IMG/VR virus record: IMGVR_UViG_3300037488_003551
Coordinates: 1-64,000 of that record
Origin: a virus
Strand: one strand, 5' to 3'
DNA: 64,000 nucleotides
The notes below the pieces were generated by a model. That model made no database searches. It saw nothing but the letters and a program-made list of their open reading frames with translations, and was not told the origin of the DNA. Positions 1-64,000 of this stretch are shown here, in pieces. How positions within the stretch are numbered: position 1 is the first letter of the stretch; the number at the start of each line of letters is the position of its first letter. Made by a program: the position numbers and the translations under genes.

Positions 1-48
1 AGCGTCCGCACTTCTTCGTGATCTTCAGTTGAGCGTTCATTCTTTGAA

Positions 49-1182
49 TTACCTCTTGAGTTTTTCTAACGTTTTCGGTCCGACAATCCCGTCGACGACG
101 AGAGATTCTGGGCGATTGTCATTACATTTCCGTTGAAAGCTGATTACGACCTCCTTTGTTTTTTCTCCGTAAATACCATCGACAGTCAGTGCGAAGCCTC
201 GGTTAACGAGAAGCTGCTGGATGTCCTTGATGGCGGGGAGAGTGGTTGCTTCAGTTTCTTTGTCGGGCTCGGTCTCGAGTCCGTACTCCGGGTTCTCGAT
301 GCAGGTATCTTGGTCATCAAACTCTTCGGAACAGATGAAGTCGTTCGATGGAAGATAAACAGTCTCTATGGCCATCTGGAAGGCTTTGAGCTCTTCCAGT
401 GGATAATCTTCGAAAACGGCAGTGTTTACGTCCGCAAATGGCCAGAGAGGTCCCATGTCGAACTTCCCCTCTTGCCACTGCGAATGCTGTGACATGCGCG
501 CGGGAGAGAGGAGGGAGTCGTCTGTCGCCCAACGAATGATGCGTTTGAGTTTGATGTTGTTCGTAACCTGATCTGCAGTGAAAGGCTGGAAAAATTTGGC
601 GCCTTTATAAGCGGGAGAGACAGGCTGGGGCGGGAGTTCTTTTACCAGTTTAGCCGGGATATTTTTCCCATTCCACATGACCCAGTCTTCTCCGATGCTG
701 CGGACAGGGCCGGCGTTCACCATCTCGATGCTCCAGCTGTCCGCGTTTCGAGCGGGAGTGTGCCAGGCCCCATGCATCAGTGGGACGATGTAGAAAGGCT
801 TCGTGTGGTAGCCGAGCACGAAATGAGTTGAAGCCCTACTTTTTGAAGAAGAACCAAACCAATTCAGCGTCGAAACATGAGAAATACCTGCGGTGAAGTG
901 GTCGATCCACCACAAAGCGGGCTTTGTCAGAAGGCGGTTAGGGTTGCACTTGGTCGTAGGATACAGAACCTTGGCGGTCTTTCCGAGTGCTTGCAGGATG
1001 CGGGCGTGGGAGTCGATAAAGAGTGCGTTCAAGCATGCACAGGCGTCTTCTTTGCTGAGTCGGATGGACTCAGACAGCTCCCAAAAGTGTTCGAATGTCG
1101 TGTTGGAAGCTAGGGCTTCACTCTCGATAAAGTCCCAGAACTTCTTCTCTTTTGTGTAATCGAGCAATCCGTCCATGCGCAT
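49..1182 (-). CDS. Endolysin: N-acetylmuramoyl-L-alanine amidase (Amidase_2-like) with C-terminal peptidoglycan-binding domain
   Basis: Amidase motifs IDHFTAG, STHFVLG, AWHTP, SIEMVN, SQH..KFDMG; C-terminal IQQLL..GF..VDGIYG..T...V..FQ...VDGIVGPKT PG-binding helices. Start re-assigned to 1182 or 1176 (GAGGTG SD, overlaps upstream stop). Confidence 0.85.
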   Translation of the reverse strand: MRMDGLLDYTKEKKFWDFIESEALASNTTFEHFWELSESIRLSKEDACACLNALFIDSHARILQALGKTAKVLYPTTKCNPNRLLTKPALWWIDHFTAGISHVSTLNWFGSSSKSRASTHFVLGYHTKPFYIVPLMHGAWHTPARNADSWSIEMVNAGPVRSIGEDWVMWNGKNIPAKLVKELPPQPVSPAYKGAKFFQPFTADQVTNNIKLKRIIRWATDDSLLSPARMSQHSQWQEGKFDMGPLWPFADVNTAVFEDYPLEELKAFQMAIETVYLPSNDFICSEEFDDQDTCIENPEYGLETEPDKETEATTLPAIKDIQQLLVNRGFALTVDGIYGEKTKEVVISFQRKCNDNRPESLVVDGIVGPKTLEKLKR

Positions 1183-2057
1183 CACCTCTTTCCTCGGCAC
1201 CGGCTGTAATAACCACAGAAGGTAAGAGAACAGTGCCAACCTGTGGGGGCACAGCGAGGGAAAATTCCCGCCTTTATGTTCCGTGCTACCTCTGCAACGT
1301 CTTCTAACAAAATCGTTTTGTCCTGTCGACTGCGTTTGCTTGTCACCGCGGTATATTTCGTACCCGTTTTTAGCCACGCAAGGAAATCGATTCTAACGCG
1401 GTCGGTGTTTTCCGCAATAGCATAAAACGTTAATTGTGGCTCATTTTCAATTCGGGAGGCAGGCCAGAGACGTTTTACTGTTTTAAGGTCGCTAACGACC
1501 TCGATCATCTGGGGATTTTCGGGGTCGTTCTCTAAACTCATGTCCGGGTTTTTCACGGAGTCGACGAGGTCGATGATACCGAGAACCGGAACTCCGCACA
1601 ATTCACGCGACCATTTAAACGTATGTTCCACTCGTACTGGATTGATGTACGGTACCGCATCATTGTAATAAGTCCTAAACATGCGGATTGCTTTATCTTT
1701 TGCGTCTCCTTGCGTCTCCTCTTCCCACTCTTCAATCGTAGGAGCCTGCTCATCAAATTTGTCGGAGACCGCGGCGGCCCCCTCTTCAATGGAGATAGGC
1801 TTGCCGTGCTTAATGGTGTGCTTGTGGGTTAGCTCAGCTCCTTTGTGCACCGCGGTTCCGCGAATTTGGGCGATGCCCGGGGGCTTTACGAGCTGCATGA
1901 TATACGCGTACTCGTACTGGCGCGGGCAGCGCTGGTAGGTGTTGTGCTGAGAAGGTGAAAGATATCCCTTGGGAAGCTCGGGGTCGAGCCAATCCTTGTC
2001 TTCCAGCTCAGTTTTTTCCGGGGTTACGGGGTCGAGGTCATCGAGCTCTTCACTCAT
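1182..2057 (-). CDS. Cas4/RecB-like PD-(D/E)xK exonuclease
   Basis: LSPSQ...CPRQY, GTAVH, GIIDLV, DLKT, QLTFY and C-terminal Cys cluster (HCSLTFCGYYSRC). No CRISPR array or other cas genes in the window. Confidence 0.85.
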   Translation of the reverse strand: MSEELDDLDPVTPEKTELEDKDWLDPELPKGYLSPSQHNTYQRCPRQYEYAYIMQLVKPPGIAQIRGTAVHKGAELTHKHTIKHGKPISIEEGAAAVSDKFDEQAPTIEEWEEETQGDAKDKAIRMFRTYYNDAVPYINPVRVEHTFKWSRELCGVPVLGIIDLVDSVKNPDMSLENDPENPQMIEVVSDLKTVKRLWPASRIENEPQLTFYAIAENTDRVRIDFLAWLKTGTKYTAVTSKRSRQDKTILLEDVAEVARNIKAGIFPRCAPTGWHCSLTFCGYYSRCRGKR

Positions 2058-2445
2058 CACGGTTGCTCCTAACGTAAATAATGGGTTCACCCGGCGGTAG
2101 GTTTGCTTCGGATTCGTTTCGTTCGCGTGTTGTAACTTCTCCGTCTTGGGAGTATTCGTACACTATCCCCTCGAGCTGATGGCTTTCAGTCATAATTTGG
2201 GCCATTTCTTCCGGAGACGATTCAGGAGGAGGCACAGGTACTTCTTTTGGAGTCGTCAGATATTGTTTTAGGTGTGGTGGATTAGGAGGTGTTACGGGAT
2301 AGATTTGCCTATTCAAACCAAAGATGTTTAGATTTGTACCAATAATGACTCGGTCATCCGGGATAAAAGCGATATGTGTAACGTCCGCGTTCAGGGCCTT
2401 GGCAAGAAGGAGTTTGAGTTCTTCAACGGTTATAATGATTTCCAC
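2050..2445 (-). CDS. Hypothetical protein
   Basis: 131-aa ORF overlapping both neighbours in the same operon. Confidence 0.6.
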   Translation of the reverse strand: MEIIITVEELKLLLAKALNADVTHIAFIPDDRVIIGTNLNIFGLNRQIYPVTPPNPPHLKQYLTTPKEVPVPPPESSPEEMAQIMTESHQLEGIVYEYSQDGEVTTRERNESEANLPPGEPIIYVRSNRDE

Positions 2446-4474
2446 TTCTTATGACCTCCGGTGAAACAGTTTCTCGGCTGATGTTGGACCGGTGTATACA
2501 CCCGGCCGCCCAGGGAATAATCTTTTCCTTCAAGCAGTCCGCGTAGCGGTTACAGAGAGCACAGCTCACTTTTTCCGTGAGCATTTTAGCGATATCTTCT
2601 CTGTTATCCAGTGCCACGAGCTGCTGAATCTCGACGCTATCCCGGGCGCACAGACGATATACGACGGTCTTCCGCGTTTGCCCTATCCGATATTCTCGGG
2701 CTCGGGATTGCAACCAGTGCTCCAGCGACCAAGATCGACTGTAATACACCGCGTAGCGAGAAGCCACGAGATTTATTGCGATGCCTGTGGATTCTTGCCC
2801 GAGATACGCGCGACAGTTAATATCCGTGCTGAAATTATTGACGAGCGTCTTTATGCGATGCGTTGATGACCCGTCTACGCGCACGTATGCGTAGTTTAAC
2901 TTTTTCAGAAGCTTCTCAATGTCATCCATCTCCGCCATCATATTTGCCCAAATGACAACTTTTTCTTCTGGGTTATCTAAGAGGTCTTCTAGAAGGTCAC
3001 TCAAGGCCTCGAGCTTAGGATTATGTGTATATCTGAGTGTGTTCTTTTCGAGCATCTCTCGAAGCTCTTCGTAGCGCTCGCACTGCTTCGTTCCTGGAGC
3101 GATACTGTTACGGACACAACGCATAACATACTGACATATGTCGCAAACTTGACCCATAGTTTCATCTTTTAGATACAGAAAACCGCTGCATATTTGGAGA
3201 AGTTTGTTTAAGCGGACGCCACCGTTGAGATTCGAAAGCTGTCCGTATTCTCCAAAGTCTAAGTCAACGCGCTTTACGAGGGCGTTATAGTCCCTGAGCT
3301 GTTCCGGAGACAGAGTAAACATTACATCCACATCTCTAAGCTCCGGTAAATCAACGCAATCATCTATAAGCTTTTCACTCGAAAGGCTGTTAATGCGTTG
3401 GCTAATGATATTGAGATGCCGGTATCCTGTTATTATGTGCGCGTTCGTAGGGGATGTAATACAGAACTTATTCGCGTATTCCATATAGTTTTCGGGGCAC
3501 ATATATTTGGCCAAGGCATTCATCTGGGGATAAAGGTCCAAAGGATTTCCCATGCTGATAGTTCCAGTGAGTAAGTAGCGCCGCGCTGCGTGTTTACAGA
3601 GCTCCATGACCGCCTTCGTACGCTTACTCTTGATATTTTTTATGCGATGAGATTCATCTAAGATAATGATTTCATACGGAAAATCTGTAAGACAAAAGTC
3701 CTTAGATAGCGCTGCGACCTTACACTTGATAGCCGCGAGGGACACTAAATTTTGATAATCATCTAGAATCTCTAGCGCATTTTTCTCTGTTAAACCCTTA
3801 AGGAGTTTTTGTACCGCGAGTGGCACAGGGAGTCGACCGGTTTTTAGGCGTTTAATCACTGGAGCTGGAACTGTGTGGACTCCGTAAAGACGTGCGGCAT
3901 CGTAGGTTGTGAGCAGAATATCACAAGGACCCGCTATAGCTTTTTCTAAAGCTTCGAGTTTCTTTTGCCGCGTGGTCCCTTTGAGAACTGCAGCTTTTAA
4001 AGAGCCGTTGGAGTGGAGCTCTATCTCGGTAATCCAATTGTCGATGGCAACTACCGGTGCGATGATAAGAGTTTTCTTGCGCAGCTTATTTAAGGCTTCA
4101 ATTGCAACCTTTGTTTTCCCTGTCCCCATTTCCCAACGTAGCGCCCAGCGATAGTTGTACAAAAGTTCTGCAATTCCTTCGTTTTGATGTTCGTAGTTGG
4201 GGTAGGGGCCGAGAGGAGGGGTGGACTGGACCTCCGACAAGAGCTCCTCGTAGGAGCGTATTTTAGACAGGTATGCCCGAGCCTCATCGCTGTACTGGAC
4301 GCCTAAAGCCGCAAAATCATTTTTTACTTTCTCCAGAAATGGGGGGTATGCGGGATACATCCAAGCATTGTATTGTTTCAAATAGGTGCCTCCGTAGATT
4401 CGAGATAAGATATCGAGATTCCCCGTGATAATAAATGCGGGAGTCCTTGCTGAGAGTACAAACGTAGCTTCCAT
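2423..4474 (-). CDS. SNF2-family (SF2) helicase with Cys-rich insertions
   Basis: EMGTGKT Walker A, DESH, LTGT, KLLQICSG, GIAINL, AREYRIGQ; CDIC/CALC pairs. Confidence 0.9.
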   Translation of the reverse strand: MEATFVLSARTPAFIITGNLDILSRIYGGTYLKQYNAWMYPAYPPFLEKVKNDFAALGVQYSDEARAYLSKIRSYEELLSEVQSTPPLGPYPNYEHQNEGIAELLYNYRWALRWEMGTGKTKVAIEALNKLRKKTLIIAPVVAIDNWITEIELHSNGSLKAAVLKGTTRQKKLEALEKAIAGPCDILLTTYDAARLYGVHTVPAPVIKRLKTGRLPVPLAVQKLLKGLTEKNALEILDDYQNLVSLAAIKCKVAALSKDFCLTDFPYEIIILDESHRIKNIKSKRTKAVMELCKHAARRYLLTGTISMGNPLDLYPQMNALAKYMCPENYMEYANKFCITSPTNAHIITGYRHLNIISQRINSLSSEKLIDDCVDLPELRDVDVMFTLSPEQLRDYNALVKRVDLDFGEYGQLSNLNGGVRLNKLLQICSGFLYLKDETMGQVCDICQYVMRCVRNSIAPGTKQCERYEELREMLEKNTLRYTHNPKLEALSDLLEDLLDNPEEKVVIWANMMAEMDDIEKLLKKLNYAYVRVDGSSTHRIKTLVNNFSTDINCRAYLGQESTGIAINLVASRYAVYYSRSWSLEHWLQSRAREYRIGQTRKTVVYRLCARDSVEIQQLVALDNREDIAKMLTEKVSCALCNRYADCLKEKIIPWAAGCIHRSNISRETVSPEVIRSGNHYNR

Positions 4475-4491
4475 CCTGTCGCTCCTTACGA

Positions 4492-4498
4492 TAGAATT
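4492..4498 (+). promoter_or_regulatory. Putative -10-type promoter (TAGAATT) for the portal operon
   Basis: The same TAnAATT motif precedes several structural genes; lies in a divergent intergenic gap. Confidence 0.5.
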
Positions 4499-4534
4499 TG
4501 GTCAGTCTCGCGGACTAAAAAAGAAAGTTGAACC

Positions 4535-6268
4535 ATGACTACGATTTCCGATACGACGTTAATGGCCACGGGTGGATTGGGTCACTCTAACCCATACTTC
4601 ACCTATAGTCAGCTCTTTGCTCCCAAGCGATTGAAGGAACTTTTCAAGATGTGCGAGTACCTGTTTTATAACAGCCCACACATCTTCGCAGCCCTTCGAA
4701 AGTTTGGAGAATATCCTATAACAGAGATTACGTATGATACGGATAATATTCAGTTAAAAGAGAAGCAGAAGAGTCTCCTAGAAAAGGTTGTCCGCGCAAA
4801 AGAATTTCTGTTGAAATCCACGCTGGATAAATATATTTATGGAAACTCCTTCACTTCTATGTACCAACCGTTCGTCCGTTATTTGACTTGTCCAAAGTGC
4901 AAGGCGGCTACGAATATCAAGTTCGTGGACTATTCTTTTACACTGCAAACTTTAACGTTTGCTTTTAAATGCCCCGCCTGCGAGCGTCAAGTAACTGTGG
5001 GTGAAGATAACGTTGAGGACCGGAAGCTGATGCTCACGAAGGACATCAACTTCATTCGCTGGGACCCCAAGTGTATCGACATCGAACACAACGTTTTTAC
5101 AGGAGAATCCGTTTACTATTATTCGATTCCTTCGGATACGGCAGCGCAGGTTCGACGCGGGCAGAAGCATATCATCGACACGACGCCCTGGGGTTTTCTG
5201 CAGGCTATCAAAGAGCACAAGCCTTTTAAGTTCGCCCCCGAGGCCCTCTTCCACATGAAATTTTGTGCGCCGGCCGGTGTGAACCCGCAATGGGGCTTGC
5301 CGCCCCTCCTCCCAGCGCTCGACCGCTTTTTCTATACGCAGGTGTTGCGTAAAGCGAATGAGGCTATTGCGCTCGAGCATCTCGTGCCCTTCCGTATCGT
5401 GTCCCCCGCGGCGACGTCGAGTAGCGGAGACCCCATCCAGTCTATCAACCTCGCCCGGTGGATAGACAACATGAAGAAGAACGAGCAGGACTGGCGCAAC
5501 GACCCGCTGCACATCATGTACGCGCCCATCCCCGTGGCTGTCTCGCAGTTGAATGGGCAAGGACGAGCTCTTCTCACCCTCGGAGAAGTCCAAGAGGCAG
5601 AGAAGTCCCTCGTGGCTGCCCTTGGAATTCCGCTCGAGTTCCTCTATGGCGGACTCACGGGTCAGGGCATGAGCGCGACCTTGCGCATGATTGAGAACCA
5701 GCTGGCGACGCATGTCAGCGACCTCACGGACCTCCTTCAATGGATGACGGATTCCTGCAGCAAGTTTTTGGGGTGGGAGTCCATTCCGGTGGGACTTATT
5801 CCTTTCCGGATGGTGGACGATAATGAAAAGAAGGGAATGCTTTTTCAGCTCTGGCAAGCGGGACTTCAGGGAATGGGACCTCAGACAATTTCGACGACAA
5901 CGATGGCCGAAATCAACGACATCGATGTGCAAAAAGAGTATGGAAGAATCAAAGAAGAGACGTTGCAAAATGCGCGTCGGACGCAAGAACTGCAGCGTGA
6001 GATGCAGAAGATTCAAAATACGATGGCCCAGCAGATTCAGCAGGAGGCCGGCGCCGGAGCTCCACAAGGCTATGACCAGCAGCAGGTCATTGCGAACGCT
6101 GACAATTTGGCACAGCAGTTTTCACAGATGGACCCCTCGACGAGAAAGAGCCAGCTTCACCAGCTTCAGATGGAAGACCTCGTAATGTACTCGGTGGTCA
6201 TTCAACGCCTTGAGCAACAACAGACCGTGGCGCGGCAGCAAGCAACCGTGCAACAGGGGGCAATGTGA
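4535..6268 (+). CDS. Portal protein with Zn-ribbon insertion and Q-rich C-terminus
   Basis: D.YIYGNSF, FIRWDP..I.I, FHMK, WGLPPLL and SLVAALGIPLEFLYGG resemble large-phage portals; first gene of the head operon; CPKC..CPAC insert. Confidence 0.75.
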   Translation: MTTISDTTLMATGGLGHSNPYFTYSQLFAPKRLKELFKMCEYLFYNSPHIFAALRKFGEYPITEITYDTDNIQLKEKQKSLLEKVVRAKEFLLKSTLDKYIYGNSFTSMYQPFVRYLTCPKCKAATNIKFVDYSFTLQTLTFAFKCPACERQVTVGEDNVEDRKLMLTKDINFIRWDPKCIDIEHNVFTGESVYYYSIPSDTAAQVRRGQKHIIDTTPWGFLQAIKEHKPFKFAPEALFHMKFCAPAGVNPQWGLPPLLPALDRFFYTQVLRKANEAIALEHLVPFRIVSPAATSSSGDPIQSINLARWIDNMKKNEQDWRNDPLHIMYAPIPVAVSQLNGQGRALLTLGEVQEAEKSLVAALGIPLEFLYGGLTGQGMSATLRMIENQLATHVSDLTDLLQWMTDSCSKFLGWESIPVGLIPFRMVDDNEKKGMLFQLWQAGLQGMGPQTISTTTMAEINDIDVQKEYGRIKEETLQNARRTQELQREMQKIQNTMAQQIQQEAGAGAPQGYDQQQVIANADNLAQQFSQMDPSTRKSQLHQLQMEDLVMYSVVIQRLEQQQTVARQQATVQQGAM

Positions 6269-6807
6269 TGAAAAGTTTTATTGACGCTATTAACGATTCT
6301 AGAGCAACGTCTATTGCCGAACCCGTTGCGCCCTTGGATAACGTAGCGATGTTCATGCCCGAAGCTAAGAGCGTCCTAAAAGGAAAACAGACAACTTTTG
6401 GGCAAGGTCTGAACTGTAACGGACATTCAAAAGTGTTCGTTCTTTGGCGTCCGTGGACTCAATGCCATCGCTGTCTTAAAAAAATAGAGCACGGAGAATT
6501 TGAGCTCCCGGATGTGGGAGACCATGAGTGTCCGCACACCATGCGTGAGGACTATGAAGCCATTTTAGATAGCGGCCTTCGGGGTGACGTTCTTTTTCAA
6601 ACACAGGAATACTTCACGCTCCATGACGGCACGCGCTGTTGCCACGCTGTTTGGTTGACTATGGATGCCAAAGTATCGGAGTTGGCCGCAAAAAGGCAGG
6701 AGGTCGCCGAGACTTTTTCCCCGTTACATTCCTCGATAATCGCGGAGATGAAAGCGGAGGCGGCGAAAAAAGAAGCCCTGGAGGCTTCTGAGGACGAACC
6801 TCAATGA
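6265..6807 (+). CDS. Hypothetical protein (Cys/His-rich, possibly metal-binding)
   Basis: Translationally coupled to portal; CHRC..HECPH. Confidence 0.6.
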   Translation: MMKSFIDAINDSRATSIAEPVAPLDNVAMFMPEAKSVLKGKQTTFGQGLNCNGHSKVFVLWRPWTQCHRCLKKIEHGEFELPDVGDHECPHTMREDYEAILDSGLRGDVLFQTQEYFTLHDGTRCCHAVWLTMDAKVSELAAKRQEVAETFSPLHSSIIAEMKAEAAKKEALEASEDEPQ

Positions 6808-6809
6808 TT

Positions 6810-6829
6810 CTGCCTCCAGGGCAGGTTTT
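6810..6829 (+). terminator. Short GC hairpin plus T tract, possibly bidirectional
   Basis: CTGCC-TCCAG-GGCAG-GTTTT between convergent stops. Confidence 0.4.
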
Positions 6830-6887
6830 AGCGACGCAGCACGGCTATTAGCAGCGCTGCCAGAATCATTGCGGGCTGGATGACCAT
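6828..6887 (-). CDS. 19-aa hydrophobic peptide MVIQPAMILAALLIAVLRR (type I toxin-like)
   Basis: Not in the ORF track; perfect SD AAGGAGGTGA 6 nt upstream; own promoter motif at 6938-6953. Confidence 0.65.
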   Translation of the reverse strand: MVIQPAMILAALLIAVLRR

Positions 6888-6937
6888 TTGTTATCACCTC
6901 CTTTCATGGGGGGTGACAGTAGTGGTCTCCTCTCTAG

Positions 6938-6953
6938 TTCTTGTACCCAAAAT
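6938..6953 (-). promoter_or_regulatory. Putative phage promoter ATTTTGGGTACAAGAA (GGTAYAAG class)
   Basis: Identical 16-mer at 48369-48384 on the + strand. Confidence 0.6.
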
Positions 6954-6964
6954 CGAGGTCACAT

Positions 6965-9900
6965 ATGAAACTGATACCTATCCTTCAAAACCCCAATGAG
7001 AAGCGTGAGCGCATCCGCGATAAAGTAATTGAAGGACTGACCGAGTCCTTTCCGATTACAGCACGTAATAAAATTATCGAGGTCACGGATGTTTCTTTTA
7101 CTCCGAGAGATTACACCTCGAACGAGCAGAAGATGGCCATCCTTCGGGGAGATTCTCTTTTTGAGACAGCGAAGGGTACGGTACGTATAAAAGATGCGAA
7201 AACAGATAAGGTTTTAGACGAGGCTAAAAATTTCACTCTCGCCCGCGTTCCGTGGTTCACTCCGCGACATACGCTCATCGTTGCTGGAAATGAATATTCG
7301 ATTGCGAACATGGTACGGCCAAAGCCAGGCGTGTACGCACGTAAGAGGGCTAATGGAATCCTCGAAGCTAGTTTTAATACTGTCGGCACCTCGAACTTTA
7401 ATGTCACCATGGACCCGGAGAAGGGAGAACCAGAGCTCGAGTACGGTTCTTCCAAAATACCTCTTTACACAATTCTCCGAGCCTCGGGAATCTCCCATGA
7501 CGCTATCGCTAAAAAGTGGGGTAGTGCACTAGCGAACGAAAATCAGAAGCGTCTTGAAAAGAATCTTCCGCAGCATGTCGACAAGCTTTATCGAAAAGTA
7601 GTTCCTGCTTACGCTATCCTTCCAGATATGACCGTGGACTCCAAGATGGAGGAGGTCCTTGCGCGGTATAAAAAGGCGACGATGGACCCAAAGGTTAATG
7701 AGAAAACCTTGGGAACAGCGTACGGGCATGTGACTCCTGATAGCCTCCTCGACGCTTCGGCAAAGGTGCTTAACATTTTTCGTAATCCCGAGGAGGTCGA
7801 TGACCGCGATAACCTCGATTTTAAATCGTTGCGTTCTGTAGAGGACTTTTTCAAAGAGCGCATTCAGCTAGACGCTCGGGATATCGGTCGACGCGCTGCT
7901 ATAAAAATAGAGAATACACCAGAGGTTCGGAAAGCTATGGCCTCGGGAGCGTTTACACCGGGCCTCGTCAAGTTCATCACAGGCTCTCAGCTCGCGGCAA
8001 TTCCTACACAGACGAATCCGATGGAGCTCATAGATACCGCGGTGCGCGTAACGTCGCTAGGCGAAGGCGGTATCAGCTCTGAACGTGCCATCCCCATGGA
8101 AGCGCGGATGATTCATCCAACACAGATTGGGGCGCTTGACCCTGTCCGTACCCCAGAATCTTTTCGCGCAGGTATCGACGTACGTGCGGCGCTATCGGCT
8201 GCACACGATAAAGATGGAAACATTTTTGTCCCGATGCTTGACACCAAAACGGGGAAACAAACCTACATACGTGCAGGAGAAATTGCAACTTCGACTGTAG
8301 CGTTCCCACAACAGGTTATGAAAGGGAAAATTTCAGCTCTGGTAAATGGCAGAATTGCTACGGTGCAAGCGAATAAAGCCCAGTATCAAATTCCCCATTC
8401 TTCGGTGATGTACGGTCCGACCTCAAACCTCATTCCTTTTATGGAGTCTCTGCAGGGTAATAGACAGCTGATGGGGTCGAAGCATCAGACGCAGGCCATC
8501 TCTCTCGTGGACAGGGAAGCTCCTTATGTGCAGGTGATGTCTCCCAGCGGTAAATCTTTCGAGCACATTATGGCTACGGTTGTGAATCCCACGTCTCCTG
8601 TAGCGGGGACGGTTGAAAAAGTAGACGGAGATTATATCTATATTCGTCCGAATGCTAAGACGGCGGCGGAAACAAAACCCGAGCTTGTCCGAGTTTCGTA
8701 CGATACATATCTCCCTATGGCAGCGAAGACATATCTGAATCATGACGTTACGGTAAAAGCGGGGGACTCCGTAAAAGCGGGAGACATTCTAGCTGAATCT
8801 AACTTCACGAAAGATAAGACGCTGGCCCTGGGTAAGAATCTTTCAGTTGCGTATATGCCCTATTACGGTGCGAATTCAAACGACGCCGTCGTTATCAGTT
8901 CCGGGGCGGCAAAAAAGTTGACGTCTGAGCGTCTCTACAAAATTGTTCTCCCGCGCGACGCTGATATCGTTTTTGACCGAACGAAACATAAGACGTATTA
9001 CGGGCATACATATGGGCACGATTATTACGGAGGAGTAGATGAAGAAGGAGTGGTAAAGCCAGGGGCAAAGATTAATGGGGGAGAGCCTGTTGCTTTTAGT
9101 CTCCGTAAATCTACACTTACTTCCGACGATATTCTTTTGGGGCGTCTGCATAAGTCTCTCGTGCGTCCATTCCGAGACGCAACACAGACTTGGGACCACG
9201 ACCACCCCGGGGAAGTGGTGGATGTCGTTAAGACTCCAAAGAGAATTGCTATAACAATTAAAACGCAAGAGCCTATGCAAATAGGAGACAAGCTCTGCTA
9301 TACCGAGGATACGGAGGTTTTAACAACTAATGGATGGAAATACATTAGCGATATTTCAAAAGAAGATATTTGCTATACACTCGATAGAGAGGGATTCATT
9401 CACCTCTGCCGCCCTACACATTTTCACGCCTATAACTCTGCTGATAAATTATTTTTGGTGCGGTCACAACAAGTGGACCTCTCTGTTACGCTAGACCACG
9501 GACAAGTCGTAAAAAAAGGTGAGGGAAACCAACTCACCCCTTCACATGAATTACTCGATAAACCTTTTCAGTTAATTCGCACAGGTACTTGGGCTCCGGA
9601 GAGAGCGTATGACGCAGATGACGCGTGGTGTGCGCTTATGGGTCTCTACGCCGTAAAAGGGCATACCAGAATTCCCGAACTCGTACAGGGAACTTTTGAG
9701 CATGTTGTTGAAATCTTTCTGCGCGAGAAGCTCCAAGAAGGAGAGAAGTTGTGGTTAGAGGGGATTTTAGGAAAATTGGGAATGACAGATAAGAGCCGTA
9801 TCGACGATGACATTCTTACGATTAATGACCCAGTTCTATATGCAGAGTGTCGGACTCTAGGAGATATCGTCGAACGGCGCCTCCCTAAATCAGTCTTTTC

Positions 9901-12319
9901 TCTAAATGCGGGACAGGCTGGAATAGTTATTGATAGCGCTTTGAAAGCAGCAGGTCACCAGACCGGATGGAGTCGAGATAAACAAGGAGACGGGACGGAT
10001 ACCTGTGTAGTCTCCTCGCGTCAACTTGCGGACGACTTACAGCGCCTGGCCCTCCATGCCGGGTATTCAGCCAATATCGTTGTCCATACGGTAAAACGTC
10101 CGCTTTATACCAAGCGTTACTCGTTACGTTTTTTACGTAAGCGGAGTTTTCCCATCATCAATAACCCGCGGAGTAACAAAAAAAATACGAGGGTAATAGA
10201 TTCTAAAGCTCCTGTGTTCGGAGTAACGATTCCTAACCACACCCTCTACGTGCGCGTCAACGGAAAGCCTGTGTGGTCGGGCAACTCTGGAAGGTACGGG
10301 AACAAGGGCGTGGTCTCGGAGATTGTTCCAGACGACCAGATGATTAAGGACGAGGCTGGAAAGCCCGTCGATGTTCTTCTTACTTCAGCCGGCGTCGTCT
10401 CGCGCGTTAATCCGGCACAGATTATTGAGACTGCTGTAGGTAAGGTCGTAGAGAAGACGGGAAAACCAATTATCGTAGAGAATTTTACCGGTAGGGATAA
10501 CGTCCAGTGGGCCAAAGACCTCTTAAAAGAGCATGGCGTAAAAGATAAAGAGACCGTATTCGACCCGCGGTCAGGTAAAAATATTCCTAATGTTTTTGTG
10601 GGTCGGCAATATATCTTTAAGATGTTCAAATCCACAGATACAAACTACAGCGCTCGCGGTGTGGATACTTACGATGCGAATATGCAGCCTACGAAGGGCG
10701 GTAAAGAGAGTGCGAAGGCCATCGGAAAGATGGAGTTCGACGCGCTTGTTGCCCACAACGCTCGCAATGTATTAAGAGAATCCTCTGTTTTGAAGAGCCA
10801 AAAAAATGACGAGTACTGGAGGGCGTTGCAGCTCGGGTATCCTACTCCTCCACCCAAGACTTCTTTTGCGTCTGACAAGTTTTTCAATATGCTGACGGGA
10901 GCGGGTGTTCGTGTAGACCGCTCGGGTTCGAAGATAGGGCTCGCACCCCTCACAGATTCGGACGTCATGGAGATGTCGGCGGGAGAAGTGAAGGACGCAA
11001 AGCTTGTCAGCTCTAAAAATCTGATGCCGGAAAAAGGAGGCCTATTCGACCCCGCCGTTACGGGTGGAATGAAAGGGACGAAGTGGTCCCATATTTCGCT
11101 GGCCGAGCCTATTATCAATCCCATTTTCAAAGAGCCGACGCGCCGGCTTCTGGGAATGACCGAGTCACAACTAGATACGACAGTGCGAACAAAAGGTATT
11201 GGGTACGTTCGGGACGAGCTCGCAAAAATTGATATCGTTAAACGCGAGAAGGATATGCTCGACGCGGCTAATACGCGTAAGGGAACCCCTCTCGATGACG
11301 CGACTAAGCAGATAAAATATCTGCGTGCGTTGAAGGCTCAAAATCTCACGCCGGATAAGGCCTATATCTCGAGTGTCATCCCTATTCTTCCTCCTATCTT
11401 CCGTCCGGTTCTTCCTGGAAAAGGTGGGCAGGAGCTTATTTACGGGGATATTAATCCTCTCTACAGGGATTTGGTGTACGTAAATAATCAGTTTAAAGAG
11501 CTGAAGAAGTTTGGAAAACTCCCTGAGGAAGAAGCCAAGCTTCGAGGGACGCTGCAGGACGCGGTGGGAGCGGTGTATGGAGTCAATGACCCCATTACAC
11601 AGAAGTCGAAGAGCCGTAATCATAAAGGCTTCCTGACCTATATCGCAGGGCAGGGAAGTCCGAAATACGGATACGTTCACTCGAAGCTTTTAAAGAAGCA
11701 ACAAGACCTGGCGGGGCGTGGAACGATTGTCCCAGATACGACCTTGGGAATGGACGAAGTAGGTCTTCCCGAGAATATGATTTGGACGATGTACAAACCG
11801 TTCCTAATTACTCGGTTGGTGCAACAGGGATATCCGGCATTGCAGGCTAAGGAGATGGTCGACGATAAACATCCCGCAGCGCGTGAGGCGATGATGCGCG
11901 AAACACGTGAGCGTCCAGTTATGATCAACCGCGCTCCGACGTTGCATCGATATAGTATCGTGGGTGCTTATCCGATTCCTGTAGCAGGTAAAACAATTAG
12001 GATAAATCCTTTTACAGAAGTGGGCCTGGGCGCTGATTTTGATGGTGACGCGATAACAATTCACACTCCATCAGGTATTAATGCGATTGAAGACGTAAAA
12101 CGAATGACGCTTTCAAACACGCTCTACACGGATAAAGCTCGCGGTGACTTGTTAGTTGCACCCCAAATGGAAGCAGTCATGGGTCTGGCCCAAGCGACCG
12201 CCACACAATCCACGGGACATGCAAAGGTTTACAAAACCAAAGCAGAGGCAATGGCGGACTACAATTCAGGGAAGATAGGCCTTGGAACGAAGGTCACTAT
12301 TAAGGACCAGCAACTGTGA
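6965..12319 (+). CDS. Phage multisubunit RNA polymerase: beta subunit fused to the N-terminal (catalytic) half of beta'; contains an intein
   Basis: Beta motifs QTNP..R..LGEGG, RTPE, NRQLMGS..Q.QA, LALGKN, NSNDA, GDKL/SGRYGNKG, SRVN, GKMEFDAL; beta' motifs GLFDP, IPILPP..RP, GRGTIVP, NRAPTLHR, GADFDGD. ATG 6965 has a GAGGT SD. Confidence 0.95.
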   Translation: MKLIPILQNPNEKRERIRDKVIEGLTESFPITARNKIIEVTDVSFTPRDYTSNEQKMAILRGDSLFETAKGTVRIKDAKTDKVLDEAKNFTLARVPWFTPRHTLIVAGNEYSIANMVRPKPGVYARKRANGILEASFNTVGTSNFNVTMDPEKGEPELEYGSSKIPLYTILRASGISHDAIAKKWGSALANENQKRLEKNLPQHVDKLYRKVVPAYAILPDMTVDSKMEEVLARYKKATMDPKVNEKTLGTAYGHVTPDSLLDASAKVLNIFRNPEEVDDRDNLDFKSLRSVEDFFKERIQLDARDIGRRAAIKIENTPEVRKAMASGAFTPGLVKFITGSQLAAIPTQTNPMELIDTAVRVTSLGEGGISSERAIPMEARMIHPTQIGALDPVRTPESFRAGIDVRAALSAAHDKDGNIFVPMLDTKTGKQTYIRAGEIATSTVAFPQQVMKGKISALVNGRIATVQANKAQYQIPHSSVMYGPTSNLIPFMESLQGNRQLMGSKHQTQAISLVDREAPYVQVMSPSGKSFEHIMATVVNPTSPVAGTVEKVDGDYIYIRPNAKTAAETKPELVRVSYDTYLPMAAKTYLNHDVTVKAGDSVKAGDILAESNFTKDKTLALGKNLSVAYMPYYGANSNDAVVISSGAAKKLTSERLYKIVLPRDADIVFDRTKHKTYYGHTYGHDYYGGVDEEGVVKPGAKINGGEPVAFSLRKSTLTSDDILLGRLHKSLVRPFRDATQTWDHDHPGEVVDVVKTPKRIAITIKTQEPMQIGDKLCYTEDTEVLTTNGWKYISDISKEDICYTLDREGFIHLCRPTHFHAYNSADKLFLVRSQQVDLSVTLDHGQVVKKGEGNQLTPSHELLDKPFQLIRTGTWAPERAYDADDAWCALMGLYAVKGHTRIPELVQGTFEHVVEIFLREKLQEGEKLWLEGILGKLGMTDKSRIDDDILTINDPVLYAECRTLGDIVERRLPKSVFSLNAGQAGIVIDSALKAAGHQTGWSRDKQGDGTDTCVVSSRQLADDLQRLALHAGYSANIVVHTVKRPLYTKRYSLRFLRKRSFPIINNPRSNKKNTRVIDSKAPVFGVTIPNHTLYVRVNGKPVWSGNSGRYGNKGVVSEIVPDDQMIKDEAGKPVDVLLTSAGVVSRVNPAQIIETAVGKVVEKTGKPIIVENFTGRDNVQWAKDLLKEHGVKDKETVFDPRSGKNIPNVFVGRQYIFKMFKSTDTNYSARGVDTYDANMQPTKGGKESAKAIGKMEFDALVAHNARNVLRESSVLKSQKNDEYWRALQLGYPTPPPKTSFASDKFFNMLTGAGVRVDRSGSKIGLAPLTDSDVMEMSAGEVKDAKLVSSKNLMPEKGGLFDPAVTGGMKGTKWSHISLAEPIINPIFKEPTRRLLGMTESQLDTTVRTKGIGYVRDELAKIDIVKREKDMLDAANTRKGTPLDDATKQIKYLRALKAQNLTPDKAYISSVIPILPPIFRPVLPGKGGQELIYGDINPLYRDLVYVNNQFKELKKFGKLPEEEAKLRGTLQDAVGAVYGVNDPITQKSKSRNHKGFLTYIAGQGSPKYGYVHSKLLKKQQDLAGRGTIVPDTTLGMDEVGLPENMIWTMYKPFLITRLVQQGYPALQAKEMVDDKHPAAREAMMRETRERPVMINRAPTLHRYSIVGAYPIPVAGKTIRINPFTEVGLGADFDGDAITIHTPSGINAIEDVKRMTLSNTLYTDKARGDLLVAPQMEAVMGLAQATATQSTGHAKVYKTKAEAMADYNSGKIGLGTKVTIKDQQL
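9296..10285 (+). mobile_element. Intein (330 aa) with probable degenerate LAGLIDADG homing endonuclease domain
   Basis: Interrupts GDKL|SGRYGNKG; begins CYTEDTEVLT; block B VTLDH; ends VWSGN followed by Ser+1; internal LMGLYAVKG and LADDLQRLAL segments. Confidence 0.92.
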
Positions 12320-13785
12320 CAGATTCTCCGACCATCATCTCTGGAATTAAGAACATCACCAAACAGGATGTGATTGATTATTACAAAGACCCGATGGTGC
12401 GGGAAAACCTTTTGCGCGCTACCGGAGACAAGCCAGTCCTGACAGTGATGCAGCGTGAACCTGGGACGCCTATCTATCGGCGCTATGACAGGAAGAAGCA
12501 GCCCATCCTTTTGAACATGGACTCGCTGGACGACCTCGCTAAACAGCGTACCGTAGAGTTCCACGCTACACTGGGCGAGGGTACTCGAGAAATATGGGTA
12601 GACTTAGACCCAGGTGCGGCTGTATCCCCTGGAAATCTCAAGAGAACCGTTAAGCACGTCGATGACCTTTTGAAGAAGTTACCTGAGGTCAAAGATACCC
12701 GCATCGTCTTTTCAGGTGGGCGCGGCTACCATGTCCGGGCTGAACTCGAGAAAGAACTGAAGACGAACGCTGCCAAGAAGCTCCTACAGAAAACGCTGCA
12801 GCCTTTGTATGACTCGGGGTCGACGCTTGTCGACGTTCCTCCGAGAGGCAATCAGATACGGCTGGATACCTCGACGTTTCATCCAAAAGGGTCTCTGCGA
12901 GCTCCCTACTCTCTGAATGCGACAACTGGCCTTGTGGCGCTTCCCGTTGCGCGTGAGAAGCTAGATACATTCAATCCACAAGCCGATGCGAGTATAAAGA
13001 GCGTCCTCTCTCAAAAAGACATTGGAGAGTTTGCTCCGGGTATCCCTCGTGACCGTACGACGCAGTTGCTTCCGACAGCTTCAGGTAAAAACTGGACGTT
13101 GGCGGTGCAGAAGCACGTTGCGGATAAAGCAGGCCCGCATTGGGACCTTCGACTGGTAGACCCGGAGACACAGTATGCTCATTCTTGGGCTGTTCCTAAG
13201 GCTTCTTTTCCAGACAATAAGCCGCGTTTGGCGTTGCAGATGCCGACCCACAGCGCAGGCTACGCCCTTACTTTCGGGGAAAAAGGACCACAGAAAATTC
13301 AAGAGGGTTATGGCAAGGGAACTGTTGAGATGGCCCACAAAGAGCCGGTGCAGGTGTTAGAAGTCAACCCGAACAAGGTTGTATTCCAGCGCGGCTCCGG
13401 AGACACTCTGGCGATGCATCGAACGAGTGAGAATAAATGGTTGCTCCGAAAGGCGACGAACATGACTGAGAAGACTGCTTTTTACACTGCGGGTTATCGC
13501 ACTGCTCTTTTGAAGTTAGGTGTAGCGGTAACTAAGCCTGTTGGTATGCGGGGAAAAGAAATGTCCCATGGAGAAGGGAATCGTCCTCTTGAAAGTTCTG
13601 ACACGCATCTTCCCGCGGGGCAAGTGGCGATGATGTTCCAGGGTCTTCCGAACGCTAAGCGGCGTGGAGGCGGAGTCACTCTTGAAAATGTGCCTGCGGT
13701 GGGAGACAACAACGCTGAATGGGGTCCCGCACAAGATGTTATGCAATTCAACGGCGCCTCTCCTTATCTATCAGGACGCGAGTAA
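12316..13785 (+). CDS. LigD-like protein: AEP primase-polymerase domain plus 3'-phosphoesterase domain, no ligase domain
   Basis: AEP motifs VEFH, WVDLDPG, FSGGRGYHV, IRLD, APYSL; PE motifs VQKH.A...HWDLRL, SWAVPK, RLA...TH, YGKGTV. Confidence 0.9.
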   Translation: MTDSPTIISGIKNITKQDVIDYYKDPMVRENLLRATGDKPVLTVMQREPGTPIYRRYDRKKQPILLNMDSLDDLAKQRTVEFHATLGEGTREIWVDLDPGAAVSPGNLKRTVKHVDDLLKKLPEVKDTRIVFSGGRGYHVRAELEKELKTNAAKKLLQKTLQPLYDSGSTLVDVPPRGNQIRLDTSTFHPKGSLRAPYSLNATTGLVALPVAREKLDTFNPQADASIKSVLSQKDIGEFAPGIPRDRTTQLLPTASGKNWTLAVQKHVADKAGPHWDLRLVDPETQYAHSWAVPKASFPDNKPRLALQMPTHSAGYALTFGEKGPQKIQEGYGKGTVEMAHKEPVQVLEVNPNKVVFQRGSGDTLAMHRTSENKWLLRKATNMTEKTAFYTAGYRTALLKLGVAVTKPVGMRGKEMSHGEGNRPLESSDTHLPAGQVAMMFQGLPNAKRRGGGVTLENVPAVGDNNAEWGPAQDVMQFNGASPYLSGRE

Positions 13786-15587
13786 TGGCAGATCGAACTG
13801 ACACGTTTGGACGCTTACTGGTAAACGACCTGTTGCCAGAGGAGCATAAAGTCTCAGGACCAATAACGAAGAAATCTTTCTATAAGATGCTCGATACGAT
13901 GTCTCGAGAAACTCCAGATGTGTATATAAAAGTTGTTCCAGAATTAAAAAGACTTGGAGACCGCCTTGCCACGACTGAAGGTCTTTCCGTGGGGTTGGAC
14001 GATATCACCCCTGATTATAAAGATCGGAATTCTACCCTTGAACCTTTTGTTAAGCGTTTCGATGCGGCTAAAACAGATAAAATCCGTAGTCAAATAGCGG
14101 AAGAAGCGCACGGTAAAATGCAAGAAGTTGCGATGCGTAATCCGGGGACGATGACGATGCAGGTGCAGAGCGGCGCTCGTGGAAAGCCCGTTCAGTACAC
14201 ATCGATTATTTCTACTCCGACATACGCGCGTGATGGAAAAGGGAGTACTGAGCCGTGGCTCATCCGAAAATCTTATAGCGAAGGACTCTCGCCTGCTGAC
14301 AATTGGGTAGCAGGTAGTGAGGCTATTTTAAATACGATTAGCACTTATACCGCCGTCTCAGAGCCAGGTGAACTTGCAAAAGTGCTCGTAAGTAATATGA
14401 GCAATATCATCATAACCGAGGATGACTGTGGAACTACTAATGGTGTGTTTGTGTCTACTTTGTCTGCTACTGCTTTGGACCGGTACCTCGCAAAAGAAGT
14501 AGGTGGATTTAAACATAACACGCTTATAACATCTCTTAATCAATCCAAGCTTGCGAAGATTTCTCCGACCATTCTCGTACGCTCTCCGATGACCTGTGAA
14601 GCGGGGGATGGCGTTTGTCAAAAATGTCAGGGTCTAAATGAAAAGGGGAGCACGCACGACATCGGCACGAACGTAGGTGTGCGCGCGGCTCAGGCGATGG
14701 CGGAACCTCTCACGCAGTTTGCTCTCGGCGCCAAGCACGGTATTCGTACAGCTAAAGATGAGCGAATTAGAGTCAAAGGAATTCAAGGTCTTCGACAGAT
14801 TACGGAGTCTCCTCAGCAATTTATAAACAAGGCGACGCTCGCTCAATTGAACGGGACCGTGGAGCGTATTGCGGTGGCTCCTCAAGGCGGTCATTACGTT
14901 TTTGTGGGCGGACAGCAGCATTACGTGACGCCCAATTTAGACGTTATCGTTAAAGTTGGAAGTCCAGTTCAAGCGGGGGACGCTCTCAGTCAGGGCATAC
15001 CAAAGCCGGACGAAGTCGTACGCTTGAAGGGACTCGGAGTAGGGCGCCAGTACATGGTCGATACTTTGGCCGGTCTCTATAAAGACCAGGGTCGAGAATT
15101 AGACCAACGCCATTTTGAGCTCCTCGCCAAAGGTGAGCTCAATTATGTGCGCGTTTTGAAGGACCCGAGTCGGAATTTCATTCCTGGCGACGTTGTTAGT
15201 TACAATGTCCTGCGCAATGAATTGAAGAAGGGTACCAAAGTGATGCCCGTGGACGAGGCTGATGGTGAGACTTTAGGCAAGGCCTACTTTCATTTCTACT
15301 CAGGAACGCGCGTCACTCCGCAGATCCAAGCGTATCTCAAACAACAGGGAATCAAGGAAGTGGTCATAGCTCCCCGTGCGCCTGAAGTAGAATTCATCAT
15401 GAAAGCCGCCACCCGAGCACCCCTTTTGAATCCGGACTGGATGGCTCGTTTGGCTCATCGGAATCTGAAAACGACGGTGATGCAGGCCACGCACTTCGGA
15501 GAATCGTCAGATATTCATGGGACGCATCCTGTTCCGGCGTACATAACGGGCGTAGAATTCGGGCAAGGTCCAAAAGGAAAGTACTGA
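13785..15587 (+). CDS. RNA polymerase beta' C-terminal half (bridge helix, trigger loop, Zn site)
   Basis: SGARG, SYSEGLSP, EPGEL, ITEDDCGT, RSPMTC...VCQKCQG, VGVRAAQAMAEPLTQ..H, RHFELL; ATG overlaps the upstream TAA. Confidence 0.93.
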   Translation: MADRTDTFGRLLVNDLLPEEHKVSGPITKKSFYKMLDTMSRETPDVYIKVVPELKRLGDRLATTEGLSVGLDDITPDYKDRNSTLEPFVKRFDAAKTDKIRSQIAEEAHGKMQEVAMRNPGTMTMQVQSGARGKPVQYTSIISTPTYARDGKGSTEPWLIRKSYSEGLSPADNWVAGSEAILNTISTYTAVSEPGELAKVLVSNMSNIIITEDDCGTTNGVFVSTLSATALDRYLAKEVGGFKHNTLITSLNQSKLAKISPTILVRSPMTCEAGDGVCQKCQGLNEKGSTHDIGTNVGVRAAQAMAEPLTQFALGAKHGIRTAKDERIRVKGIQGLRQITESPQQFINKATLAQLNGTVERIAVAPQGGHYVFVGGQQHYVTPNLDVIVKVGSPVQAGDALSQGIPKPDEVVRLKGLGVGRQYMVDTLAGLYKDQGRELDQRHFELLAKGELNYVRVLKDPSRNFIPGDVVSYNVLRNELKKGTKVMPVDEADGETLGKAYFHFYSGTRVTPQIQAYLKQQGIKEVVIAPRAPEVEFIMKAATRAPLLNPDWMARLAHRNLKTTVMQATHFGESSDIHGTHPVPAYITGVEFGQGPKGKY

Positions 15588-15590
15588 AAA

Positions 15591-16088
15591 ATGTACCAGT
15601 ACGGATATAATGCGGCCCTGCATCAGTTGGGTTTAGAGAAGAACGCAGCTTTCTTTCCAGGAGCGGCAGCTCGATTCATGCCGAAACTCAAATCTTTTGG
15701 TAAGGCTGTCGGCACAAATCTTTTTGGACAACCTAAAAAGTTCGTAGGTGAGTTGCGGTCTGGAACGGCATTTGGTAAAGACAGTCTACTTGCAGAAGGA
15801 TTTAAAGCGCCAAAACTCTGGCAAAAAGCGCTCATGTATGGTCTTCCCGCGGCTTCAGCTGTTCAGACTTTGCGGAGTGATGACCCAGATAAAGCAGGGT
15901 CTATTGGAGGTTTAATCGGTGGTACAGCTTTAAGTACAGCTGCTTTTGGACCTTTTGGTATGCTAGGAGCGATACCTACAAGTATGGCAGGAGAATTTAT
16001 CGGTAAGCGTCTCGTACACGGTACGCAGCGTATATTGGGAGTTGGAAATCAACAGGCTCCGCAATATACTTCTTTGCAACAACGGTAA
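15591..16088 (+). CDS. Glycine-zipper putative internal-head protein with class A leader
   Basis: MYQYGYNAALHQLGLEKNAA; GGLIGG hydrophobic segment. Confidence 0.6.
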   Translation: MYQYGYNAALHQLGLEKNAAFFPGAAARFMPKLKSFGKAVGTNLFGQPKKFVGELRSGTAFGKDSLLAEGFKAPKLWQKALMYGLPAASAVQTLRSDDPDKAGSIGGLIGGTALSTAAFGPFGMLGAIPTSMAGEFIGKRLVHGTQRILGVGNQQAPQYTSLQQR

Positions 16089-16138
16089 CTATATGAGCCG
16101 TGGCACGTTTACCCGGCTACTGAAAGTGAGAAGACTGA

Positions 16139-16591
16139 ATGAATCCTGAACTCATTAAACAGGCGTACGCGTACGGTGCCGCGGTAGCTCTTCAGGAACT
16201 CGGCTTTAGTGCGCAACAAGCACAGGCAGGCGGAGTAAAGCTTGCTTCTGAGAAGATGGCTGAAGGCGAAGAAATGAAAGATCCTGCTCTGTGGCCTGCG
16301 GCTATGTTTGGACCTACGGGTGCAGCGATTGCTGCGCCTGAAGGCAAGAGGATGAGCGCCTTTGGACGTACACTAGGAGGTCAAACTCTTGGTATGCTTG
16401 GGGGCGGCGCTGTTGGTGGTGGTCTGGGTGCTGGTGTCGGTGCTCTAGCGGGACTTCTTAGCCGTGGAAAATTTAGACCAGGGCAAGGTGCTGCTCTTGG
16501 TGGATTGGGTGGTGGATATCTCGGTATGGGTGGCGGCGGTATGTACGGTGCGGCAAAGGGATATCAGAGCGCCCTAGACAAAGAGGAATAA
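16139..16591 (+). CDS. Glycine-zipper putative internal-head protein
   Basis: KQAYAYGAAVALQELG..KLASEKMA; long GxxxG arrays. Confidence 0.6.
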   Translation: MNPELIKQAYAYGAAVALQELGFSAQQAQAGGVKLASEKMAEGEEMKDPALWPAAMFGPTGAAIAAPEGKRMSAFGRTLGGQTLGMLGGGAVGGGLGAGVGALAGLLSRGKFRPGQGAALGGLGGGYLGMGGGGMYGAAKGYQSALDKEE

Positions 16592-16656
16592 AGAAGCGGT
16601 CTCGCTGGCGGTTTGATGTCGGGCGAGTGATTTATAAACACAAGGAGTTATGAAAA

Positions 16657-17532
16657 ATGGGTCTGTTCAAACAAGCACACGTCCGGGGAATCGCGCACGA
16701 ACTCATGAGAAGCGGCATCTTGACTTTCCCGTCGGAGAAGATGGCGGAAGATGTTGCCGACGAGGTCGCGGACAATTTCACGGATGAAGAGATTCCTGAG
16801 GAGTCTCCAGAAGATGGTCTGTCGGAAGAACAAGCTGCGTCCATTCTTGACCAGCTCGCCGCGGTGGCAGATGCCATTTCCGAGAAGACAGGTGGCGCTC
16901 GAGACCTCGGCGTGAACAAGCTCGCAGCTTCCGTTTCTTTGGAAGACGCGGCCTATGCGCATGCTGTCGCTCTCGTGAAGCGCGCGATGGAAGAGGGCAC
17001 GACCAATCCCGGTGAAGGGTCTGTGACTCCCGAGCTGACCGGCGCTGAGGCGCAGGTTGACGCGGTGAACAATCCGTCTTCGGCGGTTGTTGTTCCGCAG
17101 GGCTCTTCGGCCATCGACACCACCCCCGGTATCGTGGGACATGCCGAGCCGGCCGCGCAGCAACCTGGCACCAGCGCTTCGCCTGCTCCCGATTCCATGG
17201 CAGACGTCAAGGCCGCTTCCGAGCTGCTCCGCGTTCTGAAGAAGCTGTCGGAGGATGGAACTCTTCCCTCCGAGGGTGGTCGTATGGACCTGAACACCAA
17301 CTCGAACATCACGACTCCCGTGGTGGCTCAGGGTACGACCAACTCCACGACCCCGACTGAGCCCGTTCCGCAGAAGCCCCATCCAGCAACAGCGGAAGCT
17401 GGCCTGAATACGACCGGCAGCGCACCGGCTGACGTCGCGAAGGTCGCCGCGTTTCTGCAAACGCCAGAGGGTGTTGCGTTTTACCGGCGCTTCCAGGCCC
17501 AAAACAAGGTGGCTGCGGTAGTCAATCGCTAG
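16657..17532 (+). CDS. Acidic putative scaffold/internal head protein with multiple K-x-A sites
   Basis: KQA, KMA, KLA, KRA, KAA, KVA x2; GC3-rich codon usage like the capsid genes. Confidence 0.55.
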   Translation: MGLFKQAHVRGIAHELMRSGILTFPSEKMAEDVADEVADNFTDEEIPEESPEDGLSEEQAASILDQLAAVADAISEKTGGARDLGVNKLAASVSLEDAAYAHAVALVKRAMEEGTTNPGEGSVTPELTGAEAQVDAVNNPSSAVVVPQGSSAIDTTPGIVGHAEPAAQQPGTSASPAPDSMADVKAASELLRVLKKLSEDGTLPSEGGRMDLNTNSNITTPVVAQGTTNSTTPTEPVPQKPHPATAEAGLNTTGSAPADVAKVAAFLQTPEGVAFYRRFQAQNKVAAVVNR

Positions 17533-17614
17533 CCCTGGCTCTCCGCTCCTTTCCTCAATCGTAAAAAGAACGTACAATTCAAACGTTAACGTCTCGAAAA
17601 GGGAGTGCCAATCT

Positions 17615-20092
17615 ATGCCAACTATGTCCATGTCTCCGGAAGTTCAAGCGTATGGCCAACTGCCGTCGACCGAACAAGCCGCGGAGATGTTCAAACAAAG
17701 ATTTTCGGAGATGGCCTATAACGTAATGATGGCGAAGTTTCCTGAACTCGCTGCACAAGTCGTGACGTTTAAGCTCATCGAGACGGACGCAGAGAGTGGC
17801 AAAGGCGTAGGCGCTTTTGTTTTGCTTCTGGAAGATAAGACTATCTATATCCCTGTGGTGATGGTGGATAGTCAGCTCAAGCCTTTTGATATGTTCTATT
17901 TTAAAGACCTCAATATTTTCCTACCCCTTTCGAATGAGTGGTTGGATGAGGTCTCTAAATCAGCGCTGTCGAATTTAGGTGAGCCTGCCAAGCTCCCGCA
18001 AGGCGTCTCCCGAGACATGAGCATCCGGGACATTATTGTTCCGCCTATTATGCCCGAGGGGCGCATCGGACTCGCCTCGGATATGTCCGAGATGTTTAAG
18101 GCCGCGAGTTATAACCCGAAGCCGCGTTTTCTCGAGTTCGTGAAGAACGCGTCGCATGTAGTTCTAGACGGTCTTCGTTTGACGTTCGAACGTAATCCGA
18201 GTTTCGGCCAAAAGATTGCTCAGTACTACGGGAAGAAAGCACTTACGGAAGCTTTTCAGACTGGATATGCGCGTACGGTAAAGACAGCAGCAGAAAATAA
18301 GAAGCCGGTCGTTCGCGTATTCAATCTCGAAACGTACCAGAACGCACTCCCTGAATTGAAAAGGGAATGCGGTTTGAAAATCGCGTCGGACCTTTTCGGC
18401 GAGATCGCGATGAACGGTGTCGGTACAATTGATACGCGACCGGTGGTGAAAAACAAGGTCGTAAAGGTTGAGTCTCCTGTGTGCCTCTCTCCTGCCACGG
18501 AGACTGGATTTTATAACCTCTATTTCCCGGACAAGACGAAGAAGCTCTGTCTCGTGGCAGCAACCGTTCCGGACGGTGACTACCTGGTAATGTTCGCTGA
18601 TGGGAGCAAAGCTTGGACCGTTTACAAAAATGACGCCAAGACGCTGATTGGTGAGCCTGAACTAGATGATAGCGTTATCAAAGCTACGGCCATTTATAAA
18701 GCTCTCGAAGGAGGCTCCAATAATAAGCCGACGATGAATAAGCACAACGTTGCTTTGTACGTTTCAAAACAGGGAAAACTCCAAGCTTGCGGGCCTAAGT
18801 ACATCTCTAGAGTCACGGATAACGGTGACGGTACGACCACGCTAGATAGCGGTCATATCGATTCGGATAATATACGCGGACGTATCATGACTTCTTCGGG
18901 TAGCATGAGCGGCTCTACGACCTTTTATCCGAAGAGCACTTCTTGGTTTTCAGTTCCAGACCCCTGGGAAAATAAACTGAAACCTATCGATGACCCGAAC
19001 ATGATTACGCGCTGGATTGACCAGCACCTTGCAGATAAGACTGACGAGGCGCCTATCAATGTGAAGAAAGCAGGTCTGGCTCAGTGGTGGGTGGAAGGAA
19101 TTCCGACCGCGGTTTATTTGGAGGCCGCGCTCGAGAAGGTCGCCACACGCTACGACCTCTCGCTCAATGATGCGTCCCGAGTTTTGGACGATGCGACAAA
19201 GAATGGGACGTGTCGCTTGCGCCTTATAAAGAGAGCGCAGGGCGAAGAGATGATGCAGCAGGAAGCTGCTCCTCCACAAGACCCAGCGCTGCAGCAGCAA
19301 GGTATGGACCCGGCGATGATGCAGCAGCAGGGTATGGACCCGAGCATGATGGGTATGGACCCGAGCATGATGGGGATGATGCCGCCTCAGCCCCCACAAC
19401 TTTCACCAACCGACCTGGCGATTGCGGAAACAGTTCAAGGTCTGCAGCAGGAGAACCAACTCCGTATGCAGCAGATTCAAGACCAGATGGCTCAGCAGCA
19501 GCAAGCTATGCAGATGCAGATGGAGTCCAACGAGAAGCTCATCGGTGTGCTGACCCAAATTCAGCAACGCGCGAGTGCTATTGGACAGGCGACAGGTGGG
19601 ATAGTTCCTCCCGAAGCCATGCAATCCCCGCTCGCTGCCGGCCAAATGTTGGCGCCAATACCTCCTCCGCAACCCGAGCCTCCGCCGATGCCCGTCATGC
19701 AAGAAGAAGGTCCGGCCTCCGCGGAGATGGTCGCATCTCAAATCCATCCAGAGCTCGCCGAGCAAGCGGCAGATTTTCAAGATGCGGGAATGTTCGACAC
19801 CTCAGTCTTGGCAGTGATGGCAGCTGCTCCGCTCCTCCGGGATATCGTTAGCACCTATATTCCCAATCTGGAAAAAGCGCTCGATAATATCGGGCGTATT
19901 CAGCTGACTTTGTGGATGCGCGAAGCAGAGACCAAGTCTGCCATCGGAAACGATGCGTTCGTTCTCCTCGAAGACAAGCTGCGTAACGTGTTCAAGAACT
20001 TAGGAGAAATCGTTCTCCAGGTAAACCGCAACGCGCTGGATACCGAAGCAGGTGCGATGCAATCTCAGAGGATGTTGGGCGACCAACAGTAA
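17615..20092 (+). CDS. Large putative head/core protein with Q/M/P-rich low-complexity region
   Basis: 825 aa; KAAS, KTAA, KIAS, KRAQ sites; GMDPSMM repeats; TACAATT upstream at 17573. Confidence 0.55.
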   Translation: MPTMSMSPEVQAYGQLPSTEQAAEMFKQRFSEMAYNVMMAKFPELAAQVVTFKLIETDAESGKGVGAFVLLLEDKTIYIPVVMVDSQLKPFDMFYFKDLNIFLPLSNEWLDEVSKSALSNLGEPAKLPQGVSRDMSIRDIIVPPIMPEGRIGLASDMSEMFKAASYNPKPRFLEFVKNASHVVLDGLRLTFERNPSFGQKIAQYYGKKALTEAFQTGYARTVKTAAENKKPVVRVFNLETYQNALPELKRECGLKIASDLFGEIAMNGVGTIDTRPVVKNKVVKVESPVCLSPATETGFYNLYFPDKTKKLCLVAATVPDGDYLVMFADGSKAWTVYKNDAKTLIGEPELDDSVIKATAIYKALEGGSNNKPTMNKHNVALYVSKQGKLQACGPKYISRVTDNGDGTTTLDSGHIDSDNIRGRIMTSSGSMSGSTTFYPKSTSWFSVPDPWENKLKPIDDPNMITRWIDQHLADKTDEAPINVKKAGLAQWWVEGIPTAVYLEAALEKVATRYDLSLNDASRVLDDATKNGTCRLRLIKRAQGEEMMQQEAAPPQDPALQQQGMDPAMMQQQGMDPSMMGMDPSMMGMMPPQPPQLSPTDLAIAETVQGLQQENQLRMQQIQDQMAQQQQAMQMQMESNEKLIGVLTQIQQRASAIGQATGGIVPPEAMQSPLAAGQMLAPIPPPQPEPPPMPVMQEEGPASAEMVASQIHPELAEQAADFQDAGMFDTSVLAVMAAAPLLRDIVSTYIPNLEKALDNIGRIQLTLWMREAETKSAIGNDAFVLLEDKLRNVFKNLGEIVLQVNRNALDTEAGAMQSQRMLGDQQ
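19301..19380 (+). repeat. Coding tandem repeat GGTATGGACCCG(GCG/AGC)ATGATG x3 (GMDPxMM)
   Basis: Seen directly in the sequence. Confidence 0.85.
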
Positions 20093-20096
20093 AAAG

Positions 20097-20801
20097 ATGC
20101 TTGCCCGCATACAGCCGTATTGGCGGTGGTTGAATCTTGAGTACGCGATAAAACGTAAACAGCCACCATCGGACCCATGGCTTGAGCAACTTTACGACCT
20201 GTATTTTGGAAACGTAGAGGGAACCGAGGCGCAGCAAGCAGTCATCGGTCATGTTTTTTCGGAGTTCAAACGCGACGTGATTATGGCCTACTTTTTTGCG
20301 CGATGTTCGATGAACGATATCGAGGAGAGCTTAGAGCTTCCCCCCGAGGTCGTGGAAGGCGTTGCGCGCTTATTTTTTGACCGTACAAAAATTCGTACGA
20401 AGTTAGACCATATTGAATACGCTCGCGAATATATGGACAAGTTTGCTTGTGCGGAAGGAAAGAGTCTCATCTATCTCGGGATGACTGGAGGACCAATTTC
20501 CTTAAAGAATAAATTTTGTCTTGGTTATGAGATGCCTAACATCGATCAAGACTTTGTAGATCACCGGATGTATATGACAGCGGTGTCTTTTGGACTCATG
20601 ACCCGAGGTAATGCTCTGACTTCACGCGAAGGAAAAGAAGCCTTTCACTGGTTCCAGCAGGCTTCTACGATGTCTAATGTGTATCGTAAACTGCAGCAGG
20701 GAGAAGACGACGCCCAGGATGCTATCGTGGCGATTGAGCAGCGAAAGCTTACCCATAAACCTGAGGCGGCTGGTATCGACCGCAACGAAGTTCTTCACTG
20801 A
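20097..20801 (+). CDS. Hypothetical protein of the head operon
   Basis: Fills the gap between neighbours; start placed at ATG 20097. Confidence 0.6.
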   Translation: MLARIQPYWRWLNLEYAIKRKQPPSDPWLEQLYDLYFGNVEGTEAQQAVIGHVFSEFKRDVIMAYFFARCSMNDIEESLELPPEVVEGVARLFFDRTKIRTKLDHIEYAREYMDKFACAEGKSLIYLGMTGGPISLKNKFCLGYEMPNIDQDFVDHRMYMTAVSFGLMTRGNALTSREGKEAFHWFQQASTMSNVYRKLQQGEDDAQDAIVAIEQRKLTHKPEAAGIDRNEVLH

Positions 20802-20815
20802 TAAGGAGTCCAGCT

Positions 20816-21691
20816 ATGTGGATGCGCGATGATTACGAAAAAGCGGCGAGTGTTATTGCCAAGGAATTCGCTGCGGGTAATGGCGCTGTGACCATTAACC
20901 AGCTCGCCACAAAAACTGCTGCCGAGGCTGGATTGAATCCGGATGGGATTCGAACACTGGTGCGCCTTGCGAACGTCAATGCTTTTAATGAGCTCTTTTC
21001 AAAGCAGGCGGGTAAAGAAGACCGCATGTTCGAGTTTGAGACTGGCGACCCCGAGATTGTTATTTCTTCTCTACATTCGGATGCTAAAGTGGCGCACGAG
21101 ATGAACTCTCCCGTCTCTTTGAATAATTACGATATGCTCGCGGACTACTTCGGCGGATTCTCGACGAAGACTGCGGAAGACGAAGAAGAGGATGACGAAG
21201 ACGAGGGCGAGGACGAAGAATGTGAGAAGGACGAGAAGTGCGACGAAGAGAGCAAGGAGCCTGTCCTGAATAAATCCGAAGTTACGATGCTTTACAACCG
21301 AGCTAAAGACAAAGTCTCAGAAGAAAAGAAGGCGTCGGAAATCCGTTGGGGTCTGGCTCTCGAGAAGGCGGCACGCGTAACCAGCGAAGTGGCGGGTCGA
21401 AACGTCCATTTTAACAAGACCGCTTTTTACCGTGACCTCGTCTCTGCCAGTAATGGTTCATGTCTCGATGACGTTAAAGGCCTCCACGCTCTTCTGACAA
21501 AAGAAGAAGGCGTGGACGTTCTTGGTGGAATGAAGGTTGCGGAGGTCGTGGATACTTTTTCACCCAACCTAAAAGGACAGACCGCAGAAATTCTCGGCTA
21601 CCTAGAAGAAGCACGCGAAGCACGCTACAATTGGGACAAGTGCGCTAGCGCCGAGAGGTTCCTCAATGGGATGGAAATCAGTCACAGATAA
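20816..21691 (+). CDS. Putative internal head protein with acidic tract and K-x-A sites
   Basis: AAGGAG SD; KAA, KTA x3, KQA, KVA x2. Confidence 0.6.
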   Translation: MWMRDDYEKAASVIAKEFAAGNGAVTINQLATKTAAEAGLNPDGIRTLVRLANVNAFNELFSKQAGKEDRMFEFETGDPEIVISSLHSDAKVAHEMNSPVSLNNYDMLADYFGGFSTKTAEDEEEDDEDEGEDEECEKDEKCDEESKEPVLNKSEVTMLYNRAKDKVSEEKKASEIRWGLALEKAARVTSEVAGRNVHFNKTAFYRDLVSASNGSCLDDVKGLHALLTKEEGVDVLGGMKVAEVVDTFSPNLKGQTAEILGYLEEAREARYNWDKCASAERFLNGMEISHR

Positions 21692-22373
21692 GTTCGTAAC
21701 CGACCCCGGACCCGCGCTAAAACGTTTTATCGAAACCGTTCAGCGTCATCCGGTAGCTTCTACAATAGGCGCCGGGACTCTTGCAGCAGGTGCAACATCG
21801 TTTGGCCCCAAGGCCAATGAACAGGAGAGTGAGTTCATGAAAAACCGTCTTGGGTCTCCTGACGGAAAATTTGTTTACGCCTCTGAAAAAGTTGCGGCGC
21901 AACTGGAAGAGCTATTTGTGAAAGAGGCGGCACCATCTGCTGCGGCTAACCCTTCCGCGTGGAATTCGGCGTGGCAATCGGGTGTTGAAGGTTTAAGTAA
22001 AGGCGTAGGCGCAGGCGTAGGTGGAGCGGGAGTATTGATTCTCTCTGACCTTCTCCGAAAAGCGGGACGAGGACTCTCTCAAAAACTCGTTTACGATTCT
22101 AAGCGTAAAGAAATGCTCCGCAAGATTCTTTCGATGGACCCTATCGTCAGCGCTTTTGAAGCCCAGAACCCAGGTCTCATGCTCAAGGTTTATGCGTCTA
22201 TGGTTTCTGTTGCGCCCACTCTGAGTCTCGACCAAAATGCAGTGACTTCTTTTCTCCGAGAAGCTGCGCAAACGCATGGCTCGTTGAACTACATGACGAT
22301 TAAGCAATTGGCCGAAACAGAAAAAGCAATCAACGAGTCCAAGGGTACGGACCTCAGCCGCTTGAGACTGTGA
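21666..22373 (+). CDS. Putative internal head protein with hydrophobic Gly-rich segments
   Basis: EKVAA, KEAA; GVGAGVGGAG. Confidence 0.55.
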   Translation: MGWKSVTDKFVTDPGPALKRFIETVQRHPVASTIGAGTLAAGATSFGPKANEQESEFMKNRLGSPDGKFVYASEKVAAQLEELFVKEAAPSAAANPSAWNSAWQSGVEGLSKGVGAGVGGAGVLILSDLLRKAGRGLSQKLVYDSKRKEMLRKILSMDPIVSAFEAQNPGLMLKVYASMVSVAPTLSLDQNAVTSFLREAAQTHGSLNYMTIKQLAETEKAINESKGTDLSRLRL

Positions 22374-22600
22374 GGCAGAACATGACATACGACGAACTCA
22401 GCCAAATGATTCCAGAGTCCGTAAAACTCGCGATGCGCAATGGACAGTTCCATAAGGTAGCCGCGGAAATGAACGGTTGGAAATCCACAGAGCTTCCTGA
22501 AATTCTTGAGAGTTTTGGGACCAAGCTTGCCAGCCGACAAGAGCGCTATCGCGTGATTACGGATGGGCTAAATGCTCTCGAGACTCTGAAGAAGGACTAA
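22370..22600 (+). CDS. Small putative scaffold-like protein
   Basis: KLA, KVA, KLA within 76 aa; coupled ORF. Confidence 0.55.
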   Translation: MRQNMTYDELSQMIPESVKLAMRNGQFHKVAAEMNGWKSTELPEILESFGTKLASRQERYRVITDGLNALETLKKD

Positions 22601-22607
22601 TCCTCAC

Positions 22608-24689
22608 ATGATGAGAAAAATCGTCCACCTCGACCCTTACTTCCCGACTGGTGAGCTCACGATTCAGCCGGTTGTATTGTGGTCGGGGAGTAAGAAGTTT
22701 GTCGAACCCATCACGAAGCATGCAAGTGTTGGGGCAGACTTCTTCAAGACGATTCAGCCGGTACCCGGTCATAGCATCGTTTATGTTCTCGCTGTCAGCG
22801 CTTGGGAGCGTTATGGCGAAAACCGAAATGGTGACGGTTTTCCAGACCAGCCGTATATGGCGCATGCGGGAGGAATTCAAGAAACCGAGACTCTCCAAAA
22901 GCACTACAAATCTTTTGAGTCTGTTGGGAATGTTTTTCTCTCGCACGTTAACACCGACCCCATAAAAGCTGTAGGGCGCGTTATTAAAGCATTCTGGAAT
23001 GACTCGATGAAACGCGTCGAGCTTCTTTTGGATGTGGACAACGCTAAAGCTCCACGTGTGGTTGAGCGAATAGAAGCTGGGGAATATCCTGCGGTTTCGA
23101 TGGGGACGCGCGTTCCCTGGGACGTGTGCTCCCTACCCTCTTGTTTAAATCACGCACCCACCCGTGCCCAGTACTGCGACCACCTGCGTTTTCAAATGCG
23201 GGATGTTGTTAACGGCGTGAAGGTTGCCGCTCTTAATCCGAGCTGCAAATTTTTCGATATTTCTTGGGTGGTGCGGCCGGCAGACCCGAATGCCTATATG
23301 CTCAAGAAGGTTGCTGATGAGGCCTACGAAATCAAATATTCGGGGGCGGCAGCAGGTGAATACTTGGACGAAATGGAAGAGCGTAAGCTCGCGGCGCACA
23401 AGTTAGCGGTAATCGATAAAGTTGTTCAGGGTATTCCAGTCGATGCCAAGTCCGAAAATATCGATCCGATGCACCTACACAACGCCTGTGCAATGCAGCC
23501 GACGGCGATGTCGATGAGTCATGGTCTTCCAGAGCTCTCTGATTCTATCCTCCGGCAGCTGGCCTCGTCCTGCTCTCTTCCAGATATTTTCACGTCTACG
23601 CTTGCGATGGGCATGCCCCTATGCACGCGCGAGGTTGTGAAAATTACGATTTACCGTCAGATGCCTGGCGCCCCAAATATGGACGGAGTCGCGGATGCCG
23701 CGGTCTCCGCGCGTCAGCCTTTGATGGACCTTTTCCAAGAGCATCCGCAGATGTTGGATGCATATGAAGGTGACCTCGACATTGACCAGTGTCATTTGAA
23801 TCCTAAAGTAGCTGAAATCATTGGGACCGGAATGGAAAAACGTTCGGGTATTTATGAGTACTTGAAACGTAAGTACGTTCCTGGAAAGTACCGTGATGAT
23901 GCTACACGACTGACACCCTTTACTGTAACGGACCCGGTATCGGGACAACGTTATGGTACGAATCGACAAGCTGCTATTTTGGCACATGACGAAATCGCTA
24001 AAAAGAATTTACGGAAAGTTCTGGGAGGGGCTGCGGCTCTCGGAGGAGCGTATGGTTTAATTTCTTCTGGGTTGAGAAGTAGAGGATTGTCGAAGTTAAA
24101 TCCTCTAGTTGCAGGCACTCTTGGCGCAGTTGGATTAATGAATATGCCTTCTATGGGGCCGCATTATATGACGGACCAAGGTGTTCCTATTCCTGTCCTG
24201 ACTGAGCTCACCAAAATGAGCGCCGATTCTTCTGGTTTTGCACGTTCTTTAGCGTTACCTCTTTTTGGTACGCTGGGAACGATGGCGCTTTTAGGGATGG
24301 ACCGAAGGCATCGTTTAGCCCAAGGATATGTTCCAGGTAATCCCTACGAGAATGCGCCTCGTCGAGGGATAGATACTCTCAGTACCGCAGCTGCAAATCA
24401 CCCACTTCTTTTTGCAGGATTGGGTACGCTAGGAATGCGCGCTGCAGGGAATACCAGAGCTGCAAAATATCTCGGAGAGAATGTCGCTAAGCCACTTTTT
24501 AATAAAGGGCAAAAGGCTGTCAGTGGTATAGACGAATCCCTTCGAAGATGGGCTCAAAAAACTAGCCAAGAAATAATTGTGGGAGCGTCTATGAAAGCTG
24601 CGTCGGATTCCGTAAGCCTTCCAGTATTAGACATGGACAAAATCGCCGAAAGTCTTGGCGAGATTTTGTTAGGAAACACGGACTTGTGA
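22608..24689 (+). CDS. Prohead maturation protease (N-terminal) with glycine-zipper C-terminal extension
   Basis: NRNGDGFP, FLSHVN (His), AVSMGT (Ser), CSLPSC..CDH, FFDISWV.RPAD..A; lies upstream of the capsid genes. Confidence 0.8.
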   Translation: MMRKIVHLDPYFPTGELTIQPVVLWSGSKKFVEPITKHASVGADFFKTIQPVPGHSIVYVLAVSAWERYGENRNGDGFPDQPYMAHAGGIQETETLQKHYKSFESVGNVFLSHVNTDPIKAVGRVIKAFWNDSMKRVELLLDVDNAKAPRVVERIEAGEYPAVSMGTRVPWDVCSLPSCLNHAPTRAQYCDHLRFQMRDVVNGVKVAALNPSCKFFDISWVVRPADPNAYMLKKVADEAYEIKYSGAAAGEYLDEMEERKLAAHKLAVIDKVVQGIPVDAKSENIDPMHLHNACAMQPTAMSMSHGLPELSDSILRQLASSCSLPDIFTSTLAMGMPLCTREVVKITIYRQMPGAPNMDGVADAAVSARQPLMDLFQEHPQMLDAYEGDLDIDQCHLNPKVAEIIGTGMEKRSGIYEYLKRKYVPGKYRDDATRLTPFTVTDPVSGQRYGTNRQAAILAHDEIAKKNLRKVLGGAAALGGAYGLISSGLRSRGLSKLNPLVAGTLGAVGLMNMPSMGPHYMTDQGVPIPVLTELTKMSADSSGFARSLALPLFGTLGTMALLGMDRRHRLAQGYVPGNPYENAPRRGIDTLSTAAANHPLLFAGLGTLGMRAAGNTRAAKYLGENVAKPLFNKGQKAVSGIDESLRRWAQKTSQEIIVGASMKAASDSVSLPVLDMDKIAESLGEILLGNTDL

Positions 24690-24742
24690 ATTGAGAACGA
24701 GCACCATATCATTGGTGCGTAAAAGGAAAGAGGTCATGCACC

Positions 24743-25279
24743 ATGGAATTCGCTAAGATGCTCGCCGGTTTTAACGCTCCCGCAGCTGCACAAACTAAAA
24801 CGGCTAGCGTGGACAACACGAAACAGCAGATTGCTAGCGCTGTGGAAGCGACTAAGGTTGCTTCGGCAGCACAATCAACTGATGCTGTGGAGGCTCTTAT
24901 GAAGACAGCGGCTACGTTGGCTGAAAATGAGAAGACAGCTGAGCTGGTACACGCGCACATGAGCGGTCGCGCTTTTGCGCAAGGTGCTATGGAAGTGTTC
25001 GCGGTTGCTGACGCTGCAGCTCAGAAGGTAGCGTCGGAGACTGCTCCTTCGCCCAATGCGTACTACCAAGCAAAGATGGCTGCTGACCAGGAAGCCATGG
25101 TCAAGGCTGCTGCTGAGCAGGGTTATCACGACACGATGACCAAAGCTGCCGCTGAGTACAACCAAGGATACGAAGCAGCGGTACAGGATGCCGTGAAGGT
25201 CGCTGCCAACGAGTTCTACAAGGGTGCGCAAGAGGCCGCGATTATCATCCAGGCCGCTCGCAGCCAAAGGAACGGCTGA
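24743..25279 (+). CDS. Ala-rich putative scaffolding protein
   Basis: About nine K-x-A sites; GY repeats (QGYHD, QGYEA). Confidence 0.6.
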   Translation: MEFAKMLAGFNAPAAAQTKTASVDNTKQQIASAVEATKVASAAQSTDAVEALMKTAATLAENEKTAELVHAHMSGRAFAQGAMEVFAVADAAAQKVASETAPSPNAYYQAKMAADQEAMVKAAAEQGYHDTMTKAAAEYNQGYEAAVQDAVKVAANEFYKGAQEAAIIIQAARSQRNG

Positions 25280-25286
25280 GTGAAAC

Positions 25287-25502
25287 ATGGCTAGACCTCT
25301 TCCGAGTGTGGATGCTGTTGTTGCCCGCGTCAAAGCGCTGGCACAGGAAGAAGCGGTGAAGACCGCCTCTGCCGCGGCGCCGATGCTTACTGACGATGTG
25401 GCTCAAAGCCTGCAGAAGTTGGCGAGCGACCTTCGGGCAGAGGCTTCGGTACGCGTGTCTGTTCAGGACGTTCTGAACTTTGCACAGGCGGTGCACCGAT
25501 GA
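25287..25502 (+). CDS. Small putative scaffold-like protein
   Basis: KTAS, KLAS; lies in the operon. Confidence 0.55.
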   Translation: MARPLPSVDAVVARVKALAQEEAVKTASAAAPMLTDDVAQSLQKLASDLRAEASVRVSVQDVLNFAQAVHR

Positions 25503-25657
25503 CATCTCCCGTGTCAGCTCAACTCCGTACCTTGGCGCAAGAACTCCGTAAGGAAGCGTCAGTCCGTGAAGAGACCAAGCTACTCAAAGTGGCGCAGGTT
25601 CTCTCCGCGGCTCGAGCCTTAGACGAATTTCGTGCGCTTCTAAATGGAAGGCAGTAA
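25499..25657 (+). CDS. Small helical protein (52 aa, MTSPVSAQLRTLAQELRKEAS...), not in ORF track
   Basis: ATGA overlap with the previous stop; ends 2 nt before the next ATG; KEA and KVA sites. Confidence 0.6.
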   Translation: MTSPVSAQLRTLAQELRKEASVREETKLLKVAQVLSAARALDEFRALLNGRQ

Positions 25658-25659
25658 AA

Positions 25660-25992
25660 ATGCTGGACCTAGTGAAAGTAGCTGAAGTCCTCGAAGCTGC
25701 CGCCAGTTATATCGAGGCAACCGAGACCAAGCAAGCCGAAGCTGTCAACGCGGTTCGGGGTGCTGAGGCCTCAAAATTGGCCAGCCGTATCCGAGATGCC
25801 GTCGGAGAAAATATCTCCGCGGACCTTCTCGGAAAGCTGGCCGCGACTAACCCAGAAGTGACCGAGCTCCTCGCGCGCCTCGCCGGGGGAGACCGCGTCG
25901 ATTCCCTGGGCGGTCCTGACACAACGAAAACAGCTTCCACCTCTTCGCTGCCCGAGGGTGAGGCTGCTTTTGTAAACTTCCTTCTGAGCTGA
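25660..25992 (+). CDS. Putative scaffold protein immediately upstream of the capsid genes
   Basis: KVA, KQA, KLA x2, KTA; C-terminal FVNFLLS. Confidence 0.55.
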   Translation: MLDLVKVAEVLEAAASYIEATETKQAEAVNAVRGAEASKLASRIRDAVGENISADLLGKLAATNPEVTELLARLAGGDRVDSLGGPDTTKTASTSSLPEGEAAFVNFLLS

Positions 25993-26018
25993 AGGACTTG
26001 AAAAGGATGAGGTAACCC

Positions 26019-26534
26019 ATGTCGATTCTCACGAGCAATTTCGACATCATCACCCATGATCCCCCCGAGAGTGCGAAGGCGGGTCTTGCGATGGTGTTGA
26101 GCGTCTACGGCGCACCAGCCCCAGGGGCTGGCGGCACCCCCACCGCGGGTTCCATCCCGGCTGGCTCCATCATTGTGATGAATGCCAACGGTCTGGCGAT
26201 TCTCGCAGACAACGATGCTGCGACGACGGATGCTCCCAAGCTGATGTTCGTCACCATCGACGGCGACCAAGACTACGACGGGTCGTTTGTCCACAAGATC
26301 ACCTGCGTGCAGGGCGGCATCGAAATCCTGACCCCGCAGTATCTCACGGCGAGCTACGCTCCCGGCGCCATGCTCACGTGTGGCCAGGCGAGCGCGACGG
26401 CCTGCGTTGGCAAGTTCCGCGCTGCCGCCACTGGCGAACAAATCTACGGTGTAGTTGGCCCGCTGGGTCTCAATGCGACCACGCTGGTTCTGGACGTCAT
26501 CATTCCGCAGGGCATTTGCCCGGCGTCGGCATAA
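26019..26534 (+). CDS. Capsid decoration/cement protein (putative)
   Basis: Beta-rich 171-aa protein directly before the major capsid gene; strong SD; GC3-rich codons. Confidence 0.6.
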   Translation: MSILTSNFDIITHDPPESAKAGLAMVLSVYGAPAPGAGGTPTAGSIPAGSIIVMNANGLAILADNDAATTDAPKLMFVTIDGDQDYDGSFVHKITCVQGGIEILTPQYLTASYAPGAMLTCGQASATACVGKFRAAATGEQIYGVVGPLGLNATTLVLDVIIPQGICPASA

Positions 26535-26546
26535 GGGAGGTTTCTG

Positions 26547-27467
26547 ATGTCGTACAATGTTGAAACCTCTACTCATTCCGCGCAGTTCCTGAACAAGTCG
26601 TTCCTCTCCAAGGTTGAGGGCGGCCATGTGAAGGAAGCGGTCGAAGCCAGCTCGCTGTTCATTCGTGAGCGTCTTCGTCAGGCGGCAGCTGTCCGTGAAG
26701 TCATCGTCCCCCAAAGCGTGACCGAAGAGAACATCGACCGTGACGAGAGCACCGACCAGCCGAAGATCATCATCGACAAGGAGCCGAACTCAACGGCTTC
26801 TTTCGTGCAGTTCCAAGGCACCGGTCGCCGCACGTGGTTCAAGGGTCCCCGTTACTCCGTCCGCTTTGGTAAGGTCGAGTCACAGCGATTCACCAAGACC
26901 AAGGCGGAGCTCATGACCTACCGCTCCGACATTCGCAAGATTCTGTCGGACAACTCGGTCATGGATATGGCGGACGAAGAGGATCGCAAGTTCTACGAGC
27001 TCGTCGCCGCGATCATCGCCGCGAACCCGAGCGTACAGCGCACCACGGGCGCTTTCCAGAGCGGCACGTTCAAGGTTGCTTGCCAGGCGATGCTGACCGG
27101 TACGCGCAAGCGTCCTATCGGCAAGCTCCTGCTGAGCAAAGAGCGCTACATGGACGCGCTCGACCTGCCGGCGACCTCCGTCGGTGACGAGATTGCCAAG
27201 CGTCATTTTGACGAGGGCATCGAGTCCTCGCAGAAGCTCTGGGGTCTCCCCGTTGTGACGCACGTCAAGTCGGATATCTATCCGACCGACAAGGGTTGGA
27301 TTTTCTCTCCAACCACGCCGAACAACTTCCTGGGTAACTTCTTCACCCTGCAAGATGCCACTCTGTTCATCAAGCAGGAAGCAGACGTCATCTCCTTCTG
27401 GACCTACGAGTACGTTGGCCTCGGAATCGCCAACACTCTGTCCATGCAGGAAATCGTTTTCAGCTGA
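26547..27467 (+). CDS. Major capsid protein (HK97-fold, putative)
   Basis: FIRERLRQ...REVI, IIDKEP, ELMTYRSDIRKIL...D...EEDRKF, LWGLPVV, YEYVGLGIAN; strongest codon bias in the window; position after protease and scaffolds. Confidence 0.75.
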   Translation: MSYNVETSTHSAQFLNKSFLSKVEGGHVKEAVEASSLFIRERLRQAAAVREVIVPQSVTEENIDRDESTDQPKIIIDKEPNSTASFVQFQGTGRRTWFKGPRYSVRFGKVESQRFTKTKAELMTYRSDIRKILSDNSVMDMADEEDRKFYELVAAIIAANPSVQRTTGAFQSGTFKVACQAMLTGTRKRPIGKLLLSKERYMDALDLPATSVGDEIAKRHFDEGIESSQKLWGLPVVTHVKSDIYPTDKGWIFSPTTPNNFLGNFFTLQDATLFIKQEADVISFWTYEYVGLGIANTLSMQEIVFS

Positions 27468-27488
27468 TAAGAAGGTAGGCGAACTGCC

Positions 27489-28022
27489 ATGAAACTCTGC
27501 CGGGTAAAGAACGTCACCGAGAGTAGGTTAGTCATCCTTGCCGTTCGCGACAGGGATGGTCAGCCCATTTCTTTTGAGCCAGGTGAATGTAAGCAAATGC
27601 TGTCTACCACGGTCAACCATCCCGCCGTGTCCGTGCACATCGGACGGGGACTGCAGCTCGTGGAAGGGCAAGTATCTGTTGAGGAAGTGCCGAAGCAAAA
27701 GGTGCTGGAAGTTGCTATTTCACCAGCCCCGCCGCCTGCACCGAAGGTGGAAGCGCCGGTCGTCGCGCCGGTTGTGGAAACCCCAGTGATTCAGGAAGCA
27801 CCGGCTACACCTGTAGACGCATATGCAAACGCCCCCGGAGTTACAGAAGAAGACATTTGGGCTATCACGGAGATGTACCCGACTATCGCGGACTTGGCAA
27901 AAGCTGATAAGGACGCTCTCGTGAGACTCGGCTTCACAAAATATGGTGCTAAACGGCTCATCGCGTGGGCAGCCGTAAAGCTGGGAAGCACCGAAAAATC
28001 TGAGTCGAATCTCGACGAGTAG
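27489..28022 (+). CDS. Hypothetical protein with C-terminal helix-hairpin-helix-like domain
   Basis: Pro-rich linker then PGV...YPTIADLAKA...LGFTKYGAKRLI. Confidence 0.5.
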   Translation: MKLCRVKNVTESRLVILAVRDRDGQPISFEPGECKQMLSTTVNHPAVSVHIGRGLQLVEGQVSVEEVPKQKVLEVAISPAPPPAPKVEAPVVAPVVETPVIQEAPATPVDAYANAPGVTEEDIWAITEMYPTIADLAKADKDALVRLGFTKYGAKRLIAWAAVKLGSTEKSESNLDE

Positions 28023-28063
28023 TTCTCCCTCTCCCGGACCTACTTCTCACCTACAATTTAAGC

Positions 28064-28432
28064 ATGACGGTTGTAGTAAATCACGACTACCCACAGCTCC
28101 ATGCGCTGCAAGTGTTACGCGAAGATGGGACTCCCATCGAGGGCGCACGTATTCGTATATATGACGCGAATCGTTATTACGTTCAAGATCTCGCTAATTG
28201 GGTAACGCAACAGCCTGTTCTTTTTGAAAGTACTTGGGACAGCTCCATGGTTCTATTCGGAGAACCTGAGGCTTTTAACGTTTTACTCCAGACCAGTTGG
28301 ATGGGAGATATTTATACTGATGCAAACGGTGAGTGGACTTCCGACATGTTATTACCTGAAGCCCACACATGGCTGTTGTACATCGAGTATGACCCAGATT
28401 TTGAGTCGCGTATCGTGGAAGTAACGACATGA
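28064..28432 (+). CDS. Hypothetical virion protein (beta-sandwich-like)
   Basis: DGTPIEGARIRIY...TDANGEW motif; leaderless start 5 nt after TACAATT. Confidence 0.5.
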   Translation: MTVVVNHDYPQLHALQVLREDGTPIEGARIRIYDANRYYVQDLANWVTQQPVLFESTWDSSMVLFGEPEAFNVLLQTSWMGDIYTDANGEWTSDMLLPEAHTWLLYIEYDPDFESRIVEVTT

Positions 28433-29163
28433 CTACAGGACGAAAAACGATACCACCGATTCCTCCAAGCCCCGAGGCTAAAAAGCACGCTCGGTCTAAT
28501 CTGCCTTGGAGTGAGCAGAATGACGGTGGAAAGTTTGCAACGCCCCATGAACTCAAAATGGCCCGGACAGCTCCGTATCAGCGGGCACAAACAGCCCCTC
28601 GCGTAGGTGATGATATCTCAAGCGTTTTCATGCCCGTGGAAGACCTGTACTGGATAAAAGATTCTTTACACAACTTACGGAAAGAAAAAGCAGACCGAGT
28701 CCTTTTGCTTGCTAGCATGAAAACAATTGAGGAGCAGCTAGATATGTTCGAGACACGCTTGGACAAAGCTACTCATTGCCACCGAGAATCTGACTTCGAG
28801 GAGTTAAAAGAAGCCGTGAATTCCTGGCGCTCCTTTTTTAGAAACACAGTCGCGGTAGGTTTTCTCGGAGCGTTGATAGTAATCGGAGGATGGCTCTGGC
28901 AGTACTACTCACTGGTTGACCAAGTTTCTAAAACGAGTGAAGACGTAACTCAGACTTCTCACAACGTATCTACGCTGCAGGATGATTACGTTAAATACAA
29001 ACAAGACCAGTTCGCTGAGAGAGTAAAATACTCAGCTGAAAATGATGCTCGGTCTATGCAATTAGAATATAAACTGTTGGCCGCAATATCGAAACTTTCG
29101 CAAGGGCAGAAAATAGACACACCCGCGGCGCCCGCATTAGCGCCTACAGATAAAACGAAGTAG
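28429..29163 (+). CDS. Single-TM coiled-coil membrane protein (holin/antiholin-like candidate)
   Basis: TM segment VAVGFLGALIVIGGWLW flanked by coiled coils. Confidence 0.45.
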   Translation: MTTGRKTIPPIPPSPEAKKHARSNLPWSEQNDGGKFATPHELKMARTAPYQRAQTAPRVGDDISSVFMPVEDLYWIKDSLHNLRKEKADRVLLLASMKTIEEQLDMFETRLDKATHCHRESDFEELKEAVNSWRSFFRNTVAVGFLGALIVIGGWLWQYYSLVDQVSKTSEDVTQTSHNVSTLQDDYVKYKQDQFAERVKYSAENDARSMQLEYKLLAAISKLSQGQKIDTPAAPALAPTDKTK

Positions 29164-29171
29164 GGAATTCA

Positions 29172-29645
29172 ATGAGCAATTATATCTACCCAATCATTGT
29201 AAGTTCAACCGTTGCGGGCGTGCGGCAGACTATTTTAGGCGGACCGTTTACAGGTGTCGCGCCTACTTTTCCCCTTGTACCTGGACCCGGGTCTGGAACG
29301 GCTTATCCCGCAAAAGCGTCAGGCGGGATGTATACGTACGGAGACCCCGAGGACCTTACCGCACTGACACTCGATGCGGGAGGCCTCTTCGATTTATCTA
29401 ACAACTATACGTACGCGTTACGCTGCATCCGTGCTTTTTGCGGGGCGGCAGCGACGTATAATCTTTATATCCAAAAACGTGGCGGAACAGAGGTCACTAC
29501 GATCCTGACTCTGGCGGACGCGAATGCAACGAGCAGGGATTTTGACGGTACTGGACTAATCGTTCTTCCATCTCAAACCGTAAAAATTACGACAACAGCC
29601 GCGGGAACGATTGATCTGTATTTTACACGTTACCAAAATCCCTGA
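29172..29645 (+). CDS. Virion protein, tandem paralog 1
   Basis: Clearly paralogous to 29661-30116 (MSNY.YP, GGLFDLS, LRCIRAFCG, VKITTTAAGTID.YFTRY). Confidence 0.65.
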   Translation: MSNYIYPIIVSSTVAGVRQTILGGPFTGVAPTFPLVPGPGSGTAYPAKASGGMYTYGDPEDLTALTLDAGGLFDLSNNYTYALRCIRAFCGAAATYNLYIQKRGGTEVTTILTLADANATSRDFDGTGLIVLPSQTVKITTTAAGTIDLYFTRYQNP

Positions 29646-29660
29646 AAGGAACGTATTGAA

Positions 29661-30116
29661 ATGAGCAATTACACCTATCCAGTTGTTGTAGGTAAGACCG
29701 TCGTAGGTGTTCGGCAAACGACTAGCGTTGCCATGATAGGCGCGGCGCCCACTATCGCTGTGATTGGCGCGGCCTATCCGGCTAAATTCGTAGACGGATT
29801 GTATACCTATTGCAACCCCGCTGACCACGCATCCATGACGCTGAATGCCGGAGGTCTTTTTGACCTTTCGGATAATGCGTGCCTCTCACTGCGCTGTATC
29901 CGCGCTTTTTGTGGCGGCGGACAAACATACAGCGTTTTTGTACAAGACCGAGGTGGCGCGTTTGTAGCGACTATTCTTGCGGGAGAAGGTGCCAATGCCA
30001 CGAACTACGAGTTCGATAGGACAGGCATCATTGTTCTCCCAGGACAAAATGTGAAAATCACAACCACTGCAGCGGGAACTATCGACGCCTACTTTACGCG
30101 TTACGAGTATCCCTGA
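29661..30116 (+). CDS. Virion protein, tandem paralog 2
   Basis: Paralog of 29172-29645. Confidence 0.65.
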   Translation: MSNYTYPVVVGKTVVGVRQTTSVAMIGAAPTIAVIGAAYPAKFVDGLYTYCNPADHASMTLNAGGLFDLSDNACLSLRCIRAFCGGGQTYSVFVQDRGGAFVATILAGEGANATNYEFDRTGIIVLPGQNVKITTTAAGTIDAYFTRYEYP

Positions 30117-30136
30117 GCAGAGGGATGAGGTGAGCC

Positions 30137-30604
30137 ATGCCAGTTGTTCTTCCAGCAGTAGGTGACCCGCTAACTTCGGATGATGTCCGTTGGTTTTTAC
30201 GGGACAAACCCGAGCACAATATTATCCTCCCGGATAACGTTGAGTTCAGCACGGAGGATATCAACAGGGCAATTCGATTCACGGTAGCAAAATACAACGT
30301 GCTCCCGCCGCAGACTGCCTACACGTATGAGAACATCAACGAGTACGTCCTTATGTGCGGGGTATGCGCCATCCTTCTTCGGTCAGAAGGTATTAGGCAA
30401 AATCGAAATGAAGTACGGGCACAAGACGGAAATATCGCACCTGTGAATCTCGATGAGAAGCAGGCGCAATACGCAGCCTGGGCTGACCGGCTACAGCAGG
30501 AATTCGACATGCATTGCCGCCTCTCTAAAACAGAGGCGAATATGGAATCCTGCTACGGTAGCCAATCCTCGGGGTATCGCTATCTCGGCCGCTGGACTAC
30601 CTGA
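30137..30604 (+). CDS. Head-tail adaptor (putative)
   Basis: VRWFLRD...FSTEDI helical protein in the usual position after the capsid genes. Confidence 0.55.
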   Translation: MPVVLPAVGDPLTSDDVRWFLRDKPEHNIILPDNVEFSTEDINRAIRFTVAKYNVLPPQTAYTYENINEYVLMCGVCAILLRSEGIRQNRNEVRAQDGNIAPVNLDEKQAQYAAWADRLQQEFDMHCRLSKTEANMESCYGSQSSGYRYLGRWTT

Positions 30605-30609
30605 CAGCC

Positions 30610-31488
30610 ATGCCACTTTTTCCCTCATCAGTCATCCAGTCGGTAAGCAATCCGCCGCTTTTAACCAGTACGTATATCGAGGTCATGCGCGTCTTTCCGA
30701 TGTTTCCAAGACGCGTTTTTCTCCAATGGGTATTCCGTAATCCGACTGTAGGAGAGACATACCGTTTCACCGTAGATCGAGCTGGAAGTGCTGAAGGTCC
30801 ATGGGAGACATTAACAGTTCCACCTATCTACAACTTTTATTACGTGGACATGGATTTCCCTGCTAATCCCATAGTGGGAGAACCCGATCTCATGTCCATG
30901 TCTCGTGTGGTGTATTACCGAATCACTGCGACGCCTTTTTTGGGTGGGACGAGTGTATCCGTAATCAAGAAGATGGAGCCGTGGCTCGACCGCAGGAGAG
31001 AGGGCATTCATCGCAAGCTCGTGCGCGACGCGATGATAGCTCTTCAGCGTGTGGTAGGGACCGAAATCGCCGCGGTTAAAAAGCTCAAGTGGGGAACGCG
31101 TTGTTCCTTGTGCCTCACGAACGCAGGTACATCCGTCGACCCCTATTGCCCCGAGTGTTACGGGACTTCGTTTACAGGTGGATATTGGACACCAGTTTAC
31201 GGGTGGGCTCAAATGTTCACCGCTCCTATCTCCGTGCAGTCTGCACTCCAGGGAGAGACTGAGATTCGACAGACTCGCATTCTGATGGCGAATGTTCCAC
31301 AGATGGACAAGGAAGACCTGCTTGTCTTTTTACGGAGCAATAAACGTTTTCGGGTGCTCGAGGTAACGCCTACACAAATACACAACGTAGATGTGCACCA
31401 AGAGTTGGTCGTATCGGAATTATCCCCGAGCAGCGCCGAGTACAATATCAATGTGGACCCGTGGCGCGCGCCGTGTTGGTGGGTGTAA
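30610..31488 (+). CDS. Neck/head-closure protein with Zn finger (putative)
   Basis: RCSLC...CPECYGTSFTGGY motif typical of large-myophage neck proteins; FN3-like N-terminus. Confidence 0.55.
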   Translation: MPLFPSSVIQSVSNPPLLTSTYIEVMRVFPMFPRRVFLQWVFRNPTVGETYRFTVDRAGSAEGPWETLTVPPIYNFYYVDMDFPANPIVGEPDLMSMSRVVYYRITATPFLGGTSVSVIKKMEPWLDRRREGIHRKLVRDAMIALQRVVGTEIAAVKKLKWGTRCSLCLTNAGTSVDPYCPECYGTSFTGGYWTPVYGWAQMFTAPISVQSALQGETEIRQTRILMANVPQMDKEDLLVFLRSNKRFRVLEVTPTQIHNVDVHQELVVSELSPSSAEYNINVDPWRAPCWWV

Positions 31489-31491
31489 CCG

Positions 31492-32289
31492 ATGACCATT
31501 TTTCAGATAGCGCAGACCTACAACGGAAAAGCTCTCCCCCTTGAAATAGGGGAGCATCCAAACGTAACCGTGGGTTCCCCTTTGGCCGTGATAGGTCTCT
31601 TTGTCCTGGCGCTGCAGCACCGCTTCAGCCCAGGAGCTCGAGGGACAGAAGGACTGCTTGGAGACTCGCCAGACCTCCGGGACCCTGTCAGTTGGGAAGA
31701 CCCTGTTGACCCCGAACCTCTCCCTTGGATTTGGACTGGAGACCTAAAGCCCGCGGATGAATGCACCCCCGGGAATACCAGAGCTCCTCGCCCTATTTTT
31801 GTAGGGCCGGCGTTCGACAAAAATAAGGGCATCCGCAATTACCGACCTGCTATTTATGTCGACCGCGGGAACGTAGTCATTCAAAAAGTCTCCAACAACA
31901 ATTTTGTGGGACAGCACTCTGCGAGTGGTCTTGAGGCCTTCGGAGCCATCGCTAAAATTCCTATCCAGATTGACTGCATAGGCGAGAGTTACGGGGACTC
32001 GAGTATCATCGCGGATACGGTGTGGTTCTACATTTTGGCGAGCCGTAATATTCTCAGCCGCACCTTTGGCTTTCATCAAATCGTAGAGCCTGTTCTTGGA
32101 GCAACTCTTCCAGAAGAAAATGATAAGCAGGTTTTTCACACGCAGGTTTTCTGCGACGTGGAATTGTTTTTGCGATGGAGCACACGTCCGATTGCTCCGC
32201 TCATAAACGACATCGTATTGCGCGTTGGAAAAACTGGGTCGGTCGATGACGTACTCGTGGATATCGTGCTTCGGGAAAGCCGAAGCTGA
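31492..32289 (+). CDS. Tail terminator/neck protein (putative)
   Basis: RPAIYVDRG motif; directly upstream of the sheath gene. Confidence 0.45.
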   Translation: MTIFQIAQTYNGKALPLEIGEHPNVTVGSPLAVIGLFVLALQHRFSPGARGTEGLLGDSPDLRDPVSWEDPVDPEPLPWIWTGDLKPADECTPGNTRAPRPIFVGPAFDKNKGIRNYRPAIYVDRGNVVIQKVSNNNFVGQHSASGLEAFGAIAKIPIQIDCIGESYGDSSIIADTVWFYILASRNILSRTFGFHQIVEPVLGATLPEENDKQVFHTQVFCDVELFLRWSTRPIAPLINDIVLRVGKTGSVDDVLVDIVLRESRS

Positions 32290-32327
32290 ACATATAATTC
32301 CGCAGCAACCAGAGGAGAGAAACACCG

Positions 32328-35021
32328 ATGCCTCTATCTAGACCGAACACTGTCGTTTATCAGGAATATGCGGACCTCTCCGTTGTTCCCGCTACCCCAT
32401 TCTTGAACACCCTCATCGTTGGTCCTTGCTATCAGCTGCTGGACTACCTCGATGACAAGGCGGATTGCGCCGCAGGAGAATACGGTACCCTGCAAATGAA
32501 TAACCCACGCACGTCCCCGACGGCTGCGGTGGTTATCGCCACTCCTCCTGAGCTAGAAGCAGGTGCCATTCTCGAAGATAACAGCGTGAAGATTTTCTTC
32601 GATGAGGTGCAGGTCGCATTGAAAGAGGTCACGGGTACTCCTGGAGATGATGCTGGACTTTATTACATCAGCGATAATCTGTTTGCCACTGTGAATGCTG
32701 ATGGCGTACACATCGGTAAACAGTATGCGCAAGCAGGCGATACGCTCATCTGTGAAACATCGGTTACTGCGGATTTCATCAAAACCATAAAAGAATTGGC
32801 CTACACGTTTTATGGTCCGGTACTCGATTTCACAACGTGGGGAGTAGATACCGGCGACATTATTACGGTTGAGAATGATGCAGCTTCTCCTTCTCGCAAT
32901 GGTACCTACACCGTAAAAAAGAAGTATATCGTCGGAGGTTCTGTCCTCGCTACAGCCATTGAAATCGAAAATGCAGCAGCCCTAGAAGGTGACGTAGCAA
33001 ATGCGGACATCACTATCCGCTCTTCGACGGGAACTCTGCGACACACCACCATAGGTGGAGCTCCTGTTTCTTTGGGTGATTGGTGCAATCTCCGCGTAAC
33101 AGAAGATTTCTCGGCTGGACATCCGGTCAGTTGTCTCTGGCGCATCGAGCGTCAACTCAACGATGTCGAACTTGCTTCTACGGATATCACGGTGAACAAC
33201 ACCACGAAGACCGTAACCGTTAAAGCTGGCGTGACAGCAATTGTGAGTACGACCATTGGAGCCAAGCCTGTTACGTTCGCTGAGATGTACATGGAGTACG
33301 CTGCGCTGCGGCAGGACCTCCAAAACGTGGCCGAGGTTTCGTCTTCTTCCGAGGCGATTGCTCTCCTTGGAAAATACGATGCACGTAATCCGCTCTGCGT
33401 AGGTGTGCATGTAGCTCTATATAACACCACGACGCCCATCAAGGTCTATGGTCTCGCCGCGGATACGTTGGCCGGGTACACGGATTTTGTGGAGCGCACC
33501 AGTCATCTCAGCGACATCTACGCGGTGGTCCCACTGACCTACGATACGAGCGTTATCGGTTATCTCAAGGACGCGTGGGAGCGTTACGCTGATGCAGACA
33601 TCGTTCTTCAAACAGGTATTAAGCAGAAATTTCGGACGACCATCGGCGCTGTGGACCTCGTCACACAGAGCGAAGTCATCTCCGCGACCGCAGGCTCGTC
33701 CACGCTGACGAAAGCGGGAACAACTCCGGCAGGAAATTACACGCTGACTCTTTCTGGTCTTTCAGGTCAAACAGCGGATTTCAGTGCTTCTGGCGTTCTT
33801 CCGGGAGACATTGTCAATGTTAAAATTGGTGGCGTAACTGCTGGACCATTTACGGTAGCGCATGTAAATACGGCACTCATTCTTGAAACAGAAGAAGCCC
33901 TCACAGGTTTAGGTATAGCGCGTGACGCAGCCGATACTTTGGATATTACAGACCCAACAGGTATTATCCATCGTTTTACGGCTTTGGTTTATTCGGTAGG
34001 TGTCAAGGGGTTTACTCTTGGTGCATCCGTTCTCGACGCCCTTTATCTCACCCTGAGCTCTTCGACCTCCACGTTCATCACGGACGGCGTGGTCCCGGGC
34101 GACCTGCTCCAGATTCCGACCGACCCCGAGTCCACTTCTTGGACGACCTACGACACCTGGGTCATCGCAACTGTCGATAGCGAGACGCGCGTCACGGTGG
34201 TGAACGGCGGGAACAACACGGCCGACCTACAAAACGAGCTCCCGCATCTCATCAAGCGCACCGCGGCGACTGACCGTGTGGTCTCTACTAGCACGGTCTA
34301 CTTCCGCATCAAGCGCAACATGACCAAGACCGAGCAGGTCAACTACATGCTTGCGGTGGCTCAGAGCTTGGACAGCAAGCGTGCTCTTCTCTGCTACCCC
34401 AACAGCGTGGACATCACCGACCTTATCGATGGTAGTCTGACACGAACGGGTACGGACCCCGAGGTCGCCGCGGCGCAGCCAGGCTACTATCTCGCCTGCC
34501 TCGTTGGCGGCCAGACGGCGAGCCAGCCTTCGCACCAGGGCTTCACGAACCTGGGCGGCAACGGCATCGACCGCATTTACAACTCGAGTGACTACTTCAG
34601 CGAGGAGCAGCTCACCAACCTGTCGAATGGCGGCGTGTACGTCTTCGTGCAGGATGCGCCGGCCGCGCTGCCCTACACCATCCACGAAGTGACGACCGAT
34701 GTTCTCTCCCTCGAGACCGGTGAATACATGCACGTGAAGAATTTGGACTATCTCTCGATGTCTTTCCTCGAGACGCTGCGTCCCTTCATTGGCAAGTGGA
34801 ACATCACACCGGATGCTATTCAGTTCATCACGCAAGCTTTGTATGCGACCATCAACACGCACAAAACTGCATACCGCGCGAGGATTGGAGCGCCGATGAT
34901 TGACGGGACGGTACGCACCGTCTTCCAAAATACGGATGTCTCAGAAGATCGCATCGAAGCGTACGTCGACGCTGACTTGCCAACGGTCCTTAACACCCTC
35001 GGCCTACACTTGGTGGCGTGA
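32328..35021 (+). CDS. Contractile tail sheath protein
   Basis: N-terminal RPNTVVYQE..IVGP; C-terminal QGFTN, LSNGGVYVF, VTTD, E....NLDY, FIGKWNIT, PTVLN; 897 aa with insertion domains. Confidence 0.85.
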   Translation: MPLSRPNTVVYQEYADLSVVPATPFLNTLIVGPCYQLLDYLDDKADCAAGEYGTLQMNNPRTSPTAAVVIATPPELEAGAILEDNSVKIFFDEVQVALKEVTGTPGDDAGLYYISDNLFATVNADGVHIGKQYAQAGDTLICETSVTADFIKTIKELAYTFYGPVLDFTTWGVDTGDIITVENDAASPSRNGTYTVKKKYIVGGSVLATAIEIENAAALEGDVANADITIRSSTGTLRHTTIGGAPVSLGDWCNLRVTEDFSAGHPVSCLWRIERQLNDVELASTDITVNNTTKTVTVKAGVTAIVSTTIGAKPVTFAEMYMEYAALRQDLQNVAEVSSSSEAIALLGKYDARNPLCVGVHVALYNTTTPIKVYGLAADTLAGYTDFVERTSHLSDIYAVVPLTYDTSVIGYLKDAWERYADADIVLQTGIKQKFRTTIGAVDLVTQSEVISATAGSSTLTKAGTTPAGNYTLTLSGLSGQTADFSASGVLPGDIVNVKIGGVTAGPFTVAHVNTALILETEEALTGLGIARDAADTLDITDPTGIIHRFTALVYSVGVKGFTLGASVLDALYLTLSSSTSTFITDGVVPGDLLQIPTDPESTSWTTYDTWVIATVDSETRVTVVNGGNNTADLQNELPHLIKRTAATDRVVSTSTVYFRIKRNMTKTEQVNYMLAVAQSLDSKRALLCYPNSVDITDLIDGSLTRTGTDPEVAAAQPGYYLACLVGGQTASQPSHQGFTNLGGNGIDRIYNSSDYFSEEQLTNLSNGGVYVFVQDAPAALPYTIHEVTTDVLSLETGEYMHVKNLDYLSMSFLETLRPFIGKWNITPDAIQFITQALYATINTHKTAYRARIGAPMIDGTVRTVFQNTDVSEDRIEAYVDADLPTVLNTLGLHLVA

Positions 35022-35470
35022 TGCAAAACGAGTTTTACAAAGCGGGCTACAACGACGCGCTGGTGAAAATGGGAGGCTTTGGAAGCGCTATTGCCAAAGG
35101 CCTTCAGACTGCGGGCGGATGGTTAAAAGGTCTCGGAACAAAAGTGCCAGCGGGTCCTGCTCAGATGTCACTTCCTGGTATGGCCCCTGCCGCGGCAAAA
35201 CCGGGGTGGTTTGCGGGAAAAGCTCAAGGCGCAGCACAGGGCCTAGGCAATTCTCTCAACAATCTCGCAGCTGCTCCGGGACAAACCCTCTGGCAGGGCG
35301 CCGGCAACTTCGGAAAGAACATGCTCGGGATGGGTCAGGCGAATACAACAAGCGGCGTTTTGGGCCGCGGTGCCATGGGCGTTGGCCTAGTGGGTGGCGC
35401 TACGGGTGGTTTCGGAAATAGATCGCAACCGAGACCGGGACAGCTCCCCGGCCCGGGACAGATACAATAG
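35018..35470 (+). CDS. Gly-rich putative cargo protein with class A leader, between sheath and tube
   Basis: EFYKAGYNDALVKMGG; C-terminal glycine zipper. Confidence 0.55.
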   Translation: MMQNEFYKAGYNDALVKMGGFGSAIAKGLQTAGGWLKGLGTKVPAGPAQMSLPGMAPAAAKPGWFAGKAQGAAQGLGNSLNNLAAAPGQTLWQGAGNFGKNMLGMGQANTTSGVLGRGAMGVGLVGGATGGFGNRSQPRPGQLPGPGQIQ

Positions 35471-35479
35471 GAGGCTCGG

Positions 35480-36241
35480 ATGCCGCTTGGAATCACTCAT
35501 GGTCTCGGTAGCTGGAGAATCCAGCAAAACAACGTCGAGCGCCATACCGACAACGCTGCCTACACCGCAGCCAACCCGGAAGACACTCTCATTCTTGCGG
35601 GGCCTCCTCGGTTCATGGATGTGATGCAGGCCGAGGACAATGGCGTAGGAAGCCTCCTGGCCATCGGTATGACGCAGACCTTCCAGTTCACGAGCCAAGT
35701 CCCGCTGCAGCCAATGCAGGCCATCGGTTCGTCGCGCCTCTTCTTCACGCGTGGCAAGAGCCAGACCTCGTGGAGACTCGGCCGACTCCTGACGAACGGT
35801 CGTAACCTCCTGCGCGTGCTCTACCACAACGCGGTGGCCGCGGGCCTGAACGTCGGAGCTCTGGATGAACCCCCGGTGCCGGCCGGACAGGGAACCCAGA
35901 ACACCACCTTCTACGCTAACCTCGACTCCGAGCTCTTCTACGTGCCGTTCGGCATCGCAGTGCTTTTCAGAGACCGGGCCAAGGATCTCCTCGGCGCGTT
36001 CTACTTCGAGCTCTGCATGGTGAACATGTACACGCTCGGATTCACCATCGGACAGAACATGGTGATGGAGGACATCAGCGGACTCTGCGACCGCGTTGTG
36101 CCTTTCTCTCCCAGCACGCTGCAGGCTGTCCCCGGACTCGACCGAAAAGCCCTCGACGAAGTCATCGGCTTCACGTCGGCTGGCGACCCCAGTGTTCCGA
36201 CCGACTGGATTACTGGCATGGACGACCTGCCCCCTGGCTGA
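35480..36241 (+). CDS. Tail tube protein (putative)
   Basis: AIGM.Q.F, AIGS.R.FF, SELF.VPFG, FYFELC, GQNMVME; follows the sheath; GC3-rich. Confidence 0.7.
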   Translation: MPLGITHGLGSWRIQQNNVERHTDNAAYTAANPEDTLILAGPPRFMDVMQAEDNGVGSLLAIGMTQTFQFTSQVPLQPMQAIGSSRLFFTRGKSQTSWRLGRLLTNGRNLLRVLYHNAVAAGLNVGALDEPPVPAGQGTQNTTFYANLDSELFYVPFGIAVLFRDRAKDLLGAFYFELCMVNMYTLGFTIGQNMVMEDISGLCDRVVPFSPSTLQAVPGLDRKALDEVIGFTSAGDPSVPTDWITGMDDLPPG

Positions 36242-36277
36242 TTCCTTTTTCTTTTGCCCCCGTGCTATGCTTTTTGC

Positions 36278-37816
36278 ATGGACGACTCAAAAGAAATCTC
36301 CAAAACAATACGCTTCGGAAAAACTCCAATATCCAGCTCCCCCTTTTCTTCTGGCGGAAAAGTACTTGGGACTATCGAGTCTTATAACGACAGTACTAAA
36401 ACGTACACCGTCGTTACGCAGGGTAATAAAAGAAATCCAAATGCGCTCGGTGGTCGCCTGCAGGGAATTCCCCGAAAGCTCTCTCACTCTGGAGACCAAG
36501 TGGTTCTCAGTCCGGAGACCACGGTCATCGTCGACTTCGAGCTCGGCATTCCTTATATCGATGGCGTCTTACCGCAGGCCGCCACTTCTTCTGCGGCGTA
36601 TTCCGTAGCGCCCAATTTTGGGACGACAGCAGGAAGCGGAGCGTCAGCGGTTGGGGATACCGGAGGAAATTATCGAACGGCTAATTCACCTACAGGAATG
36701 CTCCCGGGTGACCAAGTTCTCGCAGGGGAAGATGGCAACTATGTCGCGGCACTACGTGGAAAAATCTCCACGCTCCATGGCAGCGAGCGCGCTCAAGTTC
36801 TCGTCTCGGGCTTGCATGACCTCGTCCGCGTCGTCTGCGAAAACTACGAAAATTTTTCATCTTTTGGAAATCTCGAGATAAAAAACAAAGATGGAAGGAG
36901 CTCTCTGTCCTACCGAGGTGGAGCTGACCAGGCGTCTCAGTCTGGCGGCGAGCTCGAGGCCTGGACTTTTCGTTTGGATATCGGCGACGTTGGTAATATC
37001 TTTGACATGCGGGTGACCTCTCCGGATAATAGCAAAACTTTTGCGCGCATAAAGATGTCTCCCGACGGTTTTTTGGAAATCTTCGGAGAGCTCGCTCGCG
37101 CAGATAGCACTGCTGGTGACCGTTATACGACGACCGGTGGCACCCACTACATCCGTACGTCCGGTAATACGCGAGAAGAAATTCGTGGAGCCTCTGCAAT
37201 AAACATTCAAGGTGGTTCCACCGAGAGCGTTGCAGCTAACCGTACCGCAAATGTCGGTATGGACGATGTTGTTTCTGTGAATAGAAACGAAGTAAAAAGT
37301 ATCGGGGCTCAGCAAATCACCACAGTCATGGGAGGTCTCCCTCTTGATGCCAAGCCTACGGATAAAGCTAAAGAAGTCCGCGTAGTTAACGGAAGTTATC
37401 TCATCGAAATAGGGAGCCCAAAAGACGGTGGTGTTCCTTCTGCAATGTCGGGCTATAAAGTCTACGTGCACAACGGAGCTATTATCATCGGCGAGAATCC
37501 GATGCTCCCTGCTACACAATGCAGCGTAAATCTGAGCACGTTAAAACCGAGTTCTATTGGACTGGGTTGCATCGTCCCCGGACCCTGGCCCGAGGCCTCA
37601 ATGAATCCTCCCACGGGTTCGGCGATGGTCTATGAAAAGTGGCTCATCCTTTTCAATGCCCTCATCACGGCTTTGGATAATCACCAGCACGTCGCGACCT
37701 ACGGCGGAGGTCCAACGCTCTCTACTCTTCCTGGAACACCTGGAGCTTACTTTCAAGGAATCACGGGTAGCCTCACCGCAGCCGTGAAAAGTTTGAAGGT
37801 TAAGATAGGTGCCTGA
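36278..37816 (+). CDS. Baseplate central spike/hub (gp5/VgrG-like) protein
   Basis: N-terminal OB-like region, Gly-spaced beta-helix repeats (TTTGGTHYIRTSGN...), C-terminal HQH. Confidence 0.6.
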   Translation: MDDSKEISKTIRFGKTPISSSPFSSGGKVLGTIESYNDSTKTYTVVTQGNKRNPNALGGRLQGIPRKLSHSGDQVVLSPETTVIVDFELGIPYIDGVLPQAATSSAAYSVAPNFGTTAGSGASAVGDTGGNYRTANSPTGMLPGDQVLAGEDGNYVAALRGKISTLHGSERAQVLVSGLHDLVRVVCENYENFSSFGNLEIKNKDGRSSLSYRGGADQASQSGGELEAWTFRLDIGDVGNIFDMRVTSPDNSKTFARIKMSPDGFLEIFGELARADSTAGDRYTTTGGTHYIRTSGNTREEIRGASAINIQGGSTESVAANRTANVGMDDVVSVNRNEVKSIGAQQITTVMGGLPLDAKPTDKAKEVRVVNGSYLIEIGSPKDGGVPSAMSGYKVYVHNGAIIIGENPMLPATQCSVNLSTLKPSSIGLGCIVPGPWPEASMNPPTGSAMVYEKWLILFNALITALDNHQHVATYGGGPTLSTLPGTPGAYFQGITGSLTAAVKSLKVKIGA

Positions 37817-37842
37817 GCTATAATTTTTTAGGAGGATTTCTC

Positions 37843-38118
37843 ATGCGAAAAACAGCTGAAGATATTGCGCAGAAGGTGCTAGAAAAGAATGCACTATCTG
37901 TAGCACATGTTCGAAAGGTTCTTTTAAACGCTGACCCTAAAAGAATTCAAAATATGAGGTAGGATAGTCCGGTGATGCGTGTTGCGACAAAAGGTGGGAT
38001 AGGAGAAAGTGAGAGGTTCTTACAGGAATTAGAGCGGCGCCGTTTGGGTTTACCTCCGGTAGATGACTTGGCGGACATTGAAAGGTACGCACGGTCTATT
38101 AAATCTGCTCCGTGGTGA
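37843..38118 (+). pseudogene. Class B-leader gene interrupted by in-frame TAG at 37960-37962 (nonsense allele, readthrough, or two tiny ORFs)
   Basis: TATAATT, AGGAGG SD, then MRKTAEDIAQKVLEKNA; the frame stays open 51 codons past the TAG. Confidence 0.5.
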
Positions 38119-38187
38119 ACTTAAGCAATCAGCCTATAATTCTCAAAAAGTGGGCGCTGACTGCCCCGCATTAAAGGAGTTTTTTCC

Positions 38188-39024
38188 ATGCCACGAGTAA
38201 GAGTCAACGCCCTCATCGGTGCCGTGCATATTCAAGACCCGCAGCCTGCTACTGGCGGTTTGTCCGTGACCGCTGCAGCTGGGTCGTATAAAATCTTCGA
38301 CTGCAATTGGGATGTGTTTCAACGTATCGCTCCGCAGATTGCCGAGCTCGAGACGCTAGGCGCTGCGACCTTCACTGTTTCCGGTGGCACGGATAACTTC
38401 TGGGCGCAAGAGGGCGACCTTCCAGGCATGCCGCGCATCGACCGCGTGTCGAAGCATGACCTTGCGCTGACCGGTGAAGCCAGCATCGTCGTCGAAGGCC
38501 TCTACTTCTTAGGCGGGCAGAGCTTCGCGACCACGCGTCTCGACTACACGACCGCGAATACCGACCTCGTCATCTCCGCGCGCACCCCCGGCTACTGGGG
38601 CAACGCCCTCTCGGCTATCGTTTCTGACGACGGCGGTGGCGGCCTGGCCATCTCCGTGGTCGGCGGCGTGCAGCTGAAGATCGACCTCGGTGGTGCGACG
38701 CCCAATGCCACGACCATCGCTGCAGCTGTGAACGCGAGCGCTACCGCGAAGCTCCTTTTCAAAGCAGTGGTGGACGGTACCGGCGCCGGTCTCCCCACGG
38801 TCAAAGCTTCTCAGACCTTGGCAGGTGGCGAAGGCCCGGGCCTGGCTGTGACCTGCGCGGGCGTGGCTTGCGATGTCCTCACGATCACGGACGCACACCC
38901 GAGCTATTCGATGACCATCGCTATTCCGACCATGGCCGGCGTGTCAGCTTCCGGAGAAGGCGTGAACCTCGAGCTCCGGTCGGGTGGGAAGATTGCCACT
39001 GTTTCTCTGCAAATCGCTCCGTGA
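38188..39024 (+). CDS. Virion structural protein (sheath-insertion-like beta domain)
   Basis: ARTPGYWGNALS..IAAAVNA..LAGG motif; GC3-rich; own TATAATT promoter. Confidence 0.55.
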   Translation: MPRVRVNALIGAVHIQDPQPATGGLSVTAAAGSYKIFDCNWDVFQRIAPQIAELETLGAATFTVSGGTDNFWAQEGDLPGMPRIDRVSKHDLALTGEASIVVEGLYFLGGQSFATTRLDYTTANTDLVISARTPGYWGNALSAIVSDDGGGGLAISVVGGVQLKIDLGGATPNATTIAAAVNASATAKLLFKAVVDGTGAGLPTVKASQTLAGGEGPGLAVTCAGVACDVLTITDAHPSYSMTIAIPTMAGVSASGEGVNLELRSGGKIATVSLQIAP

Positions 39025-39042
39025 TAAGAAAGGACTCTCTCC

Positions 39043-39807
39043 ATGAAAAAGACAGCTCACCAAATTGCTAGTCACGTATTAGCAAAAGTTGCCGCTATTA
39101 CACCGGAAGAAATCGCAGCCGGATTGGCTGGCAATAAGATGCGCGATATCCCCCAAGAAGAGATTGACAGCCTAACGCAAGAGTACGGCGATAAGGCTTA
39201 TAAAGAACGCGCAAGCGCTCCTTGGTGGGGTGGTGGACTTGGTGGGGCTCTCGGTGGATTGGGAGGATTAGCGTTAAGCCAGGGTCGTCCTGCAGGTGGA
39301 CTCATTGGCTTAGGGATTGGCGGGGGACTGGGAGCTCTTCTCGGGCATGGAGTACGCACGGGTGCACGGTCTCAAGCGCGTGACCTGGGATCGACAGTCG
39401 GAGGAATTGCACAGTCAGGTCGTATTCCTTACGACTTTCCTGGACGCGTCCGAACAGATGACCTTATACCGTACGCTAAGGGTATTCAAGGAACTCCTGA
39501 GACCATGAATTTTCAGGACGAACAAGCCATCAGGGACCGGCTGACAAACCGGCTCATGCTTATGCGCGGAGCAGAAGGCGCAATTACTGGGGGTCTAACG
39601 AGCGCTCTGGCTAACCGAGATCGTGAAGACGCATCAGGGGATGCCGTACTCAGCGCCGCGCTTCAAGGTGGGATGGGAACATTGCGCGGACGCTCGGAAG
39701 CGCGTGAGATGGCGCGCAAAGTCCTAGACCTAAAATCTCGTGGGTATGGGACGCTGTCTGATCGTTACTACAACGACGCCCTTGACCCAGAAATCCTGGG
39801 CTATTAA
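39043..39807 (+). CDS. Glycine-zipper cargo protein with class B leader
   Basis: MKKTAHQIASHVLAKVAAITPEEIA; GGLGGALGGLGG. Confidence 0.65.
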   Translation: MKKTAHQIASHVLAKVAAITPEEIAAGLAGNKMRDIPQEEIDSLTQEYGDKAYKERASAPWWGGGLGGALGGLGGLALSQGRPAGGLIGLGIGGGLGALLGHGVRTGARSQARDLGSTVGGIAQSGRIPYDFPGRVRTDDLIPYAKGIQGTPETMNFQDEQAIRDRLTNRLMLMRGAEGAITGGLTSALANRDREDASGDAVLSAALQGGMGTLRGRSEAREMARKVLDLKSRGYGTLSDRYYNDALDPEILGY

Positions 39808-39831
39808 GCCAAGTTCTCCTAGAATTAGGGC

Positions 39832-42402
39832 ATGAAAAAGTCAGCCCTTCAAATCGCAGATGCAGTAAGAGCCAAACCTGAAGAACCTAGCGCGTTACGG
39901 AGGGCTGCACCTTGGCTTACCGCGGCCGGGACTGGAGCTCTAGGGTATGGCCTTTTGCGCCGAAGGAGCTTCGCTCCTATTGGGACACAACTGCGGTCTC
40001 TCCAAGAAGCGGCAAAGAATAAGCCTTTTAGTATAGCGACTTCGGGTGGAACGCCTTGGGCACAAAAAATTCGCTCCATGATTATGGGTGCTCCTGTCCA
40101 TACGACCGGAGAAAAGGTGAAAGGAACGGTTCTTCATCACACACCAAACCCTAAAGGTGGGGGTGATATTAATATAAATGCGGGAAATATTACAGACGCT
40201 CTTCAAGACAAAGCTGTCTTTGATCGTGTTATGCGTGAAGGTGTTGGTGCGGGACCTGGAATGGCTTCTTCTCTCCCAAATACAATGCGTCTTGATGAAG
40301 CACTAAAACGCGTAGGAGGAGACCCAAAGCGCTTAAAAGAAATCTATCCAGATTTTATGTTAAAAGCCCGAAGCGAATCAATGGGAAGGGGTATTTTTAA
40401 ATCGTTAGATGACCCCGGCGTAAATGAAGCTATTCAAAATCCAAGTCAATTTATCTTCCAAGAGAAGATGCCCATAAAGAATGAGTTCCGCGTACATACT
40501 ATAGATAACGAGCCGTTTACGGCGACGCACCGTTTTATGCCCAATAAAACGTTACGTGGTTTATGGAATCGAGTGGCTGGTGGAGGAGGCGGAGCTTTCG
40601 TTCCTCTGGTGGGAAAGAGACGAAGAGCTCTCCATGATTTTATTAGGCAGAGCACGGCGCATCTAAAACCAGCGGACGGTAAAAGCCTCTCAGACGTAGG
40701 AGAGTCTATGCATGTTGCCTGGGACGTTGCGGAGCTTCCTGATGGCACGTTCAAGCTTATTGAAGCCAACCCTGTACCGGGTACTATGATGAACCCGGGT
40801 ATTGCACAAAAACTTCAAAAACAAATAACTGGAAGATGGTCTAGACCCGTTGCAGCTTTAGGAGGAACTGCTTTAGCAGGCACATCTGGAGTTGCCGCTA
40901 ATAAGATTTTAGGCGGTCCTTCAAACAATGTAGCGGAGACATCTCCTATGAAAAAAACAGCGGACCAAATCAGTTGGAGCGTTCTGTTAAAGGTCGCAGC
41001 CGGAGCGGAAGGTAATCCCGAAATATGGCGCAAAATGGTAGACCGTATCGCTAAAAGCAAAGGTATACCAAAACCTACTGATGCTCAATTCCAAGAGATG
41101 TTTCCTAAGGATTTTGCAACCTCGGGAAAAACATTAGAAGATGCCATACAAGGTTCTGCTTGGTTTAAGCAGGGCACTTCAAGTGGCATGGGAGCTCAAG
41201 GTAGCAATTGGAATCGGGGATCTAGCGGTGGCGCTTGGGGACCAGGAGCAGATGATGCAGTCGCTGCTACGGAAGCTGCGCGCCAAAGAGAGTTGATGGC
41301 TTTAAGTCTTGTGAGCGGCATGCATAATGTAATGGGTTTAGGCGCGGCTGGAAGTGGAATTGGTACGGCTGCTACTGGGATTCATAGCACAACACAGGCT
41401 AAAACTCCAGAGGAACGCGCAGCTGTTTTAGGCCTGAGTGGAGGACTCGCAGGTTATTCTGGAGGGTCTGCTTTCGATAATTTTAGAAAAGCAAAATTAT
41501 ATAAAGACCTTCAAAATGCTATGTCCAATCCTACTGGTCCGAATTATTCGCAACGAGTAACAGATATATCTAATAAAATTATGAGAAAGCCTAAAGCATT
41601 TTCTCCTCAGCGTATTGGCGGATTAGCAGGTGTTGGTCTGGGTCTAGGCGGAGCTGCACTTTGGAATTATTTAGCCAGAGATAAACCTATGAGTAAGGCA
41701 GCGGCTATTACACCAGAAGAAATAGCTACAGGTTTAAGCGGACGAGCTGCACGTCCAGAAATTACGCTAGCGGAAATCATGGAACTTCGTAACAAACTTC
41801 GCCAAGAAGAATATGCTAAGCGGAGAGGGACACCTATAAAGTGGGGTATAGGTGGTGGCTTATTAGGCGCTGCTATTGGCGCTCTTTCGAGTAGAAAAAA
41901 GGGCTTAGGTAAATTACCCAGAACTTTAATTGAGGCAGGATTAGGAGCCGGTTTAGGCGGCTTTTTAGGAGAAACAAGTCGCAGCTTGGACAGTGATGCG
42001 ATGCTAGACCGCGGAAATATTCTAGGAAGAATAGCTAGAACAGGAAACTTGAAGCTAGTAGCGGATTCAGAAAATGCAAAAGATTACGCTCCCTTCGCAA
42101 TTGGAAGTCAACCAGGCGCTAAACCCTTAACGGAAGAGGAGACACACGCTCTTCGTAATCAAGTGTTAAAACAACGAAGTTTAGGCGGCGCAGTTAGGGG
42201 TGCTCCTTTCGCAGCTCTATCCGGAATACTCGGCGCCGCTGCTAAAGCTCCTCCTGGGGCCATAGCAGAATCTATGGCTTTCCCGCTTTTAACTGGAACG
42301 TACCTCGGAGCAAATAGAGCAGTAGACCAATCAAATACGTTAGTAGATTTGCACAACAGGGGGTATGGCGACCTAGCACGCATCATCCAAAAAGATTGGT
42401 AG
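39832..42402 (+). CDS. Three-module polyprotein: ATP-grasp (RimK-like) ligase plus two glycine-zipper modules
   Basis: FMLKARSESMGRGIF, IFQEKM, EFRVH, AWDV, LIEANPVPG (ATP-grasp); internal modules paralogous to the 42410 and 39043 ORFs. Confidence 0.75.
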   Translation: MKKSALQIADAVRAKPEEPSALRRAAPWLTAAGTGALGYGLLRRRSFAPIGTQLRSLQEAAKNKPFSIATSGGTPWAQKIRSMIMGAPVHTTGEKVKGTVLHHTPNPKGGGDININAGNITDALQDKAVFDRVMREGVGAGPGMASSLPNTMRLDEALKRVGGDPKRLKEIYPDFMLKARSESMGRGIFKSLDDPGVNEAIQNPSQFIFQEKMPIKNEFRVHTIDNEPFTATHRFMPNKTLRGLWNRVAGGGGGAFVPLVGKRRRALHDFIRQSTAHLKPADGKSLSDVGESMHVAWDVAELPDGTFKLIEANPVPGTMMNPGIAQKLQKQITGRWSRPVAALGGTALAGTSGVAANKILGGPSNNVAETSPMKKTADQISWSVLLKVAAGAEGNPEIWRKMVDRIAKSKGIPKPTDAQFQEMFPKDFATSGKTLEDAIQGSAWFKQGTSSGMGAQGSNWNRGSSGGAWGPGADDAVAATEAARQRELMALSLVSGMHNVMGLGAAGSGIGTAATGIHSTTQAKTPEERAAVLGLSGGLAGYSGGSAFDNFRKAKLYKDLQNAMSNPTGPNYSQRVTDISNKIMRKPKAFSPQRIGGLAGVGLGLGGAALWNYLARDKPMSKAAAITPEEIATGLSGRAARPEITLAEIMELRNKLRQEEYAKRRGTPIKWGIGGGLLGAAIGALSSRKKGLGKLPRTLIEAGLGAGLGGFLGETSRSLDSDAMLDRGNILGRIARTGNLKLVADSENAKDYAPFAIGSQPGAKPLTEEETHALRNQVLKQRSLGGAVRGAPFAALSGILGAAAKAPPGAIAESMAFPLLTGTYLGANRAVDQSNTLVDLHNRGYGDLARIIQKDW

Positions 42403-42409
42403 AAAAGAT

Positions 42410-43408
42410 ATGTACAAAACTGCCGAACAGATCAGTTGGAATATCCTACTAAAAGCGGCTGCGAGTGAAGGTGGTAACCCTGAACTGTGGCGCAAGATGG
42501 TAGACCGTATAGCCAAAAGTAAGGGAATGCCAGCGCCTACTGACGCCGAGTTTGCAGAGATGTTTCCTCCTGATTTCGCGACTTCCAGTAAAACAATGGA
42601 AGACGCCATCCAGGGGTCCAAGTGGTTTAACAAGGCAAATGCAGGTCCATCTGCGTCCTCTCCGAGTTCTAATCCGTACGCGGATTACAATCCACGTTCG
42701 AGTTCAAGTTCGAGACAATACTCGTCTCCATTTGATGACTTTTTTTCAAGGTATAACCAGCAGGCAAGACAAAATTCGAATTGGTGGGATAAGACGTGGG
42801 ACGCAGAGAGTCAAGCACGAGCCGAAGCACGTAAAGCTGAGCAGCAAGCGAGTGACGCGCAATGGGAAGAAAGAAGACAGCGGCAAACTCGCGAGTCCGC
42901 AGACCGGGAAAAAGCATACCAAGAAAAACAAAAAGGTTATAGCCGCAGTACCTCGGCATCGACCGAGTCAAATAAGTACTATGACCAAGCTCGCGGTATG
43001 AAGAACCGTGCCGCCGCATATACGGCAGGGCTCCCAACTGCATTGGGTATGAGCGGATTAGCCATTGGAGCTGCGACTGAGGACAAAGATAAACGTAATG
43101 TAATTATGGGAGGTACAGGCGCAGGCGCAGGGGCCTCTATGGGATATGGAAGTGTCCTCGAAGAGAACGCTCGGCGGTTTAGGAATGCTATAAAACCTAT
43201 TCCTTTTTCTGTTGATGAAGGCTTTCAAGTTATGAAGCCTTACAATAAAATGAAAGCTACTCCCCATACAGTTATGGGTGGACTTCTTGGATTAGGTTTG
43301 GGTCTGGGTGGGTCTCACTTGATACAAAAAGCCTTCTATGACCAAAAGAAGACCCCTATGCGAAAAGCCGCTTCTGAAATTGCGGCATCGATTCTTAGAA
43401 ATTATTGA
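42410..43408 (+). CDS. Glycine-zipper cargo protein with class B motif at both ends
   Basis: MYKTAEQISWNILLKAAA...; C-terminal MRKAASEIAASIL. Confidence 0.65.
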   Translation: MYKTAEQISWNILLKAAASEGGNPELWRKMVDRIAKSKGMPAPTDAEFAEMFPPDFATSSKTMEDAIQGSKWFNKANAGPSASSPSSNPYADYNPRSSSSSRQYSSPFDDFFSRYNQQARQNSNWWDKTWDAESQARAEARKAEQQASDAQWEERRQRQTRESADREKAYQEKQKGYSRSTSASTESNKYYDQARGMKNRAAAYTAGLPTALGMSGLAIGAATEDKDKRNVIMGGTGAGAGASMGYGSVLEENARRFRNAIKPIPFSVDEGFQVMKPYNKMKATPHTVMGGLLGLGLGLGGSHLIQKAFYDQKKTPMRKAASEIAASILRNY

Positions 43409-44823
43409 GTCGTATCTCTCTGTAGAAGTCGCATTAATTGATTATTCAAATCTTTTTTGTTCTTCGACATATCTGCTAATACATCTTCTACTCCAATTGG
43501 GTCCTTTTTTGTTATTCTCTGCCAAAGGTTGGCTTGTGGATGCGTGACGTATTGCTGGACAAGAACGTTACGCTTGTCCTCAGGTAAATCTGTGTGTGAA
43601 CCATGCCGAATCGCACGTCCAATAACCTGGTCGAGTTTTTCTTCATTCCAGTGAGGCTCTAAAACTTGGACCAGCCGCGTCCCTTTTAAGTCCAGACCTT
43701 CGCCACCTGCGGATGAGAGGAGCAAGGCCCGCAATTTCCCAGCGTTGTAATCGTCGATGGCAGCCTGGCGCTCTCCTTTTGGTACTGACCCCGTAAAAAG
43801 TTTGCTAGGAATTCCCTGCGATTCAAGTTGCTGCTGGTATTCGGATAGGTTGTTTAGATAATTGGAATATACGATGGCTTTGGAAGTAGGGTCAGACTTA
43901 ATACGCTTAGCTAGTTCTTGAACCGCGTACATTGTTTTGGGAGAGGCTTCGCCACGAACATACTTATTAGTGGAACCTGATATCTGTCTAGCCTGCGATT
44001 CAAATTTATTAAACGCTGAAAGTTCTTTCCCAGCAGGCAAAGCGCCATGCTCCAACTTTTTACGCAGACTTCGTGGAAGTGTTCCCCATGCGGCAGCGTG
44101 TAATCGCGTTTGCAGATCCGACATAGGAACGCGTACACGCTCGTCCATACGCGTTGGGAAATCCCCACTCGTATTGTCTTGATAATCTACCCACTTTTGG
44201 AGGACGCCCTTGAGCTCATCCGTATTTTTCAATACAGGCTTCATAGGCTTTCCTCGAAGGCGGTACCACCAACTTGGATTTCTTGGGGGTTTACTGATAT
44301 ATTTTTCGTTGAAAGTAGCTCCCACAGGAAGAACAGATTTACCTGCTGCGATGTTGACAAGCGGAGCTATATCGGAAGGCCTGTTATATACAGGCGTTGC
44401 AGTCAAAAGCATCCGTTTAGCCGCGGGATATTGCGCGAGAAGTTTATTAAGACCTGTAGATGTCTCGCGAGCTTTATGCGCTTCGTCTACAACTAAAAGG
44501 TCAGAGGGGATTGTTTCACCTGATAGCGCATCTCTCTGCTGACTTCGTACCTGGATATTATTAGGACCTTTGAGATGCTTGGCAATTTCCTTTTGGTAGT
44601 TGGGAACCAAAGATGCGGGAGCTAAGACGGTCGTATTTCCACTTTGTCCCGCAGCTGCCGCGAGGGAACTTAACGTTTTTCCTGTGCCTAACCCGTGTGC
44701 TACAACCAGCCCCGGCTGTTTTTTAAGACGGTCTACTACGCGCTGTTGATGCGGGAGTAACTGCGTTAAAACTTCCGCTGCAGTTTTATTGAATATTCCA
44801 GAAGGAATGGTCTTCGGTTTCAT
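43402..44823 (-). CDS. Second SNF2-family helicase, with N-terminal KTAA site
   Basis: HGLGTGKT, DEAH, LTATP, GGEGLDL, QVIGRAIRHGSH; leaderless start after TAAAATT. Confidence 0.9.
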   Translation of the reverse strand: MKPKTIPSGIFNKTAAEVLTQLLPHQQRVVDRLKKQPGLVVAHGLGTGKTLSSLAAAAGQSGNTTVLAPASLVPNYQKEIAKHLKGPNNIQVRSQQRDALSGETIPSDLLVVDEAHKARETSTGLNKLLAQYPAAKRMLLTATPVYNRPSDIAPLVNIAAGKSVLPVGATFNEKYISKPPRNPSWWYRLRGKPMKPVLKNTDELKGVLQKWVDYQDNTSGDFPTRMDERVRVPMSDLQTRLHAAAWGTLPRSLRKKLEHGALPAGKELSAFNKFESQARQISGSTNKYVRGEASPKTMYAVQELAKRIKSDPTSKAIVYSNYLNNLSEYQQQLESQGIPSKLFTGSVPKGERQAAIDDYNAGKLRALLLSSAGGEGLDLKGTRLVQVLEPHWNEEKLDQVIGRAIRHGSHTDLPEDKRNVLVQQYVTHPQANLWQRITKKDPIGVEDVLADMSKNKKDLNNQLMRLLQRDTTQ

Positions 44824-44837
44824 GTCCCAATTTTACT

Positions 44838-45098
44838 TCAACTGGGACCTTGGCTTCCCCCGTATCCGCTTTGAACTTTTGTCGCTTCAAAATTTCCATG
44901 CGTGTGCATGTACCCAGCCCTTTGCGCTTTACATCCGGGGTATGATGGAATGCAAACAGAACTCAACTTTGGGGCCACGAGGAAGACGGTGTGCATATCG
45001 CCTTTGCAGTCCGGACAGACAAAAGAAGCCGTATCGTTGTCGACGAGCTCCTCGAGCTTGTTGTTGCACGTGGAACATTCAAAGTCTTTCATCCGCAT
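44838..45098 (-). CDS. FmdB-family zinc-ribbon protein
   Basis: M..KDFECSTC...E...CPDC. Confidence 0.7.
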   Translation of the reverse strand: MRMKDFECSTCNNKLEELVDNDTASFVCPDCKGDMHTVFLVAPKLSSVCIPSYPGCKAQRAGYMHTHGNFEATKVQSGYGGSQGPS

Positions 45099-45157
45099 TT
45101 TCAGGCCTTCTTTCTGAATCTGAGTATGCTTATTATGTTACCTGTAGGAGGTCCACT

Positions 45158-45316
45158 ATGTCTATACTGCTCACCATTCTTCTCATCCTACTCATTCTCA
45201 GTATTTTTGGTGGGGCGTTGAGTGGTGGCCACATCAGCTGGTCTCCGATTGGAATTATTCTTTTAATCTTCCTCATTTTAATCCTCACTGGGAACGCGGG
45301 GCATCTCCGACTATGA
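45158..45316 (+). CDS. Small two-TM membrane protein (DUF3309-like)
   Basis: MSILLTILLILLILSIFGGAL...SPIGIILLIFLILILTG; AGGAGGT SD. Confidence 0.6.
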   Translation: MSILLTILLILLILSIFGGALSGGHISWSPIGIILLIFLILILTGNAGHLRL

Positions 45317-47161
45317 CGATGGCTGCAAGTCGTCTCCGAATGGTATCTCAGCTGCCACTGGAACGGTGCAAAGTTTTAAAGGCTGGAGATCTGCATCGAA
45401 CGTTGGGACTTCGATTTCGACCGTCGCATTCAAGTCGGCACCAAACGTCGCTTCTTCCAGGCCTTCGATAGCTTCTCCGAGCGAATCGACCAGAGACTCT
45501 ATCTCGGTACTCCCGCTGGCAAAGATAGCTCGGAGAAGAGCGGTAGAGGCCTGCACTCGAGCCTTCGGTCCACCGGCCATGAGAATGACGCCCATGACGT
45601 ACTCGTCGCCACGGTGGAACGGCGGGGCGTTGGGGAAGCCTTCTGCGAGGGAGTTTGCCAGGTCCGAGAGGAGGTACTGGTTCCCACCTCCACCTTCAAA
45701 CGCCCGTATGTAGACTCCGCCGAGCTTGTTCGGGAGCGCTAGGAGATTCGTTAGTGCCTGTATTTGTAGGAGAATATCCGATACGATTGTCTCGTACCTG
45801 AGAATCTCCGCTTTCAAGAACGCCACGTAGTCCTTGAGCATGTTCCCCGGAACTTCGAGCCTAGCGGCCAAGGCCTCGATGTATCCCGCGACCATCCGGA
45901 CGAGGTACGCAAAGGGCGGGAAGAGCTCGGCGACCGAGGGCGTCCGGACCCAATCCGGGGGAGTGCTATCGGGATACGTGGGGAAGGGGTAGACCTGAGC
46001 TTTATTGGAGATGTCCCAGTACTGGAGGGTTGTCCCTGCTCCAGCTACCCATCCTCCGCCTTCTGCCAGAATGTTCGACAGTCCGTCATACGCTTCAAGC
46101 TGCCAGGCGATAGCGAAGTGATAGAGGTCGCCGTCCGCCACAGGCAAGTCTCGCGCCACGTACGAATTCTCCCCAAGCTTGAATGGTGCCTCGCTCACCA
46201 CCCAAATATCCGTGCCGCGTTTGGTAGAAGAGGAGATGTCTCGCGTTCCAATGAGCTCTACAACGTTATTAGCTGTAGACGCTTGGATATTATTTCGAAT
46301 CGCAAAAATGGCTCGACGCCTTGGAATGAGAATCGTATTACCCAGGTCTGGAAGGGTTGCGAATGGGACATCCAAAGTGTCCCACTTCAAAAGCACACTC
46401 AGCTTTTTATCCTTGCCTGGTTTTGTGAGCGCGTAAGCCGTTAAGTTTTCCGGCTTGGGAACTTTTGTCTCGGTGGTCGACTTGAAAAGACTTCCGAACA
46501 TCCCTTTTAAGCGCCACATGTCGTCCAAGAATCCGAGAGGGTCGATATTCGTCCCGAGCATCATGACCAACCCACCAACCCAATCCGCATCACTCATGAA
46601 CTGAGGGCGATTACGGTCTCCCTTGTCTTGGAGTGACGCGGCCACCTGTCTATAAAACCCAGCATTGCCTCCGCTATAACGATTTACGTTGACGAGGAAC
46701 TTTCGATAGCTATCGGTCATAGGCTGGTCGGTCGGCGCCGGGGCGAAGAGCTTACTCGCAGGCGGGGTCAAATCCCCGAAGCCCGCGAAGGTCGTATTAA
46801 ACCTTTTGCCGTTTGGGATGAAGATAGTGTATAGGCCGGCATCCTCTAGGAGACCTTCTAGGAAAGCTTTTACCTGGTCAATAATCTTTTTGATAAGAGC
46901 TGCAGCCGCATCTTTCAATCCAATGATGAGATTGGCAATCACTTCAAGGAGGCTAACGACGGCATTCAGAACCTTACGTAACTCGTCAATAATATTAGCT
47001 ATTTTTTCGATAGGACCAAAGTCTGGAAGAGCAAGCTCGAGCTTTCCCCAAGCAGCCGTAGGAGTCCCGGGTTTGCTCTCCCAAAAAAGACTCTGTGACT
47101 TTTGGAGTTCGGCAGCTTGCTTGGCTTTCCAGGCATCAATTTTTTCTTGTTGCGTTGCCAT
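45311..47161 (-). CDS. Large hypothetical protein, possibly baseplate-associated
   Basis: 616 aa; helical termini with a central beta domain; no catalytic motif recognised. Confidence 0.5.
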   Translation of the reverse strand: MATQQEKIDAWKAKQAAELQKSQSLFWESKPGTPTAAWGKLELALPDFGPIEKIANIIDELRKVLNAVVSLLEVIANLIIGLKDAAAALIKKIIDQVKAFLEGLLEDAGLYTIFIPNGKRFNTTFAGFGDLTPPASKLFAPAPTDQPMTDSYRKFLVNVNRYSGGNAGFYRQVAASLQDKGDRNRPQFMSDADWVGGLVMMLGTNIDPLGFLDDMWRLKGMFGSLFKSTTETKVPKPENLTAYALTKPGKDKKLSVLLKWDTLDVPFATLPDLGNTILIPRRRAIFAIRNNIQASTANNVVELIGTRDISSSTKRGTDIWVVSEAPFKLGENSYVARDLPVADGDLYHFAIAWQLEAYDGLSNILAEGGGWVAGAGTTLQYWDISNKAQVYPFPTYPDSTPPDWVRTPSVAELFPPFAYLVRMVAGYIEALAARLEVPGNMLKDYVAFLKAEILRYETIVSDILLQIQALTNLLALPNKLGGVYIRAFEGGGGNQYLLSDLANSLAEGFPNAPPFHRGDEYVMGVILMAGGPKARVQASTALLRAIFASGSTEIESLVDSLGEAIEGLEEATFGADLNATVEIEVPTFDADLQPLKLCTVPVAAEIPFGDDLQPSS

Positions 47162-47164
47162 GTT

Positions 47165-47794
47165 TTAGGCGTCCCCATAGATGATATCGTAATGGTCGGC
47201 AGGCGGGATAGGTTCCATTCCCGTACCTGTGCTTATTAGAGGACTCTGAGACATCGCAAGTTTTATTACGAAGTCGCAATCGTAAAGAACAAAGCGCCGC
47301 AGCTTTCGTATAGGCCAATCCACAATAGATTGTCGCATTGTATCCACGTAGGCGAGGAGCGCCTCATACACGTCGGACATCGGATGTGCGAGCGTCCAGA
47401 GTGCGTCGAATGCGCGTGGACGCAGGGCCAGTTTCAAATACGCACACTTCCAAAGGTCTGTGTAGGGCGATAAAAAAAGTGAAGAATTGGTGGTATAAAG
47501 ATATTGAGCCTCTCTATTCAAGCTTCGACAGAAGACGTAGATTGACGCTATGTCTTTGACCAGATTCTTTTTCGGTACCTCGAAGTCCTTGGCGTAAGCG
47601 ATATCTACGCGCATGACTCCTTCTGGGAGAATGGCCAGACTCGGATTCGTTCTCAAGATATGTGAGATACACAGTGAGCGCGGAACATCCGATTTGTATT
47701 GGTCAATGTATCCCCCGTAAATCGCCCCTACTTGTTTGTACGGAGCGACGTTGAGCTTGGCCATGTGGGCCGCGTCGTCGCGGAAGGTAGTCAT
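47165..47794 (-). CDS. Hypothetical protein
   Basis: 209-aa ORF in a tight operon. Confidence 0.55.
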   Translation of the reverse strand: MTTFRDDAAHMAKLNVAPYKQVGAIYGGYIDQYKSDVPRSLCISHILRTNPSLAILPEGVMRVDIAYAKDFEVPKKNLVKDIASIYVFCRSLNREAQYLYTTNSSLFLSPYTDLWKCAYLKLALRPRAFDALWTLAHPMSDVYEALLAYVDTMRQSIVDWPIRKLRRFVLYDCDFVIKLAMSQSPLISTGTGMEPIPPADHYDIIYGDA

Positions 47795-47796
47795 CT

Positions 47797-48054
47797 TTAG
47801 AAATCCTCACCTTTTGAGATGAAGTGTACTTTTGCTTTTTCGTTCGATAACGCTTCCCTAATCATAGGGGTCGTACGTACTACGTGTTCTTTATAGGCCT
47901 CCGTGAGTTTGTCCGCATCTTCAAATCCCTGTGCCTTCAGCTGCGCAGCGCCACGAGCCACCATTTGGTAGGTGACGAGGCGACCCAACCTCGCAGCTAT
48001 GATCCCTAATTTCTGTAGCCCTAATGGTGGGGCTATTCCGTTGACCCAGCTCAT
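47797..48054 (-). CDS. Hypothetical protein (MSWVNG..., 85 aa)
   Basis: Start re-assigned to 48054; TG-C-TACGCT lies 6 nt upstream (leaderless). Confidence 0.55.
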   Translation of the reverse strand: MSWVNGIAPPLGLQKLGIIAARLGRLVTYQMVARGAAQLKAQGFEDADKLTEAYKEHVVRTTPMIREALSNEKAKVHFISKGEDF

Positions 48055-48088
48055 GGAACGAGCGTAGCACAAATAGGAGCGGAAAAAC

Positions 48089-48262
48089 ATGTCGGAAAGG
48101 TGGAAAGAGGTTCTAGTGGAAGTTGGTAAGAAAGCACTAGTAGCCACTGCGGTTGTAGTTGTAGAGGAGTTAATCCGACGAAATGTTTCCACAGATTCAA
48201 ATGTAAAAACAAAACAAGAACCATCCACGAACACGAATACGAATGCGAATGAGCCGGCCTAA
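48089..48262 (+). CDS. Small protein MSERWKEVLVEVGKKALVATAVVVV... (57 aa), not in ORF track
   Basis: AGGAG SD; TNTNTNAN tail explains the hexamer repeat at 48227-48250. Confidence 0.6.
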   Translation: MSERWKEVLVEVGKKALVATAVVVVEELIRRNVSTDSNVKTKQEPSTNTNTNANEPA

Positions 48263-48368
48263 GCTCTAAATTAGGTTCCCCCAAGTACGAATGCTGAGCA
48301 GTTATCTTCTGCACTATCCGTCCACGTGACGTAAAAAGATGGGGGATTTCTATTCAAAAAATCAACCC

Positions 48369-48384
48369 ATTTTGGGTACAAGAA
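48369..48384 (+). promoter_or_regulatory. Putative phage promoter ATTTTGGGTACAAGAA
   Basis: Exact copy of 6938-6953 (minus strand); upstream of the small-gene cluster. Confidence 0.6.
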
Positions 48385-48451
48385 TACGAGATGAACAGTG
48401 GTTGTTCACACTCAATCCACCCCGTGCTGCAGCACGGGAAAGGAGTCCATC

Positions 48452-48619
48452 ATGTTTGGAAGAGTACTCGAAGTAGGTCTGGGCGTATTTGCAGGAGTCC
48501 TGGCGGCGAAAGGCGTGGAGAAGGGGATTGAGGCGGGAGTCGATGCGTTTAAGGGGTGGCGTAAGTCCGGGGCGGAAGCCCGAGAGGCCAAGAAGGAGGA
48601 AAAGAAAAAGAAGGAGTAG
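48452..48619 (+). CDS. Small membrane-associated protein with basic tail (55 aa)
   Basis: Hairpin plus AAAGGAG SD; VGLGVFAGVLAA. Confidence 0.6.
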   Translation: MFGRVLEVGLGVFAGVLAAKGVEKGIEAGVDAFKGWRKSGAEAREAKKEEKKKKE

Positions 48620-48641
48620 CAGAGTAAGTGGAACGAGTTCC

Positions 48642-48709
48642 GAAACCCGCTGAGAGGGGAGACACCGGTCTCCTCTCTGAGCTCCTCCCCTCTGGGCGGG
48701 TTTCTTTTT
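48642..48709 (+). terminator. Rho-independent terminator (branched stem)
   Basis: GAAACCCGC...GCGGGTTTC followed by TTTTT. Confidence 0.7.
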
Positions 48710-48741
48710 ATTGATCCCACAACAAAGTACAGGAGGATTTG

Positions 48742-48918
48742 ATGAGTTGGCAGACTACGGCAAAAGAAATCGGTAAAGTTGTTTTAGAAGCCGCATTTAC
48801 CGCACTTATAAACGTAATTGTTATTCGTTTTGGTGACCAAAAACCAGTTAAGAAACTCACGCGAACTAAACGTAAACCACGACAACTACGGTCAGCTACC
48901 GTTAAAAAAACTGCATAA
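48742..48918 (+). CDS. Small protein MSWQTTAKEIGKVVLEAAFTALINVIVIRF... (58 aa), not in ORF track
   Basis: AGGAGG SD; hydrophobic helix then basic tail. Confidence 0.6.
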   Translation: MSWQTTAKEIGKVVLEAAFTALINVIVIRFGDQKPVKKLTRTKRKPRQLRSATVKKTA

Positions 48919-48960
48919 CTCTATCCTCAAACCCCCGGAAGTACCGGGAAGGAGTCTATC

Positions 48961-49206
48961 ATGTGTACATGCGAAAAATGCAACCCAAAGCCAACCGAGT
49001 CAAATATCTGTACCAGTGAGCTTGCGGCAGAAGTGACGGCGGGAGTCATCGGTGGACTGCTAGCAGTTGCGGCTATCGGGGTAACGCTGTTCTTCGTGGG
49101 AAGGACGGTGCTAGCGGAAGTCCAGTACAGCGCCAAACAGAAGGGAAGGCGCGAGGTCCAGGACGAGGTTGAAAAAGAGAGCGCGAAAAACCCCAGCGCT
49201 TCCTGA
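48961..49206 (+). CDS. Small single-TM protein
   Basis: Hairpin plus AAGGAG SD similar to the 48452 leader; TM GVIGGLLAVAAIGVTLFFV. Confidence 0.6.
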   Translation: MCTCEKCNPKPTESNICTSELAAEVTAGVIGGLLAVAAIGVTLFFVGRTVLAEVQYSAKQKGRREVQDEVEKESAKNPSAS

Positions 49207-49217
49207 GGTGATTAGAG

Positions 49218-49257
49218 GAGCTCGTCTCAGCTACTTGCTGGGGCGGGCTTCTTTTTT
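49218..49257 (+). terminator. Rho-independent terminator
   Basis: GAGCTCGTCTCAGC-loop-GCTGGGGCGGGCTT then T run. Confidence 0.65.
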
Positions 49258-49318
49258 GGCTTGCACAAACTAACCTCATAGCTTATAGATTGTAAAACAC
49301 CTACAGGAGGAACGGAAA

Positions 49319-50026
49319 ATGACAATAGGACCGTATTTTCTGGATCTGGCCCTGGACAAGTACGAGGTCTGTTGTGCCGTTCAGCATGACGGCGAGCTCT
49401 GTGAGCGCGATGCCTCGGAAGAGCTCATCGCGACCCACCCGGACGGACAGACTTTTTTCATCCCCCTCTGCAGCGACAAGCTCCACCGACTCAAAGCGGT
49501 CAGCGCGAAGAAGCATATCGAGAGCGGCCTGGACCCTCGAGAGGTCACCGAGGTCTACTACCATGGTCTCTTCTTGCAGCCGCAAGGCATGCAACGAAAA
49601 TGCAAGACAACGGAGTACGACCGGTTCTCCGTGCCAATAGGCATCACGAATTACTCAGAAAAGAAAAGTAGAAAAGGCGCAGCTCGAAAAGAAACCCTCC
49701 CCTCTCTTCCTCTCGAAGTTCTCCCAAAAACAATAAAAGCTCCGCGTACCTGGCAATGGATCGATGACGTTTTCCAGTGGATGGATACCGATGGGGAAGT
49801 AAAACCCCTTTTAAAAATGTCCAAACAACATCTCATCCTCACTGCCCTGGCCATTCGCGACGAAAACTACCAATCCTGCCCAAAGAAAATCGCTTGGACA
49901 AAAGAACTCATCGCTCCGAGCTTCAAGCTCGAGTATCCGGAAGGAGCTCTGTGTGTCGGTACGCGCGAAGCCAGTGCTAAGCTCGAGGAATTTGAAGAAG
50001 TTCTGGCAGAGCTTGGAGTCCTGTGA
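49319..50026 (+). CDS. Hypothetical protein
   Basis: AGGAGG SD, 235 aa. Confidence 0.6.
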   Translation: MTIGPYFLDLALDKYEVCCAVQHDGELCERDASEELIATHPDGQTFFIPLCSDKLHRLKAVSAKKHIESGLDPREVTEVYYHGLFLQPQGMQRKCKTTEYDRFSVPIGITNYSEKKSRKGAARKETLPSLPLEVLPKTIKAPRTWQWIDDVFQWMDTDGEVKPLLKMSKQHLILTALAIRDENYQSCPKKIAWTKELIAPSFKLEYPEGALCVGTREASAKLEEFEEVLAELGVL

Positions 50027-50039
50027 CATATAATTGGGC

Positions 50040-50666
50040 ATGAGCGCGACAGGACTATTCAAAAGAGCCGTCTCAATATGGACCAAAGCCCCGGGTCTTC
50101 CTTTTACTGTTAGTGGAAATACAGTACCAGATGACCGACTACTCGGTATGTCCGAGTGGGCTCCCCGTGACATGATAGAGCGCATGGGTAAAGGAGTTCA
50201 TCGAGGTGAAGACGTCGATAAGTTAATCGAAGAAGAACGTGGAAGAGGACTCGGTAAAGCGGTTGGAGGCGGAGCTGCTCTTGGTGGACTAGGTGGAGGA
50301 GTCCTGGGACGCATTATATCAGGAAAAGCCGCGACCGACCCCATTGAGGATATTTTTGAAAAAGGCACAGGTGCTTCTTTACGAGGTCTTCGAAATCTAT
50401 CGCGTGTACCCGGAGCAGCAAAAGCTTTGACACTGGGTGGGGTAGGACTGGGGGCTCTCGCAGGAGGTATCGGTTGGGGTAGAGGCGCTAAAGACCGGGA
50501 GAGCACGGCTCGTGACGTAGCATCTGGTCTGCACACGGAGCAATTAACCGCGGGTAATGCTAGTCTTCAAAATCAACTAATGGCGCGACAACTTTTGAAC
50601 GCTAATCCTATGCCTTCTGCAACCGCATCTACACCTCTCGTAGCGCAGACAGGAAAATCGATATGA
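50040..50666 (+). CDS. Glycine-zipper cargo-like protein
   Basis: LFKRA near the N-terminus; GGGAALGGLGGG; leaderless after TATAATT. Confidence 0.6.
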   Translation: MSATGLFKRAVSIWTKAPGLPFTVSGNTVPDDRLLGMSEWAPRDMIERMGKGVHRGEDVDKLIEEERGRGLGKAVGGGAALGGLGGGVLGRIISGKAATDPIEDIFEKGTGASLRGLRNLSRVPGAAKALTLGGVGLGALAGGIGWGRGAKDRESTARDVASGLHTEQLTAGNASLQNQLMARQLLNANPMPSATASTPLVAQTGKSI

Positions 50667-51010
50667 TGCGTGGCATACAAAAACTAGCGGAGCTTGACGG
50701 CAAAGCTATTCTCGGTGGTGGCGCTGCTGGACTCGGTGCATACGCGTTAGCAAATACGCTTACAAAAAGTACCGCGGAAGCTCAACGCATCGCTATGGAA
50801 AAGGCGATAGAGTCTTATGCTAGAACAAAAGCTACGCCGCTTGTTGCTGGCGCAATCACAGCTCTACTTGTAGGAGCATTCGTAGCTTCTAGGATGAAGA
50901 ACAAAGTACAACAACCAACGATGACTCCGCAGCAGATGATGTACCAGCGCCAAGGCTTTCTCCCAGGTGAAGCTGTTCCATTTCCATCTGTAAGTGCGAA
51001 GTACCGATGA
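50663..51010 (+). CDS. Small two-helix hydrophobic cargo-like protein
   Basis: RGIQKLA N-terminus; GGGAAGLGAY. Confidence 0.55.
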   Translation: MMRGIQKLAELDGKAILGGGAAGLGAYALANTLTKSTAEAQRIAMEKAIESYARTKATPLVAGAITALLVGAFVASRMKNKVQQPTMTPQQMMYQRQGFLPGEAVPFPSVSAKYR

Positions 51011-51126
51011 CAACTCCACGACCCACCATCTATAGAATACCCTCGAAGAATCTCCCAAGGCGTCCTGCTGAAGAGAAGGATAAACGTCTCTGGGAAAAAA
51101 ATAAACAAAAGCGTGGTATAAAGTAG
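51007..51126 (+). CDS. Small basic protein (39 aa), not in ORF track
   Basis: ATGA overlap with the previous stop; MTTPRPTIYRIPSKNLPRR... Confidence 0.4.
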   Translation: MTTPRPTIYRIPSKNLPRRPAEEKDKRLWEKNKQKRGIK

Positions 51127-51580
51127 AGTCGCGATTCTCGTGTAGATGTTGAGCTCGCATGAGTTGGAGCTTGACCGCTGCAGCTACTGCAGTATTTTAG
51201 TCTAATAAGAAAGAAGAGCCATGCCTTTCGGTCGGAGCCGAAAGAGATGAGCTCATGAGCGTCACCGCTACGATTGGCGGTAGCGTCGACGTCCTAGTAC
51301 ACGAGGACCGCGACATTTTAATTAGGCCGCACTGCAGCGTTTTTTAAAAAGAACGCCAGCTGAAGATACTTCAGTACTAAAGGCAACAACAGTGGTTAGA
51401 GTCGTACACGAATCTTTTAGCTTCTTGCTCCTCGAAGTTTTCTATTTTGCGACAAAATAGAAAACGTTCTCCTCGCGGCGAAGTAAAAAGATTCTTGCCG
51501 AACTCTCAGGAGTGCGGTAGGGGAAGGCGTGCCGAGAGTCTCTTCGGAGGCTCTCAGTACGCCGACCTCTTTTTTTGCTC
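51127..51580. ncRNA. Candidate structured non-coding RNA (or origin-like element)
   Basis: ~450 nt with no ORF of 60 aa or more; at least 8 hairpins, one 9-bp long-range helix, ends in a UUCG stem plus T run. Confidence 0.5.
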
Positions 51581-51598
51581 CTGAGTTATAATTGGAGG

Positions 51599-51952
51599 AT
51601 GGAAACTACCTACGACAAAGTTCTCAGCTGGTACAACAAGCAGCCGTGGTGGGGAAAGATTCTCTTCTTTGGAGTTCTCATCCTGCCCTTGCTCATAGGT
51701 ATTGCGCGCTATGCTACGCTTTTAATCCCAGAGAAAAAACTCGTCCCTTTCACCAAGCCTTCGAACTCACCTCCTTTTGGGAAAGTGAACGAAGCATTGG
51801 ATACTCGCCTCGAGGATTTAAAGAAAGAGTTGATATCTAAGCTGGAGACAGTACGGCAAACAGGTATTAGAGCTGGAGAACGACGTGAAACTATAAAGGC
51901 TGCAACGACAATGGCGGAGCTCGACGAAATCAAAAAGAGGTATGGTCTATGA
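51599..51952 (+). CDS. N-terminal TM plus coiled-coil protein (spanin-like candidate)
   Basis: TM ILFFGVLILPLLIGIA; coiled-coil C-terminus. Confidence 0.45.
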   Translation: METTYDKVLSWYNKQPWWGKILFFGVLILPLLIGIARYATLLIPEKKLVPFTKPSNSPPFGKVNEALDTRLEDLKKELISKLETVRQTGIRAGERRETIKAATTMAELDEIKKRYGL

Positions 51953-52398
51953 AAAAACTCTTTGGAATTTTTTGCCTAACTCTAGTTTTTTGGAGTGCCT
52001 CCCTCGCGGCTGAAGACTTTCCCGAACGCCGAGTCCCGGACGTACCGGCTACGACGATAAAAGGAACAGAGTACAAGTGTTTTGATACGGCACAGTACGC
52101 AACGCTCTTGCTCTTATCCTCAGACTATCAAGCTCTGCGCCAAGTTTACTACTTAAATATCCCTAAAACGTACAACGACCTCGAGGATGTATATGTTCTC
52201 AAACTCTCTTTGAAAGACGATGAGATTTCTTTTCTCCATGGAAAATTATCAGAGGCTCAAAAAGAAATTGCTGCTCGGTACGCCGCTGACGAGAAGATAG
52301 TGAAAAGACTACAACTCTCAGCTACGGGTTGGAAGATTATTTCAGGGGTTGAAGCCGCGTTACTTGTGGTGATGACGGGTTACGCCGTTTTTAAGTAA
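51949..52398 (+). CDS. Signal-peptide coiled-coil protein with C-terminal TM (spanin-like candidate)
   Basis: MKKLFGIFCLTLVFWSASLAA; C-terminal hydrophobic helix. Confidence 0.45.
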   Translation: MKKLFGIFCLTLVFWSASLAAEDFPERRVPDVPATTIKGTEYKCFDTAQYATLLLLSSDYQALRQVYYLNIPKTYNDLEDVYVLKLSLKDDEISFLHGKLSEAQKEIAARYAADEKIVKRLQLSATGWKIISGVEAALLVVMTGYAVFK

Positions 52399-52402
52399 GA
52401 AC

Positions 52403-52960
52403 TCAGCCGAACAATCCGAGGGCTTCTTGGAGTTGGGGCTGTACCGACCGATTTTGGAAGAGGCTGTTTAGGATAGGGGTCTGCTGCTGAGCTTGGAGGA
52501 GTTGGTCCATTTGACGAAGTTGGGTCGCTCGCTCAGGGAAAGCTCCCGCGAATTGATTCTGCTGAACGATATTGACCGGAGTCTTAGGAGCAGCTTGAAG
52601 GCGTATGGCTGCAGGGTCATAACCTGGGAGATTCTTAGCTCGGGCTGCAGCCGGTACGCTTGCAGCTGGGACTTGTTCTGCTCTCGTTCTGAATGGAGCT
52701 TGCGGAACAACTGTTCTAGACTTTAATTCTTCCATGAATTGAAGTTGCGTAGGGGTAGGAGCACCGGGTTTTACCGTAGCACGTGCAAGCGGATTCAGTC
52801 CCGTATTTTGAACGGATGTCGCCGCGGAGCCTGGAGGAAGTGGCGTCTTCCGGGAGAAGAGTGTTTTAGCTGCGCGTGTAACTGAATCTAGGATGCCAGC
52901 TTCCTTCTGGAATCCTAGGTCTACTAGTGCTTGTGCGTACCCTACTTGCTGGAAGTTCAT
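52403..52960 (-). CDS. P/Q/A-rich cargo-like protein with class A leader
   Basis: MNFQQVGYAQALVDLGFQKEAG. Confidence 0.6.
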   Translation of the reverse strand: MNFQQVGYAQALVDLGFQKEAGILDSVTRAAKTLFSRKTPLPPGSAATSVQNTGLNPLARATVKPGAPTPTQLQFMEELKSRTVVPQAPFRTRAEQVPAASVPAAARAKNLPGYDPAAIRLQAAPKTPVNIVQQNQFAGAFPERATQLRQMDQLLQAQQQTPILNSLFQNRSVQPQLQEALGLFG

Positions 52961-53463
52961 TGGTAACCCATTGGCATCTGTTGCTGGCCGTATTGCTGCA
53001 TGGGTTGGCTAGGAGGTGGAGCTCCCATACCCGTTACATACCCTAAGCCACCTGCTCCGGCACCAGCTAGACCCACACTCATGAGGGGATTTCGTCGGAT
53101 ACGGTTCAGCATCCCCCCGCCCGCTGCAGCTTGAGGTGGAGGCGCCGAGGCGGCAGGAGACGCGGGAGGAGGAGCTCCCGGGGGCGCAGCCGGAGCCGCT
53201 GTTTGTCCTGCAGGTGCTTTGGGCTTAACACCTGCGAAGGCGTCCTCTGCCCGTCCTGTTGCGTTGGCTCCAGGAGGTTTACGAGGAGTCCGACCAGCTG
53301 CGAACCTCTCGACATCGTCCATGGCCGTAACTCCTGGACCTGCTTTTGGAACCGCTTTCGGCGCTCGACTAAAAAGCTGCTTTAACCAACCAAAGCCTGC
53401 CGCTGTTTTCTCAAGCCCCAAATCTGACAGGGCTGAATGGTATCCAATTTCAATCAAATTCAT
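52957..53463 (-). CDS. P/A-rich glycine-zipper cargo-like protein with class A leader
   Basis: MNLIEIGYHSALSDLGLEKTAAG; GGAGG SD and TAGAATT upstream; start re-assigned to 53463. Confidence 0.65.
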   Translation of the reverse strand: MNLIEIGYHSALSDLGLEKTAAGFGWLKQLFSRAPKAVPKAGPGVTAMDDVERFAAGRTPRKPPGANATGRAEDAFAGVKPKAPAGQTAAPAAPPGAPPPASPAASAPPPQAAAGGGMLNRIRRNPLMSVGLAGAGAGGLGYVTGMGAPPPSQPMQQYGQQQMPMGYQ

Positions 53464-53535
53464 GCTAGTCCTCCGTGCCAAAATTCTACTCGATTTCTGG
53501 TACAAGCTCTGAGACAATTTTACACCCAGGAGGGC

Positions 53536-53763
53536 ATGATGACATTCCAAAGAGAGCTGCGCCAGCTCACACAGAAACGGCGTAAGGTTACCACTTGGAC
53601 CTTTATGATAGTCTTTATTCTTCTTTTGGGTACCGGTGGGGGCTTTTTCATTGCGTTGATTGGTGCTACTTTCTTTTCGACGATAGCACGGATGGGTGTG
53701 ACTCACGAACTGGAAAAATTCAACCGGCGGTTGTATCTAGGAGGAAAGAAGCCATGGGCGTAA
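53536..53763 (+). CDS. Small membrane protein
   Basis: AGGAGG SD; long hydrophobic stretch; GGTACAAG motif at 53499. Confidence 0.55.
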   Translation: MMTFQRELRQLTQKRRKVTTWTFMIVFILLLGTGGGFFIALIGATFFSTIARMGVTHELEKFNRRLYLGGKKPWA

Positions 53764-54077
53764 CCAGTTTAGAAGTCGGGCTGAAGACTCGAACCGAGGA
53801 CCTGAAGAAGCTGTGGGAGACGCTGAAATCCGGCGTAACAATTGAAGATAATCGTTTTGTGAAAATCAACAATTATCTCGCGGAAATTCCCATTCGAATG
53901 CAGCGTAGAGAAGGATATGAAGCTCTCTTCGCTCTTACACGCGCCGCTACCCTGTTAGGAGAGATTAGAATTGAATACAGAGATACAGAAAGAAGAACCG
54001 AAGATGGAACTGACCAAGGAGACACTGTGGAGTGTACCGCTGAGGAGGCTCCGTCAAACGTACATCCTCTTAGGTGA
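53754..54077 (+). CDS. Hypothetical protein
   Basis: GGAGG SD; coupled ORF. Confidence 0.5.
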   Translation: MGVTSLEVGLKTRTEDLKKLWETLKSGVTIEDNRFVKINNYLAEIPIRMQRREGYEALFALTRAATLLGEIRIEYRDTERRTEDGTDQGDTVECTAEEAPSNVHPLR

Positions 54078-54423
54078 GGAGCTTCCAAAGATGATCAACG
54101 AAGCGTACCTCGATATCCTCGAGCAGTTGTACGGGGTGTTAGGGGATGAGGCTACCGTTACAGCCACGCGATTGGATGACTCGTCATTCACAGTCATCGA
54201 GGTTCTAGCGTCTCCAGAGTGTATCCGACCCCTCGCTGATATTCTAAAAGAGACGTCAGAAGTACGGGGATTTGGGATGGCGTTCAAAGCTGAGACCTGC
54301 TTGCCCTTCATCCGCTACCAAATCACGCTGTATTACCTGCCACTCGAGCTCGACTGGGTATGGAATACGGTTTCCCCTACGCCGATTACGCTCAAGACCA
54401 TCGTCAAGAAACTGAAGAAGTAA
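54004..54423 (+). CDS. Hypothetical protein
   Basis: ORF in the accessory operon; start uncertain. Confidence 0.45.
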   Translation: MELTKETLWSVPLRRLRQTYILLGEELPKMINEAYLDILEQLYGVLGDEATVTATRLDDSSFTVIEVLASPECIRPLADILKETSEVRGFGMAFKAETCLPFIRYQITLYYLPLELDWVWNTVSPTPITLKTIVKKLKK

Positions 54424-54453
54424 TTCTCTAAAAACAAGAGGAGGAGGGTCGAG

Positions 54454-55686
54454 ATGAAACTTCATCATCCGGAGAGCCTTATGCTGAAATACGGCGAGGC
54501 TCTACAGCGTGTCGAGAAACTTTATAAAGGTCCTACTTATATGAGTACGGGTCTAATGGCTGAGGTGATAAATCTTACGCCGCTATCCGTGTATTTTATC
54601 CCACCTGTCCGAGACGTTTTAAAAGACTCGGATAACCCAGCTTCTTTTCTACTGCTCAAAGAAGATGGCCGACTCAGCGAACTGCTTGAGGGAGTAAGGG
54701 ACACGTTTAAAAACTTTGGGAGTATGCCTGAGTCTATTCTAGCGGAAGAAATCATGACGGCATTGAAATACACGCACTCGTATCTCGTGTGGTCTATGAA
54801 TGGGTCACGCCTTTATGAAGTGCACCCGGACTTAGCGTGGGCGTTACAGCGCACGGAGCTTCAAGATTTCCCTACGGAAGATTTGCAACTACCCTGCAAC
54901 GCTCTGTATCTGGAGCTCCCACCGACGCTCTATATCCCGAACCGTATTACGGGTGACCATCCCACCGCGGGTGCTTTTATCATGGAGGAACTCCTCGATG
55001 ATATACGCACTTGGAGAATTGTTTTAACGGGTGGACCCAATGAATCTTCGGAAAGTAAGGACTACGTAAAGAAATATGGAAGTGACGACGCCCTTTTTCA
55101 TTACTGGATAGACTTCAGTCAAAAGACCGTGCAGGAGTGTATCGCGGCGCAATTGGAAACAACGCGCACTGGCAGCGAGCGTACGTGTCACTGGAAAGGT
55201 AAATCATACCATGCTATCTCCCCCAAATACATAGACGACGGTCCCGCTTTTGAGGACCTCCGTAAAACGCTGACAAGCACATTCCAGTACATCATGAACT
55301 GCGTCATTTACTCTACGACTGCAGAATCTGATGTCTGGTTTTATGAGGCCTCAAAAGAATACCGCGACCTCAAAGACCGGGCGATGAAAGCGAAGGGTGA
55401 CAAGCGCAAGCGTTTGTTCGCAGAGCTCAAGAACGTGTCGTCGCACACTCGGTATGTCATGGGCAGCCGCACGGTCATCGACCGCAAGCGCACCAAGGAA
55501 GCGAGCGTCGAGGGCGAGGGCCGCAAGCTCACCAAGGGCGGGCTCGTCGCCGGCCACTGGCAGAGGTACTGGGTAGGTGAAGGGCGTAAAACATGCGTAC
55601 GAAAACTGAGACTCCCCTTCTGGCGTGGGCCAGGGGAAGAATTCGTGCCGGCTGAAGAGGGTCGGCATGTGACAAAACTTAAGTAA
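54454..55686 (+). CDS. Conserved-type phage hypothetical protein with C-terminal GHW motif
   Basis: VAGHWQRYWVGEGR...PFWRGP; strong SD. Confidence 0.6.
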   Translation: MKLHHPESLMLKYGEALQRVEKLYKGPTYMSTGLMAEVINLTPLSVYFIPPVRDVLKDSDNPASFLLLKEDGRLSELLEGVRDTFKNFGSMPESILAEEIMTALKYTHSYLVWSMNGSRLYEVHPDLAWALQRTELQDFPTEDLQLPCNALYLELPPTLYIPNRITGDHPTAGAFIMEELLDDIRTWRIVLTGGPNESSESKDYVKKYGSDDALFHYWIDFSQKTVQECIAAQLETTRTGSERTCHWKGKSYHAISPKYIDDGPAFEDLRKTLTSTFQYIMNCVIYSTTAESDVWFYEASKEYRDLKDRAMKAKGDKRKRLFAELKNVSSHTRYVMGSRTVIDRKRTKEASVEGEGRKLTKGGLVAGHWQRYWVGEGRKTCVRKLRLPFWRGPGEEFVPAEEGRHVTKLK

Positions 55687-55769
55687 TTAGCGGTATAAGA
55701 AAAAGTCTTTCTGGGGGATTTTTAAATCAAGCGAATAAACCAAGTCAGACCCAACCAAGAAAAAGGAGA

Positions 55770-56042
55770 GTGATGATGGTCCACGAAGCAGTGAAGTGGG
55801 AGACGGAGAGCTTTGGGCGGAAAATCTTAACTGAAACAGTTATGGAAGGTGGACAGGTATTACGAACGCAATCACTGCGCGTGCGTAAACATCCGACGTC
55901 AAATGGGATTAGATTTGTTGCCCTTTTGACGACTGACTTTGATGCATATGACGGATTTACAGGTTTTGTCTGTCCTTTTTGTGGGAGCACGGAGAGGACA
56001 AATTGTTGTCAGTGTGCCAACTGTGGAGTGACGCGATGGTAA
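55770..56042 (+). CDS. Hypothetical Zn-finger protein
   Basis: CPFC..CANC; GGTATAAGAA at 55692 upstream. Confidence 0.5.
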   Translation: MMMVHEAVKWETESFGRKILTETVMEGGQVLRTQSLRVRKHPTSNGIRFVALLTTDFDAYDGFTGFVCPFCGSTERTNCCQCANCGVTRW

Positions 56043-56350
56043 CGTTGAAAAGGATTGAAGATAACGCGGCACGGCTCGAGAAGATTTGGCCGGGGCGAAA
56101 AACCTTCGCGGCGATAACAGTTGCGGAGGTCCTTGAAATCAAGTATGCGGACGTCATCGCCATGGTCCGCGCTGGCGCCTTCCCTGCCTGGAAGGAGAGC
56201 GGCACCTGGTCTATCCCCATGTGGGAGCAAGGGTGCCCTCTTGAGTGGGCACAGAACAGGCGCTATGATACGTCCCGTCGGTACCAGGGTGGAAAGGTGC
56301 CATTTGACAAGCTCTTCGCGGAGCTAGTGGATGTGACCGATGGGATATAG
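56036..56350 (+). CDS. Excisionase-like (MerR-type HTH) DNA-binding protein
   Basis: TVAEVLEI....V...VRAGAFPAWK.SGTWSIP. Confidence 0.55.
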   Translation: MVTLKRIEDNAARLEKIWPGRKTFAAITVAEVLEIKYADVIAMVRAGAFPAWKESGTWSIPMWEQGCPLEWAQNRRYDTSRRYQGGKVPFDKLFAELVDVTDGI

Positions 56351-56501
56351 AAGCCAAGTAGCCATCGTCATCAAAGACGACGCATTCCAAGAAGCGCTTT
56401 TGAAAGAGGGCGTGGATCTTCAGGAAGAAGTACGTAAGTGTCTGGAACAATATACGGACGAGACCATACACTACGAGTGTAAACTCACGTACAGCCACTA
56501 G
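56340..56501 (+). CDS. Small hypothetical protein (MGYRSQVAIVI...), possibly truncated
   Basis: 53-aa ORF not in track; overlaps the previous gene end. Confidence 0.4.
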   Translation: MGYRSQVAIVIKDDAFQEALLKEGVDLQEEVRKCLEQYTDETIHYECKLTYSH

Positions 56502-56725
56502 GATTCGTAGGCTAGGGGGACTCGACATCCCTTAGCTTACACTTTCAAAATGGAAACACCTTTACAAGAAACTCTTGGGATACTTCAGCGCACTGCACAG
56601 GCGCTTAACACTATTTATTGGACGGAGTTACAAGAAAATCGTCCGCCCTCTCTTAAATACCGAGAGGCGTTAAAGAGGCTCCGAATGCGCATCTATAATC
56701 TACAAAAATCCTTGGGAGTGATCGC

Positions 56726-57268
56726 ATGAAGTTGGAAAATCAAATCGAAAACTACCTTAAAGCCGAGCCGACCAAGCGGTATTCGACAGAGGATATTACT
56801 GTTCGGTTTGGACGGAATAGAAAGGTTACAGCCGTCCTGCAGAAAATACGCGCAGGGTACATGCCGTACCTTTACTTTTCAAAAGAGCGGACACCTAAAG
56901 GAACCGGCCTTCGTTTTGAGTATTACTATATACCCGAAGGATTTGAGCCCCTGCCTAAAATCCTTACGTTCCGGGAGCTTATTGAAAAAGGATATTTGCA
57001 AGAGGCCAATCGTCTCTTTTTTAACACACTGGGTTTGAGCTTAGCTATCGCAAGCGAGGATGCGCCTAGCCTTATCGTTTATGACTTCAGAGATTCTTTA
57101 CACGGGGTTATGTTCAGCCCTGAAGTTACTTGCAATCCGAAGTTTAAAGAGCGAGTTGAGTATGTTGCGTTTGAGCGCGAAACAAAAAGGCTTGTACGTC
57201 AGACGTTGAGCAAGTTTAGTATAGGAGATGGTTCTAAGAGGTCACATAAACAAAAACAATCCAGGTGA
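56726..57268 (+). CDS. Hypothetical protein
   Basis: GGAG SD; GYLQEANRLFFNTLGLSL segment. Confidence 0.55.
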   Translation: MKLENQIENYLKAEPTKRYSTEDITVRFGRNRKVTAVLQKIRAGYMPYLYFSKERTPKGTGLRFEYYYIPEGFEPLPKILTFRELIEKGYLQEANRLFFNTLGLSLAIASEDAPSLIVYDFRDSLHGVMFSPEVTCNPKFKERVEYVAFERETKRLVRQTLSKFSIGDGSKRSHKQKQSR

Positions 57269-57280
57269 AAGAGGTTCAAT

Positions 57281-57553
57281 ATGAGTTGGGAAAAACTGGG
57301 TAAAGTAGAAACAGCTGGAATCCTAGGGGCTGCCACTGGATATGGAGTTGTTTCTTATTCGGGTCTGACAGCGGCAGGAATGATGGGTAAAAATTTTGGG
57401 ATAGGGTGCTCAGCTGGCCTCGTTGGAGCGGGCGCTGGAGCAGTTCTTGGAGTATCACTCTACGCATTAGGGGACGTAATTATGGACCTATTCGAAACAC
57501 CAAAGGAAACTCCCTTCGAACGGTGTCTGCGTGAAATGCGGAGAACCTATTAG
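57281..57553 (+). CDS. Small glycine-zipper membrane protein
   Basis: GLVGAGAGAVLG; GAGGT SD. Confidence 0.55.
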   Translation: MSWEKLGKVETAGILGAATGYGVVSYSGLTAAGMMGKNFGIGCSAGLVGAGAGAVLGVSLYALGDVIMDLFETPKETPFERCLREMRRTY

Positions 57554-58015
57554 ATGAAATTTGTAGTACGCATTCAAAAGTCTTCGGTTACTTTTGCGGA
57601 AGTAATAGTAGATGCAGAAAGCAAAGAGGACGCTCGGGGTAAAGCTGAAGCGGACGTAAATTTAAGCCTTCTTCGTTGGATGAGTCCCGAGACTCTAATC
57701 GAAATAATAGGGATCGATGAAGTCGAGACTCCTAAAGAACCTCTGTGTCCTCATTGCGGCGCTCAAAACTTCCGAGAATTACAAACCGTCTATGAAGCCC
57801 AAAAGGTTTCATGGAATGCGGATGGAAATTTCTTAGAGTATGGTAATGTGGAATTCCAGGAGATGGAATCCGTAACAGGTATTGAGTGCGCGTCTTGCGG
57901 CAAGGACCTTGGTGAGGATTTCTTCCAGCCGTGGCATCAAGGTAAGACGCGCAGTGAGATATACGGCGAACACGAAACAACGAACAACACGAAAGGAGAA
58001 GACCAGCATGACTGA
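57554..58015 (+). CDS. Hypothetical Zn-ribbon protein
   Basis: CPHCG...CASCG. Confidence 0.55.
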   Translation: MKFVVRIQKSSVTFAEVIVDAESKEDARGKAEADVNLSLLRWMSPETLIEIIGIDEVETPKEPLCPHCGAQNFRELQTVYEAQKVSWNADGNFLEYGNVEFQEMESVTGIECASCGKDLGEDFFQPWHQGKTRSEIYGEHETTNNTKGEDQHD

Positions 58016-58319
58016 GATCCAGAAACTGGTTAAGGGTGAGAAGACGGCCTTACCAGTCGCGTTGATTGGCGGCAGCGGAGCCGGATGGGTGACCGCGGAC
58101 CCCGCTGTAGACGGCCTTTTGGTGATCCCCAAGTGTGGGGTAGGAGCTGTAATCCTGTCCGAATCGGACTTAGCAGACTTTGGATACGTCAAACGGAGGA
58201 ATCAGAAACGTGCCAGTGTACCAAGTCCAGAGGACAGTTCGCCGAAATCAAAAGGCGCGCGTAAACGCAAGCAACGCGACGGAAGCTCAGCTAGTAGCGG
58301 AGGACCTTCCGGACAATAA
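58008..58319 (+). CDS. Hypothetical protein
   Basis: AAGGAG SD before ATG 58008. Confidence 0.45.
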   Translation: MTEIQKLVKGEKTALPVALIGGSGAGWVTADPAVDGLLVIPKCGVGAVILSESDLADFGYVKRRNQKRASVPSPEDSSPKSKGARKRKQRDGSSASSGGPSGQ

Positions 58320-58528
58320 GTGGATAGCATTTGATCTCGCCAGGACCTTGCCAAGGACCCCACCACTTCCGTTCGGAACTGACCCCACGCTCCCGTTTTA
58401 AGGTCACCAAGCTCTGTTCTCAGTTGATAAACTGAAAAACGAACACGTTTTACTTTGAAGGTGGGGCTTCGGCCCTGCCTCAAATTTTGCTCATAAAGTC
58501 GGTATAAGAGCATGATGTATTTTGAAGG

Positions 58529-58819
58529 ATGTTTTTAACAGACGAGAAAGGAGCTTCAATGCTTGAAGTAAAACACGGCTCAAAAATACGAACCTGGGGC
58601 GGATGGTATCGGCACGACGAAGTCTTTTTGGATGGGAGGTGCATCGGGCGGTTTCAGATAAGACTCCGAAATAAGCGAATAGATTCGACGACCTGCCACG
58701 ATGCAACCTCTTCCGGTGTGCTTGGAAGTAATTTACAATGGCTTATCCGCACGGAGGAGTCATGGCAAATTACCAAGCAAGTACCGTCTGCCCACTTTGC
58801 CAATATACGAAGCATTTAA
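58529..58819 (+). CDS. Hypothetical protein
   Basis: GGTATAAGA at 58501 upstream; SD present. Confidence 0.45.
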   Translation: MFLTDEKGASMLEVKHGSKIRTWGGWYRHDEVFLDGRCIGRFQIRLRNKRIDSTTCHDATSSGVLGSNLQWLIRTEESWQITKQVPSAHFANIRSI

Positions 58820-58946
58820 CGTACGATGAAGCTTGTAAGCTCGTGTCCCAATCAATTCGGTATCGAGATGTCTCGGTTGCTTGTACAGCCTGCACCTGGT
58901 CATTCTCAGCAAAAAACAACATCGTTTTTAGAGAGGAGAACAATCC

Positions 58947-59267
58947 ATGCCACGCTCTAAGCGCGAAAACCAAATACGACACGCGCGAAAGCGTGCCCAT
59001 CAGCGGTTCGGTTTAAACGCCACACATATCCAACAAATCGAAGAGGACATCCGAAATCAGAAGTGCCAGCTCCTCGAACGCCAGTCGAACATCCGTACGG
59101 CTTGGTACGTTGAAATCGAGGAGCTCGAAATCGTCGCTGTATACGACAGCCGGCGAAACGTTGTCGTAACCCTAATACCGTACGAATGGTGGAAAGCAGG
59201 ACATGCAGGTACGAGTACGTCTGTGCGCGAAAGGACACCGATAGTCCAGTTCTTATCAACCCCCTAG
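58947..59267 (+). CDS. RelE-like/DUF4258-like fold protein (possible RNase)
   Basis: HARKRAHQRFG...IVAVYD....VVTLIP. Confidence 0.5.
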   Translation: MPRSKRENQIRHARKRAHQRFGLNATHIQQIEEDIRNQKCQLLERQSNIRTAWYVEIEELEIVAVYDSRRNVVVTLIPYEWWKAGHAGTSTSVRERTPIVQFLSTP

Positions 59268-59437
59268 CGGTGTGGGCTGAGAACCCCCGGGAGGCCGCTA
59301 AGCTCTATGGGAGAATGACCAAAGTGGGAGAGAGTGGGATGACCGTGTGCGTGGAGCGGGAAGGGCGGTCTGTTAAGTTCCACGTGTACCTAGAGTGCGT
59401 CCCCGAAATCTGCGTGAGATTTTTGTCTGCTTCGTAA
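59186..59437 (+). CDS. Hypothetical protein
   Basis: 83-aa ORF. Confidence 0.4.
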   Translation: MVESRTCRYEYVCARKDTDSPVLINPLAVWAENPREAAKLYGRMTKVGESGMTVCVEREGRSVKFHVYLECVPEICVRFLSAS

Positions 59438-59462
59438 TAGACACTGGACATGGAGAAAAAAT

Positions 59463-60188
59463 ATGACGTCTAAATTAAAAAAAGTAGAACCCCCGCTGGA
59501 ACCAGATGGGATTAGTGCTGATTATTTAGCTAAGTTTTGCCACATTTCACCTGCTTGGTTAGGTGCATTCTTTGTGCGTATCGGCTTACCTATTAGTGAG
59601 AGTGGAATATTTGATCCTCAAGACCTATGGCGACGCATAGACCGTAGGATACCTAAAGAACCAGTGTCTAATGCCTACGAGAAACTCTTAGGAGAACGAG
59701 ATTTAAAAATAATTGAAAAGCCTAAAAGCAAACCAGAAAATAATATAGAAAAAAAGAAAAAAATAAAGAGTACCCAACAGAGCAATATAGACATTAAGTT
59801 TAGTCCTATTGCGCTATTACGTATTTCTGCTTTAGAACTTTTCAATAAGCATAGTATCAAAGCTAAGTGGAGAGGTACTTCGCAATCCCAAAAATATTCC
59901 GTATTAAATACATCATTACAAGATGGACATATTATAAGTGTTGCAGTACGCGCATCACGAACAAGTTTGGATAAAAATTCGTTCATTTTAACAGCGCCAT
60001 TTTTTCCGTGGTATTGTTTTATAATTAATACGCCTAATTGTGTCATATTAAAAAGTTTAGATGAACTTATCCCAAGGGTAGATACTCTACATAAAAGGAC
60101 AAAAAGTATTACTATCCATGCAGCAGAGAGTAAATCGTTCGAAGACCAACTTGAATTCCTCAAACAAGACTTACAAAGAAAAGGATGA
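59463..60188 (+). CDS. AT-rich hypothetical protein, paralog 1 (N-terminal HTH-like)
   Basis: Shares LR..AL.LF and TAPF..WYC.I with 60210-60830. Confidence 0.6.
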   Translation: MTSKLKKVEPPLEPDGISADYLAKFCHISPAWLGAFFVRIGLPISESGIFDPQDLWRRIDRRIPKEPVSNAYEKLLGERDLKIIEKPKSKPENNIEKKKKIKSTQQSNIDIKFSPIALLRISALELFNKHSIKAKWRGTSQSQKYSVLNTSLQDGHIISVAVRASRTSLDKNSFILTAPFFPWYCFIINTPNCVILKSLDELIPRVDTLHKRTKSITIHAAESKSFEDQLEFLKQDLQRKG

Positions 60189-60209
60189 CCCAATAACAAG
60201 GAGGTTAGA

Positions 60210-60830
60210 ATGGGAAAAATAGACCTAAAAACGTTTGCAGATTCTTGTGGAGTTTCCGTATTGGAACTGGGGCACGTGTTCGGGTCTATGGGACTAAGCC
60301 TCAATTTCAAAGACGAAAGCTTTGAGGGGGAAGCTCTGTGGGAAAGATTAAAAAAATTAGATACGAAATCTAAAATAAAGGTTCCTACACCTAACGCAAG
60401 CGAAACGCCTACTAGAAAAGCTTATAAATACAATAGTCATCGTCCAGTTTTAGACTTACGTAAACAAGCATTAAACCTTTTTATCGATAATAACTTTAAT
60501 GTTGAATGGAATCGCCTAAGTGGGAATCGCCTCTTCACGTCATTACGTGTTACATCAACAACTGGAAAATATATTGATGTTGGTGTTGGTACGACAACAC
60601 ATAGTAAGCCCTCTTACAACTTTTCAGTAACTGCACCTTTCTATTCCTGGTATTGTTTAATATTAACCTCAATGGAGAAAGTGCATCTGCGCAAGAAAGA
60701 CAGCTTTGCAACTATTAAATACCAGAACAAAAAAAAGTCAACTGCTAGCTTAAATACTAATATAAATCAAACAGAGTTTCTCTTCTTAAATCAGATAGAA
60801 GTATTCCGAGAAGAATTAGAAAGTCTGTGA
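60210..60830 (+). CDS. AT-rich hypothetical protein, paralog 2
   Basis: AAGGAGGT SD; paralog of 59463-60188. Confidence 0.6.
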   Translation: MGKIDLKTFADSCGVSVLELGHVFGSMGLSLNFKDESFEGEALWERLKKLDTKSKIKVPTPNASETPTRKAYKYNSHRPVLDLRKQALNLFIDNNFNVEWNRLSGNRLFTSLRVTSTTGKYIDVGVGTTTHSKPSYNFSVTAPFYSWYCLILTSMEKVHLRKKDSFATIKYQNKKKSTASLNTNINQTEFLFLNQIEVFREELESL

Positions 60831-60850
60831 CTCTCCTGGAGGATTAAGAT

Positions 60851-61246
60851 ATGAACCCCTGGGGTAACTCTAAAACCGACAAACTTCTCAAGTGGGTAAA
60901 CACGGTATATCAACCCCGCGTACAAGCTTTTCCACTAGAAGAGTTTATAAAGCAAATCACACCTTTTGGGGGACGAACGCATTCGCGCTCTAGAAACTAT
61001 TGGGCGTTCGAGACACTGGAAGCTCGTGCTTTCTGGGAAGAAGAAGTCGAAAAGCGTTTTGGGTTATTAACCATAAGTGCTTCGAACGTGTACGAAGTTG
61101 GTAGTCCGATAGCTGGATATTTCCGTATCGCATATCAACCCGACCTCATCTACGCCTTGACACTTGGGAAAAATAATGCGCTTAAGAAACAACTTATTGA
61201 CCTACGAAGAAAGGACAAGAAGTATGGGCAAAGAAGAAAAGCTTGA
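60851..61246 (+). CDS. Hypothetical protein
   Basis: GGAGG SD. Confidence 0.5.
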   Translation: MNPWGNSKTDKLLKWVNTVYQPRVQAFPLEEFIKQITPFGGRTHSRSRNYWAFETLEARAFWEEEVEKRFGLLTISASNVYEVGSPIAGYFRIAYQPDLIYALTLGKNNALKKQLIDLRRKDKKYGQRRKA

Positions 61247-61469
61247 GCTCGAAGTACTCCAGCATATGCTCGGGAACAATCAGCGAAATGGCTTAACACC
61301 TGGCTGGCGTAATTGTTTCTGCGCTGGCCTGGAAGGAAAAGACTATGATACCCTTTTGCGGCTGGAAAAGAAGGGTCTCGTGCGCGGAGATCCCACTATC
61401 AACGACGGCGCGAACCAATATTGGTTTGCGACTCCAGAAGGGATTAAGCTTGGATGCCAACCCCTGTAG
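61224..61469 (+). CDS. Small winged-helix-like hypothetical protein
   Basis: LQHMLG...WRN.F.A...L.RLEKKGLV...ATPEG. Confidence 0.5.
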   Translation: MGKEEKLELEVLQHMLGNNQRNGLTPGWRNCFCAGLEGKDYDTLLRLEKKGLVRGDPTINDGANQYWFATPEGIKLGCQPL

Positions 61470-61867
61470 AGATTCTTCGAGAAGCAGTGAGGAAATCAAA
61501 CATGTTCTCATACGGAATATACCCGAGGCCCACGCGCCAGGCACGCTTAAATGACGGCAAGCTCTCCCTCTGCGATGAGAGGGGAGCGCTTCTTAAAGCC
61601 GTACGGTGTGGCAATATCGATCAGCGATGTCACGAAGATTGCGCCTGGTTTTCCGCCCCTAAAACCTCGGAATACTTTTTCTGCTTCGGGATGCCTATCG
61701 CGCTCATCTGGAGTGAAGATTCGACTGTGCGAATCGCAAAGGAACAGATAGAGTACGACCTGCGTTTGGAGCAGCTCGCGGAGGCTCAGCGCAAGGCCCG
61801 AAAAGAGAACTTCAAATCGTCAACCAATCCGCGTAAAAAGACCAAGCCGAAAAAGGAGCCAGCATGA
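61454..61867 (+). CDS. Hypothetical protein
   Basis: Coupled ORF; CHEDCAWF motif. Confidence 0.5.
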   Translation: MPTPVEILREAVRKSNMFSYGIYPRPTRQARLNDGKLSLCDERGALLKAVRCGNIDQRCHEDCAWFSAPKTSEYFFCFGMPIALIWSEDSTVRIAKEQIEYDLRLEQLAEAQRKARKENFKSSTNPRKKTKPKKEPA

Positions 61868-62424
61868 CCGAGACCGTTCTTTGGGGATGGGAGCAACACA
61901 ACGATAATACCTGTCATGGCACTTTCGAGTCGCGGGAAGAGGCTATCGAAGACGCTTTGGAGCATCTCCACCCGAGAGAAAAACGCACCATCACAATCGG
62001 GCACATCAAGGAGCTCGAAGCCGCGGACTATGTCTGCGTCGATTCCGCTGTGATGCTGGAACAGGCCGCCCAAGAATGCTGGGATGAGTTCAACTATGAA
62101 GGGGACCGCCCCTTCGATTTTGTGAGCACCGAAATCATCCCCGAGGCCGTGCAAGAGCTCCACAAGTTCATACGAGAGTGGGCTGGTAAGTACCTCTATA
62201 ACGTTGATGGGTTCTATATCCTGGAGGACACAGAGACCGTGGAGCTCGTTGCAAAAGAGAGGTTCGGGAATGAAGACGGAGATGCCGATGGAGACGACGA
62301 CGGAGACGACGACGACGACGATTATGACGACTCCGAAGACGACGAAGACTCCGATGAAGAAGATGAAGGGGAAGACGAGGACGAGGAAGAAGACGAGGGG
62401 AAGAAAGAGGGGGTAGTTAATTGA
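61864..62424 (+). CDS. Highly acidic protein with D/E tail
   Basis: AAGGAG SD; FESREEAIEDA; ~45-residue D/E tract. Confidence 0.6.
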   Translation: MTETVLWGWEQHNDNTCHGTFESREEAIEDALEHLHPREKRTITIGHIKELEAADYVCVDSAVMLEQAAQECWDEFNYEGDRPFDFVSTEIIPEAVQELHKFIREWAGKYLYNVDGFYILEDTETVELVAKERFGNEDGDADGDDDGDDDDDDYDDSEDDEDSDEEDEGEDEDEEEDEGKKEGVVN

Positions 62425-62481
62425 GTAATACACTTATCGTAGGAGCAAAAAAAGGGCTTACGCCCTAGGAAGGTGGGAGCT

Positions 62482-62664
62482 CTACTTGGGGTGCTTACGC
62501 AGAACGGAGAGTTGGTCATCTTTCGCAGTGACCTCTAGGACTTGTAATACCTTTACGGTATCATAGTGTCCCGCTTTCTTGGCGTCCTTGAACGCCTTCA
62601 TGGTGTCATACATCCATGAACCAATCTTTGTTCCATCCCAATCCACAACTAGAATTTTTCTCAT
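62482..62664 (-). CDS. Small hypothetical protein
   Basis: AAGGAG SD and TTGGTATAAGAA (62710-62721, minus strand) upstream. Confidence 0.55.
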   Translation of the reverse strand: MRKILVVDWDGTKIGSWMYDTMKAFKDAKKAGHYDTVKVLQVLEVTAKDDQLSVLRKHPK

Positions 62665-62976
62665 AACGTTCTCCTTAGTTTGACTCGAAGCAATTTACCT
62701 CGAATCCTATTCTTATACCAATAAATTGAATTGATTTTTTTAAAGGAGCTGTATATTATCGAAGAGAACGCCCCATTCTTTTTGGCCGACTGGTAAGGCA
62801 AAATCCGCGCGGTTATCAATCTCAGTTCAAATCTGGGCGAAGAGTGGGTCGTTCTCTTTTTTAGTGTCAGATTCTCCATGTCCTTCTCGTTATAAACTCG
62901 AGTGTTTTTTGGGTACAAGTATATAAGCAGAACTCAAATGGGTTGGGTCTCTGCCTAATAACCAAGTCGCGCCCAT

Positions 62977-63333
62977 ATGAGGGTGCGCAAGGAGGTTCAC
63001 ATAAAAAAAGTATCCCGAGAAGAGCTTTGTCATGATGGTCTTTGGGGGCGAGCTCAAGGTCAGGGTAAGGAATGGGTCGGGCAAAGCTGGTATAGAATAC
63101 CGGCTCTAGATGACGAACCTGTAGAGGTGCGTCGGCTGGGGCTGCCAGATCCCCCCCGGCCCAAGAATTTCGGATATGCCTTGCTCCACCTGGAGTGGGC
63201 GGACGTTCGTGGCGGGGCGAAAGTCTCGCTGCACTTCTACCTTCCGAGAATCCCAGGGAGGTTTGAGGCGCGGCGCGAAAGCGCGCTGCGCATCTACATT
63301 CGCGGAATCATGTTCGGGTGGACACGCGCGTAA
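62977..63333 (+). CDS. Hypothetical protein
   Basis: Downstream of TTTTGGGTACAAG (62907-62919); start uncertain. Confidence 0.4.
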   Translation: MRVRKEVHIKKVSREELCHDGLWGRAQGQGKEWVGQSWYRIPALDDEPVEVRRLGLPDPPRPKNFGYALLHLEWADVRGGAKVSLHFYLPRIPGRFEARRESALRIYIRGIMFGWTRA

Positions 63334-63530
63334 TGTTTTCAACAGCGTCCTACGGGGCGCAGAAGAGGAATGTTATGGAAGAGAAAATGGGATTTGCTGT
63401 CGTTTACGACTGCGGGGTATGGGTACCCTACCTCTGCACTCGGCGGGAGGAACTTCTGTACTCAAACCAGAGTGGATGGTTCGAGAGCCAAACTGAGGCT
63501 CAAGAACACGCTAACCAATTAAACCGTTAA
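63318..63530 (+). CDS. Small hypothetical protein
   Basis: WFESQTEAQEHANQLN C-terminus; true start probably the internal ATG. Confidence 0.45.
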   Translation: MDTRVMFSTASYGAQKRNVMEEKMGFAVVYDCGVWVPYLCTRREELLYSNQSGWFESQTEAQEHANQLNR

Positions 63531-63535
63531 GCCCT

Positions 63536-63934
63536 ATGGGGCAGAAAGGCTCTACTATGACTATCTGGAAAGAGGCGGTTGAGGCCCCTGAGCTCCCCCG
63601 ACTCGGGGCTTACCCTGAGTCACCCCTCGAGGCGGAGGACAACGCGGCGAGGGCGAAAGCCCAAGCTGCCGTTTGGGCTATAGAGAAAAAACTCCGTGAG
63701 GCCCAGGTCGAACTGGCCCGAGCTCAGGCAGCGATGCCTGAGTATTGGGTAGAGCGGAGAGGGAACTGTGGAGGCGCCCACACCCACGGGGCTTGGTGCT
63801 ACACCAGCCACGTGCGGTTCTCTGTTCCACCGGCAGGGGTAAAGACCTACCCCGACCGGTTATGCGCCGAGCGCGCCGCTGTGCGCGCCGACGCCCAGTC
63901 CTCCAAGGACTGGCAGGACTTCCTGGCCTGCTAA
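63536..63934 (+). CDS. Hypothetical protein
   Basis: 132-aa ORF followed by a terminator. Confidence 0.5.
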   Translation: MGQKGSTMTIWKEAVEAPELPRLGAYPESPLEAEDNAARAKAQAAVWAIEKKLREAQVELARAQAAMPEYWVERRGNCGGAHTHGAWCYTSHVRFSVPPAGVKTYPDRLCAERAAVRADAQSSKDWQDFLAC

Positions 63935-63951
63935 GTTCCTGCGCCTTTCCT

Positions 63952-63997
63952 AGAAAGCCCCACCTCCACTCCTAACGGAGGGTCGGGGCTTTCTTTT
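63952..63997 (+). terminator. Rho-independent terminator
   Basis: AGAAAGCCCC...GGGGCTTTCT followed by TTT. Confidence 0.75.
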
Positions 63998-64000
63998 CAT

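What the first reader, a model, noticed from the sequence alone, without database searches (positions are those of the whole stretch)
6810..6953. Hidden antisense mini-gene: 19-aa hydrophobic peptide with sequestered SD (type I toxin-like)
Seen: on the minus strand between the portal operon and the RNAP gene there is a complete unit. It runs promoter motif (6938-6953), hairpin TCACCCCC-ATGAAA-GGAGGTGA that masks a perfect SD (7 of 8 pairs), ORF MVIQPAMILAALLIAVLRR, then a hairpin. Known: Ibs-type type I toxins are 18-19-aa hydrophobic peptides with translationally repressed mRNAs controlled by antisense RNA. Inference: this is a membrane-active peptide whose antisense partner could be read-through of the structural-operon transcript. 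Its promoter would also fire against transcription into the RNAP gene.
Basis: partly seen in the sequence, partly recalled or inferred. Interest (0 to 1): 0.7.

Follow-up and report, generated by a model that had tools for sequence, protein, structure and literature searches.

The report
Conserved micropeptide gene facing phage RNAP

Summary
On the minus strand there is a promoter motif (6947-6938), a leader hairpin over a near-perfect Shine-Dalgarno site, a 19-codon ORF (6887-6828) and an intrinsic terminator (6822-6766). It is far more than chance. The same unit stands at the same junction in 49 of 52 distinct related loci (0.8 expected). The ORF shows coding-type selection: pN/pS is 0.11-0.45 within subclades, third codon positions vary most, and stop codons interchange. 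The promoter motif recurs in front of 11 other genes of this genome, always pointing at them.

The type I toxin reading is only partly supported. This phage's peptide is Ibs-sized and hydrophobic. However, the family's shared part is a 9-residue N-terminal core. Most homologues have 9-13 residues, some of them charged, and only 12 of 43 reach the minimal Ibs-like size. Masking of the ribosome site is not above shuffled controls and is not conserved. No dedicated antisense promoter is seen.

Best reading: an autonomous, vertically inherited micropeptide gene of the early/middle promoter class, inserted into the portal-RNAP operon, whose peptide is the functional product. A new feature is a covarying helix between ORF codons 6-9 and the terminator interior.

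The scan has noted similar antisense mini-gene cassettes on other DNA.

The parts
6938..6954 (-). Promoter: T-rich stretch plus GGTACAAGAA (core 6947-6938), an extended -10-like element of a phage-wide promoter class
   Evidence: The motif GGTA[TCA]AAG has 26 sites in the 172.9-kb genome, and 11-12 of them lie in the 11% that is intergenic. Every intergenic copy points at a same-strand SD+ORF. It is kept on the minus strand next to the RNAP start in 88 of 114 related loci and never on the plus strand.
6925..6934 (-). Predicted transcript start and invariant leader (GAGAGGAGAC in the 76-100% clade). The TSS position is inferred (about 6933-6930).
   Evidence: Columns 1-10 of alignment A2 are invariant in all sequences. 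RNAalifold pairs this stretch with the terminator U-tract. No RNA data are available.
6894..6916 (-).
   Evidence: 7 of 8 pairs, -7.8 kcal/mol, and present in the MFE folds. SD accessibility equals shuffled controls, and there is no covariation or conservation beyond close relatives.
6893..6903 (-). Shine-Dalgarno site AAGGAGGTGAT, 5 nt before the ATG
   Evidence: An AAGGAGG-type SD 5-8 nt before the start codon is kept across the family.
6828..6887 (-). 19-codon ORF (stop included) encoding a hydrophobic micropeptide with two C-terminal Arg
   Evidence: Present in 49 of 52 related loci, with lengths of 9-19 codons in that 53-100% clade and 7 and 9 codons in two 46% relatives, and a core of M-x-I-x-x-[LI]-x-[IL]-[LFV]. 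pN/pS is 0.26 in the window clade and 0.11-0.45 in the others, against 0.88 and 1.33 in shifted frames. For codons 10-19, 13 codon differences are synonymous and 4 are not.
6861..6871 (-). 5' arm of a long-range helix, lying in ORF codons 6-9
   Evidence: It pairs with 6812-6802 (11 bp, -15.8 kcal/mol). In A2, 4 of the 10 tested pairs change on both sides and 87% of cells are paired, against 50% or less when the partner is slid.
6802..6812 (-). 3' arm of the long-range helix, inside the terminator hairpin. On the plus strand it covers the last sense codon and the stop codon of the upstream 180-aa gene.
   Evidence: U.G wobbles on the minus-strand RNA would be A.C mismatches on the plus strand.
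6766..6822 (-). Intrinsic terminator T1 (stem 6822-6812 with 6785-6775, U-tract 6774-6766). An alternative short terminator T2 lies at 6789-6771.
   Evidence: The T1 stem is 100% paired in 7 sequences with one compensatory change, at -29.1 kcal/mol. T2 was found by the scan, at -9.9 kcal/mol. The whole-transcript folds with T1 and with the helix plus T2 are isoenergetic at -68.9 and -68.2 kcal/mol. Every family member has a hairpin plus T-run 33-92 nt after its stop codon.
6265..6807 (+). Upstream convergent gene (180 aa, unknown function). Its last 14 codons overlap the mini-gene terminator.
   Evidence: No Pfam or PHROG family.
4535..6268 (+). Portal protein gene
   Evidence: 30% identity over 562 aa, E = 4e-105, to the annotated portal of Salmonella phage Arash.
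6965..12319 (+). Fused RNAP beta / beta'-N-terminal gene, divergent from the mini-gene. True ATG at 6965, with a GAGGT SD.
   Evidence: Pfam Rpb2_6, Rpb2_3, Rpb1_1 and Rpb1_2; sequence.

Best explanation
This is an autonomous micro-gene: one promoter, one strong ribosome site, one 19-codon ORF and one terminator. It is inserted backwards between the portal-side genes and the RNA polymerase gene of a roughly 173-kb uncultured phage.

Shown:
- The unit is conserved at this junction throughout a clade of related phages.
- The ORF is under purifying selection as a protein-coding sequence.
- Its promoter belongs to a class that in this genome drives only non-structural genes.

Inferred:
- It is transcribed as a roughly 165-nt RNA before or independently of the structural genes.
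- It is translated into a micropeptide that is itself the functional product.
- The shared 9-residue N-terminal core, with Ile at position 3 and hydrophobic residues at positions 6, 8 and 9, docks onto a conserved hydrophobic site of a host or phage partner.
- In this phage's clade, a selected hydrophobic C-terminal extension ending in two basic residues makes the peptide membrane-partitioning.
- Late plus-strand transcription across the site, which the mainly one-way terminator would not stop, would silence it by antisense pairing and head-on collision.
- The mRNA can flip between two isoenergetic folds. One of them ties ORF codons 6-9 to the interior of the terminator hairpin, which probably limits translation of the finished transcript.

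I put about 0.9 on 'real, translated, selected gene' and about 0.4-0.45 on 'trans-acting, membrane- or hydrophobic-site-binding peptide'.
For: - Anatomy.
- Conservation: 49 of 52 loci against 0.8 expected, and no other frame is kept open.
- Coding selection: entropy by codon position 1/2/3 is 1.46/1.09/1.80. pN/pS is 0.63 against 0.88 and 1.33 in shifted frames. Subclades give 0.11, 0.26, 0.42 and 0.45. Six-fold Leu and Arg synonyms interchange, and so do TAA, TAG and TGA.
- The clade-specific C-terminal extension is also selected: 13 synonymous against 4 nonsynonymous codon differences. This argues for a mature peptide rather than only a nascent N-terminus.
- RNA structures differ between clades while the peptide core is universal.
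- Promoter class: intergenic enrichment and consistent orientation. Its genes include a DHH nuclease, a DinG-like helicase, TnpB and small unknown proteins, and no structural genes.
- Inserted nature: in phages Arash and D181 the portal, small gene and RNAP are directly coupled with no gap.
- One-way terminator.
- Hydrophobicity: GRAVY 1.79, and 13 of 15 residues hydrophobic.
- Covarying ORF-terminator helix and bistability.
Against:
- No homology to any protein of known function could be sought for so short a peptide.
- Most homologues (9-13 residues) cannot span a membrane, and some are charged, so 'membrane peptide' cannot be the family-wide mechanism.
- The partner is unknown.
- The minus-strand promoter is kept even in distant relatives that lack the mini-ORF. 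There it drives 180-335-aa genes or abuts the upstream gene. The promoter itself may therefore be the primary conserved element at this junction.
- The promoter's timing class is inferred only from the kind of genes it precedes.
Confidence: 0.5

Rival explanations
1. The ORF is a cis-acting regulatory device. What matters is the act of translating it, or a nascent-peptide effect of the 9-residue core, rather than the released peptide. Ribosomes on codons 6-9 would break the ORF-terminator helix and set which fold and terminator the RNA adopts. Together with the back-to-back promoter arrangement, this would tune transcription at the portal/RNAP junction through antisense RNA over the 3' end of the upstream gene or through promoter competition with the RNAP gene.
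For: - A covarying helix links ORF codons 6-9 to the terminator interior, and the two folds are isoenergetic.
- The stop codon lies 5-20 nt from the terminator stem in many members.
- Only the N-terminal core is family-wide, while length varies from 9 to 19.
- The divergent promoter is conserved even where no mini-ORF exists.
- Many relatives have a TATACT/TATAAT at -33 to -37 of the RNAP ATG, back-to-back with it, and the two overlap in L006.
Against: - Amino-acid-level selection covers the whole peptide, including the clade-specific C-terminal extension.
- Both folds keep a terminator, so there is no antiterminator.
- No same-strand gene lies downstream. The next minus-strand gene is about 2.3 kb away behind two convergent genes.
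- The long-range helix is specific to the window clade; other clades fold differently.
Confidence: 0.2
2. This is the first reader's model: a type I toxin-like module. A membrane-depolarising peptide is made from a translationally restrained mRNA and kept in check by antisense RNA, here read-through of the structural-operon transcript.
For: - The window peptide is 19 residues like IbsC, with 13 of 15 hydrophobic residues and a basic C-terminus (PMC8309996, PMC2887945).
- The mRNA is highly structured (z = -4.0), with an SD hairpin and a conserved helix reaching into the early coding region.
- The terminator is mostly one-way, so plus-strand transcripts would be fully complementary.
Against: - No dedicated antitoxin sRNA promoter is seen on the plus strand.
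- SD masking equals shuffled controls.
- The conserved part is the N-terminal core, the opposite of IbsC's requirement for residues 6-19.
- 31 of 43 homologues are below the minimal toxic Ibs size or hydrophobicity, and some are 9 residues with 2-4 charges.
- The gene is single-copy.
- It is a vertically inherited gene of a large phage, and it was not found in bacterial genomes with the clade signature.
Confidence: 0.12
3. It is a soluble short-linear-motif peptide. The 9-residue core, whose positions 5-9 read x-L-x-L-F/L/V in the short charged members, binds a hydrophobic pocket of a cytoplasmic protein. One candidate is a sliding-clamp-type pocket, whose known ligands are QLxLF-like; that comparison is from my own knowledge and was not tested here. 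Another candidate is the phage RNAP encoded next door.
For: - The shortest homologues are exactly the core and end with it (L031, L034, L052, L053, L138).
- They are not hydrophobic enough for a membrane (GRAVY 0.3-1.4).
- The gene is always linked to the RNAP gene.
Against: - The resemblance to clamp-binding motifs is by eye only, and the otherwise conserved Gln is absent at the matching position.
- Two thirds of the family are extremely hydrophobic (GRAVY above 1.7), which suits lipid better than a soluble pocket.
- No binding test was possible, because the peptide is under the 30-residue guidance of the complex predictor and the host is unknown.
Confidence: 0.08
4. It has no function: a chance ORF next to a real promoter and terminator.
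For: The ORF is very short, and no expression data exist.
Against: 49 of 52 loci against 0.8 expected, coding-type substitution pattern, and an SD and start codon kept despite full turnover of the surrounding DNA.
Confidence: 0.03

Closest known systems
Phage 'morons' (autonomous promoter-ORF-terminator units inserted between genes of a late operon; concept from the lambdoid/HK97 literature, recalled from my own knowledge)
   Same: The unit has its own promoter and its own intrinsic terminator. It sits between two genes that are directly adjacent and translationally coupled in related phages (Arash, D181). It has the opposite orientation to the operon and a small, hydrophobic product.
   Different: Morons are sporadic, horizontally acquired and typically expressed from prophages. 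This unit is vertically inherited in 49 of 52 loci of a clade of large phages, is under purifying selection, and uses a phage-wide promoter class. Its product, 9-19 residues, is far smaller than described moron proteins.
Ibs/Sib and other type I toxin-antitoxin systems (PMC8309996, PMC2887945)
   Same: The peptide has 19 residues and is very hydrophobic. It comes from a compact unit with a structured mRNA, and there is a potential for antisense control by the opposite strand.
   Different: There is no dedicated antisense sRNA promoter. The conserved region is the N-terminus instead of residues 6-19. Most homologues are too short or too polar to be TM toxins. The gene is single-copy. Its context is a large phage, with no integrase or repressor search done, rather than a chromosome or plasmid.
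Leader-peptide transcription attenuators and drug-sensing leader ORFs (e.g. ilv/leu leaders, Erm leaders; recalled from my own knowledge; the ErmCL sequence could not be found in the held library)
   Same: A very short Ile/Leu-rich ORF stands immediately upstream of an intrinsic terminator. Conservation is concentrated in the first 9 codons. Part of the ORF pairs with the terminator region.
   Different: No regulated gene lies downstream on the same strand. The alternative fold keeps a terminator (T2), so there is no antiterminator. The C-terminal residues beyond the core are also selected.
Small membrane-protein modulators of bacteria and small phage genes found by ribosome profiling or comparative genomics (recalled from my own knowledge)
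   Same: The product is a hydrophobic micropeptide that is missed by gene callers and is conserved only among close relatives.
   Different: At 9-19 residues the family lies below the usual 25-50 residues. It has a defined N-terminal core, a fixed genomic position opposite the RNAP gene, and an mRNA with a covarying long-range helix.

Membership tests
Type I toxin-antitoxin (Ibs/Sib type) | Small hydrophobic peptide with a TM-length hydrophobic stretch (at least 15 residues with at least 10 of IVLFCMA; PMC2887945, PMC8309996) | tested here: met
   The window peptide has 19 residues, and 13 of its best 15 are hydrophobic.
Type I toxin-antitoxin (Ibs/Sib type) | The same property holds across the homologous family, as expected if membrane insertion is the function | tested here: not met
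   Only 12 of 43 distinct homologues reach 15 residues with 10 hydrophobic. Seven are 9 residues long, some with 2-4 charges.
Type I toxin-antitoxin (Ibs/Sib type) | Dedicated small antisense RNA antitoxin with its own promoter | tested here: not met
   No sigma-70-like site was found on either strand in 6000-7600. No copy of the phage promoter motif lies on the plus strand here or in any of 114 related loci. Only operon read-through could be antisense. This is a sequence-only test; no RNA data exist.
Type I toxin-antitoxin (Ibs/Sib type) | Translationally inert mRNA through sequestration of the ribosome-binding region | tested here: inconclusive
   The SD hairpin is present, but SD accessibility equals shuffles (0.33 against 0.32 for the window; 0.33 against 0.36 for the family). 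A covarying helix covers codons 6-9, positions +17 to +27.
Type I toxin-antitoxin (Ibs/Sib type) | Sequence requirements like IbsC (residues 6-19 needed, N-terminus dispensable) | tested here: not met
   The family conserves residues 1-9 and varies or lacks the rest (PMC8309996).
Type I toxin-antitoxin (Ibs/Sib type) | Toxicity on overexpression | not testable with these tools
   Needs expression in a laboratory strain.
Phage moron | Own promoter and own factor-independent terminator | tested here: met
   The promoter motif recurs with consistent orientation. The terminator stem plus U-tract is conserved with a compensatory change.
Phage moron | Lies between two genes that are adjacent in related phages | tested here: met
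   In Arash and D181 the portal, small gene and RNAP beta overlap end to start with no gap.
Phage moron | Sporadic, horizontally acquired accessory gene | tested here: not met
   It is present in 49 of 52 loci of the clade at the same junction and diverges along with the RNAP gene.
Leader-peptide attenuator | Alternative structure that excludes the terminator | tested here: not met
   The alternative fold (ORF-interior helix) still forms terminator T2 (-68.2 against -68.9 kcal/mol).
Leader-peptide attenuator | Regulated gene downstream on the same strand | tested here: not met
   Downstream on the minus strand lie the antisense of two plus-strand genes. The next minus-strand gene ends at 4474.
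Any Rfam RNA family | Covariance-model match | tested here: not met
   Only one chance-level hit, at E = 0.3.

The most novel reading that the evidence does not exclude
The nine-residue N-terminal core (Met, any, Ile, any, any, Leu/Ile, any, Ile/Leu, Leu/Phe/Val) is the whole functional unit. On this reading it is a stand-alone, independently transcribed gene whose product of as few as nine residues binds a conserved hydrophobic pocket of a host or phage protein, for example a clamp-type pocket or the RNA polymerase encoded next door. It could also act on the ribosome that makes it. Its bistable mRNA would restrict synthesis to a time window. That would make it one of the shortest ribosomally made, unprocessed effectors with its own promoter and terminator.
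Probability: 0.12. Interest if true: 0.8.

Novelty: new variant of a known kind. Interest (0 to 1): 0.5.

Why it matters
Genes of 9-19 codons are invisible to gene callers. Most claimed examples rest on a single sequence. This one rests on about fifty diverged loci with a clear coding-selection signature, a defined promoter class, a terminator and a covarying mRNA helix. It is therefore a well-founded test case for what very small phage peptides do.

Its fixed place, back to back with the promoter region of the phage's own multisubunit RNA polymerase gene and inside the head operon, suggests a link to the phage's transcription programme. Synthetic constructs could test that link.

The work also yields a promoter motif (GGTAYAAGAA) that is shared across a large group of uncultured phages with RNAP beta/beta' fusions. 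That motif helps annotate their early or non-structural genes.

Tried and rejected
- DNA search of the phage collection: no match.
- tblastn of the 180-aa neighbour: no match.
- Pfam and PHROGs on the neighbours and on the 180-335-aa divergent genes that occupy the same slot in relatives at 45% identity or less: nothing.
- Rfam: nothing.
- Paralogue scan of the whole genome for SD plus short ORF with the core pattern: only this gene.
- Literature search for phage Arash: no paper held. Search for the ErmCL leader sequence: not found, so the Erm resemblance stays an unverified memory lead of low weight.
- Collection scans with the clade signature (AAGGAG, 6-14 nt, ATGGTCATCCA): the pattern was too unspecific. 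After filtering, only contigs of the same phage clade carried the peptide.
- SD-masking as a selected feature: rejected.
- The overlapping 57-aa minus-strand ORF (6897-6724) and the 39-aa plus-strand ORF as the real gene: rejected, because they collapse to 4-6 codons in relatives.
- An antiterminator reading of the ORF-terminator helix: rejected, because the alternative fold keeps a terminator.
- My first constraint for that helix was off by one base. The correct arms are 6871-6861 and 6812-6802.
- Complex prediction was not attempted, because the peptide is below the 30-residue guidance, the RNAP chain exceeds the size limit, and the host is unknown.

Full report
**What is there.**
The window is the first 64 kb of a 172,892-bp IMG/VR virus record judged 97% complete. 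The genes around the finding all lie on the plus strand:
- a portal gene at 4535-6268, with 30% identity and E = 4e-105 to the annotated portal of Salmonella phage Arash;
- a 180-aa gene of unknown function at 6265-6807;
- a 1,784-aa fusion of RNA polymerase beta with the N-terminal half of beta', whose real ATG is at 6965.

In the 157-bp gap, the minus strand reads as follows:
- a T-rich stretch and GGTACAAGAA (6954-6938);
- a leader with a small hairpin (6916-6894) whose 3' arm is the ribosome site AAGGAGGTGAT (6903-6893);
- a 19-codon ORF (6887-6828);
- an 11-bp GC-rich stem (6822-6812 with 6785-6775) followed by TTCTTTTTT (6774-6766).

The unit extends to 6766. Its terminator also overlaps the last 14 codons of the convergent 180-aa gene.

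**Is it more than chance?**
No DNA-level relative exists in the named-phage collection. Using the N-terminus of the RNAP as a handle, I fetched about 160 related loci from IMG/VR and JGI metagenomes, spanning 31-100% protein identity.
- In the 53-100% clade, 49 of 52 distinct upstream regions carry a strong SD (AAGGAGG type) on the minus strand. It is followed 5-8 nt later by ATG, GTG or TTG and an ORF of 9-19 codons, with 7 and 9 codons in two 46% relatives.
- The same filter run over both strands of the whole genome gives 0.016 hits per 350 nt, so 0.8 are expected.
- No other frame across the site stays open in relatives. The 59-codon overlapping frame of the window shrinks to 4-6 codons in L006, L023 and L108.

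**It is read as protein.**
- The peptides share an N-terminal core: Met, any residue (often Val), Ile (in all 46 distinct core sequences, although my final filter required it), two variable positions, Leu/Ile/Phe, one variable position, Ile/Leu, then Leu/Phe/Val.
- Across 46 distinct 27-nt cores, third codon positions are the most variable and second positions the least. The entropies for positions 1, 2 and 3 are 1.46, 1.09 and 1.80.
- Nei-Gojobori pN/pS is 0.63 in frame, against 0.88 and 1.33 in the two shifted frames.
- Within subclades, where saturation is lower, pN/pS is 0.11, 0.26 (the window's clade), 0.42 and 0.45.
- Leu and Arg switch between their six-fold synonyms, and the stop codon alternates between TAA, TAG and TGA.
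- In the window's clade the ten codons beyond the core are also constrained: 13 synonymous against 4 nonsynonymous codon differences.
- This is the signature of a translated gene whose whole peptide matters.

**The promoter.**
- GGTA[TCA]AAG occurs 26 times in the genome. Eleven or twelve of these sites lie in the 11% that is intergenic.
- After I corrected two of my crude gene calls by reading the sequence, every intergenic copy points at a same-strand SD and ORF 15-150 nt away. Most copies have a T-rich stretch just upstream and a G two bases before the TA, like an extended -10 element.
- The genes it precedes are non-structural: a DHH-family nuclease, a DinG-like helicase, a TnpB and several small proteins of unknown function.
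- One of them, at 48375-48700, has the same layout as the finding (promoter, hairpin, SD, small ORF, terminator) and shares the extended promoter sequence.
- At the RNAP junction the motif is kept on the minus strand in 88 of 114 distinct loci across the whole 31-100% range, and never on the plus strand. Chance is 0.009 per locus.
- In relatives at 45% identity or less, the motif drives ordinary divergent genes of 180-335 aa with no known family, or directly abuts the stop codon of the upstream gene.
- The divergent promoter is therefore older than the mini-ORF.
- The motif ends in G where sigma-70 promoters almost always have T. It is also conserved across phages that are probably on different hosts. 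I therefore suspect it is read by a phage-encoded polymerase. This is inference.

**An inserted unit.**
In Arash and Vibrio phage D181 (about 33% RNAP identity), the portal, a small protein and RNAP beta overlap end to start, with no gap and no minus-strand gene. In the window's wider clade, the operon is split by this promoter-ORF-terminator unit.
- Many relatives have a positionally fixed TATACT or TATAAT at -33 to -37 from the RNAP ATG, back to back with the minus-strand promoter. In L006 the two -10-like elements overlap. The window has only a degenerate version.
- The terminator is mainly one-way: a plus-strand T-run follows the hairpin in only 11 of 49 loci.
That is plausible but untested.

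**RNA structure.**
The SD-masking hairpin exists (-7.8 kcal/mol) but is not special.
- The probability that the SD is unpaired is 0.33 in the window, against 0.32 in shuffles that keep the SD-AUG block.
- Over 47 family transcripts it is 0.33 against 0.36.
- The pairing partner differs between clades or is absent.
- The hairpin shows no covariation.

In the window's clade (7 sequences, 76-100% identity), ORF codons 6-9 (6871-6861) pair with the interior of the terminator hairpin (6812-6802; 11 bp, -15.8 kcal/mol).
- None of the ten tested pairs is invariant, and four change on both sides.
- 87% of cells are paired, against 50% or less when the partner is slid.
- No shuffle of 500 reaches the covariation score.
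- U.G wobbles on the minus-strand RNA would be A.C mismatches on the plus strand, which mildly favours the mini-gene's own RNA as the folded molecule.
- The transcript is bistable. The fold with the long terminator T1 (-68.9 kcal/mol) and the fold with this helix plus a short terminator T2 (6789-6771; -68.2 kcal/mol) are isoenergetic.
- Both folds terminate, so this is not an antiterminator.
- More likely the helix restrains translation of, or stabilises, the finished RNA.
- Other clades fold differently. The peptide core, not any one RNA structure, is the universal feature.

**Comparison with type I toxins.**
According to the literature read here, type I systems pair a toxin mRNA with a dedicated small antisense RNA. 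IbsC has 19 residues, stays toxic down to 15 residues with at least 10 hydrophobic ones, needs residues 6-19 and tolerates N-terminal deletions (PMC8309996). Fozo et al. used a 15-residue stretch with at least 10 hydrophobic residues as a TM proxy, and tandem duplication as a search criterion (PMC2887945).
- The window's peptide passes the composition test (13 of 15).
- Only 12 of 43 distinct homologues do. Seven are 9 residues long, some with 2-4 charged residues.
- The family conserves the N-terminus, not the C-terminus.
- No antisense promoter is visible.
- The gene is single-copy.
- The clade signature was found only in contigs of this phage clade.

I therefore do not file it as a type I toxin. 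A toxin-like action of the long, hydrophobic form in this particular clade is not excluded (about 0.12).

**Most likely mechanism.**
I read it as an autonomous micropeptide gene of the non-structural promoter class. It is moron-like in anatomy but vertically inherited, and the peptide is the product.
- The 9-residue core probably docks on a conserved hydrophobic site.
- The selected hydrophobic and basic C-terminal extension of this clade would take the peptide to the membrane.
- Expression is probably confined to the period before plus-strand late transcription sweeps the site.

The main rival (about 0.2) is that translation of the ORF is a cis-acting device at the portal/RNAP junction. This is supported by the ORF-terminator helix and by the older, ORF-independent conservation of the promoter. 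It is weakened by selection on the whole peptide and by the lack of any downstream target.

A soluble linear-motif peptide (about 0.08) and no function (about 0.03) complete the list.

**Earlier notes of this scan.**
A note on this genome places the RNAP in the head operon and suggests it is packaged. I confirmed the RNAP domains and the portal synteny, but not the packaging. Notes on other genomes describe similar backwards mini-gene cassettes in phage structural operons, mostly judged to be morons rather than toxin-antitoxin pairs. I used these as context only.

Noticed in passing
window 48340-48700 (+): A second cassette of the same design: the same extended promoter (ATTTTGGGTACAAGAA), a leader hairpin next to the SD, an unlisted 55-aa ORF (48453-48620) with one hydrophobic segment and a Lys/Glu-rich tail, then a terminator. 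My crude gene call had placed a minus-strand ORF here.
   Followed up: partly
window 55692-56042 (+): A GGTATAAGAA promoter followed by SD and an 89-aa Cys-rich ORF (55773-56042, CxxC pairs near the C-terminus). No Pfam family.
   Followed up: partly
genome (G000) 120380-121597, outside the window; L184:6881-8083 (-): An IS605 OrfB/TnpB-like gene (Pfam OrfB_IS605, Cas12f1-like TNB, HTH_OrfB) inside the phage genome, preceded 15 nt upstream by the same GGTATAAG promoter motif.
   Followed up: no
L029 and L057 (64-68% relatives), upstream of the RNAP gene, minus strand: These two relatives carry two tandem mini-ORFs. A 5-6-codon ORF with its own strong SD precedes the conserved core ORF, whose SD pairs with a CCTCC stretch after the stop codon.
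   Followed up: no
L058, L063, L066, L069 (about 45% relatives): The minus-strand promoter motif is kept next to the RNAP start, but with no ORF behind it. It points straight into the 3' end of the upstream plus-strand gene, as if making only an antisense RNA.
   Followed up: no
relatives L006, L010, L019, L026-L034, L052-L056 and others; window 6925-6945 (+): A positionally fixed TATACT/TATAAT sits at -33 to -37 from the RNAP ATG, back to back with the minus-strand promoter and overlapping it in L006. It is probably the RNAP gene's own promoter. The window has only a degenerate TAGTTC.
   Followed up: partly
window 6934-6925 with 6774-6767 (-): The clade-invariant 5' leader GAGAGGAG can pair, mostly by G.U, with the terminator U-tract in the RNAalifold consensus. 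This is a possible 5'-3' end contact of the mini-transcript.
   Followed up: no
   Followed up: no

Follow-up and report, generated by a model that had tools for sequence, protein, structure and literature searches.

An uncultured sediment phage with a genome of 172,892 bp (~173 kb) carries, within the gene pair for its sole multisubunit RNA polymerase (RNAP), an open reading frame (ORF) for a LigD-type polymerase-phosphoesterase (Pol-PE) that ends in a fused copy of a small phage protein. The explanation that we prefer, tentatively and at a little under an even chance, is that the product is an active end-repair accessory that travels on the small protein, is probably packaged, and heals the incoming DNA of the phage. 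The window analysed comprises 64,000 nucleotides of the genome (IMG/VR record IMGVR_UViG_3300037488_003551, positions 1 to 64,000), and the features discussed are listed in Table 1.

Table 1. Features of the window that bear on the Pol-PE gene, its RNAP neighbours and the tagged small proteins.
Feature	Position	Strand	Details
RNAP β fused to the N-terminal half of β' (DFDGD included)	6941..12319	+	Pfam Rpb2_6, Rpb2_3, Rpb1_1, Rpb1_2
Pol-PE-tail gene	12316..13785	+	489 aa; AEP polymerase, PE and 107-aa tail, without ligase domain
AEP primase-polymerase domain, LigD type	12343..13020	+	residues ~10-235; D96, D98, D184 catalytic; motif II SGGRGYH
Linker EFAPGIP and LigD 3'-phosphoesterase domain	13024..13461	+	residues ~237-382; active site Q265, H267, H275, D277, R279, H312, Y316
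Tail, fused copy of ~105-aa slot protein	13462..13785	+	candidate nested in-frame ORF from M383 (ATG 13462)
Portable tag peptide KTAFYTAGYRTALLKLG	13471..13521	+	shared with small proteins, HMM
RNAP β' C-terminal half	13785..15587	+	600 aa; Pfam Rpb1_5 (Rpb1 domain 5)
Small Cys-free protein, N-terminal tag (MYQYGYNAALHQLGLEKNAA)	15591..16088	+	motif and tag HMM
Small Cys-free protein, variant N-terminal tag	16139..16591	+	tag HMM, E 0.055
Small Cys-free protein, N-terminal tag (FYKAGYNDALVKMG)	35018..35470	+	motif and tag HMM
Small Cys-free protein, N-terminal tag	52403..52960	-	motif and tag HMM
Small protein, N-terminal tag (MNLIEIGYHSALSDLGLEKTAA)	52957..53463	-	motif and tag HMM

The Pol-PE ORF has GTG as its only possible start, with an in-frame TAA stop upstream at 12301-12303 and AAGGA 9 nt 5' of the GTG. 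Translational coupling to both RNAP genes, as proposed in the earlier note, was confirmed by reading the sequence: GTGA is formed where the start GTG (12316-12318) runs into the TGA (12317-12319) that ends the 1792-aa β/β'-N gene, and TAATG where the TAA (13783-13785) shares its last base with the ATG (13785) that opens the β'-C gene. The β/β'-N chain includes a 330-aa intein (nt 9296-10285; borders GDKL/C...N/SGRYGNKG), and Rpb1 domain 5, matched by β'-C, is the region that we take to include the bridge helix and trigger loop in cellular β'. No second multisubunit-type RNAP was found in the genome, and a promoter and terminator scan gave no signal above shuffles. Production of the three ORFs as one chain by frameshifting was considered and rejected: the frame offsets vary among relatives, being -1/-1 here and +1/-1 in L002.

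The order of an AEP polymerase domain followed by a PE domain, with no ligase domain, had been recognised earlier and was borne out by Pfam, PDB profile and fold matches. LigD_Prim-Pol (PF21686) matched residues 58-232 with 62.3 bits against a gathering cut-off of 27.4, and LigD_N (PF13298) matched residues 265-339 with 27.7 bits, under its gathering cut-off of 31.1; relatives score 40-44 bits with PF13298. The family profile matched the PE structure 3p4h (E 7.5e-16), as well as 3p43 and 3n9b. In the AlphaFold model, pLDDT is >90 in the Pol and PE domains. Foldseek aligned the Pol domain with M. tuberculosis LigD PolDom (E 4e-12, TM 0.66-0.70), the structures matched being 2r9l, 3pky and 2fao (E ~1e-11 to 1e-12, TM 0.66-0.70), and the best fold match of the PE model was 3p4h (TM 0.85, rmsd 1.9 Å). 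The LigD equivalog level was not reached, with 43.6 bits for TIGR02778 (cut-off 214.7) and 45.5 bits for NF007210 (cut-off 989), and no PHROGs family matches the Pol-PE enzyme.

Across 56 sequences with 37-89% identity to the query, the Pol residues D96, D98, D184, G134, G137, R182 and R195 are invariant, as are all seven active-site residues of the PE domain. Six of the latter (H267, H275, D277, R279, H312 and Y316) presumably correspond to H42, H48, D50, R52, H84 and Y88 of the P. aeruginosa LigD PE. The His of motif II is H in 34 of the sequences and Y in 22. H83, conserved in 55 of the 56, is at most a candidate for the ribose-discriminating histidine of PolDom (PMC7072297). The earlier note had allowed for a catalytically dead enzyme; with its catalytic residues kept throughout the 56 relatives, Pol-PE looks catalytically competent.

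The absence of ligase and Ku, first noticed in the window, extends to the entire 172,892-bp genome. The ligase domains PF01068 and PF04679 have no match in the 489-aa protein or the genome, and PF01653, PF09414 and Ku (PF02735) have none anywhere in the genome; nor did the ligase domain of sister-clade P0104 find a match there when used as a phmmer query. Since neither ligase nor Ku is encoded, complete repair would depend on the host. This bears on the earlier suggestion that the enzyme repairs breaks made by restriction or CRISPR nucleases. Restriction and Cas9 cuts leave clean 3'-OH/5'-P ends, the joining of which needs a ligase and end synapsis (Ku) and no 3'-phosphoesterase. Rescue from such cuts is therefore doubtful, because the phage encodes neither of the activities needed. 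The domain set is better suited to dirty nicks, short gaps or damaged termini.

The gene order RNAP-N/Pol-PE/RNAP-C is conserved across the retrieved loci. Pol-PE sits between the RNAP halves at 31 of 33 IMG/VR loci, the contig ending first in the other two, and the same layout occurs in five looked-up assemblies. Sister lineages carry PE-ligase (motif I KVDG), GNAT-Pol-PE, Pol-NUDIX-PE or Pol-HD-PE in the same slot; PE is the invariant module among these variants, and no full Pol-PE-Lig was found in the slot among the longer homologues. Pol-PE was not found in any cultured phage by tblastn against 50,697 phage records. Neither the enzyme nor the tail protein occurs in the nearest relatives in culture, Arash and Vibrio phages D181, D148 and D69, and unrelated small genes occupy the slot in Arash and D181. 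Literature searches on LigD, phages and virion RNAPs gave no mention of the gene, nor does it appear in the paper on RNAP-encoding Caudovirales (PMC7481178).

In two close relatives, L081 and L082, whose β'C sequences are 82.8% and 76.7% identical to that of the window, the tail stands alone in the slot, Pol-PE having been deleted in frame and the tail gene kept. Both are nested inside the Pol-PE clade (SH-aLRT 100 and 98), and in L081 traces of the deleted stretch survive from each of its ends. Judged by these two losses from the slot, the enzyme is accessory and dispensable.

The C-terminal tail was previously described as the carrier of a tag. The KTA site and class A motif are indeed present, K386-T387-A388 being followed by FYTAGYRTALLKLG (389-402), but the tail extends beyond the tag and amounts to a whole protein. 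Free-standing 107-aa homologues align with it collinearly, 1-106 to 1-106. A homologue, fused or free, lies directly before β'C in 48 of 50 split-RNAP loci, and the sole match of the tail HMM in deep relatives is a ~100-aa ORF before β'C. On these alignments, the tail is an entire protein of ~105 aa, native to this slot, and not a tag alone. Its AlphaFold confidence lies at only 45-74, and Pfam has no family for the tail or for the tagged small proteins.

A Met is found at the junction, at most 8 residues before the tag, in 52 of 62 sequences (14% expected), and the free 107-aa versions start at this same Met. At 16 of 19 loci an AAGGAGG-like SD motif lies upstream of the Met, though in some of these the nearest Met falls inside the PE domain; the internal SD in the window is weak (AAAGG, 8-nt spacer). 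Because the junction Met is conserved to this extent, it is probably an internal start from which the small protein is also made alone.

The strict form of the tag motif, G[YFW]..A[LFIVM]..[LMF]G, is present in five ORFs of the genome, against ~0.1 expected from a rough composition estimate. A tag HMM trained exclusively on sequences of other phages recovered the N-termini of five small proteins here. The tag reported in the earlier note was upheld, and its sharing extends to the PE-ligase and Pol-PE enzymes of relatives. It is N-terminal on PE-ligase enzymes and lies C-terminal to PE on 27 of the 33 Pol-PE. As judged by motif and HMM, the tag peptide is real and portable, being common to otherwise unrelated proteins. 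The deepest Pol-PE relatives (P0090, L044 and L045) have no tag and no tail, which rules out the tag as the sole route.

Cysteine is absent in 83 of the 98 family members, and its content there is 0.04%, as compared with 1.17% in the genome. In β/β'-N, all six Cys residues lie inside the intein and the mature chain has none; β'-C has four, in a conserved cluster. Such extreme depletion may possibly mark ejected proteins, though this is no established rule, and it is flagged here as a possible computational marker of them.

From the tag, the operon and the analogy with Arash, we infer that Pol-PE would be packaged and injected with the RNAP. The RNAP homologues Gp206 and Gp216 of Arash are among its most-detected virion proteins (PMC10585845); Arash β'C is 32% identical to that of the window, the Pol-PE gene is absent from Arash, and the virion dataset lists 116 proteins and so may include carry-over. 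It is unlikely, if by no means far-fetched, that the enzyme instead stays out of the virion, being made late with the head proteins and acting on phage DNA that has been replicated, ahead of packaging or while it proceeds, for instance by trimming RNA-primed ends or filling gaps in concatemers. The gene does lie in a late-type head operon, and the untagged state of the deepest relatives would agree with this. However, tag and Cys depletion are common to the enzyme, the RNAP and the small tagged proteins, the fusion partner of the enzyme is linked to the split of the RNAP, and the homologous RNAP is virion-associated in Arash.

For the preferred reading, that of a packaged end-repair accessory, we infer substrate, timing, packaging and internal initiation alike, and the following course is proposed. 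The AEP polymerase would extend a primer with ribo- or deoxyribonucleotides at ends or short gaps, and the PE would remove 3'-phosphates and trim 3'-ribonucleotides. The Pol-PE module, apparently grafted on the N-terminus of the ~105-aa core protein sited before β'-C, would be translated with both RNAP chains as part of the head operon. The fusion would probably ride on the small protein and its tag (FYxxGYxxALxKLG) into the pathway of the RNAP, which is most likely head packaging and then delivery with the DNA, and the small protein would probably also be made alone from the conserved internal Met, like the nested genes C/Nu3 of lambda. In the cell, dirty 3' ends would most likely be healed and short gaps filled in the incoming phage DNA, rendering it fit for transcription and replication. 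Sealing would be left to a host ligase; sister lineages carry a ligase in the same slot. On a wider scale, it is possible, though rather doubtful, that in this clade of large sediment phages the addressing peptide and the RNAP-operon core protein load optional repair enzymes (Pol-PE, PE-ligase, and NUDIX, HD and GNAT variants) beside a Cys-free RNAP, and that the injected kit mends DNA before the first transcription.

Action on RNA, in repair or counter-defence, seems distinctly unlikely. The enzyme would then heal 3'-phosphate or 2',3'-cyclic-phosphate ends on tRNA or phage transcripts cut by host ribonucleases, as do T4 Pnkp/Rnl1. PE is invariant among the slot variants, NUDIX, HD and ligase partners also occur in RNA end-healing systems, and the enzyme was lost in some relatives, as often happens with defence-related genes. 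On the other hand, the ligase of the sister lineages matches the DNA-ligase family PF01068 (in P0108 a DNA-ligase OB domain is also matched weakly, below threshold) and not RNA ligase, the nearest polymerases to the Pol domain are those of NHEJ and gap filling, whose substrates are DNA primer-templates, and no RNA ligase is encoded in the genome.

We consider it quite improbable that Pol-PE is a working partner of the RNAP that processes or extends the 3' ends of RNAP-made RNA, for example by making transcripts usable as primers in DNA synthesis. In favour of it are the ability of AEP polymerases to extend RNA primers, the translational coupling to both RNAP genes, and a fusion partner that is found only with split RNAPs and is located at the split. 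However, Pol is swapped for ligase in sister lineages, and Arash and the Vibrio phages carry the RNAP without any LigD module. Moreover, since L081 and L082 keep the RNAP and the small protein and have lost Pol-PE, the functional partnership offered as an alternative in the earlier note is unlikely in its obligatory form. A role as replicative primase, despite the AEP fold, the "DNA primase" annotation given by JGI to some relatives and the lack of matches to DnaB_C, Toprim_4 and DNAG_N in the genome, is very unlikely, as a DnaG-type CHC2 zinc ribbon is present in a 1229-aa protein next to the family A DNA polymerase (PolA), and the gene, part of the head operon and joined to PE, is one that close relatives can do without.

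To our knowledge, LigD modules have been described solely from bacteria and archaea, as enzymes of end joining and excision repair, and we know of no described virion RNAP operon with a LigD-type Pol-PE. Here the modules are a conserved yet optional occupant of a phage RNAP operon, joined to a small native protein. If delivered with the DNA, they would give phages their own DNA-end repair at entry, with a bearing on virion longevity in sediments and on the survival of damaged genomes. If the end-repair reading and its wider form are true, virion cargo would gain a new class, with loading by nested-gene piggyback, and the addressing peptide and piggyback route would be testable and reusable for loading capsids with enzymes.

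Among known systems, bacterial LigD (Pol-PE-Lig Rv0938 of M. tuberculosis; PA2138 of P. aeruginosa) shares with the phage protein the AEP Pol and PE, including catalytic residues and folds. Actinobacterial LigD also shares the Pol-PE domain order, NF007210 aligning over both domains. The phage protein differs in having no ligase domain or genome Ku, in scoring far below the NCBIfam equivalog cut-offs, in its location in an RNAP/head operon and in its C-terminal phage fusion. The mycobacterial Prim-PolC/LigC excision-repair complex (PMC5663958; PDB 5op0, 6sa0) likewise has a LigD-like AEP Pol (fold match to E 3e-10), and Prim-PolC acts on short gaps without Ku (PMC5663958); here, however, there is no LigC-type partner, PE is fused, and the match to PolDom is better (TM 0.66-0.70, as compared with 0.54-0.56). 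The stand-alone archaeal Pol and PE (Methanocella paludicola, 5dmu and 5dmp; Candidatus Korarchaeum PE, 3p4h) resemble the phage domains as modules that function unfused, but Methanocella and Korarchaeum encode the ligase and Ku that are absent from this genome. As with the virion RNAPs (N4 gp50, phiKZ/SPN3US, and Arash Gp206/Gp216, the homologues abundant in virions; PMC10585845), the RNAP genes lie in a structural module.

The fusion itself recalls the lambda C/Nu3 nested genes, in which an enzyme ends in a separately made small head-operon protein (here predicted from sequence), and the capsid-targeting sequences of T4 internal proteins, in that a short peptide is borne by unrelated small proteins, although in sequence the tag does not resemble any known targeting peptide. 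Mycobacteriophages Omega and Corndog, which reportedly encode Ku and circularise with host LigD, offer a parallel in turning the NHEJ toolbox on their own genome ends; whereas those phages bring Ku and borrow LigD, the present phage, with neither Ku nor ligase, brings Pol-PE.

The Pol-PE gene (12316-13785, + strand), which encodes a LigD-type archaeo-eukaryotic polymerase domain (Pol), a 3'-phosphoesterase domain (PE) and a 107-aa tail, is open over 489 codons; no start other than GTG is possible, since a TAA is located in frame at 12301-12303. AAGGA is found 9 nt upstream of this GTG. The earlier note claimed translational coupling to both RNAP genes, and the overlaps are indeed present: the GTG shares GTGA with the TGA stop of the upstream 1792-aa gene for RNAP beta fused to the N-terminal half of beta' (Pfam Rpb2_6, Rpb1_1 and Rpb1_2), and the TAA shares TAATG with the ATG of the downstream 600-aa gene for the C-terminal half of beta' (Rpb1_5). 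An intein interrupts the upstream gene (see table below); beta/beta'-N chains of relatives without it comprise 1450-1490 aa. A scan of the locus found no promoter or terminator signal between the three genes, and the 172,892-bp genome contains no other multisubunit RNAP locus. A single frameshifted chain made from the three ORFs was ruled out by the frame offsets, which vary among relatives; hence, these are three coupled cistrons.

The predicted domain order, Pol followed by PE, was confirmed by Pfam, profile and fold matches. LigD_Prim-Pol matched residues 58-232 with 62.3 bits (cut-off 27.4), and LigD_N (PE) matched residues 265-339 with 27.7 bits, slightly under the cut-off of 31.1. A profile of 56 relatives retrieved PE structures 3p4h, 3p43 and 3n9b with E values from 7.5e-16 to 9e-7; for PolDom and Prim-PolC of M. 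tuberculosis, E was about 1e-4. In the AlphaFold model (mean pLDDT 84.9; >90 in both domains), Pol superposes on the LigD PolDom of M. tuberculosis and P. aeruginosa (E about 1e-11 to 1e-12, TM 0.66-0.70), and PE superposes on 3p4h (TM 0.85, rmsd 1.9 A). In metagenomes, Pol-PE proteins of ~490 aa form about 100 clusters. In a set of 56 members sharing 37-89% identity with the query, the AEP triad D96, D98 and D184 is invariant, as are G134, G137, R182 and R195 and the PE residues Q265, H267, H275, D277, R279, H312 and Y316; the motif II histidine is exchanged with tyrosine (34 H, 22 Y). The enzyme is evidently under selection. Pfam detected no ligase domain in the protein. The reported absence of a ligase domain and Ku from the window extends to the whole complete-looking genome (172,892 bp, CheckV 97%), where no ATP- or NAD-dependent DNA ligase, RNA ligase or Ku was found. 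All elements of the description in the earlier note are present in the sequence.

The order RNAP-N/Pol-PE/RNAP-C, proposed as a check, holds in relatives. In six looked-up assemblies, a PE-containing enzyme (Pol-PE in five, PE-ligase in one) lies between genes for a ~1450-1490-aa beta/beta'-N and a ~600-aa beta'-C, downstream of a ~578-aa portal-position gene. A scan of IMG/VR returned 61 loci, and the layout fits all 33 Pol-PE loci among them, 31 being located between the RNAP halves and two on contigs that end before beta'-C. Modular variants of the enzyme in this slot, drawn from relatives' proteins P0131, P0133, P0096 and P0094, are included in the table. Four more PE-ligase genes adjoin a fully fused beta-beta' gene. 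In loci L063, L070, L071, L075 and L014, a gene for PE-ligase, or for PE joined to a GNAT domain, is found within a few kb of a fully fused beta-beta' RNAP gene (about 1600-2000 aa). PE genes near fused RNAPs in other phage lineages indicate that the association of PE with RNAP reaches beyond the split-RNAP clade. The cultured relatives Salmonella phage Arash and Vibrio phages D181, D148 and D69 (beta'-C about 32% identical) keep the split RNAP and have unrelated small genes in the slot; no LigD module was found in them. The slot of deep relatives further contains a 183-231-aa protein (L005:11670-12266, L003:12016-12576, L009:12617-13168 and L007:11739-12434), which begins like a signal peptide and has an Ala/Pro-rich stretch as well as hydrophobic helices; several small glycine-rich tag-bearing proteins are located there too.

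Features of the genome and of the slot between the RNAP halves in relatives
Feature	Location	Strand	Size	Remarks
Intein	window 9296-10285		330 aa	interrupts RNAP beta chain in conserved GDK...RHGNKG motif (GDKL/C...N/SGRYGNKG)
Small proteins, strict N-terminal tag	starts 15591, 35018	+
Small proteins, strict N-terminal tag	starts 52960, 53463	-
Small protein, variant tag	16139
Cys-free large protein	window 39832-42402	+	856 aa
Cys-free large protein	window 42410-43408	+	332 aa
Cys-free large protein	window 43402-44823	-	473 aa
Cys-free large protein	genome 94244-95734		496 aa
Cys-free large protein	genome 126957-130592		1211 aa
gpA-type large terminase	genome 159213-160838			next to family A DNA polymerase
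Family A DNA polymerase	in module at genome 160840-168004	-	1170 aa	replication module, beyond window; UDG-like and exonuclease domains, intein
Protein with DnaG-type CHC2 zinc ribbon	adjoins family A DNA polymerase		1229 aa	replication module, beyond window
PE-ligase	slot, sister lineages			six loci; motif I KVDG present
PE with other partners	slot, sister lineages			four loci
GNAT-Pol-PE	slot, sister lineages		656 aa
Pol-NUDIX-PE	slot, sister lineages		1211 aa
Pol-HD-PE			939 aa	slot position inferred from homology
Pol-(glycine-rich insert with internal tag-like AYDKGFKRAALKTA)-PE	relative's slot enzyme		657 aa

The 107 C-terminal residues contain three conserved short motifs, FYxxGYxxALxKLG, LPAGQLAxxLQ and, near the end, W..P...G(A/P)SP. 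The claim that this tail carries a tag stands as regards the first motif; however, the tail is a whole protein and not only a tag. A search of 1.84 billion representatives gave free homologues of 107, 107 and 98 aa, residue 1 of which aligns with M383. In deep relatives, Pol-PE stops directly after PE, and a separate 90-104-aa ORF collinear with the tail precedes beta'-C. A homologue, fused or free, lies directly before beta'-C in 48 of the 50 split-RNAP loci of the clade, including every PE-ligase locus that reaches beta'-C; none was found in Arash, D181 or phages whose RNAP is fully fused. Two close relatives, L081 and L082, have a 107-aa tail gene and no other gene between the RNAP halves. 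Their beta'-C (82.8% and 76.7% identical to that of the window) is at least as close as that of Pol-PE-bearing relatives such as L019 (81.2%) and L020 (64.0%), and a beta'-C tree from a quick search mode nests both within the Pol-PE-plus-tail clade (SH-aLRT 100 for the 7-row clade, 98 for the L081+L019 pair). At L081:5954-6324, five codons from the beginning of the Pol-PE part and eleven from its end (VADSH/ENKWLFRKAAN) remain, fused in frame before the Met of the 107-aa protein; this is evidently the scar of an in-frame internal deletion. From the free homologues, the 48 loci, the tail-only relatives and the scar, we conclude that the small protein is the core gene product and Pol-PE a dispensable add-on.

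Five ORFs of the genome contain the strict tag motif: four small proteins have it at their N-termini, and Pol-PE has it at the start of its tail. An HMM trained only on tails and small ORFs of other phages recovered five small-protein N-termini at E 4e-4 to 0.055. The tag follows PE in 27 of 33 Pol-PE ORFs, precedes it closely in four related PE-ligase ORFs, and in the PE-ligase P0104 stands at the extreme N-terminus, directly before an EFAPGIP linker. The tag thus abuts PE on either side and is a portable module. An [LF]-x-K-x-A stretch (LGLEKNAA, LGFQKEAG, LGLEKTAA) regularly comes after N-terminal tags, both in relatives and in the window at 15591-16088, 52403-52960 (-) and 52957-53463 (-); this fits a putative tag-plus-cleavage-site layout.

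Pol-PE contains no Cys, and 83 of 98 family members lack it (0.04% vs 1.17% in ORFs of at least 150 aa of this genome). The spliced 1462-aa beta/beta'-N chain is also Cys-free, since all six Cys are inside the intein; the only four Cys of beta'-C form a conserved cluster, and the tagged small proteins have none. Relatives show the same pattern, Gp206 of Arash having one Cys in 1525 aa. In an Arash virion preparation, Gp206 was the most-detected protein (3516 spectra), and Gp216 gave 1210 spectra (PMC10585845). The enzyme, RNAP and tagged proteins form one compositional class, which by correlation suits ejected cargo. Further Cys-free large proteins, several of which (those of 856, 473, 496 and 1211 aa) bear a leader, in part of the KTA type (MKKTAHQIA..., MKKSALQIA...), are candidates for a cargo class.

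We propose that Pol-PE is an accessory LigD-type enzyme that heals 3' ends and fills gaps. It would be co-translated with RNAP and, through its fusion to the core slot protein, would enter the route taken by RNAP, which most likely leads to the head. Early in infection it would act on nicks, short gaps or damaged termini of the phage's own DNA, with sealing by host ligase in this lineage. Alternatively, the enzyme may process DNA late, inside the infected cell, or repair RNA against host ribonucleases. It may also be a partner of RNAP. The ligase, NUDIX and HD variants of the slot argue for end processing and not for transcription. The earlier suggestion of repair of restriction or CRISPR breaks is weak, as clean cuts need no 3'-phosphoesterase and do need Ku synapsis and a ligase, neither of which the phage encodes. 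Pol-PE is unlikely to be a replicative primase, given the DnaG-type zinc-ribbon protein beside the family A DNA polymerase.

Of 62 Pol-PE proteins that bear the tag, 52 have a Met no more than eight residues ahead of it (composition predicts 14%), and tails counted from this junction Met are 98-108 aa, matching the free proteins in size. The preceding codons often encode K-E-G or K-E-A, giving AAGGAGG-like sequences at 5-9 nt; in the window, the candidate internal ATG at 13462 has a weak AAAGG 8 nt upstream. Production of the fusion as well as of the free small protein is thus likely, the latter via a putative internal start. A literature search found no paper describing a LigD-type Pol-PE in a phage RNAP operon. 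The proposed dual output resembles that of lambda C/Nu3.

Follow-up and report, generated by a model that had tools for sequence, protein, structure and literature searches.

A peptide of about 20 residues, the class A tag, recurs with the pattern (F/Y)-x-x-G-Y-x-x-A-L-x-x-L-G on otherwise dissimilar proteins of a large uncultured phage. What is new in this analysis is that the tag adjoins a K-x-A box that is strongly enriched in proteins of the head module. Judging from its position beside an apparent head-protease site, the peptide probably serves as a tag for head assembly or packaging, as in phage T4. Our preferred reading, held tentatively and with confidence a little short of even, is that it is a modular head-assembly or targeting peptide, comparable to the T4 capsid-targeting sequence or to a propeptide module, in one lineage of large phages with a virion RNA polymerase (RNAP).

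The DNA that we analysed (the window) is a stretch of 64,000 nucleotides from a genome of 172,892 bp. In a six-frame translation of that genome the core GY..AL..LG occurs four times, against 0.01 expected from mononucleotide shuffles and 0.005 from shuffling residues within open reading frames (ORFs), and a looser pattern occurs five times against about 0.5 expected. Thus the motif proposed in an earlier, sequence-only reading is significant against shuffled controls. Among ∼1,900 ORFs, a profile built from five copies recovers exactly those five, with domain E-values of 1e-10 to 1e-13; the next-best match has an E-value of 0.79. All five copies fall inside the window. The sequence-only reading had placed every peptide that it quoted correctly, and its tagged set is recovered by the scan except for the copy at 16139, a weak look-alike whose profile match is not significant (E 24); the gene start that it gave as 35018 has its ATG at 35021. 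Every copy starts 4–10 residues downstream of a Met, and four are true N-termini, the independent gene calls P0006, P0019, P0002 and P0005 sharing the start Met. Like the internal proteins of T4, the carriers are small, and their net charge of +7 to +10 makes them basic. The strong copies found by the profile lie within the LigD-like enzyme (13465–13521) and at the gene starts 15591, 35021, 52960 (minus strand) and 53463 (minus strand). The features concerned, listed together with the weak look-alike at 16139, are:

12316–13785, plus strand: LigD-like enzyme (Pfam), with Prim-Pol and 3'-phosphoesterase domains, an internal class A tag and a tail of ∼90 residues.
13471–13521, plus strand: in the same gene, a K-T-A box (residues 386–388) followed directly by the tag core FYTAGYRTALLKLG (residues 389–402; profile).
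15591–16088, plus strand: a small, basic and conserved protein whose gene directly follows that of the RNAP beta' C-half; it has the leader MYQYGYNAALHQLG and then L-E-K-N-A (15591–15647).
16139–16591, plus strand: small protein rich in Gly, in which a K-Q-A box (residues 7–9) precedes the weak tag-like helix YAYGAAVALQELG.
35021–35470, plus strand: basic protein rich in Gly, from a gene flanked by the probable sheath and tube genes, with the N-terminal tag MQNEFYKAGYNDALVKMG.
52403–52960, minus strand: P/Q-rich basic protein with the leader MNFQQVGYAQALVDLG and then F-Q-K-E-A.
52957–53463, minus strand: Pro/Gly-rich basic protein with the leader MNLIEIGYHSALSDLG and then L-E-K-T-A.

A K-x-A trailing the helix had been taken as part of the tag. 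It does trail the helix in the 15591, 52960 and 53463 proteins, but it precedes the helix in the LigD-like enzyme and in the 16139 protein (where the helix begins at residue 10), and it is absent from the 35021 protein. In its full form, G-hydrophobic-x-K-x-A-(S/A), the box is concentrated in head-module proteins and nearly absent from tail genes. K.A occurs 90 times in the late proteins against 54 expected (z 5.6), KVA and KTA being the two most enriched tripeptides; each scaffold-like protein carries 8–11 boxes and the major capsid protein one conserved site near its N-terminus, while ∼4,000 residues of tail proteins hold two boxes only. This pattern recurs in relatives, including the cultured Salmonella phage Arash and Vibrio phage D181 (48 vs 23 and 54 vs 29). 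A site matrix trained on Arash and D181 alone (60 training sites, 38 of them with Ala at the candidate P1 and Ser or Ala at P1') finds 17 sites in the genome against 4.4 expected, and 14 of the 17 lie in the head module or in tags; by this matrix the sites of the 15591, 53463 and 16139 proteins score 12.2, 11.6 and 10.2 bits. It is plausible, from sequence, that the box is cut as a head maturation protease site; it could instead be a structural repeat.

The setting in which the box and the tag occur is given by five further genes:

6941–12319, plus strand: RNAP beta fused to the N-half of beta', the probable virion polymerase (PHROG matches).
13785–15587, plus strand: RNAP beta' C-half (PF04998 at 6e-14; 32% identical to Arash Gp216).
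22608–24689, plus strand: an N-terminal domain that is probably a head maturation protease, extended by a long C-terminal region; the assignment comes from PHROG annotation only.
24743–25279, plus strand: scaffold-like protein of 178 residues that contains 8 K-x-A boxes and, at its C-terminal end, GY units (K-A-A-A-E-Y-N-Q-G-Y-E-A-A-V; NEFYKGA).
26547–27467, plus strand: major capsid protein with a G-x-x-K-E-A box at residues 26–31 (38–39% identical to the annotated Arash Gp226).

The protease annotation comes from phrog_18299 ('head maturation protease'), which matches 10 of 10 orthologues of the 22608 protein (best E 1.1e-12); the protein has no sequence match in Pfam or the PDB, and its AlphaFold model (pLDDT 50) is too poor for a fold search. 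The capsid K-E-A box is kept in four phages, namely that of the window, G001, Arash and D181. As had been noticed earlier, the scaffold-like protein does contain GY repeats; they are conserved in relatives and, when they serve as a query, place three tags among the top five ORFs, that of 15591 second, that of 35021 fourth and that of 16139 fifth. The oldest tag carriers sit in the head module beside the RNAP genes. In mass spectrometry of Arash virions, the homologue of the RNAP beta/beta' N-half (Gp206) has the highest spectral count, and RNAP subunits and a helicase were found (PMC10585845). The Arash 'structural' list of 116 proteins probably includes contaminants.

The tag of the LigD-like enzyme, first described as a C-terminal appendage, is internal (residues 389–402 of 489). 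The enzyme, which is of a DNA-repair type, matches PF21686 at 7e-17 and PF13298 at 3e-6 (27.7 bits, under the 31.1-bit cutoff), and the homologues P0011, P0012 and P0014 carry precomputed annotations of both domains. Prim-Pol and 3'-phosphoesterase domains are shared with bacterial LigD, but the phage protein has no match to the ATP-dependent ligase domain, the phosphoesterase domain being followed only by the tag and the tail. The tag-fused form is kept in L003, L006, L019, L021, L022, L024 and G001, and persists in relatives with RNAP identity down to 53%; the K-x-A box preceding the tag is not conserved in distant relatives.

Among the other carriers, the 15591 gene is found in 22 of 22 loci whose DNA extends past the beta' C-half gene, with orthologues that are 29–78% identical to the window copy and in which G5, G14, K17 and A19 are invariant (15 of 15 aligned). 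Orthologues of the 35021 protein in more distant relatives have, in place of the tag, an N-terminal region of 45–70 residues with 2–4 K-x-A boxes. The 53463 gene is translationally coupled to the 52960 gene via an ATGA overlap. The tag is predicted, with low confidence (pLDDT about 45), to form a helix, and its hydrophobic moment is low. A UBA-like helix-loop, suggested by the database match P0026, was treated as a chance likeness: it is limited to the first helix and an LGF turn, and the tag model is one helix followed by coil, whereas the UBA-like reference is a three-helix bundle of ∼40 residues with an MGF loop.

According to our preferred reading, the tag would dock its carrier on the prohead scaffolding core, the carriers being several small basic Gly/Pro/Gln-rich proteins and the LigD-type polymerase/phosphoesterase. 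The head maturation protease would next cut the adjoining box, G-hydrophobic-x-K-x-A|(S/A), stripping the leader from the 15591, 52960 and 53463 proteins or releasing the LigD-like enzyme from its tag, and the matured carriers would stay inside the head alongside DNA and polymerase, presumably to be ejected together. Docking, cleavage, packaging and ejection are each plausible. Against this reading, the box precedes the helix in the LigD-like enzyme and the 16139 protein, so that the helix would there stay on a fragment, and the 35021 copy, which has no box, belongs to a gene of the tail module. The range of cargo is narrow, and not arbitrary as the sequence-only reading had supposed, given that searches of 5.8 and 1.84 billion proteins returned just small phage proteins and the LigD-like enzyme. 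It is possible, although we are doubtful, that the tag copies the self-association (GY) unit of the scaffold, that carriers co-polymerise with the core, and that a K-x-A|(S/A) protease of undescribed specificity, apparently common to Arash and D181, frees the cargo; this would amount to programmable capsid loading of enzymes and DNA-binding proteins beside the virion RNAP.

Another explanation is that the tag stays on its carriers as a helix that docks not to scaffold or capsid but to some other partner (the virion RNAP, or the portal or tail lumen). The helix would unite small Gly-zipper-like proteins with the LigD-like enzyme in an ejection complex, and the nearby K-x-A would be left uncleaved. 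We regard this as unlikely. In every relative the two oldest carriers do lie on either side of the gene for the RNAP beta' C-half, the boxless 35021 copy lies between the probable sheath and tube genes, the helix would survive any cut in the LigD-like and 16139 proteins, and Gly-rich hydrophobic segments of the bodies recall channel-forming pilot proteins. However, the invariant K17 and A19 just past the leader form one of the best-scoring protease-type sites of the genome, the tag resembles scaffold units and no RNAP segment, and hydropathy maxima of 1.0–1.4 are under usual transmembrane values.

With the first 24 residues removed, the bodies of the carriers have no detectable mutual similarity, even profile against profile (hhalign probability at most 5.7%), and the best BLASTP E-value among them, 0.013, falls within Gly-rich low complexity, which upholds the earlier description of these proteins as otherwise dissimilar. 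Such dissimilarity argues against an explanation that we consider improbable, namely that small low-complexity proteins of a single, fast-evolving family have kept only this motif by common descent. The motif would then have no part in addressing, and the LigD-like copy and P0025 would have arisen by accidental fusion with a neighbouring gene of that family. Common descent would account for the Met retained just upstream of internal copies, as expected after loss of a stop codon, and is consistent with the separate 89-residue tagged ORF beside the LigD-like gene of L019, with bodies alike in composition and layout (basic, with a Gly-rich segment and a P/Q/Y-rich C-terminal end) and with the confinement of copies away from the RNAP neighbourhood to the close clade of the window. 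Yet the leader is conserved above the body in three of four families (0.87 vs 0.62, 0.98 vs 0.85 and 1.0 vs 0.8) and equally in the fourth (0.39 vs 0.38); the metagenomic P0023 carries the identical 22-residue leader of the 52960 protein on an unrelated body, the break falling right after K-E-A-G; the LigD fusion is retained across the relatives named above; and the motif is like the scaffold units. The modular character of the peptide is likewise borne out: it is N-terminal or internal, it occurs twice in the single chain of the metagenomic P0025 (K-V-A-S preceding the second copy), and the set of tagged genes differs from relative to relative, L019 having four around its RNAP genes. The motif is conserved among relatives with RNAP 53–62% identical, and is absent from Arash and D181.

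That the tagged proteins are non-virion membrane proteins (for lysis, superinfection exclusion or membrane remodelling), with the motif as a cytoplasmic or interfacial helix, is very improbable: their tails have Gly-zipper-like segments, and two of the genes, 52960 and 53463, are on the opposite strand and beyond the structural block, but no segment reaches typical transmembrane hydropathy, and Pfam and PHROG give no membrane-family match. The 52960 protein lacks hydrophobic segments altogether, the enzyme among the carriers (LigD-like) is soluble, and the oldest carriers are embedded between portal and capsid genes.

In T4 (Mullaney & Black 1996, cited in PMC10052503), the capsid targeting sequence (CTS) is carried by the internal proteins IPI, IPII and IPIII and can be moved onto foreign proteins. 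The tag is likewise a short N-terminal peptide on otherwise unrelated small basic proteins, head-internal in T4 and plausibly so here, with a prohead-protease site directly after it, here the candidate K-x-A that follows the helix in three of five copies; it differs in having no sequence similarity to the CTS, in its length (∼20 residues against ∼10) and in also occurring internally, after the candidate site. The candidate site, K-x-A|(S/A), departs from the gp21 rule of (L/I)-x-E, E having no fixed position whereas K17 and A19 are invariant. In phiKZ, 201phi2-1 and SPN3US (PMC10052503, PMC7411985) the head module includes a virion RNAP and numerous proteins that are ejected. Their protease bears a long C-terminal extension, their propeptides are short (20–24 residues) or long, and several motif copies stand inside propeptides and scaffold-type proteins. 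This lineage resembles them in these features, its virion RNAP being probable and its protease and propeptides putative. It departs from the (S/A/G)-x-E or A-x-E cleavage rule of phiKZ and SPN3US, K and A being invariant and E unconserved at the candidate P1: G-L-E fits the leaders of 15591 and 53463, but fails in 52960 (Q-K-E), L012, L023, L024 and L025. Unlike phiKZ-type phages, it has RNAP beta fused to the beta' N-half and a different gene layout, and it has a candidate shared addressing peptide, whereas none is known to have been defined in those phages.

Short portable peptides also bring cargo into HK97-fold shells in the case of encapsulin cargo-loading peptides and the C-terminal coat-binding helix of P22 scaffolding protein. 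The tag is comparable to these in resembling a segment of the scaffold-like protein, but they are C-terminal and unrelated in sequence, and no protease removes them. The maturation and release sites of herpesvirus assemblin are Ala|Ser, and phage prohead proteases have the assemblin fold. The candidate box is similar in its Ala (P1) followed by Ser or Ala (P1'), whereas Lys at P3 and a hydrophobic residue at P5 set this phage group apart; the protease fold in the group is putative.

To our knowledge, the sequence rules that direct non-structural proteins into phage heads are hardly known outside T4, and we know of no defined address signal in those giant phages whose heads hold RNA polymerases and dozens of proteins destined for ejection. 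This lineage provides a compact, recognisable tag and a candidate protease motif that can be checked in cultivable relatives. If our preferred reading is true, the head cargo of uncultured phages would be predictable from sequence, delivery of a LigD-type end-processing enzyme along with the genome would be suggested, and the tag would offer a new handle for loading proteins into capsids.

The sequence-only reading had proposed that otherwise dissimilar proteins share a short leader, and in this respect it holds. In a six-frame translation of the whole genome, GY..AL..LG occurs four times against 0.005-0.01 expected, and a looser form five times against about 0.5; a chance origin is ruled out by shuffles. 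A profile of the five copies of this tag (the leaders of the genes starting at 15591, 35021, 52960 (-) and 53463 (-), and the copy within the LigD-like protein) recovers those five alone from the genome (domain E 1e-10 to 1e-13), the next-best ORF scoring E 0.79. The gene at 16139, previously listed as a further copy, scores E 24, and we treat it as a weak look-alike. Each copy has a Met 4-10 residues before it. Pfam and PHROG searches with the tagged proteins gave no match except for LigD, inspection by eye of the regions upstream of the tagged genes revealed no shared promoter, and the only candidate for an internal ribosome-binding site upstream of the LigD tag is a weak AAGG. We rejected the idea of an amphipathic helix, given that the hydrophobic moment of the tag is just 0.07-0.17. 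Two other tag-like stretches, both outside the window, are marginal and not significant: DLGYHKALGHVGGG, near the C-terminal end of a 504-residue ORF (genome 94220-95731, the stretch at about 95618), and AAGYQAAFEKL, within a 354-residue ORF (genome 91261-92322).

The source is an IMG/VR viral contig of 172,892 bp, 97% complete, and the window makes up its first 64 kb. Among cultured phages, Salmonella phage Arash and Vibrio phage D181 are the closest to it, sharing its gene order and 32% identity in the C-terminal half of the RNA polymerase (RNAP) beta' subunit. The genes concerned are as follows.

Upstream of the RNAP beta gene: portal gene, assigned from its synteny with gp204, which is annotated as the portal in Arash; the ORF has no family match
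6941-12319: RNAP beta fused to the N-terminal half of beta'
12316-13785: LigD-like Prim-Pol/phosphoesterase gene
13785-15587: C-terminal half of RNAP beta', followed by small proteins and then an 825-residue protein
22608-24689: probable head maturation protease (all 10 orthologues match phrog_18299, the best at E 1.1e-12)
24743 (start): scaffold-like protein
26547-27467: major capsid protein
32328-35021: probable sheath, on a protein-atlas lead alone
36254: gp5-like spike, a weak assignment (Gp5_trimer_C, E 5.7e-4, under the Pfam cutoff)

For the probable protease, a PDB sequence search returned no matches, and the AlphaFold model of its N-terminal domain (22608-23627), with a pLDDT of 50, was too low in confidence for a fold search. 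Upstream of the portal gene we also note a PD-(D/E)XK nuclease (1182-2090) and a second SNF2 helicase (2423-4474), and at 49-1377 (-) a probable endolysin with a clear PG_binding_1 domain and a weak Amidase_2 match under the Pfam cutoff. According to the virion mass spectrometry passages of the Arash paper (PMC10585845), RNAP beta has the top spectral count in Arash virions, and the beta' subunit and the adjacent helicase are likewise abundant. Since Arash virions contain RNAP subunits, the polymerase encoded in the head module of the window is probably packaged.

The GY repeats noticed earlier in the scaffold-like protein are a general feature: the scaffold-like proteins of all relatives end in K-x-A-A-E-x-(F/Y)-x-x-G-Y-x-x-A-hydrophobic units, then EF-x-K-G-A. 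A profile built on these units, used to rank about 1,900 ORFs, puts the tag of 15591 second, that of 35021 fourth and that of 16139 fifth, at E-values that are individually weak (0.06-3).

The trailing K-x-A that had been read as part of the tag is present in part of the set. The N-terminal leaders end L-G-hydrophobic-x-K-x-A, while the box is absent from 35021, lies before the helix in the LigD-like protein and 16139, and ahead of the LigD tag is not kept in distant relatives. In the window's late proteins K.A occurs 90 times against 54 (z 5.6), KVA and KTA being the two most over-represented tripeptides. The K-x-A boxes are concentrated in the head module, with eight in the scaffold-like protein (178 residues), seven in the 20816 protein, six in the 17615 protein, four in the protease and one, near the N-terminus, in the major capsid protein; the tail proteins, about 4,000 residues, have just two. 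Scaffold-like proteins of the relatives contain 8-11 apiece. Head proteins of Arash (48 against 23) and D181 (54 against 29) are likewise enriched in K-x-A, with the consensus G-(L/M/I)-x-K-x-A-(S/A). A site matrix trained on these two phages alone found 17 sites scoring 9 bits or more in the window's genome against 4.4 expected; 14 of the 17 lie in the head module or tags, the leaders of 15591 and 53463 among the best. The G-x-x-K-E-A box of the capsid protein, at about residues 26-31 (K-E-A 29-31, window 26631-26639), is kept in the window phage, the complete relative G001, Arash and D181, and may mark the boundary of a short propeptide. In Gp226, the Arash capsid protein, it reads G-L-V-K-E-A, around residue 30. 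To judge from sequence, this distribution is that expected of a prohead-protease site, and we regard the box as a candidate for one. The phiKZ-type and T4-type cleavage rules did not fit the leaders; for repeated boxes, the multiple A-x-E motifs of the SPN3US propeptides offer a comparison (PMC10052503). G-(L/M/I)-x-K-x-A-(S/A) recurs 8-11 times in the scaffold-type proteins gp220 and gp223 of Arash and in their D181 homologues; as a candidate protease specificity it finds no mention in the consulted passages of the Arash paper.

Our favoured reading, held tentatively at somewhat under even odds, is that the tag serves in head targeting or assembly and is coupled to candidate maturation sites, analogous to the capsid targeting sequence of T4 internal proteins. 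Its length and sequence, its candidate protease rule and its freedom of position set it apart from the T4 peptide. The copies with a missing, displaced or unconserved box do not fit neatly, 35021 in addition lying among tail genes. These copies are to be weighed, together with the boxes that close the other leaders, in considering whether the tag is instead a docking helix that is permanent and binds a different partner, which we think unlikely. Relatives (L061-L064; G001 about 33650-34290, -) conserve the gene that separates the probable sheath gene from the probable tube gene. In place of the tag, its product there starts with a region of 45-70 residues that contains 2-4 K-x-A boxes together with a 'GY(S/P)..(V/I)K.AF' segment.

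Another leader, M-(K/R)-K-(T/S)-A-x-x-I-A-x-x-V-L-x-K, is likewise modular and occurs at 37843-43408 of the window and genome 92326-93276. It stands at the start of a 39-residue ORF (37843) and of the genes 39043, 39832 and 42410. Further copies lie at residue 374 of the 39832 protein and, as a C-terminal stub, in the 42410 protein, and the ORF at 92326 has two; the copies are mostly preceded by Met, though not the one at residue 62 of that ORF. The SNF2-type helicase at 43402-44823 (-) starts MKPKTIPSGIFNKTAAEVL, and its residues 13-15 form a K-T-A box; this start was not retained by the class B profile. The same Arash passages (PMC10585845) describe as abundant in virions a helicase encoded beside beta'.

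A further rival view, that the tag is a mere remnant of one protein family, we consider rather improbable. Hidden paralogy of the five bodies was rejected, no similarity remaining in profile-profile comparison (hhalign) or BLASTP once the tag was removed. The leader of the database protein P0023 is identical to that of 52960 over 22 residues, and the two diverge completely immediately past K-E-A-G; another, P0025, has two tags in a single chain, the second after K-V-A-S and Met. In every one of the 22 loci with sequence beyond the beta' C-half gene, the gene that directly follows has the leader, with G5, G14, K17 and A19 invariant in 15 of 15 aligned sequences. In at least seven relatives the LigD-like protein has the tag about 100 residues before its C-terminal end, immediately after the phosphoesterase domain; its tail beyond the tag keeps (L/M)-P-A-(G/S)-(Q/D)-(L/V)-A, then W-x-P, then G-(P/A)-S-P across relatives. 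The copies of 35021, 52960 and 53463 are restricted to the window's close clade: the relative G003 has all five, and the complete genome G001 two clear copies only. Relative L019 has four tags around its RNAP genes, two extra small ORFs among them. No tag was found in the whole Arash and D181 genomes. A word-indexed search of 5.8 billion proteins, covering longer ones, gave 23 matches, and full HMMER on 1.84 billion representatives gave nine, of which eight were inspected (P0027, 1,199 aa, was left out) and a TALE-like and a UBA-repeat protein proved false positives. The suggestion of arbitrary cargo is thus not supported, true matches in both sets being only small phage proteins and LigD-like enzymes; the tag is a modular unit with a narrow cargo repertoire.

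The small carriers, 147-185 residues in length, have a high content of Gly, Ala, Pro and Gln; four have a net charge of +7 to +10 and 16139 one of +1. By analogy, their size, charge and composition resemble those of phage internal proteins. That they are membrane proteins is very improbable, their Gly-rich segments falling under transmembrane hydropathy. An AlphaFold model of the 15591 family (pLDDT 56, low confidence, too low for a fold search) shows residues 2-12 as a helix that leads into coil, which extends through the K-x-A box and is followed by a helical body.

The concept of a head-targeting peptide is familiar from T4 and from the propeptides of giant phages. In the literature compared, that on capsid targeting sequences and prohead proteases of T4, giant phages and P1, neither the tag nor its resemblance to the scaffold units nor the K-x-A motif appears to have been described.
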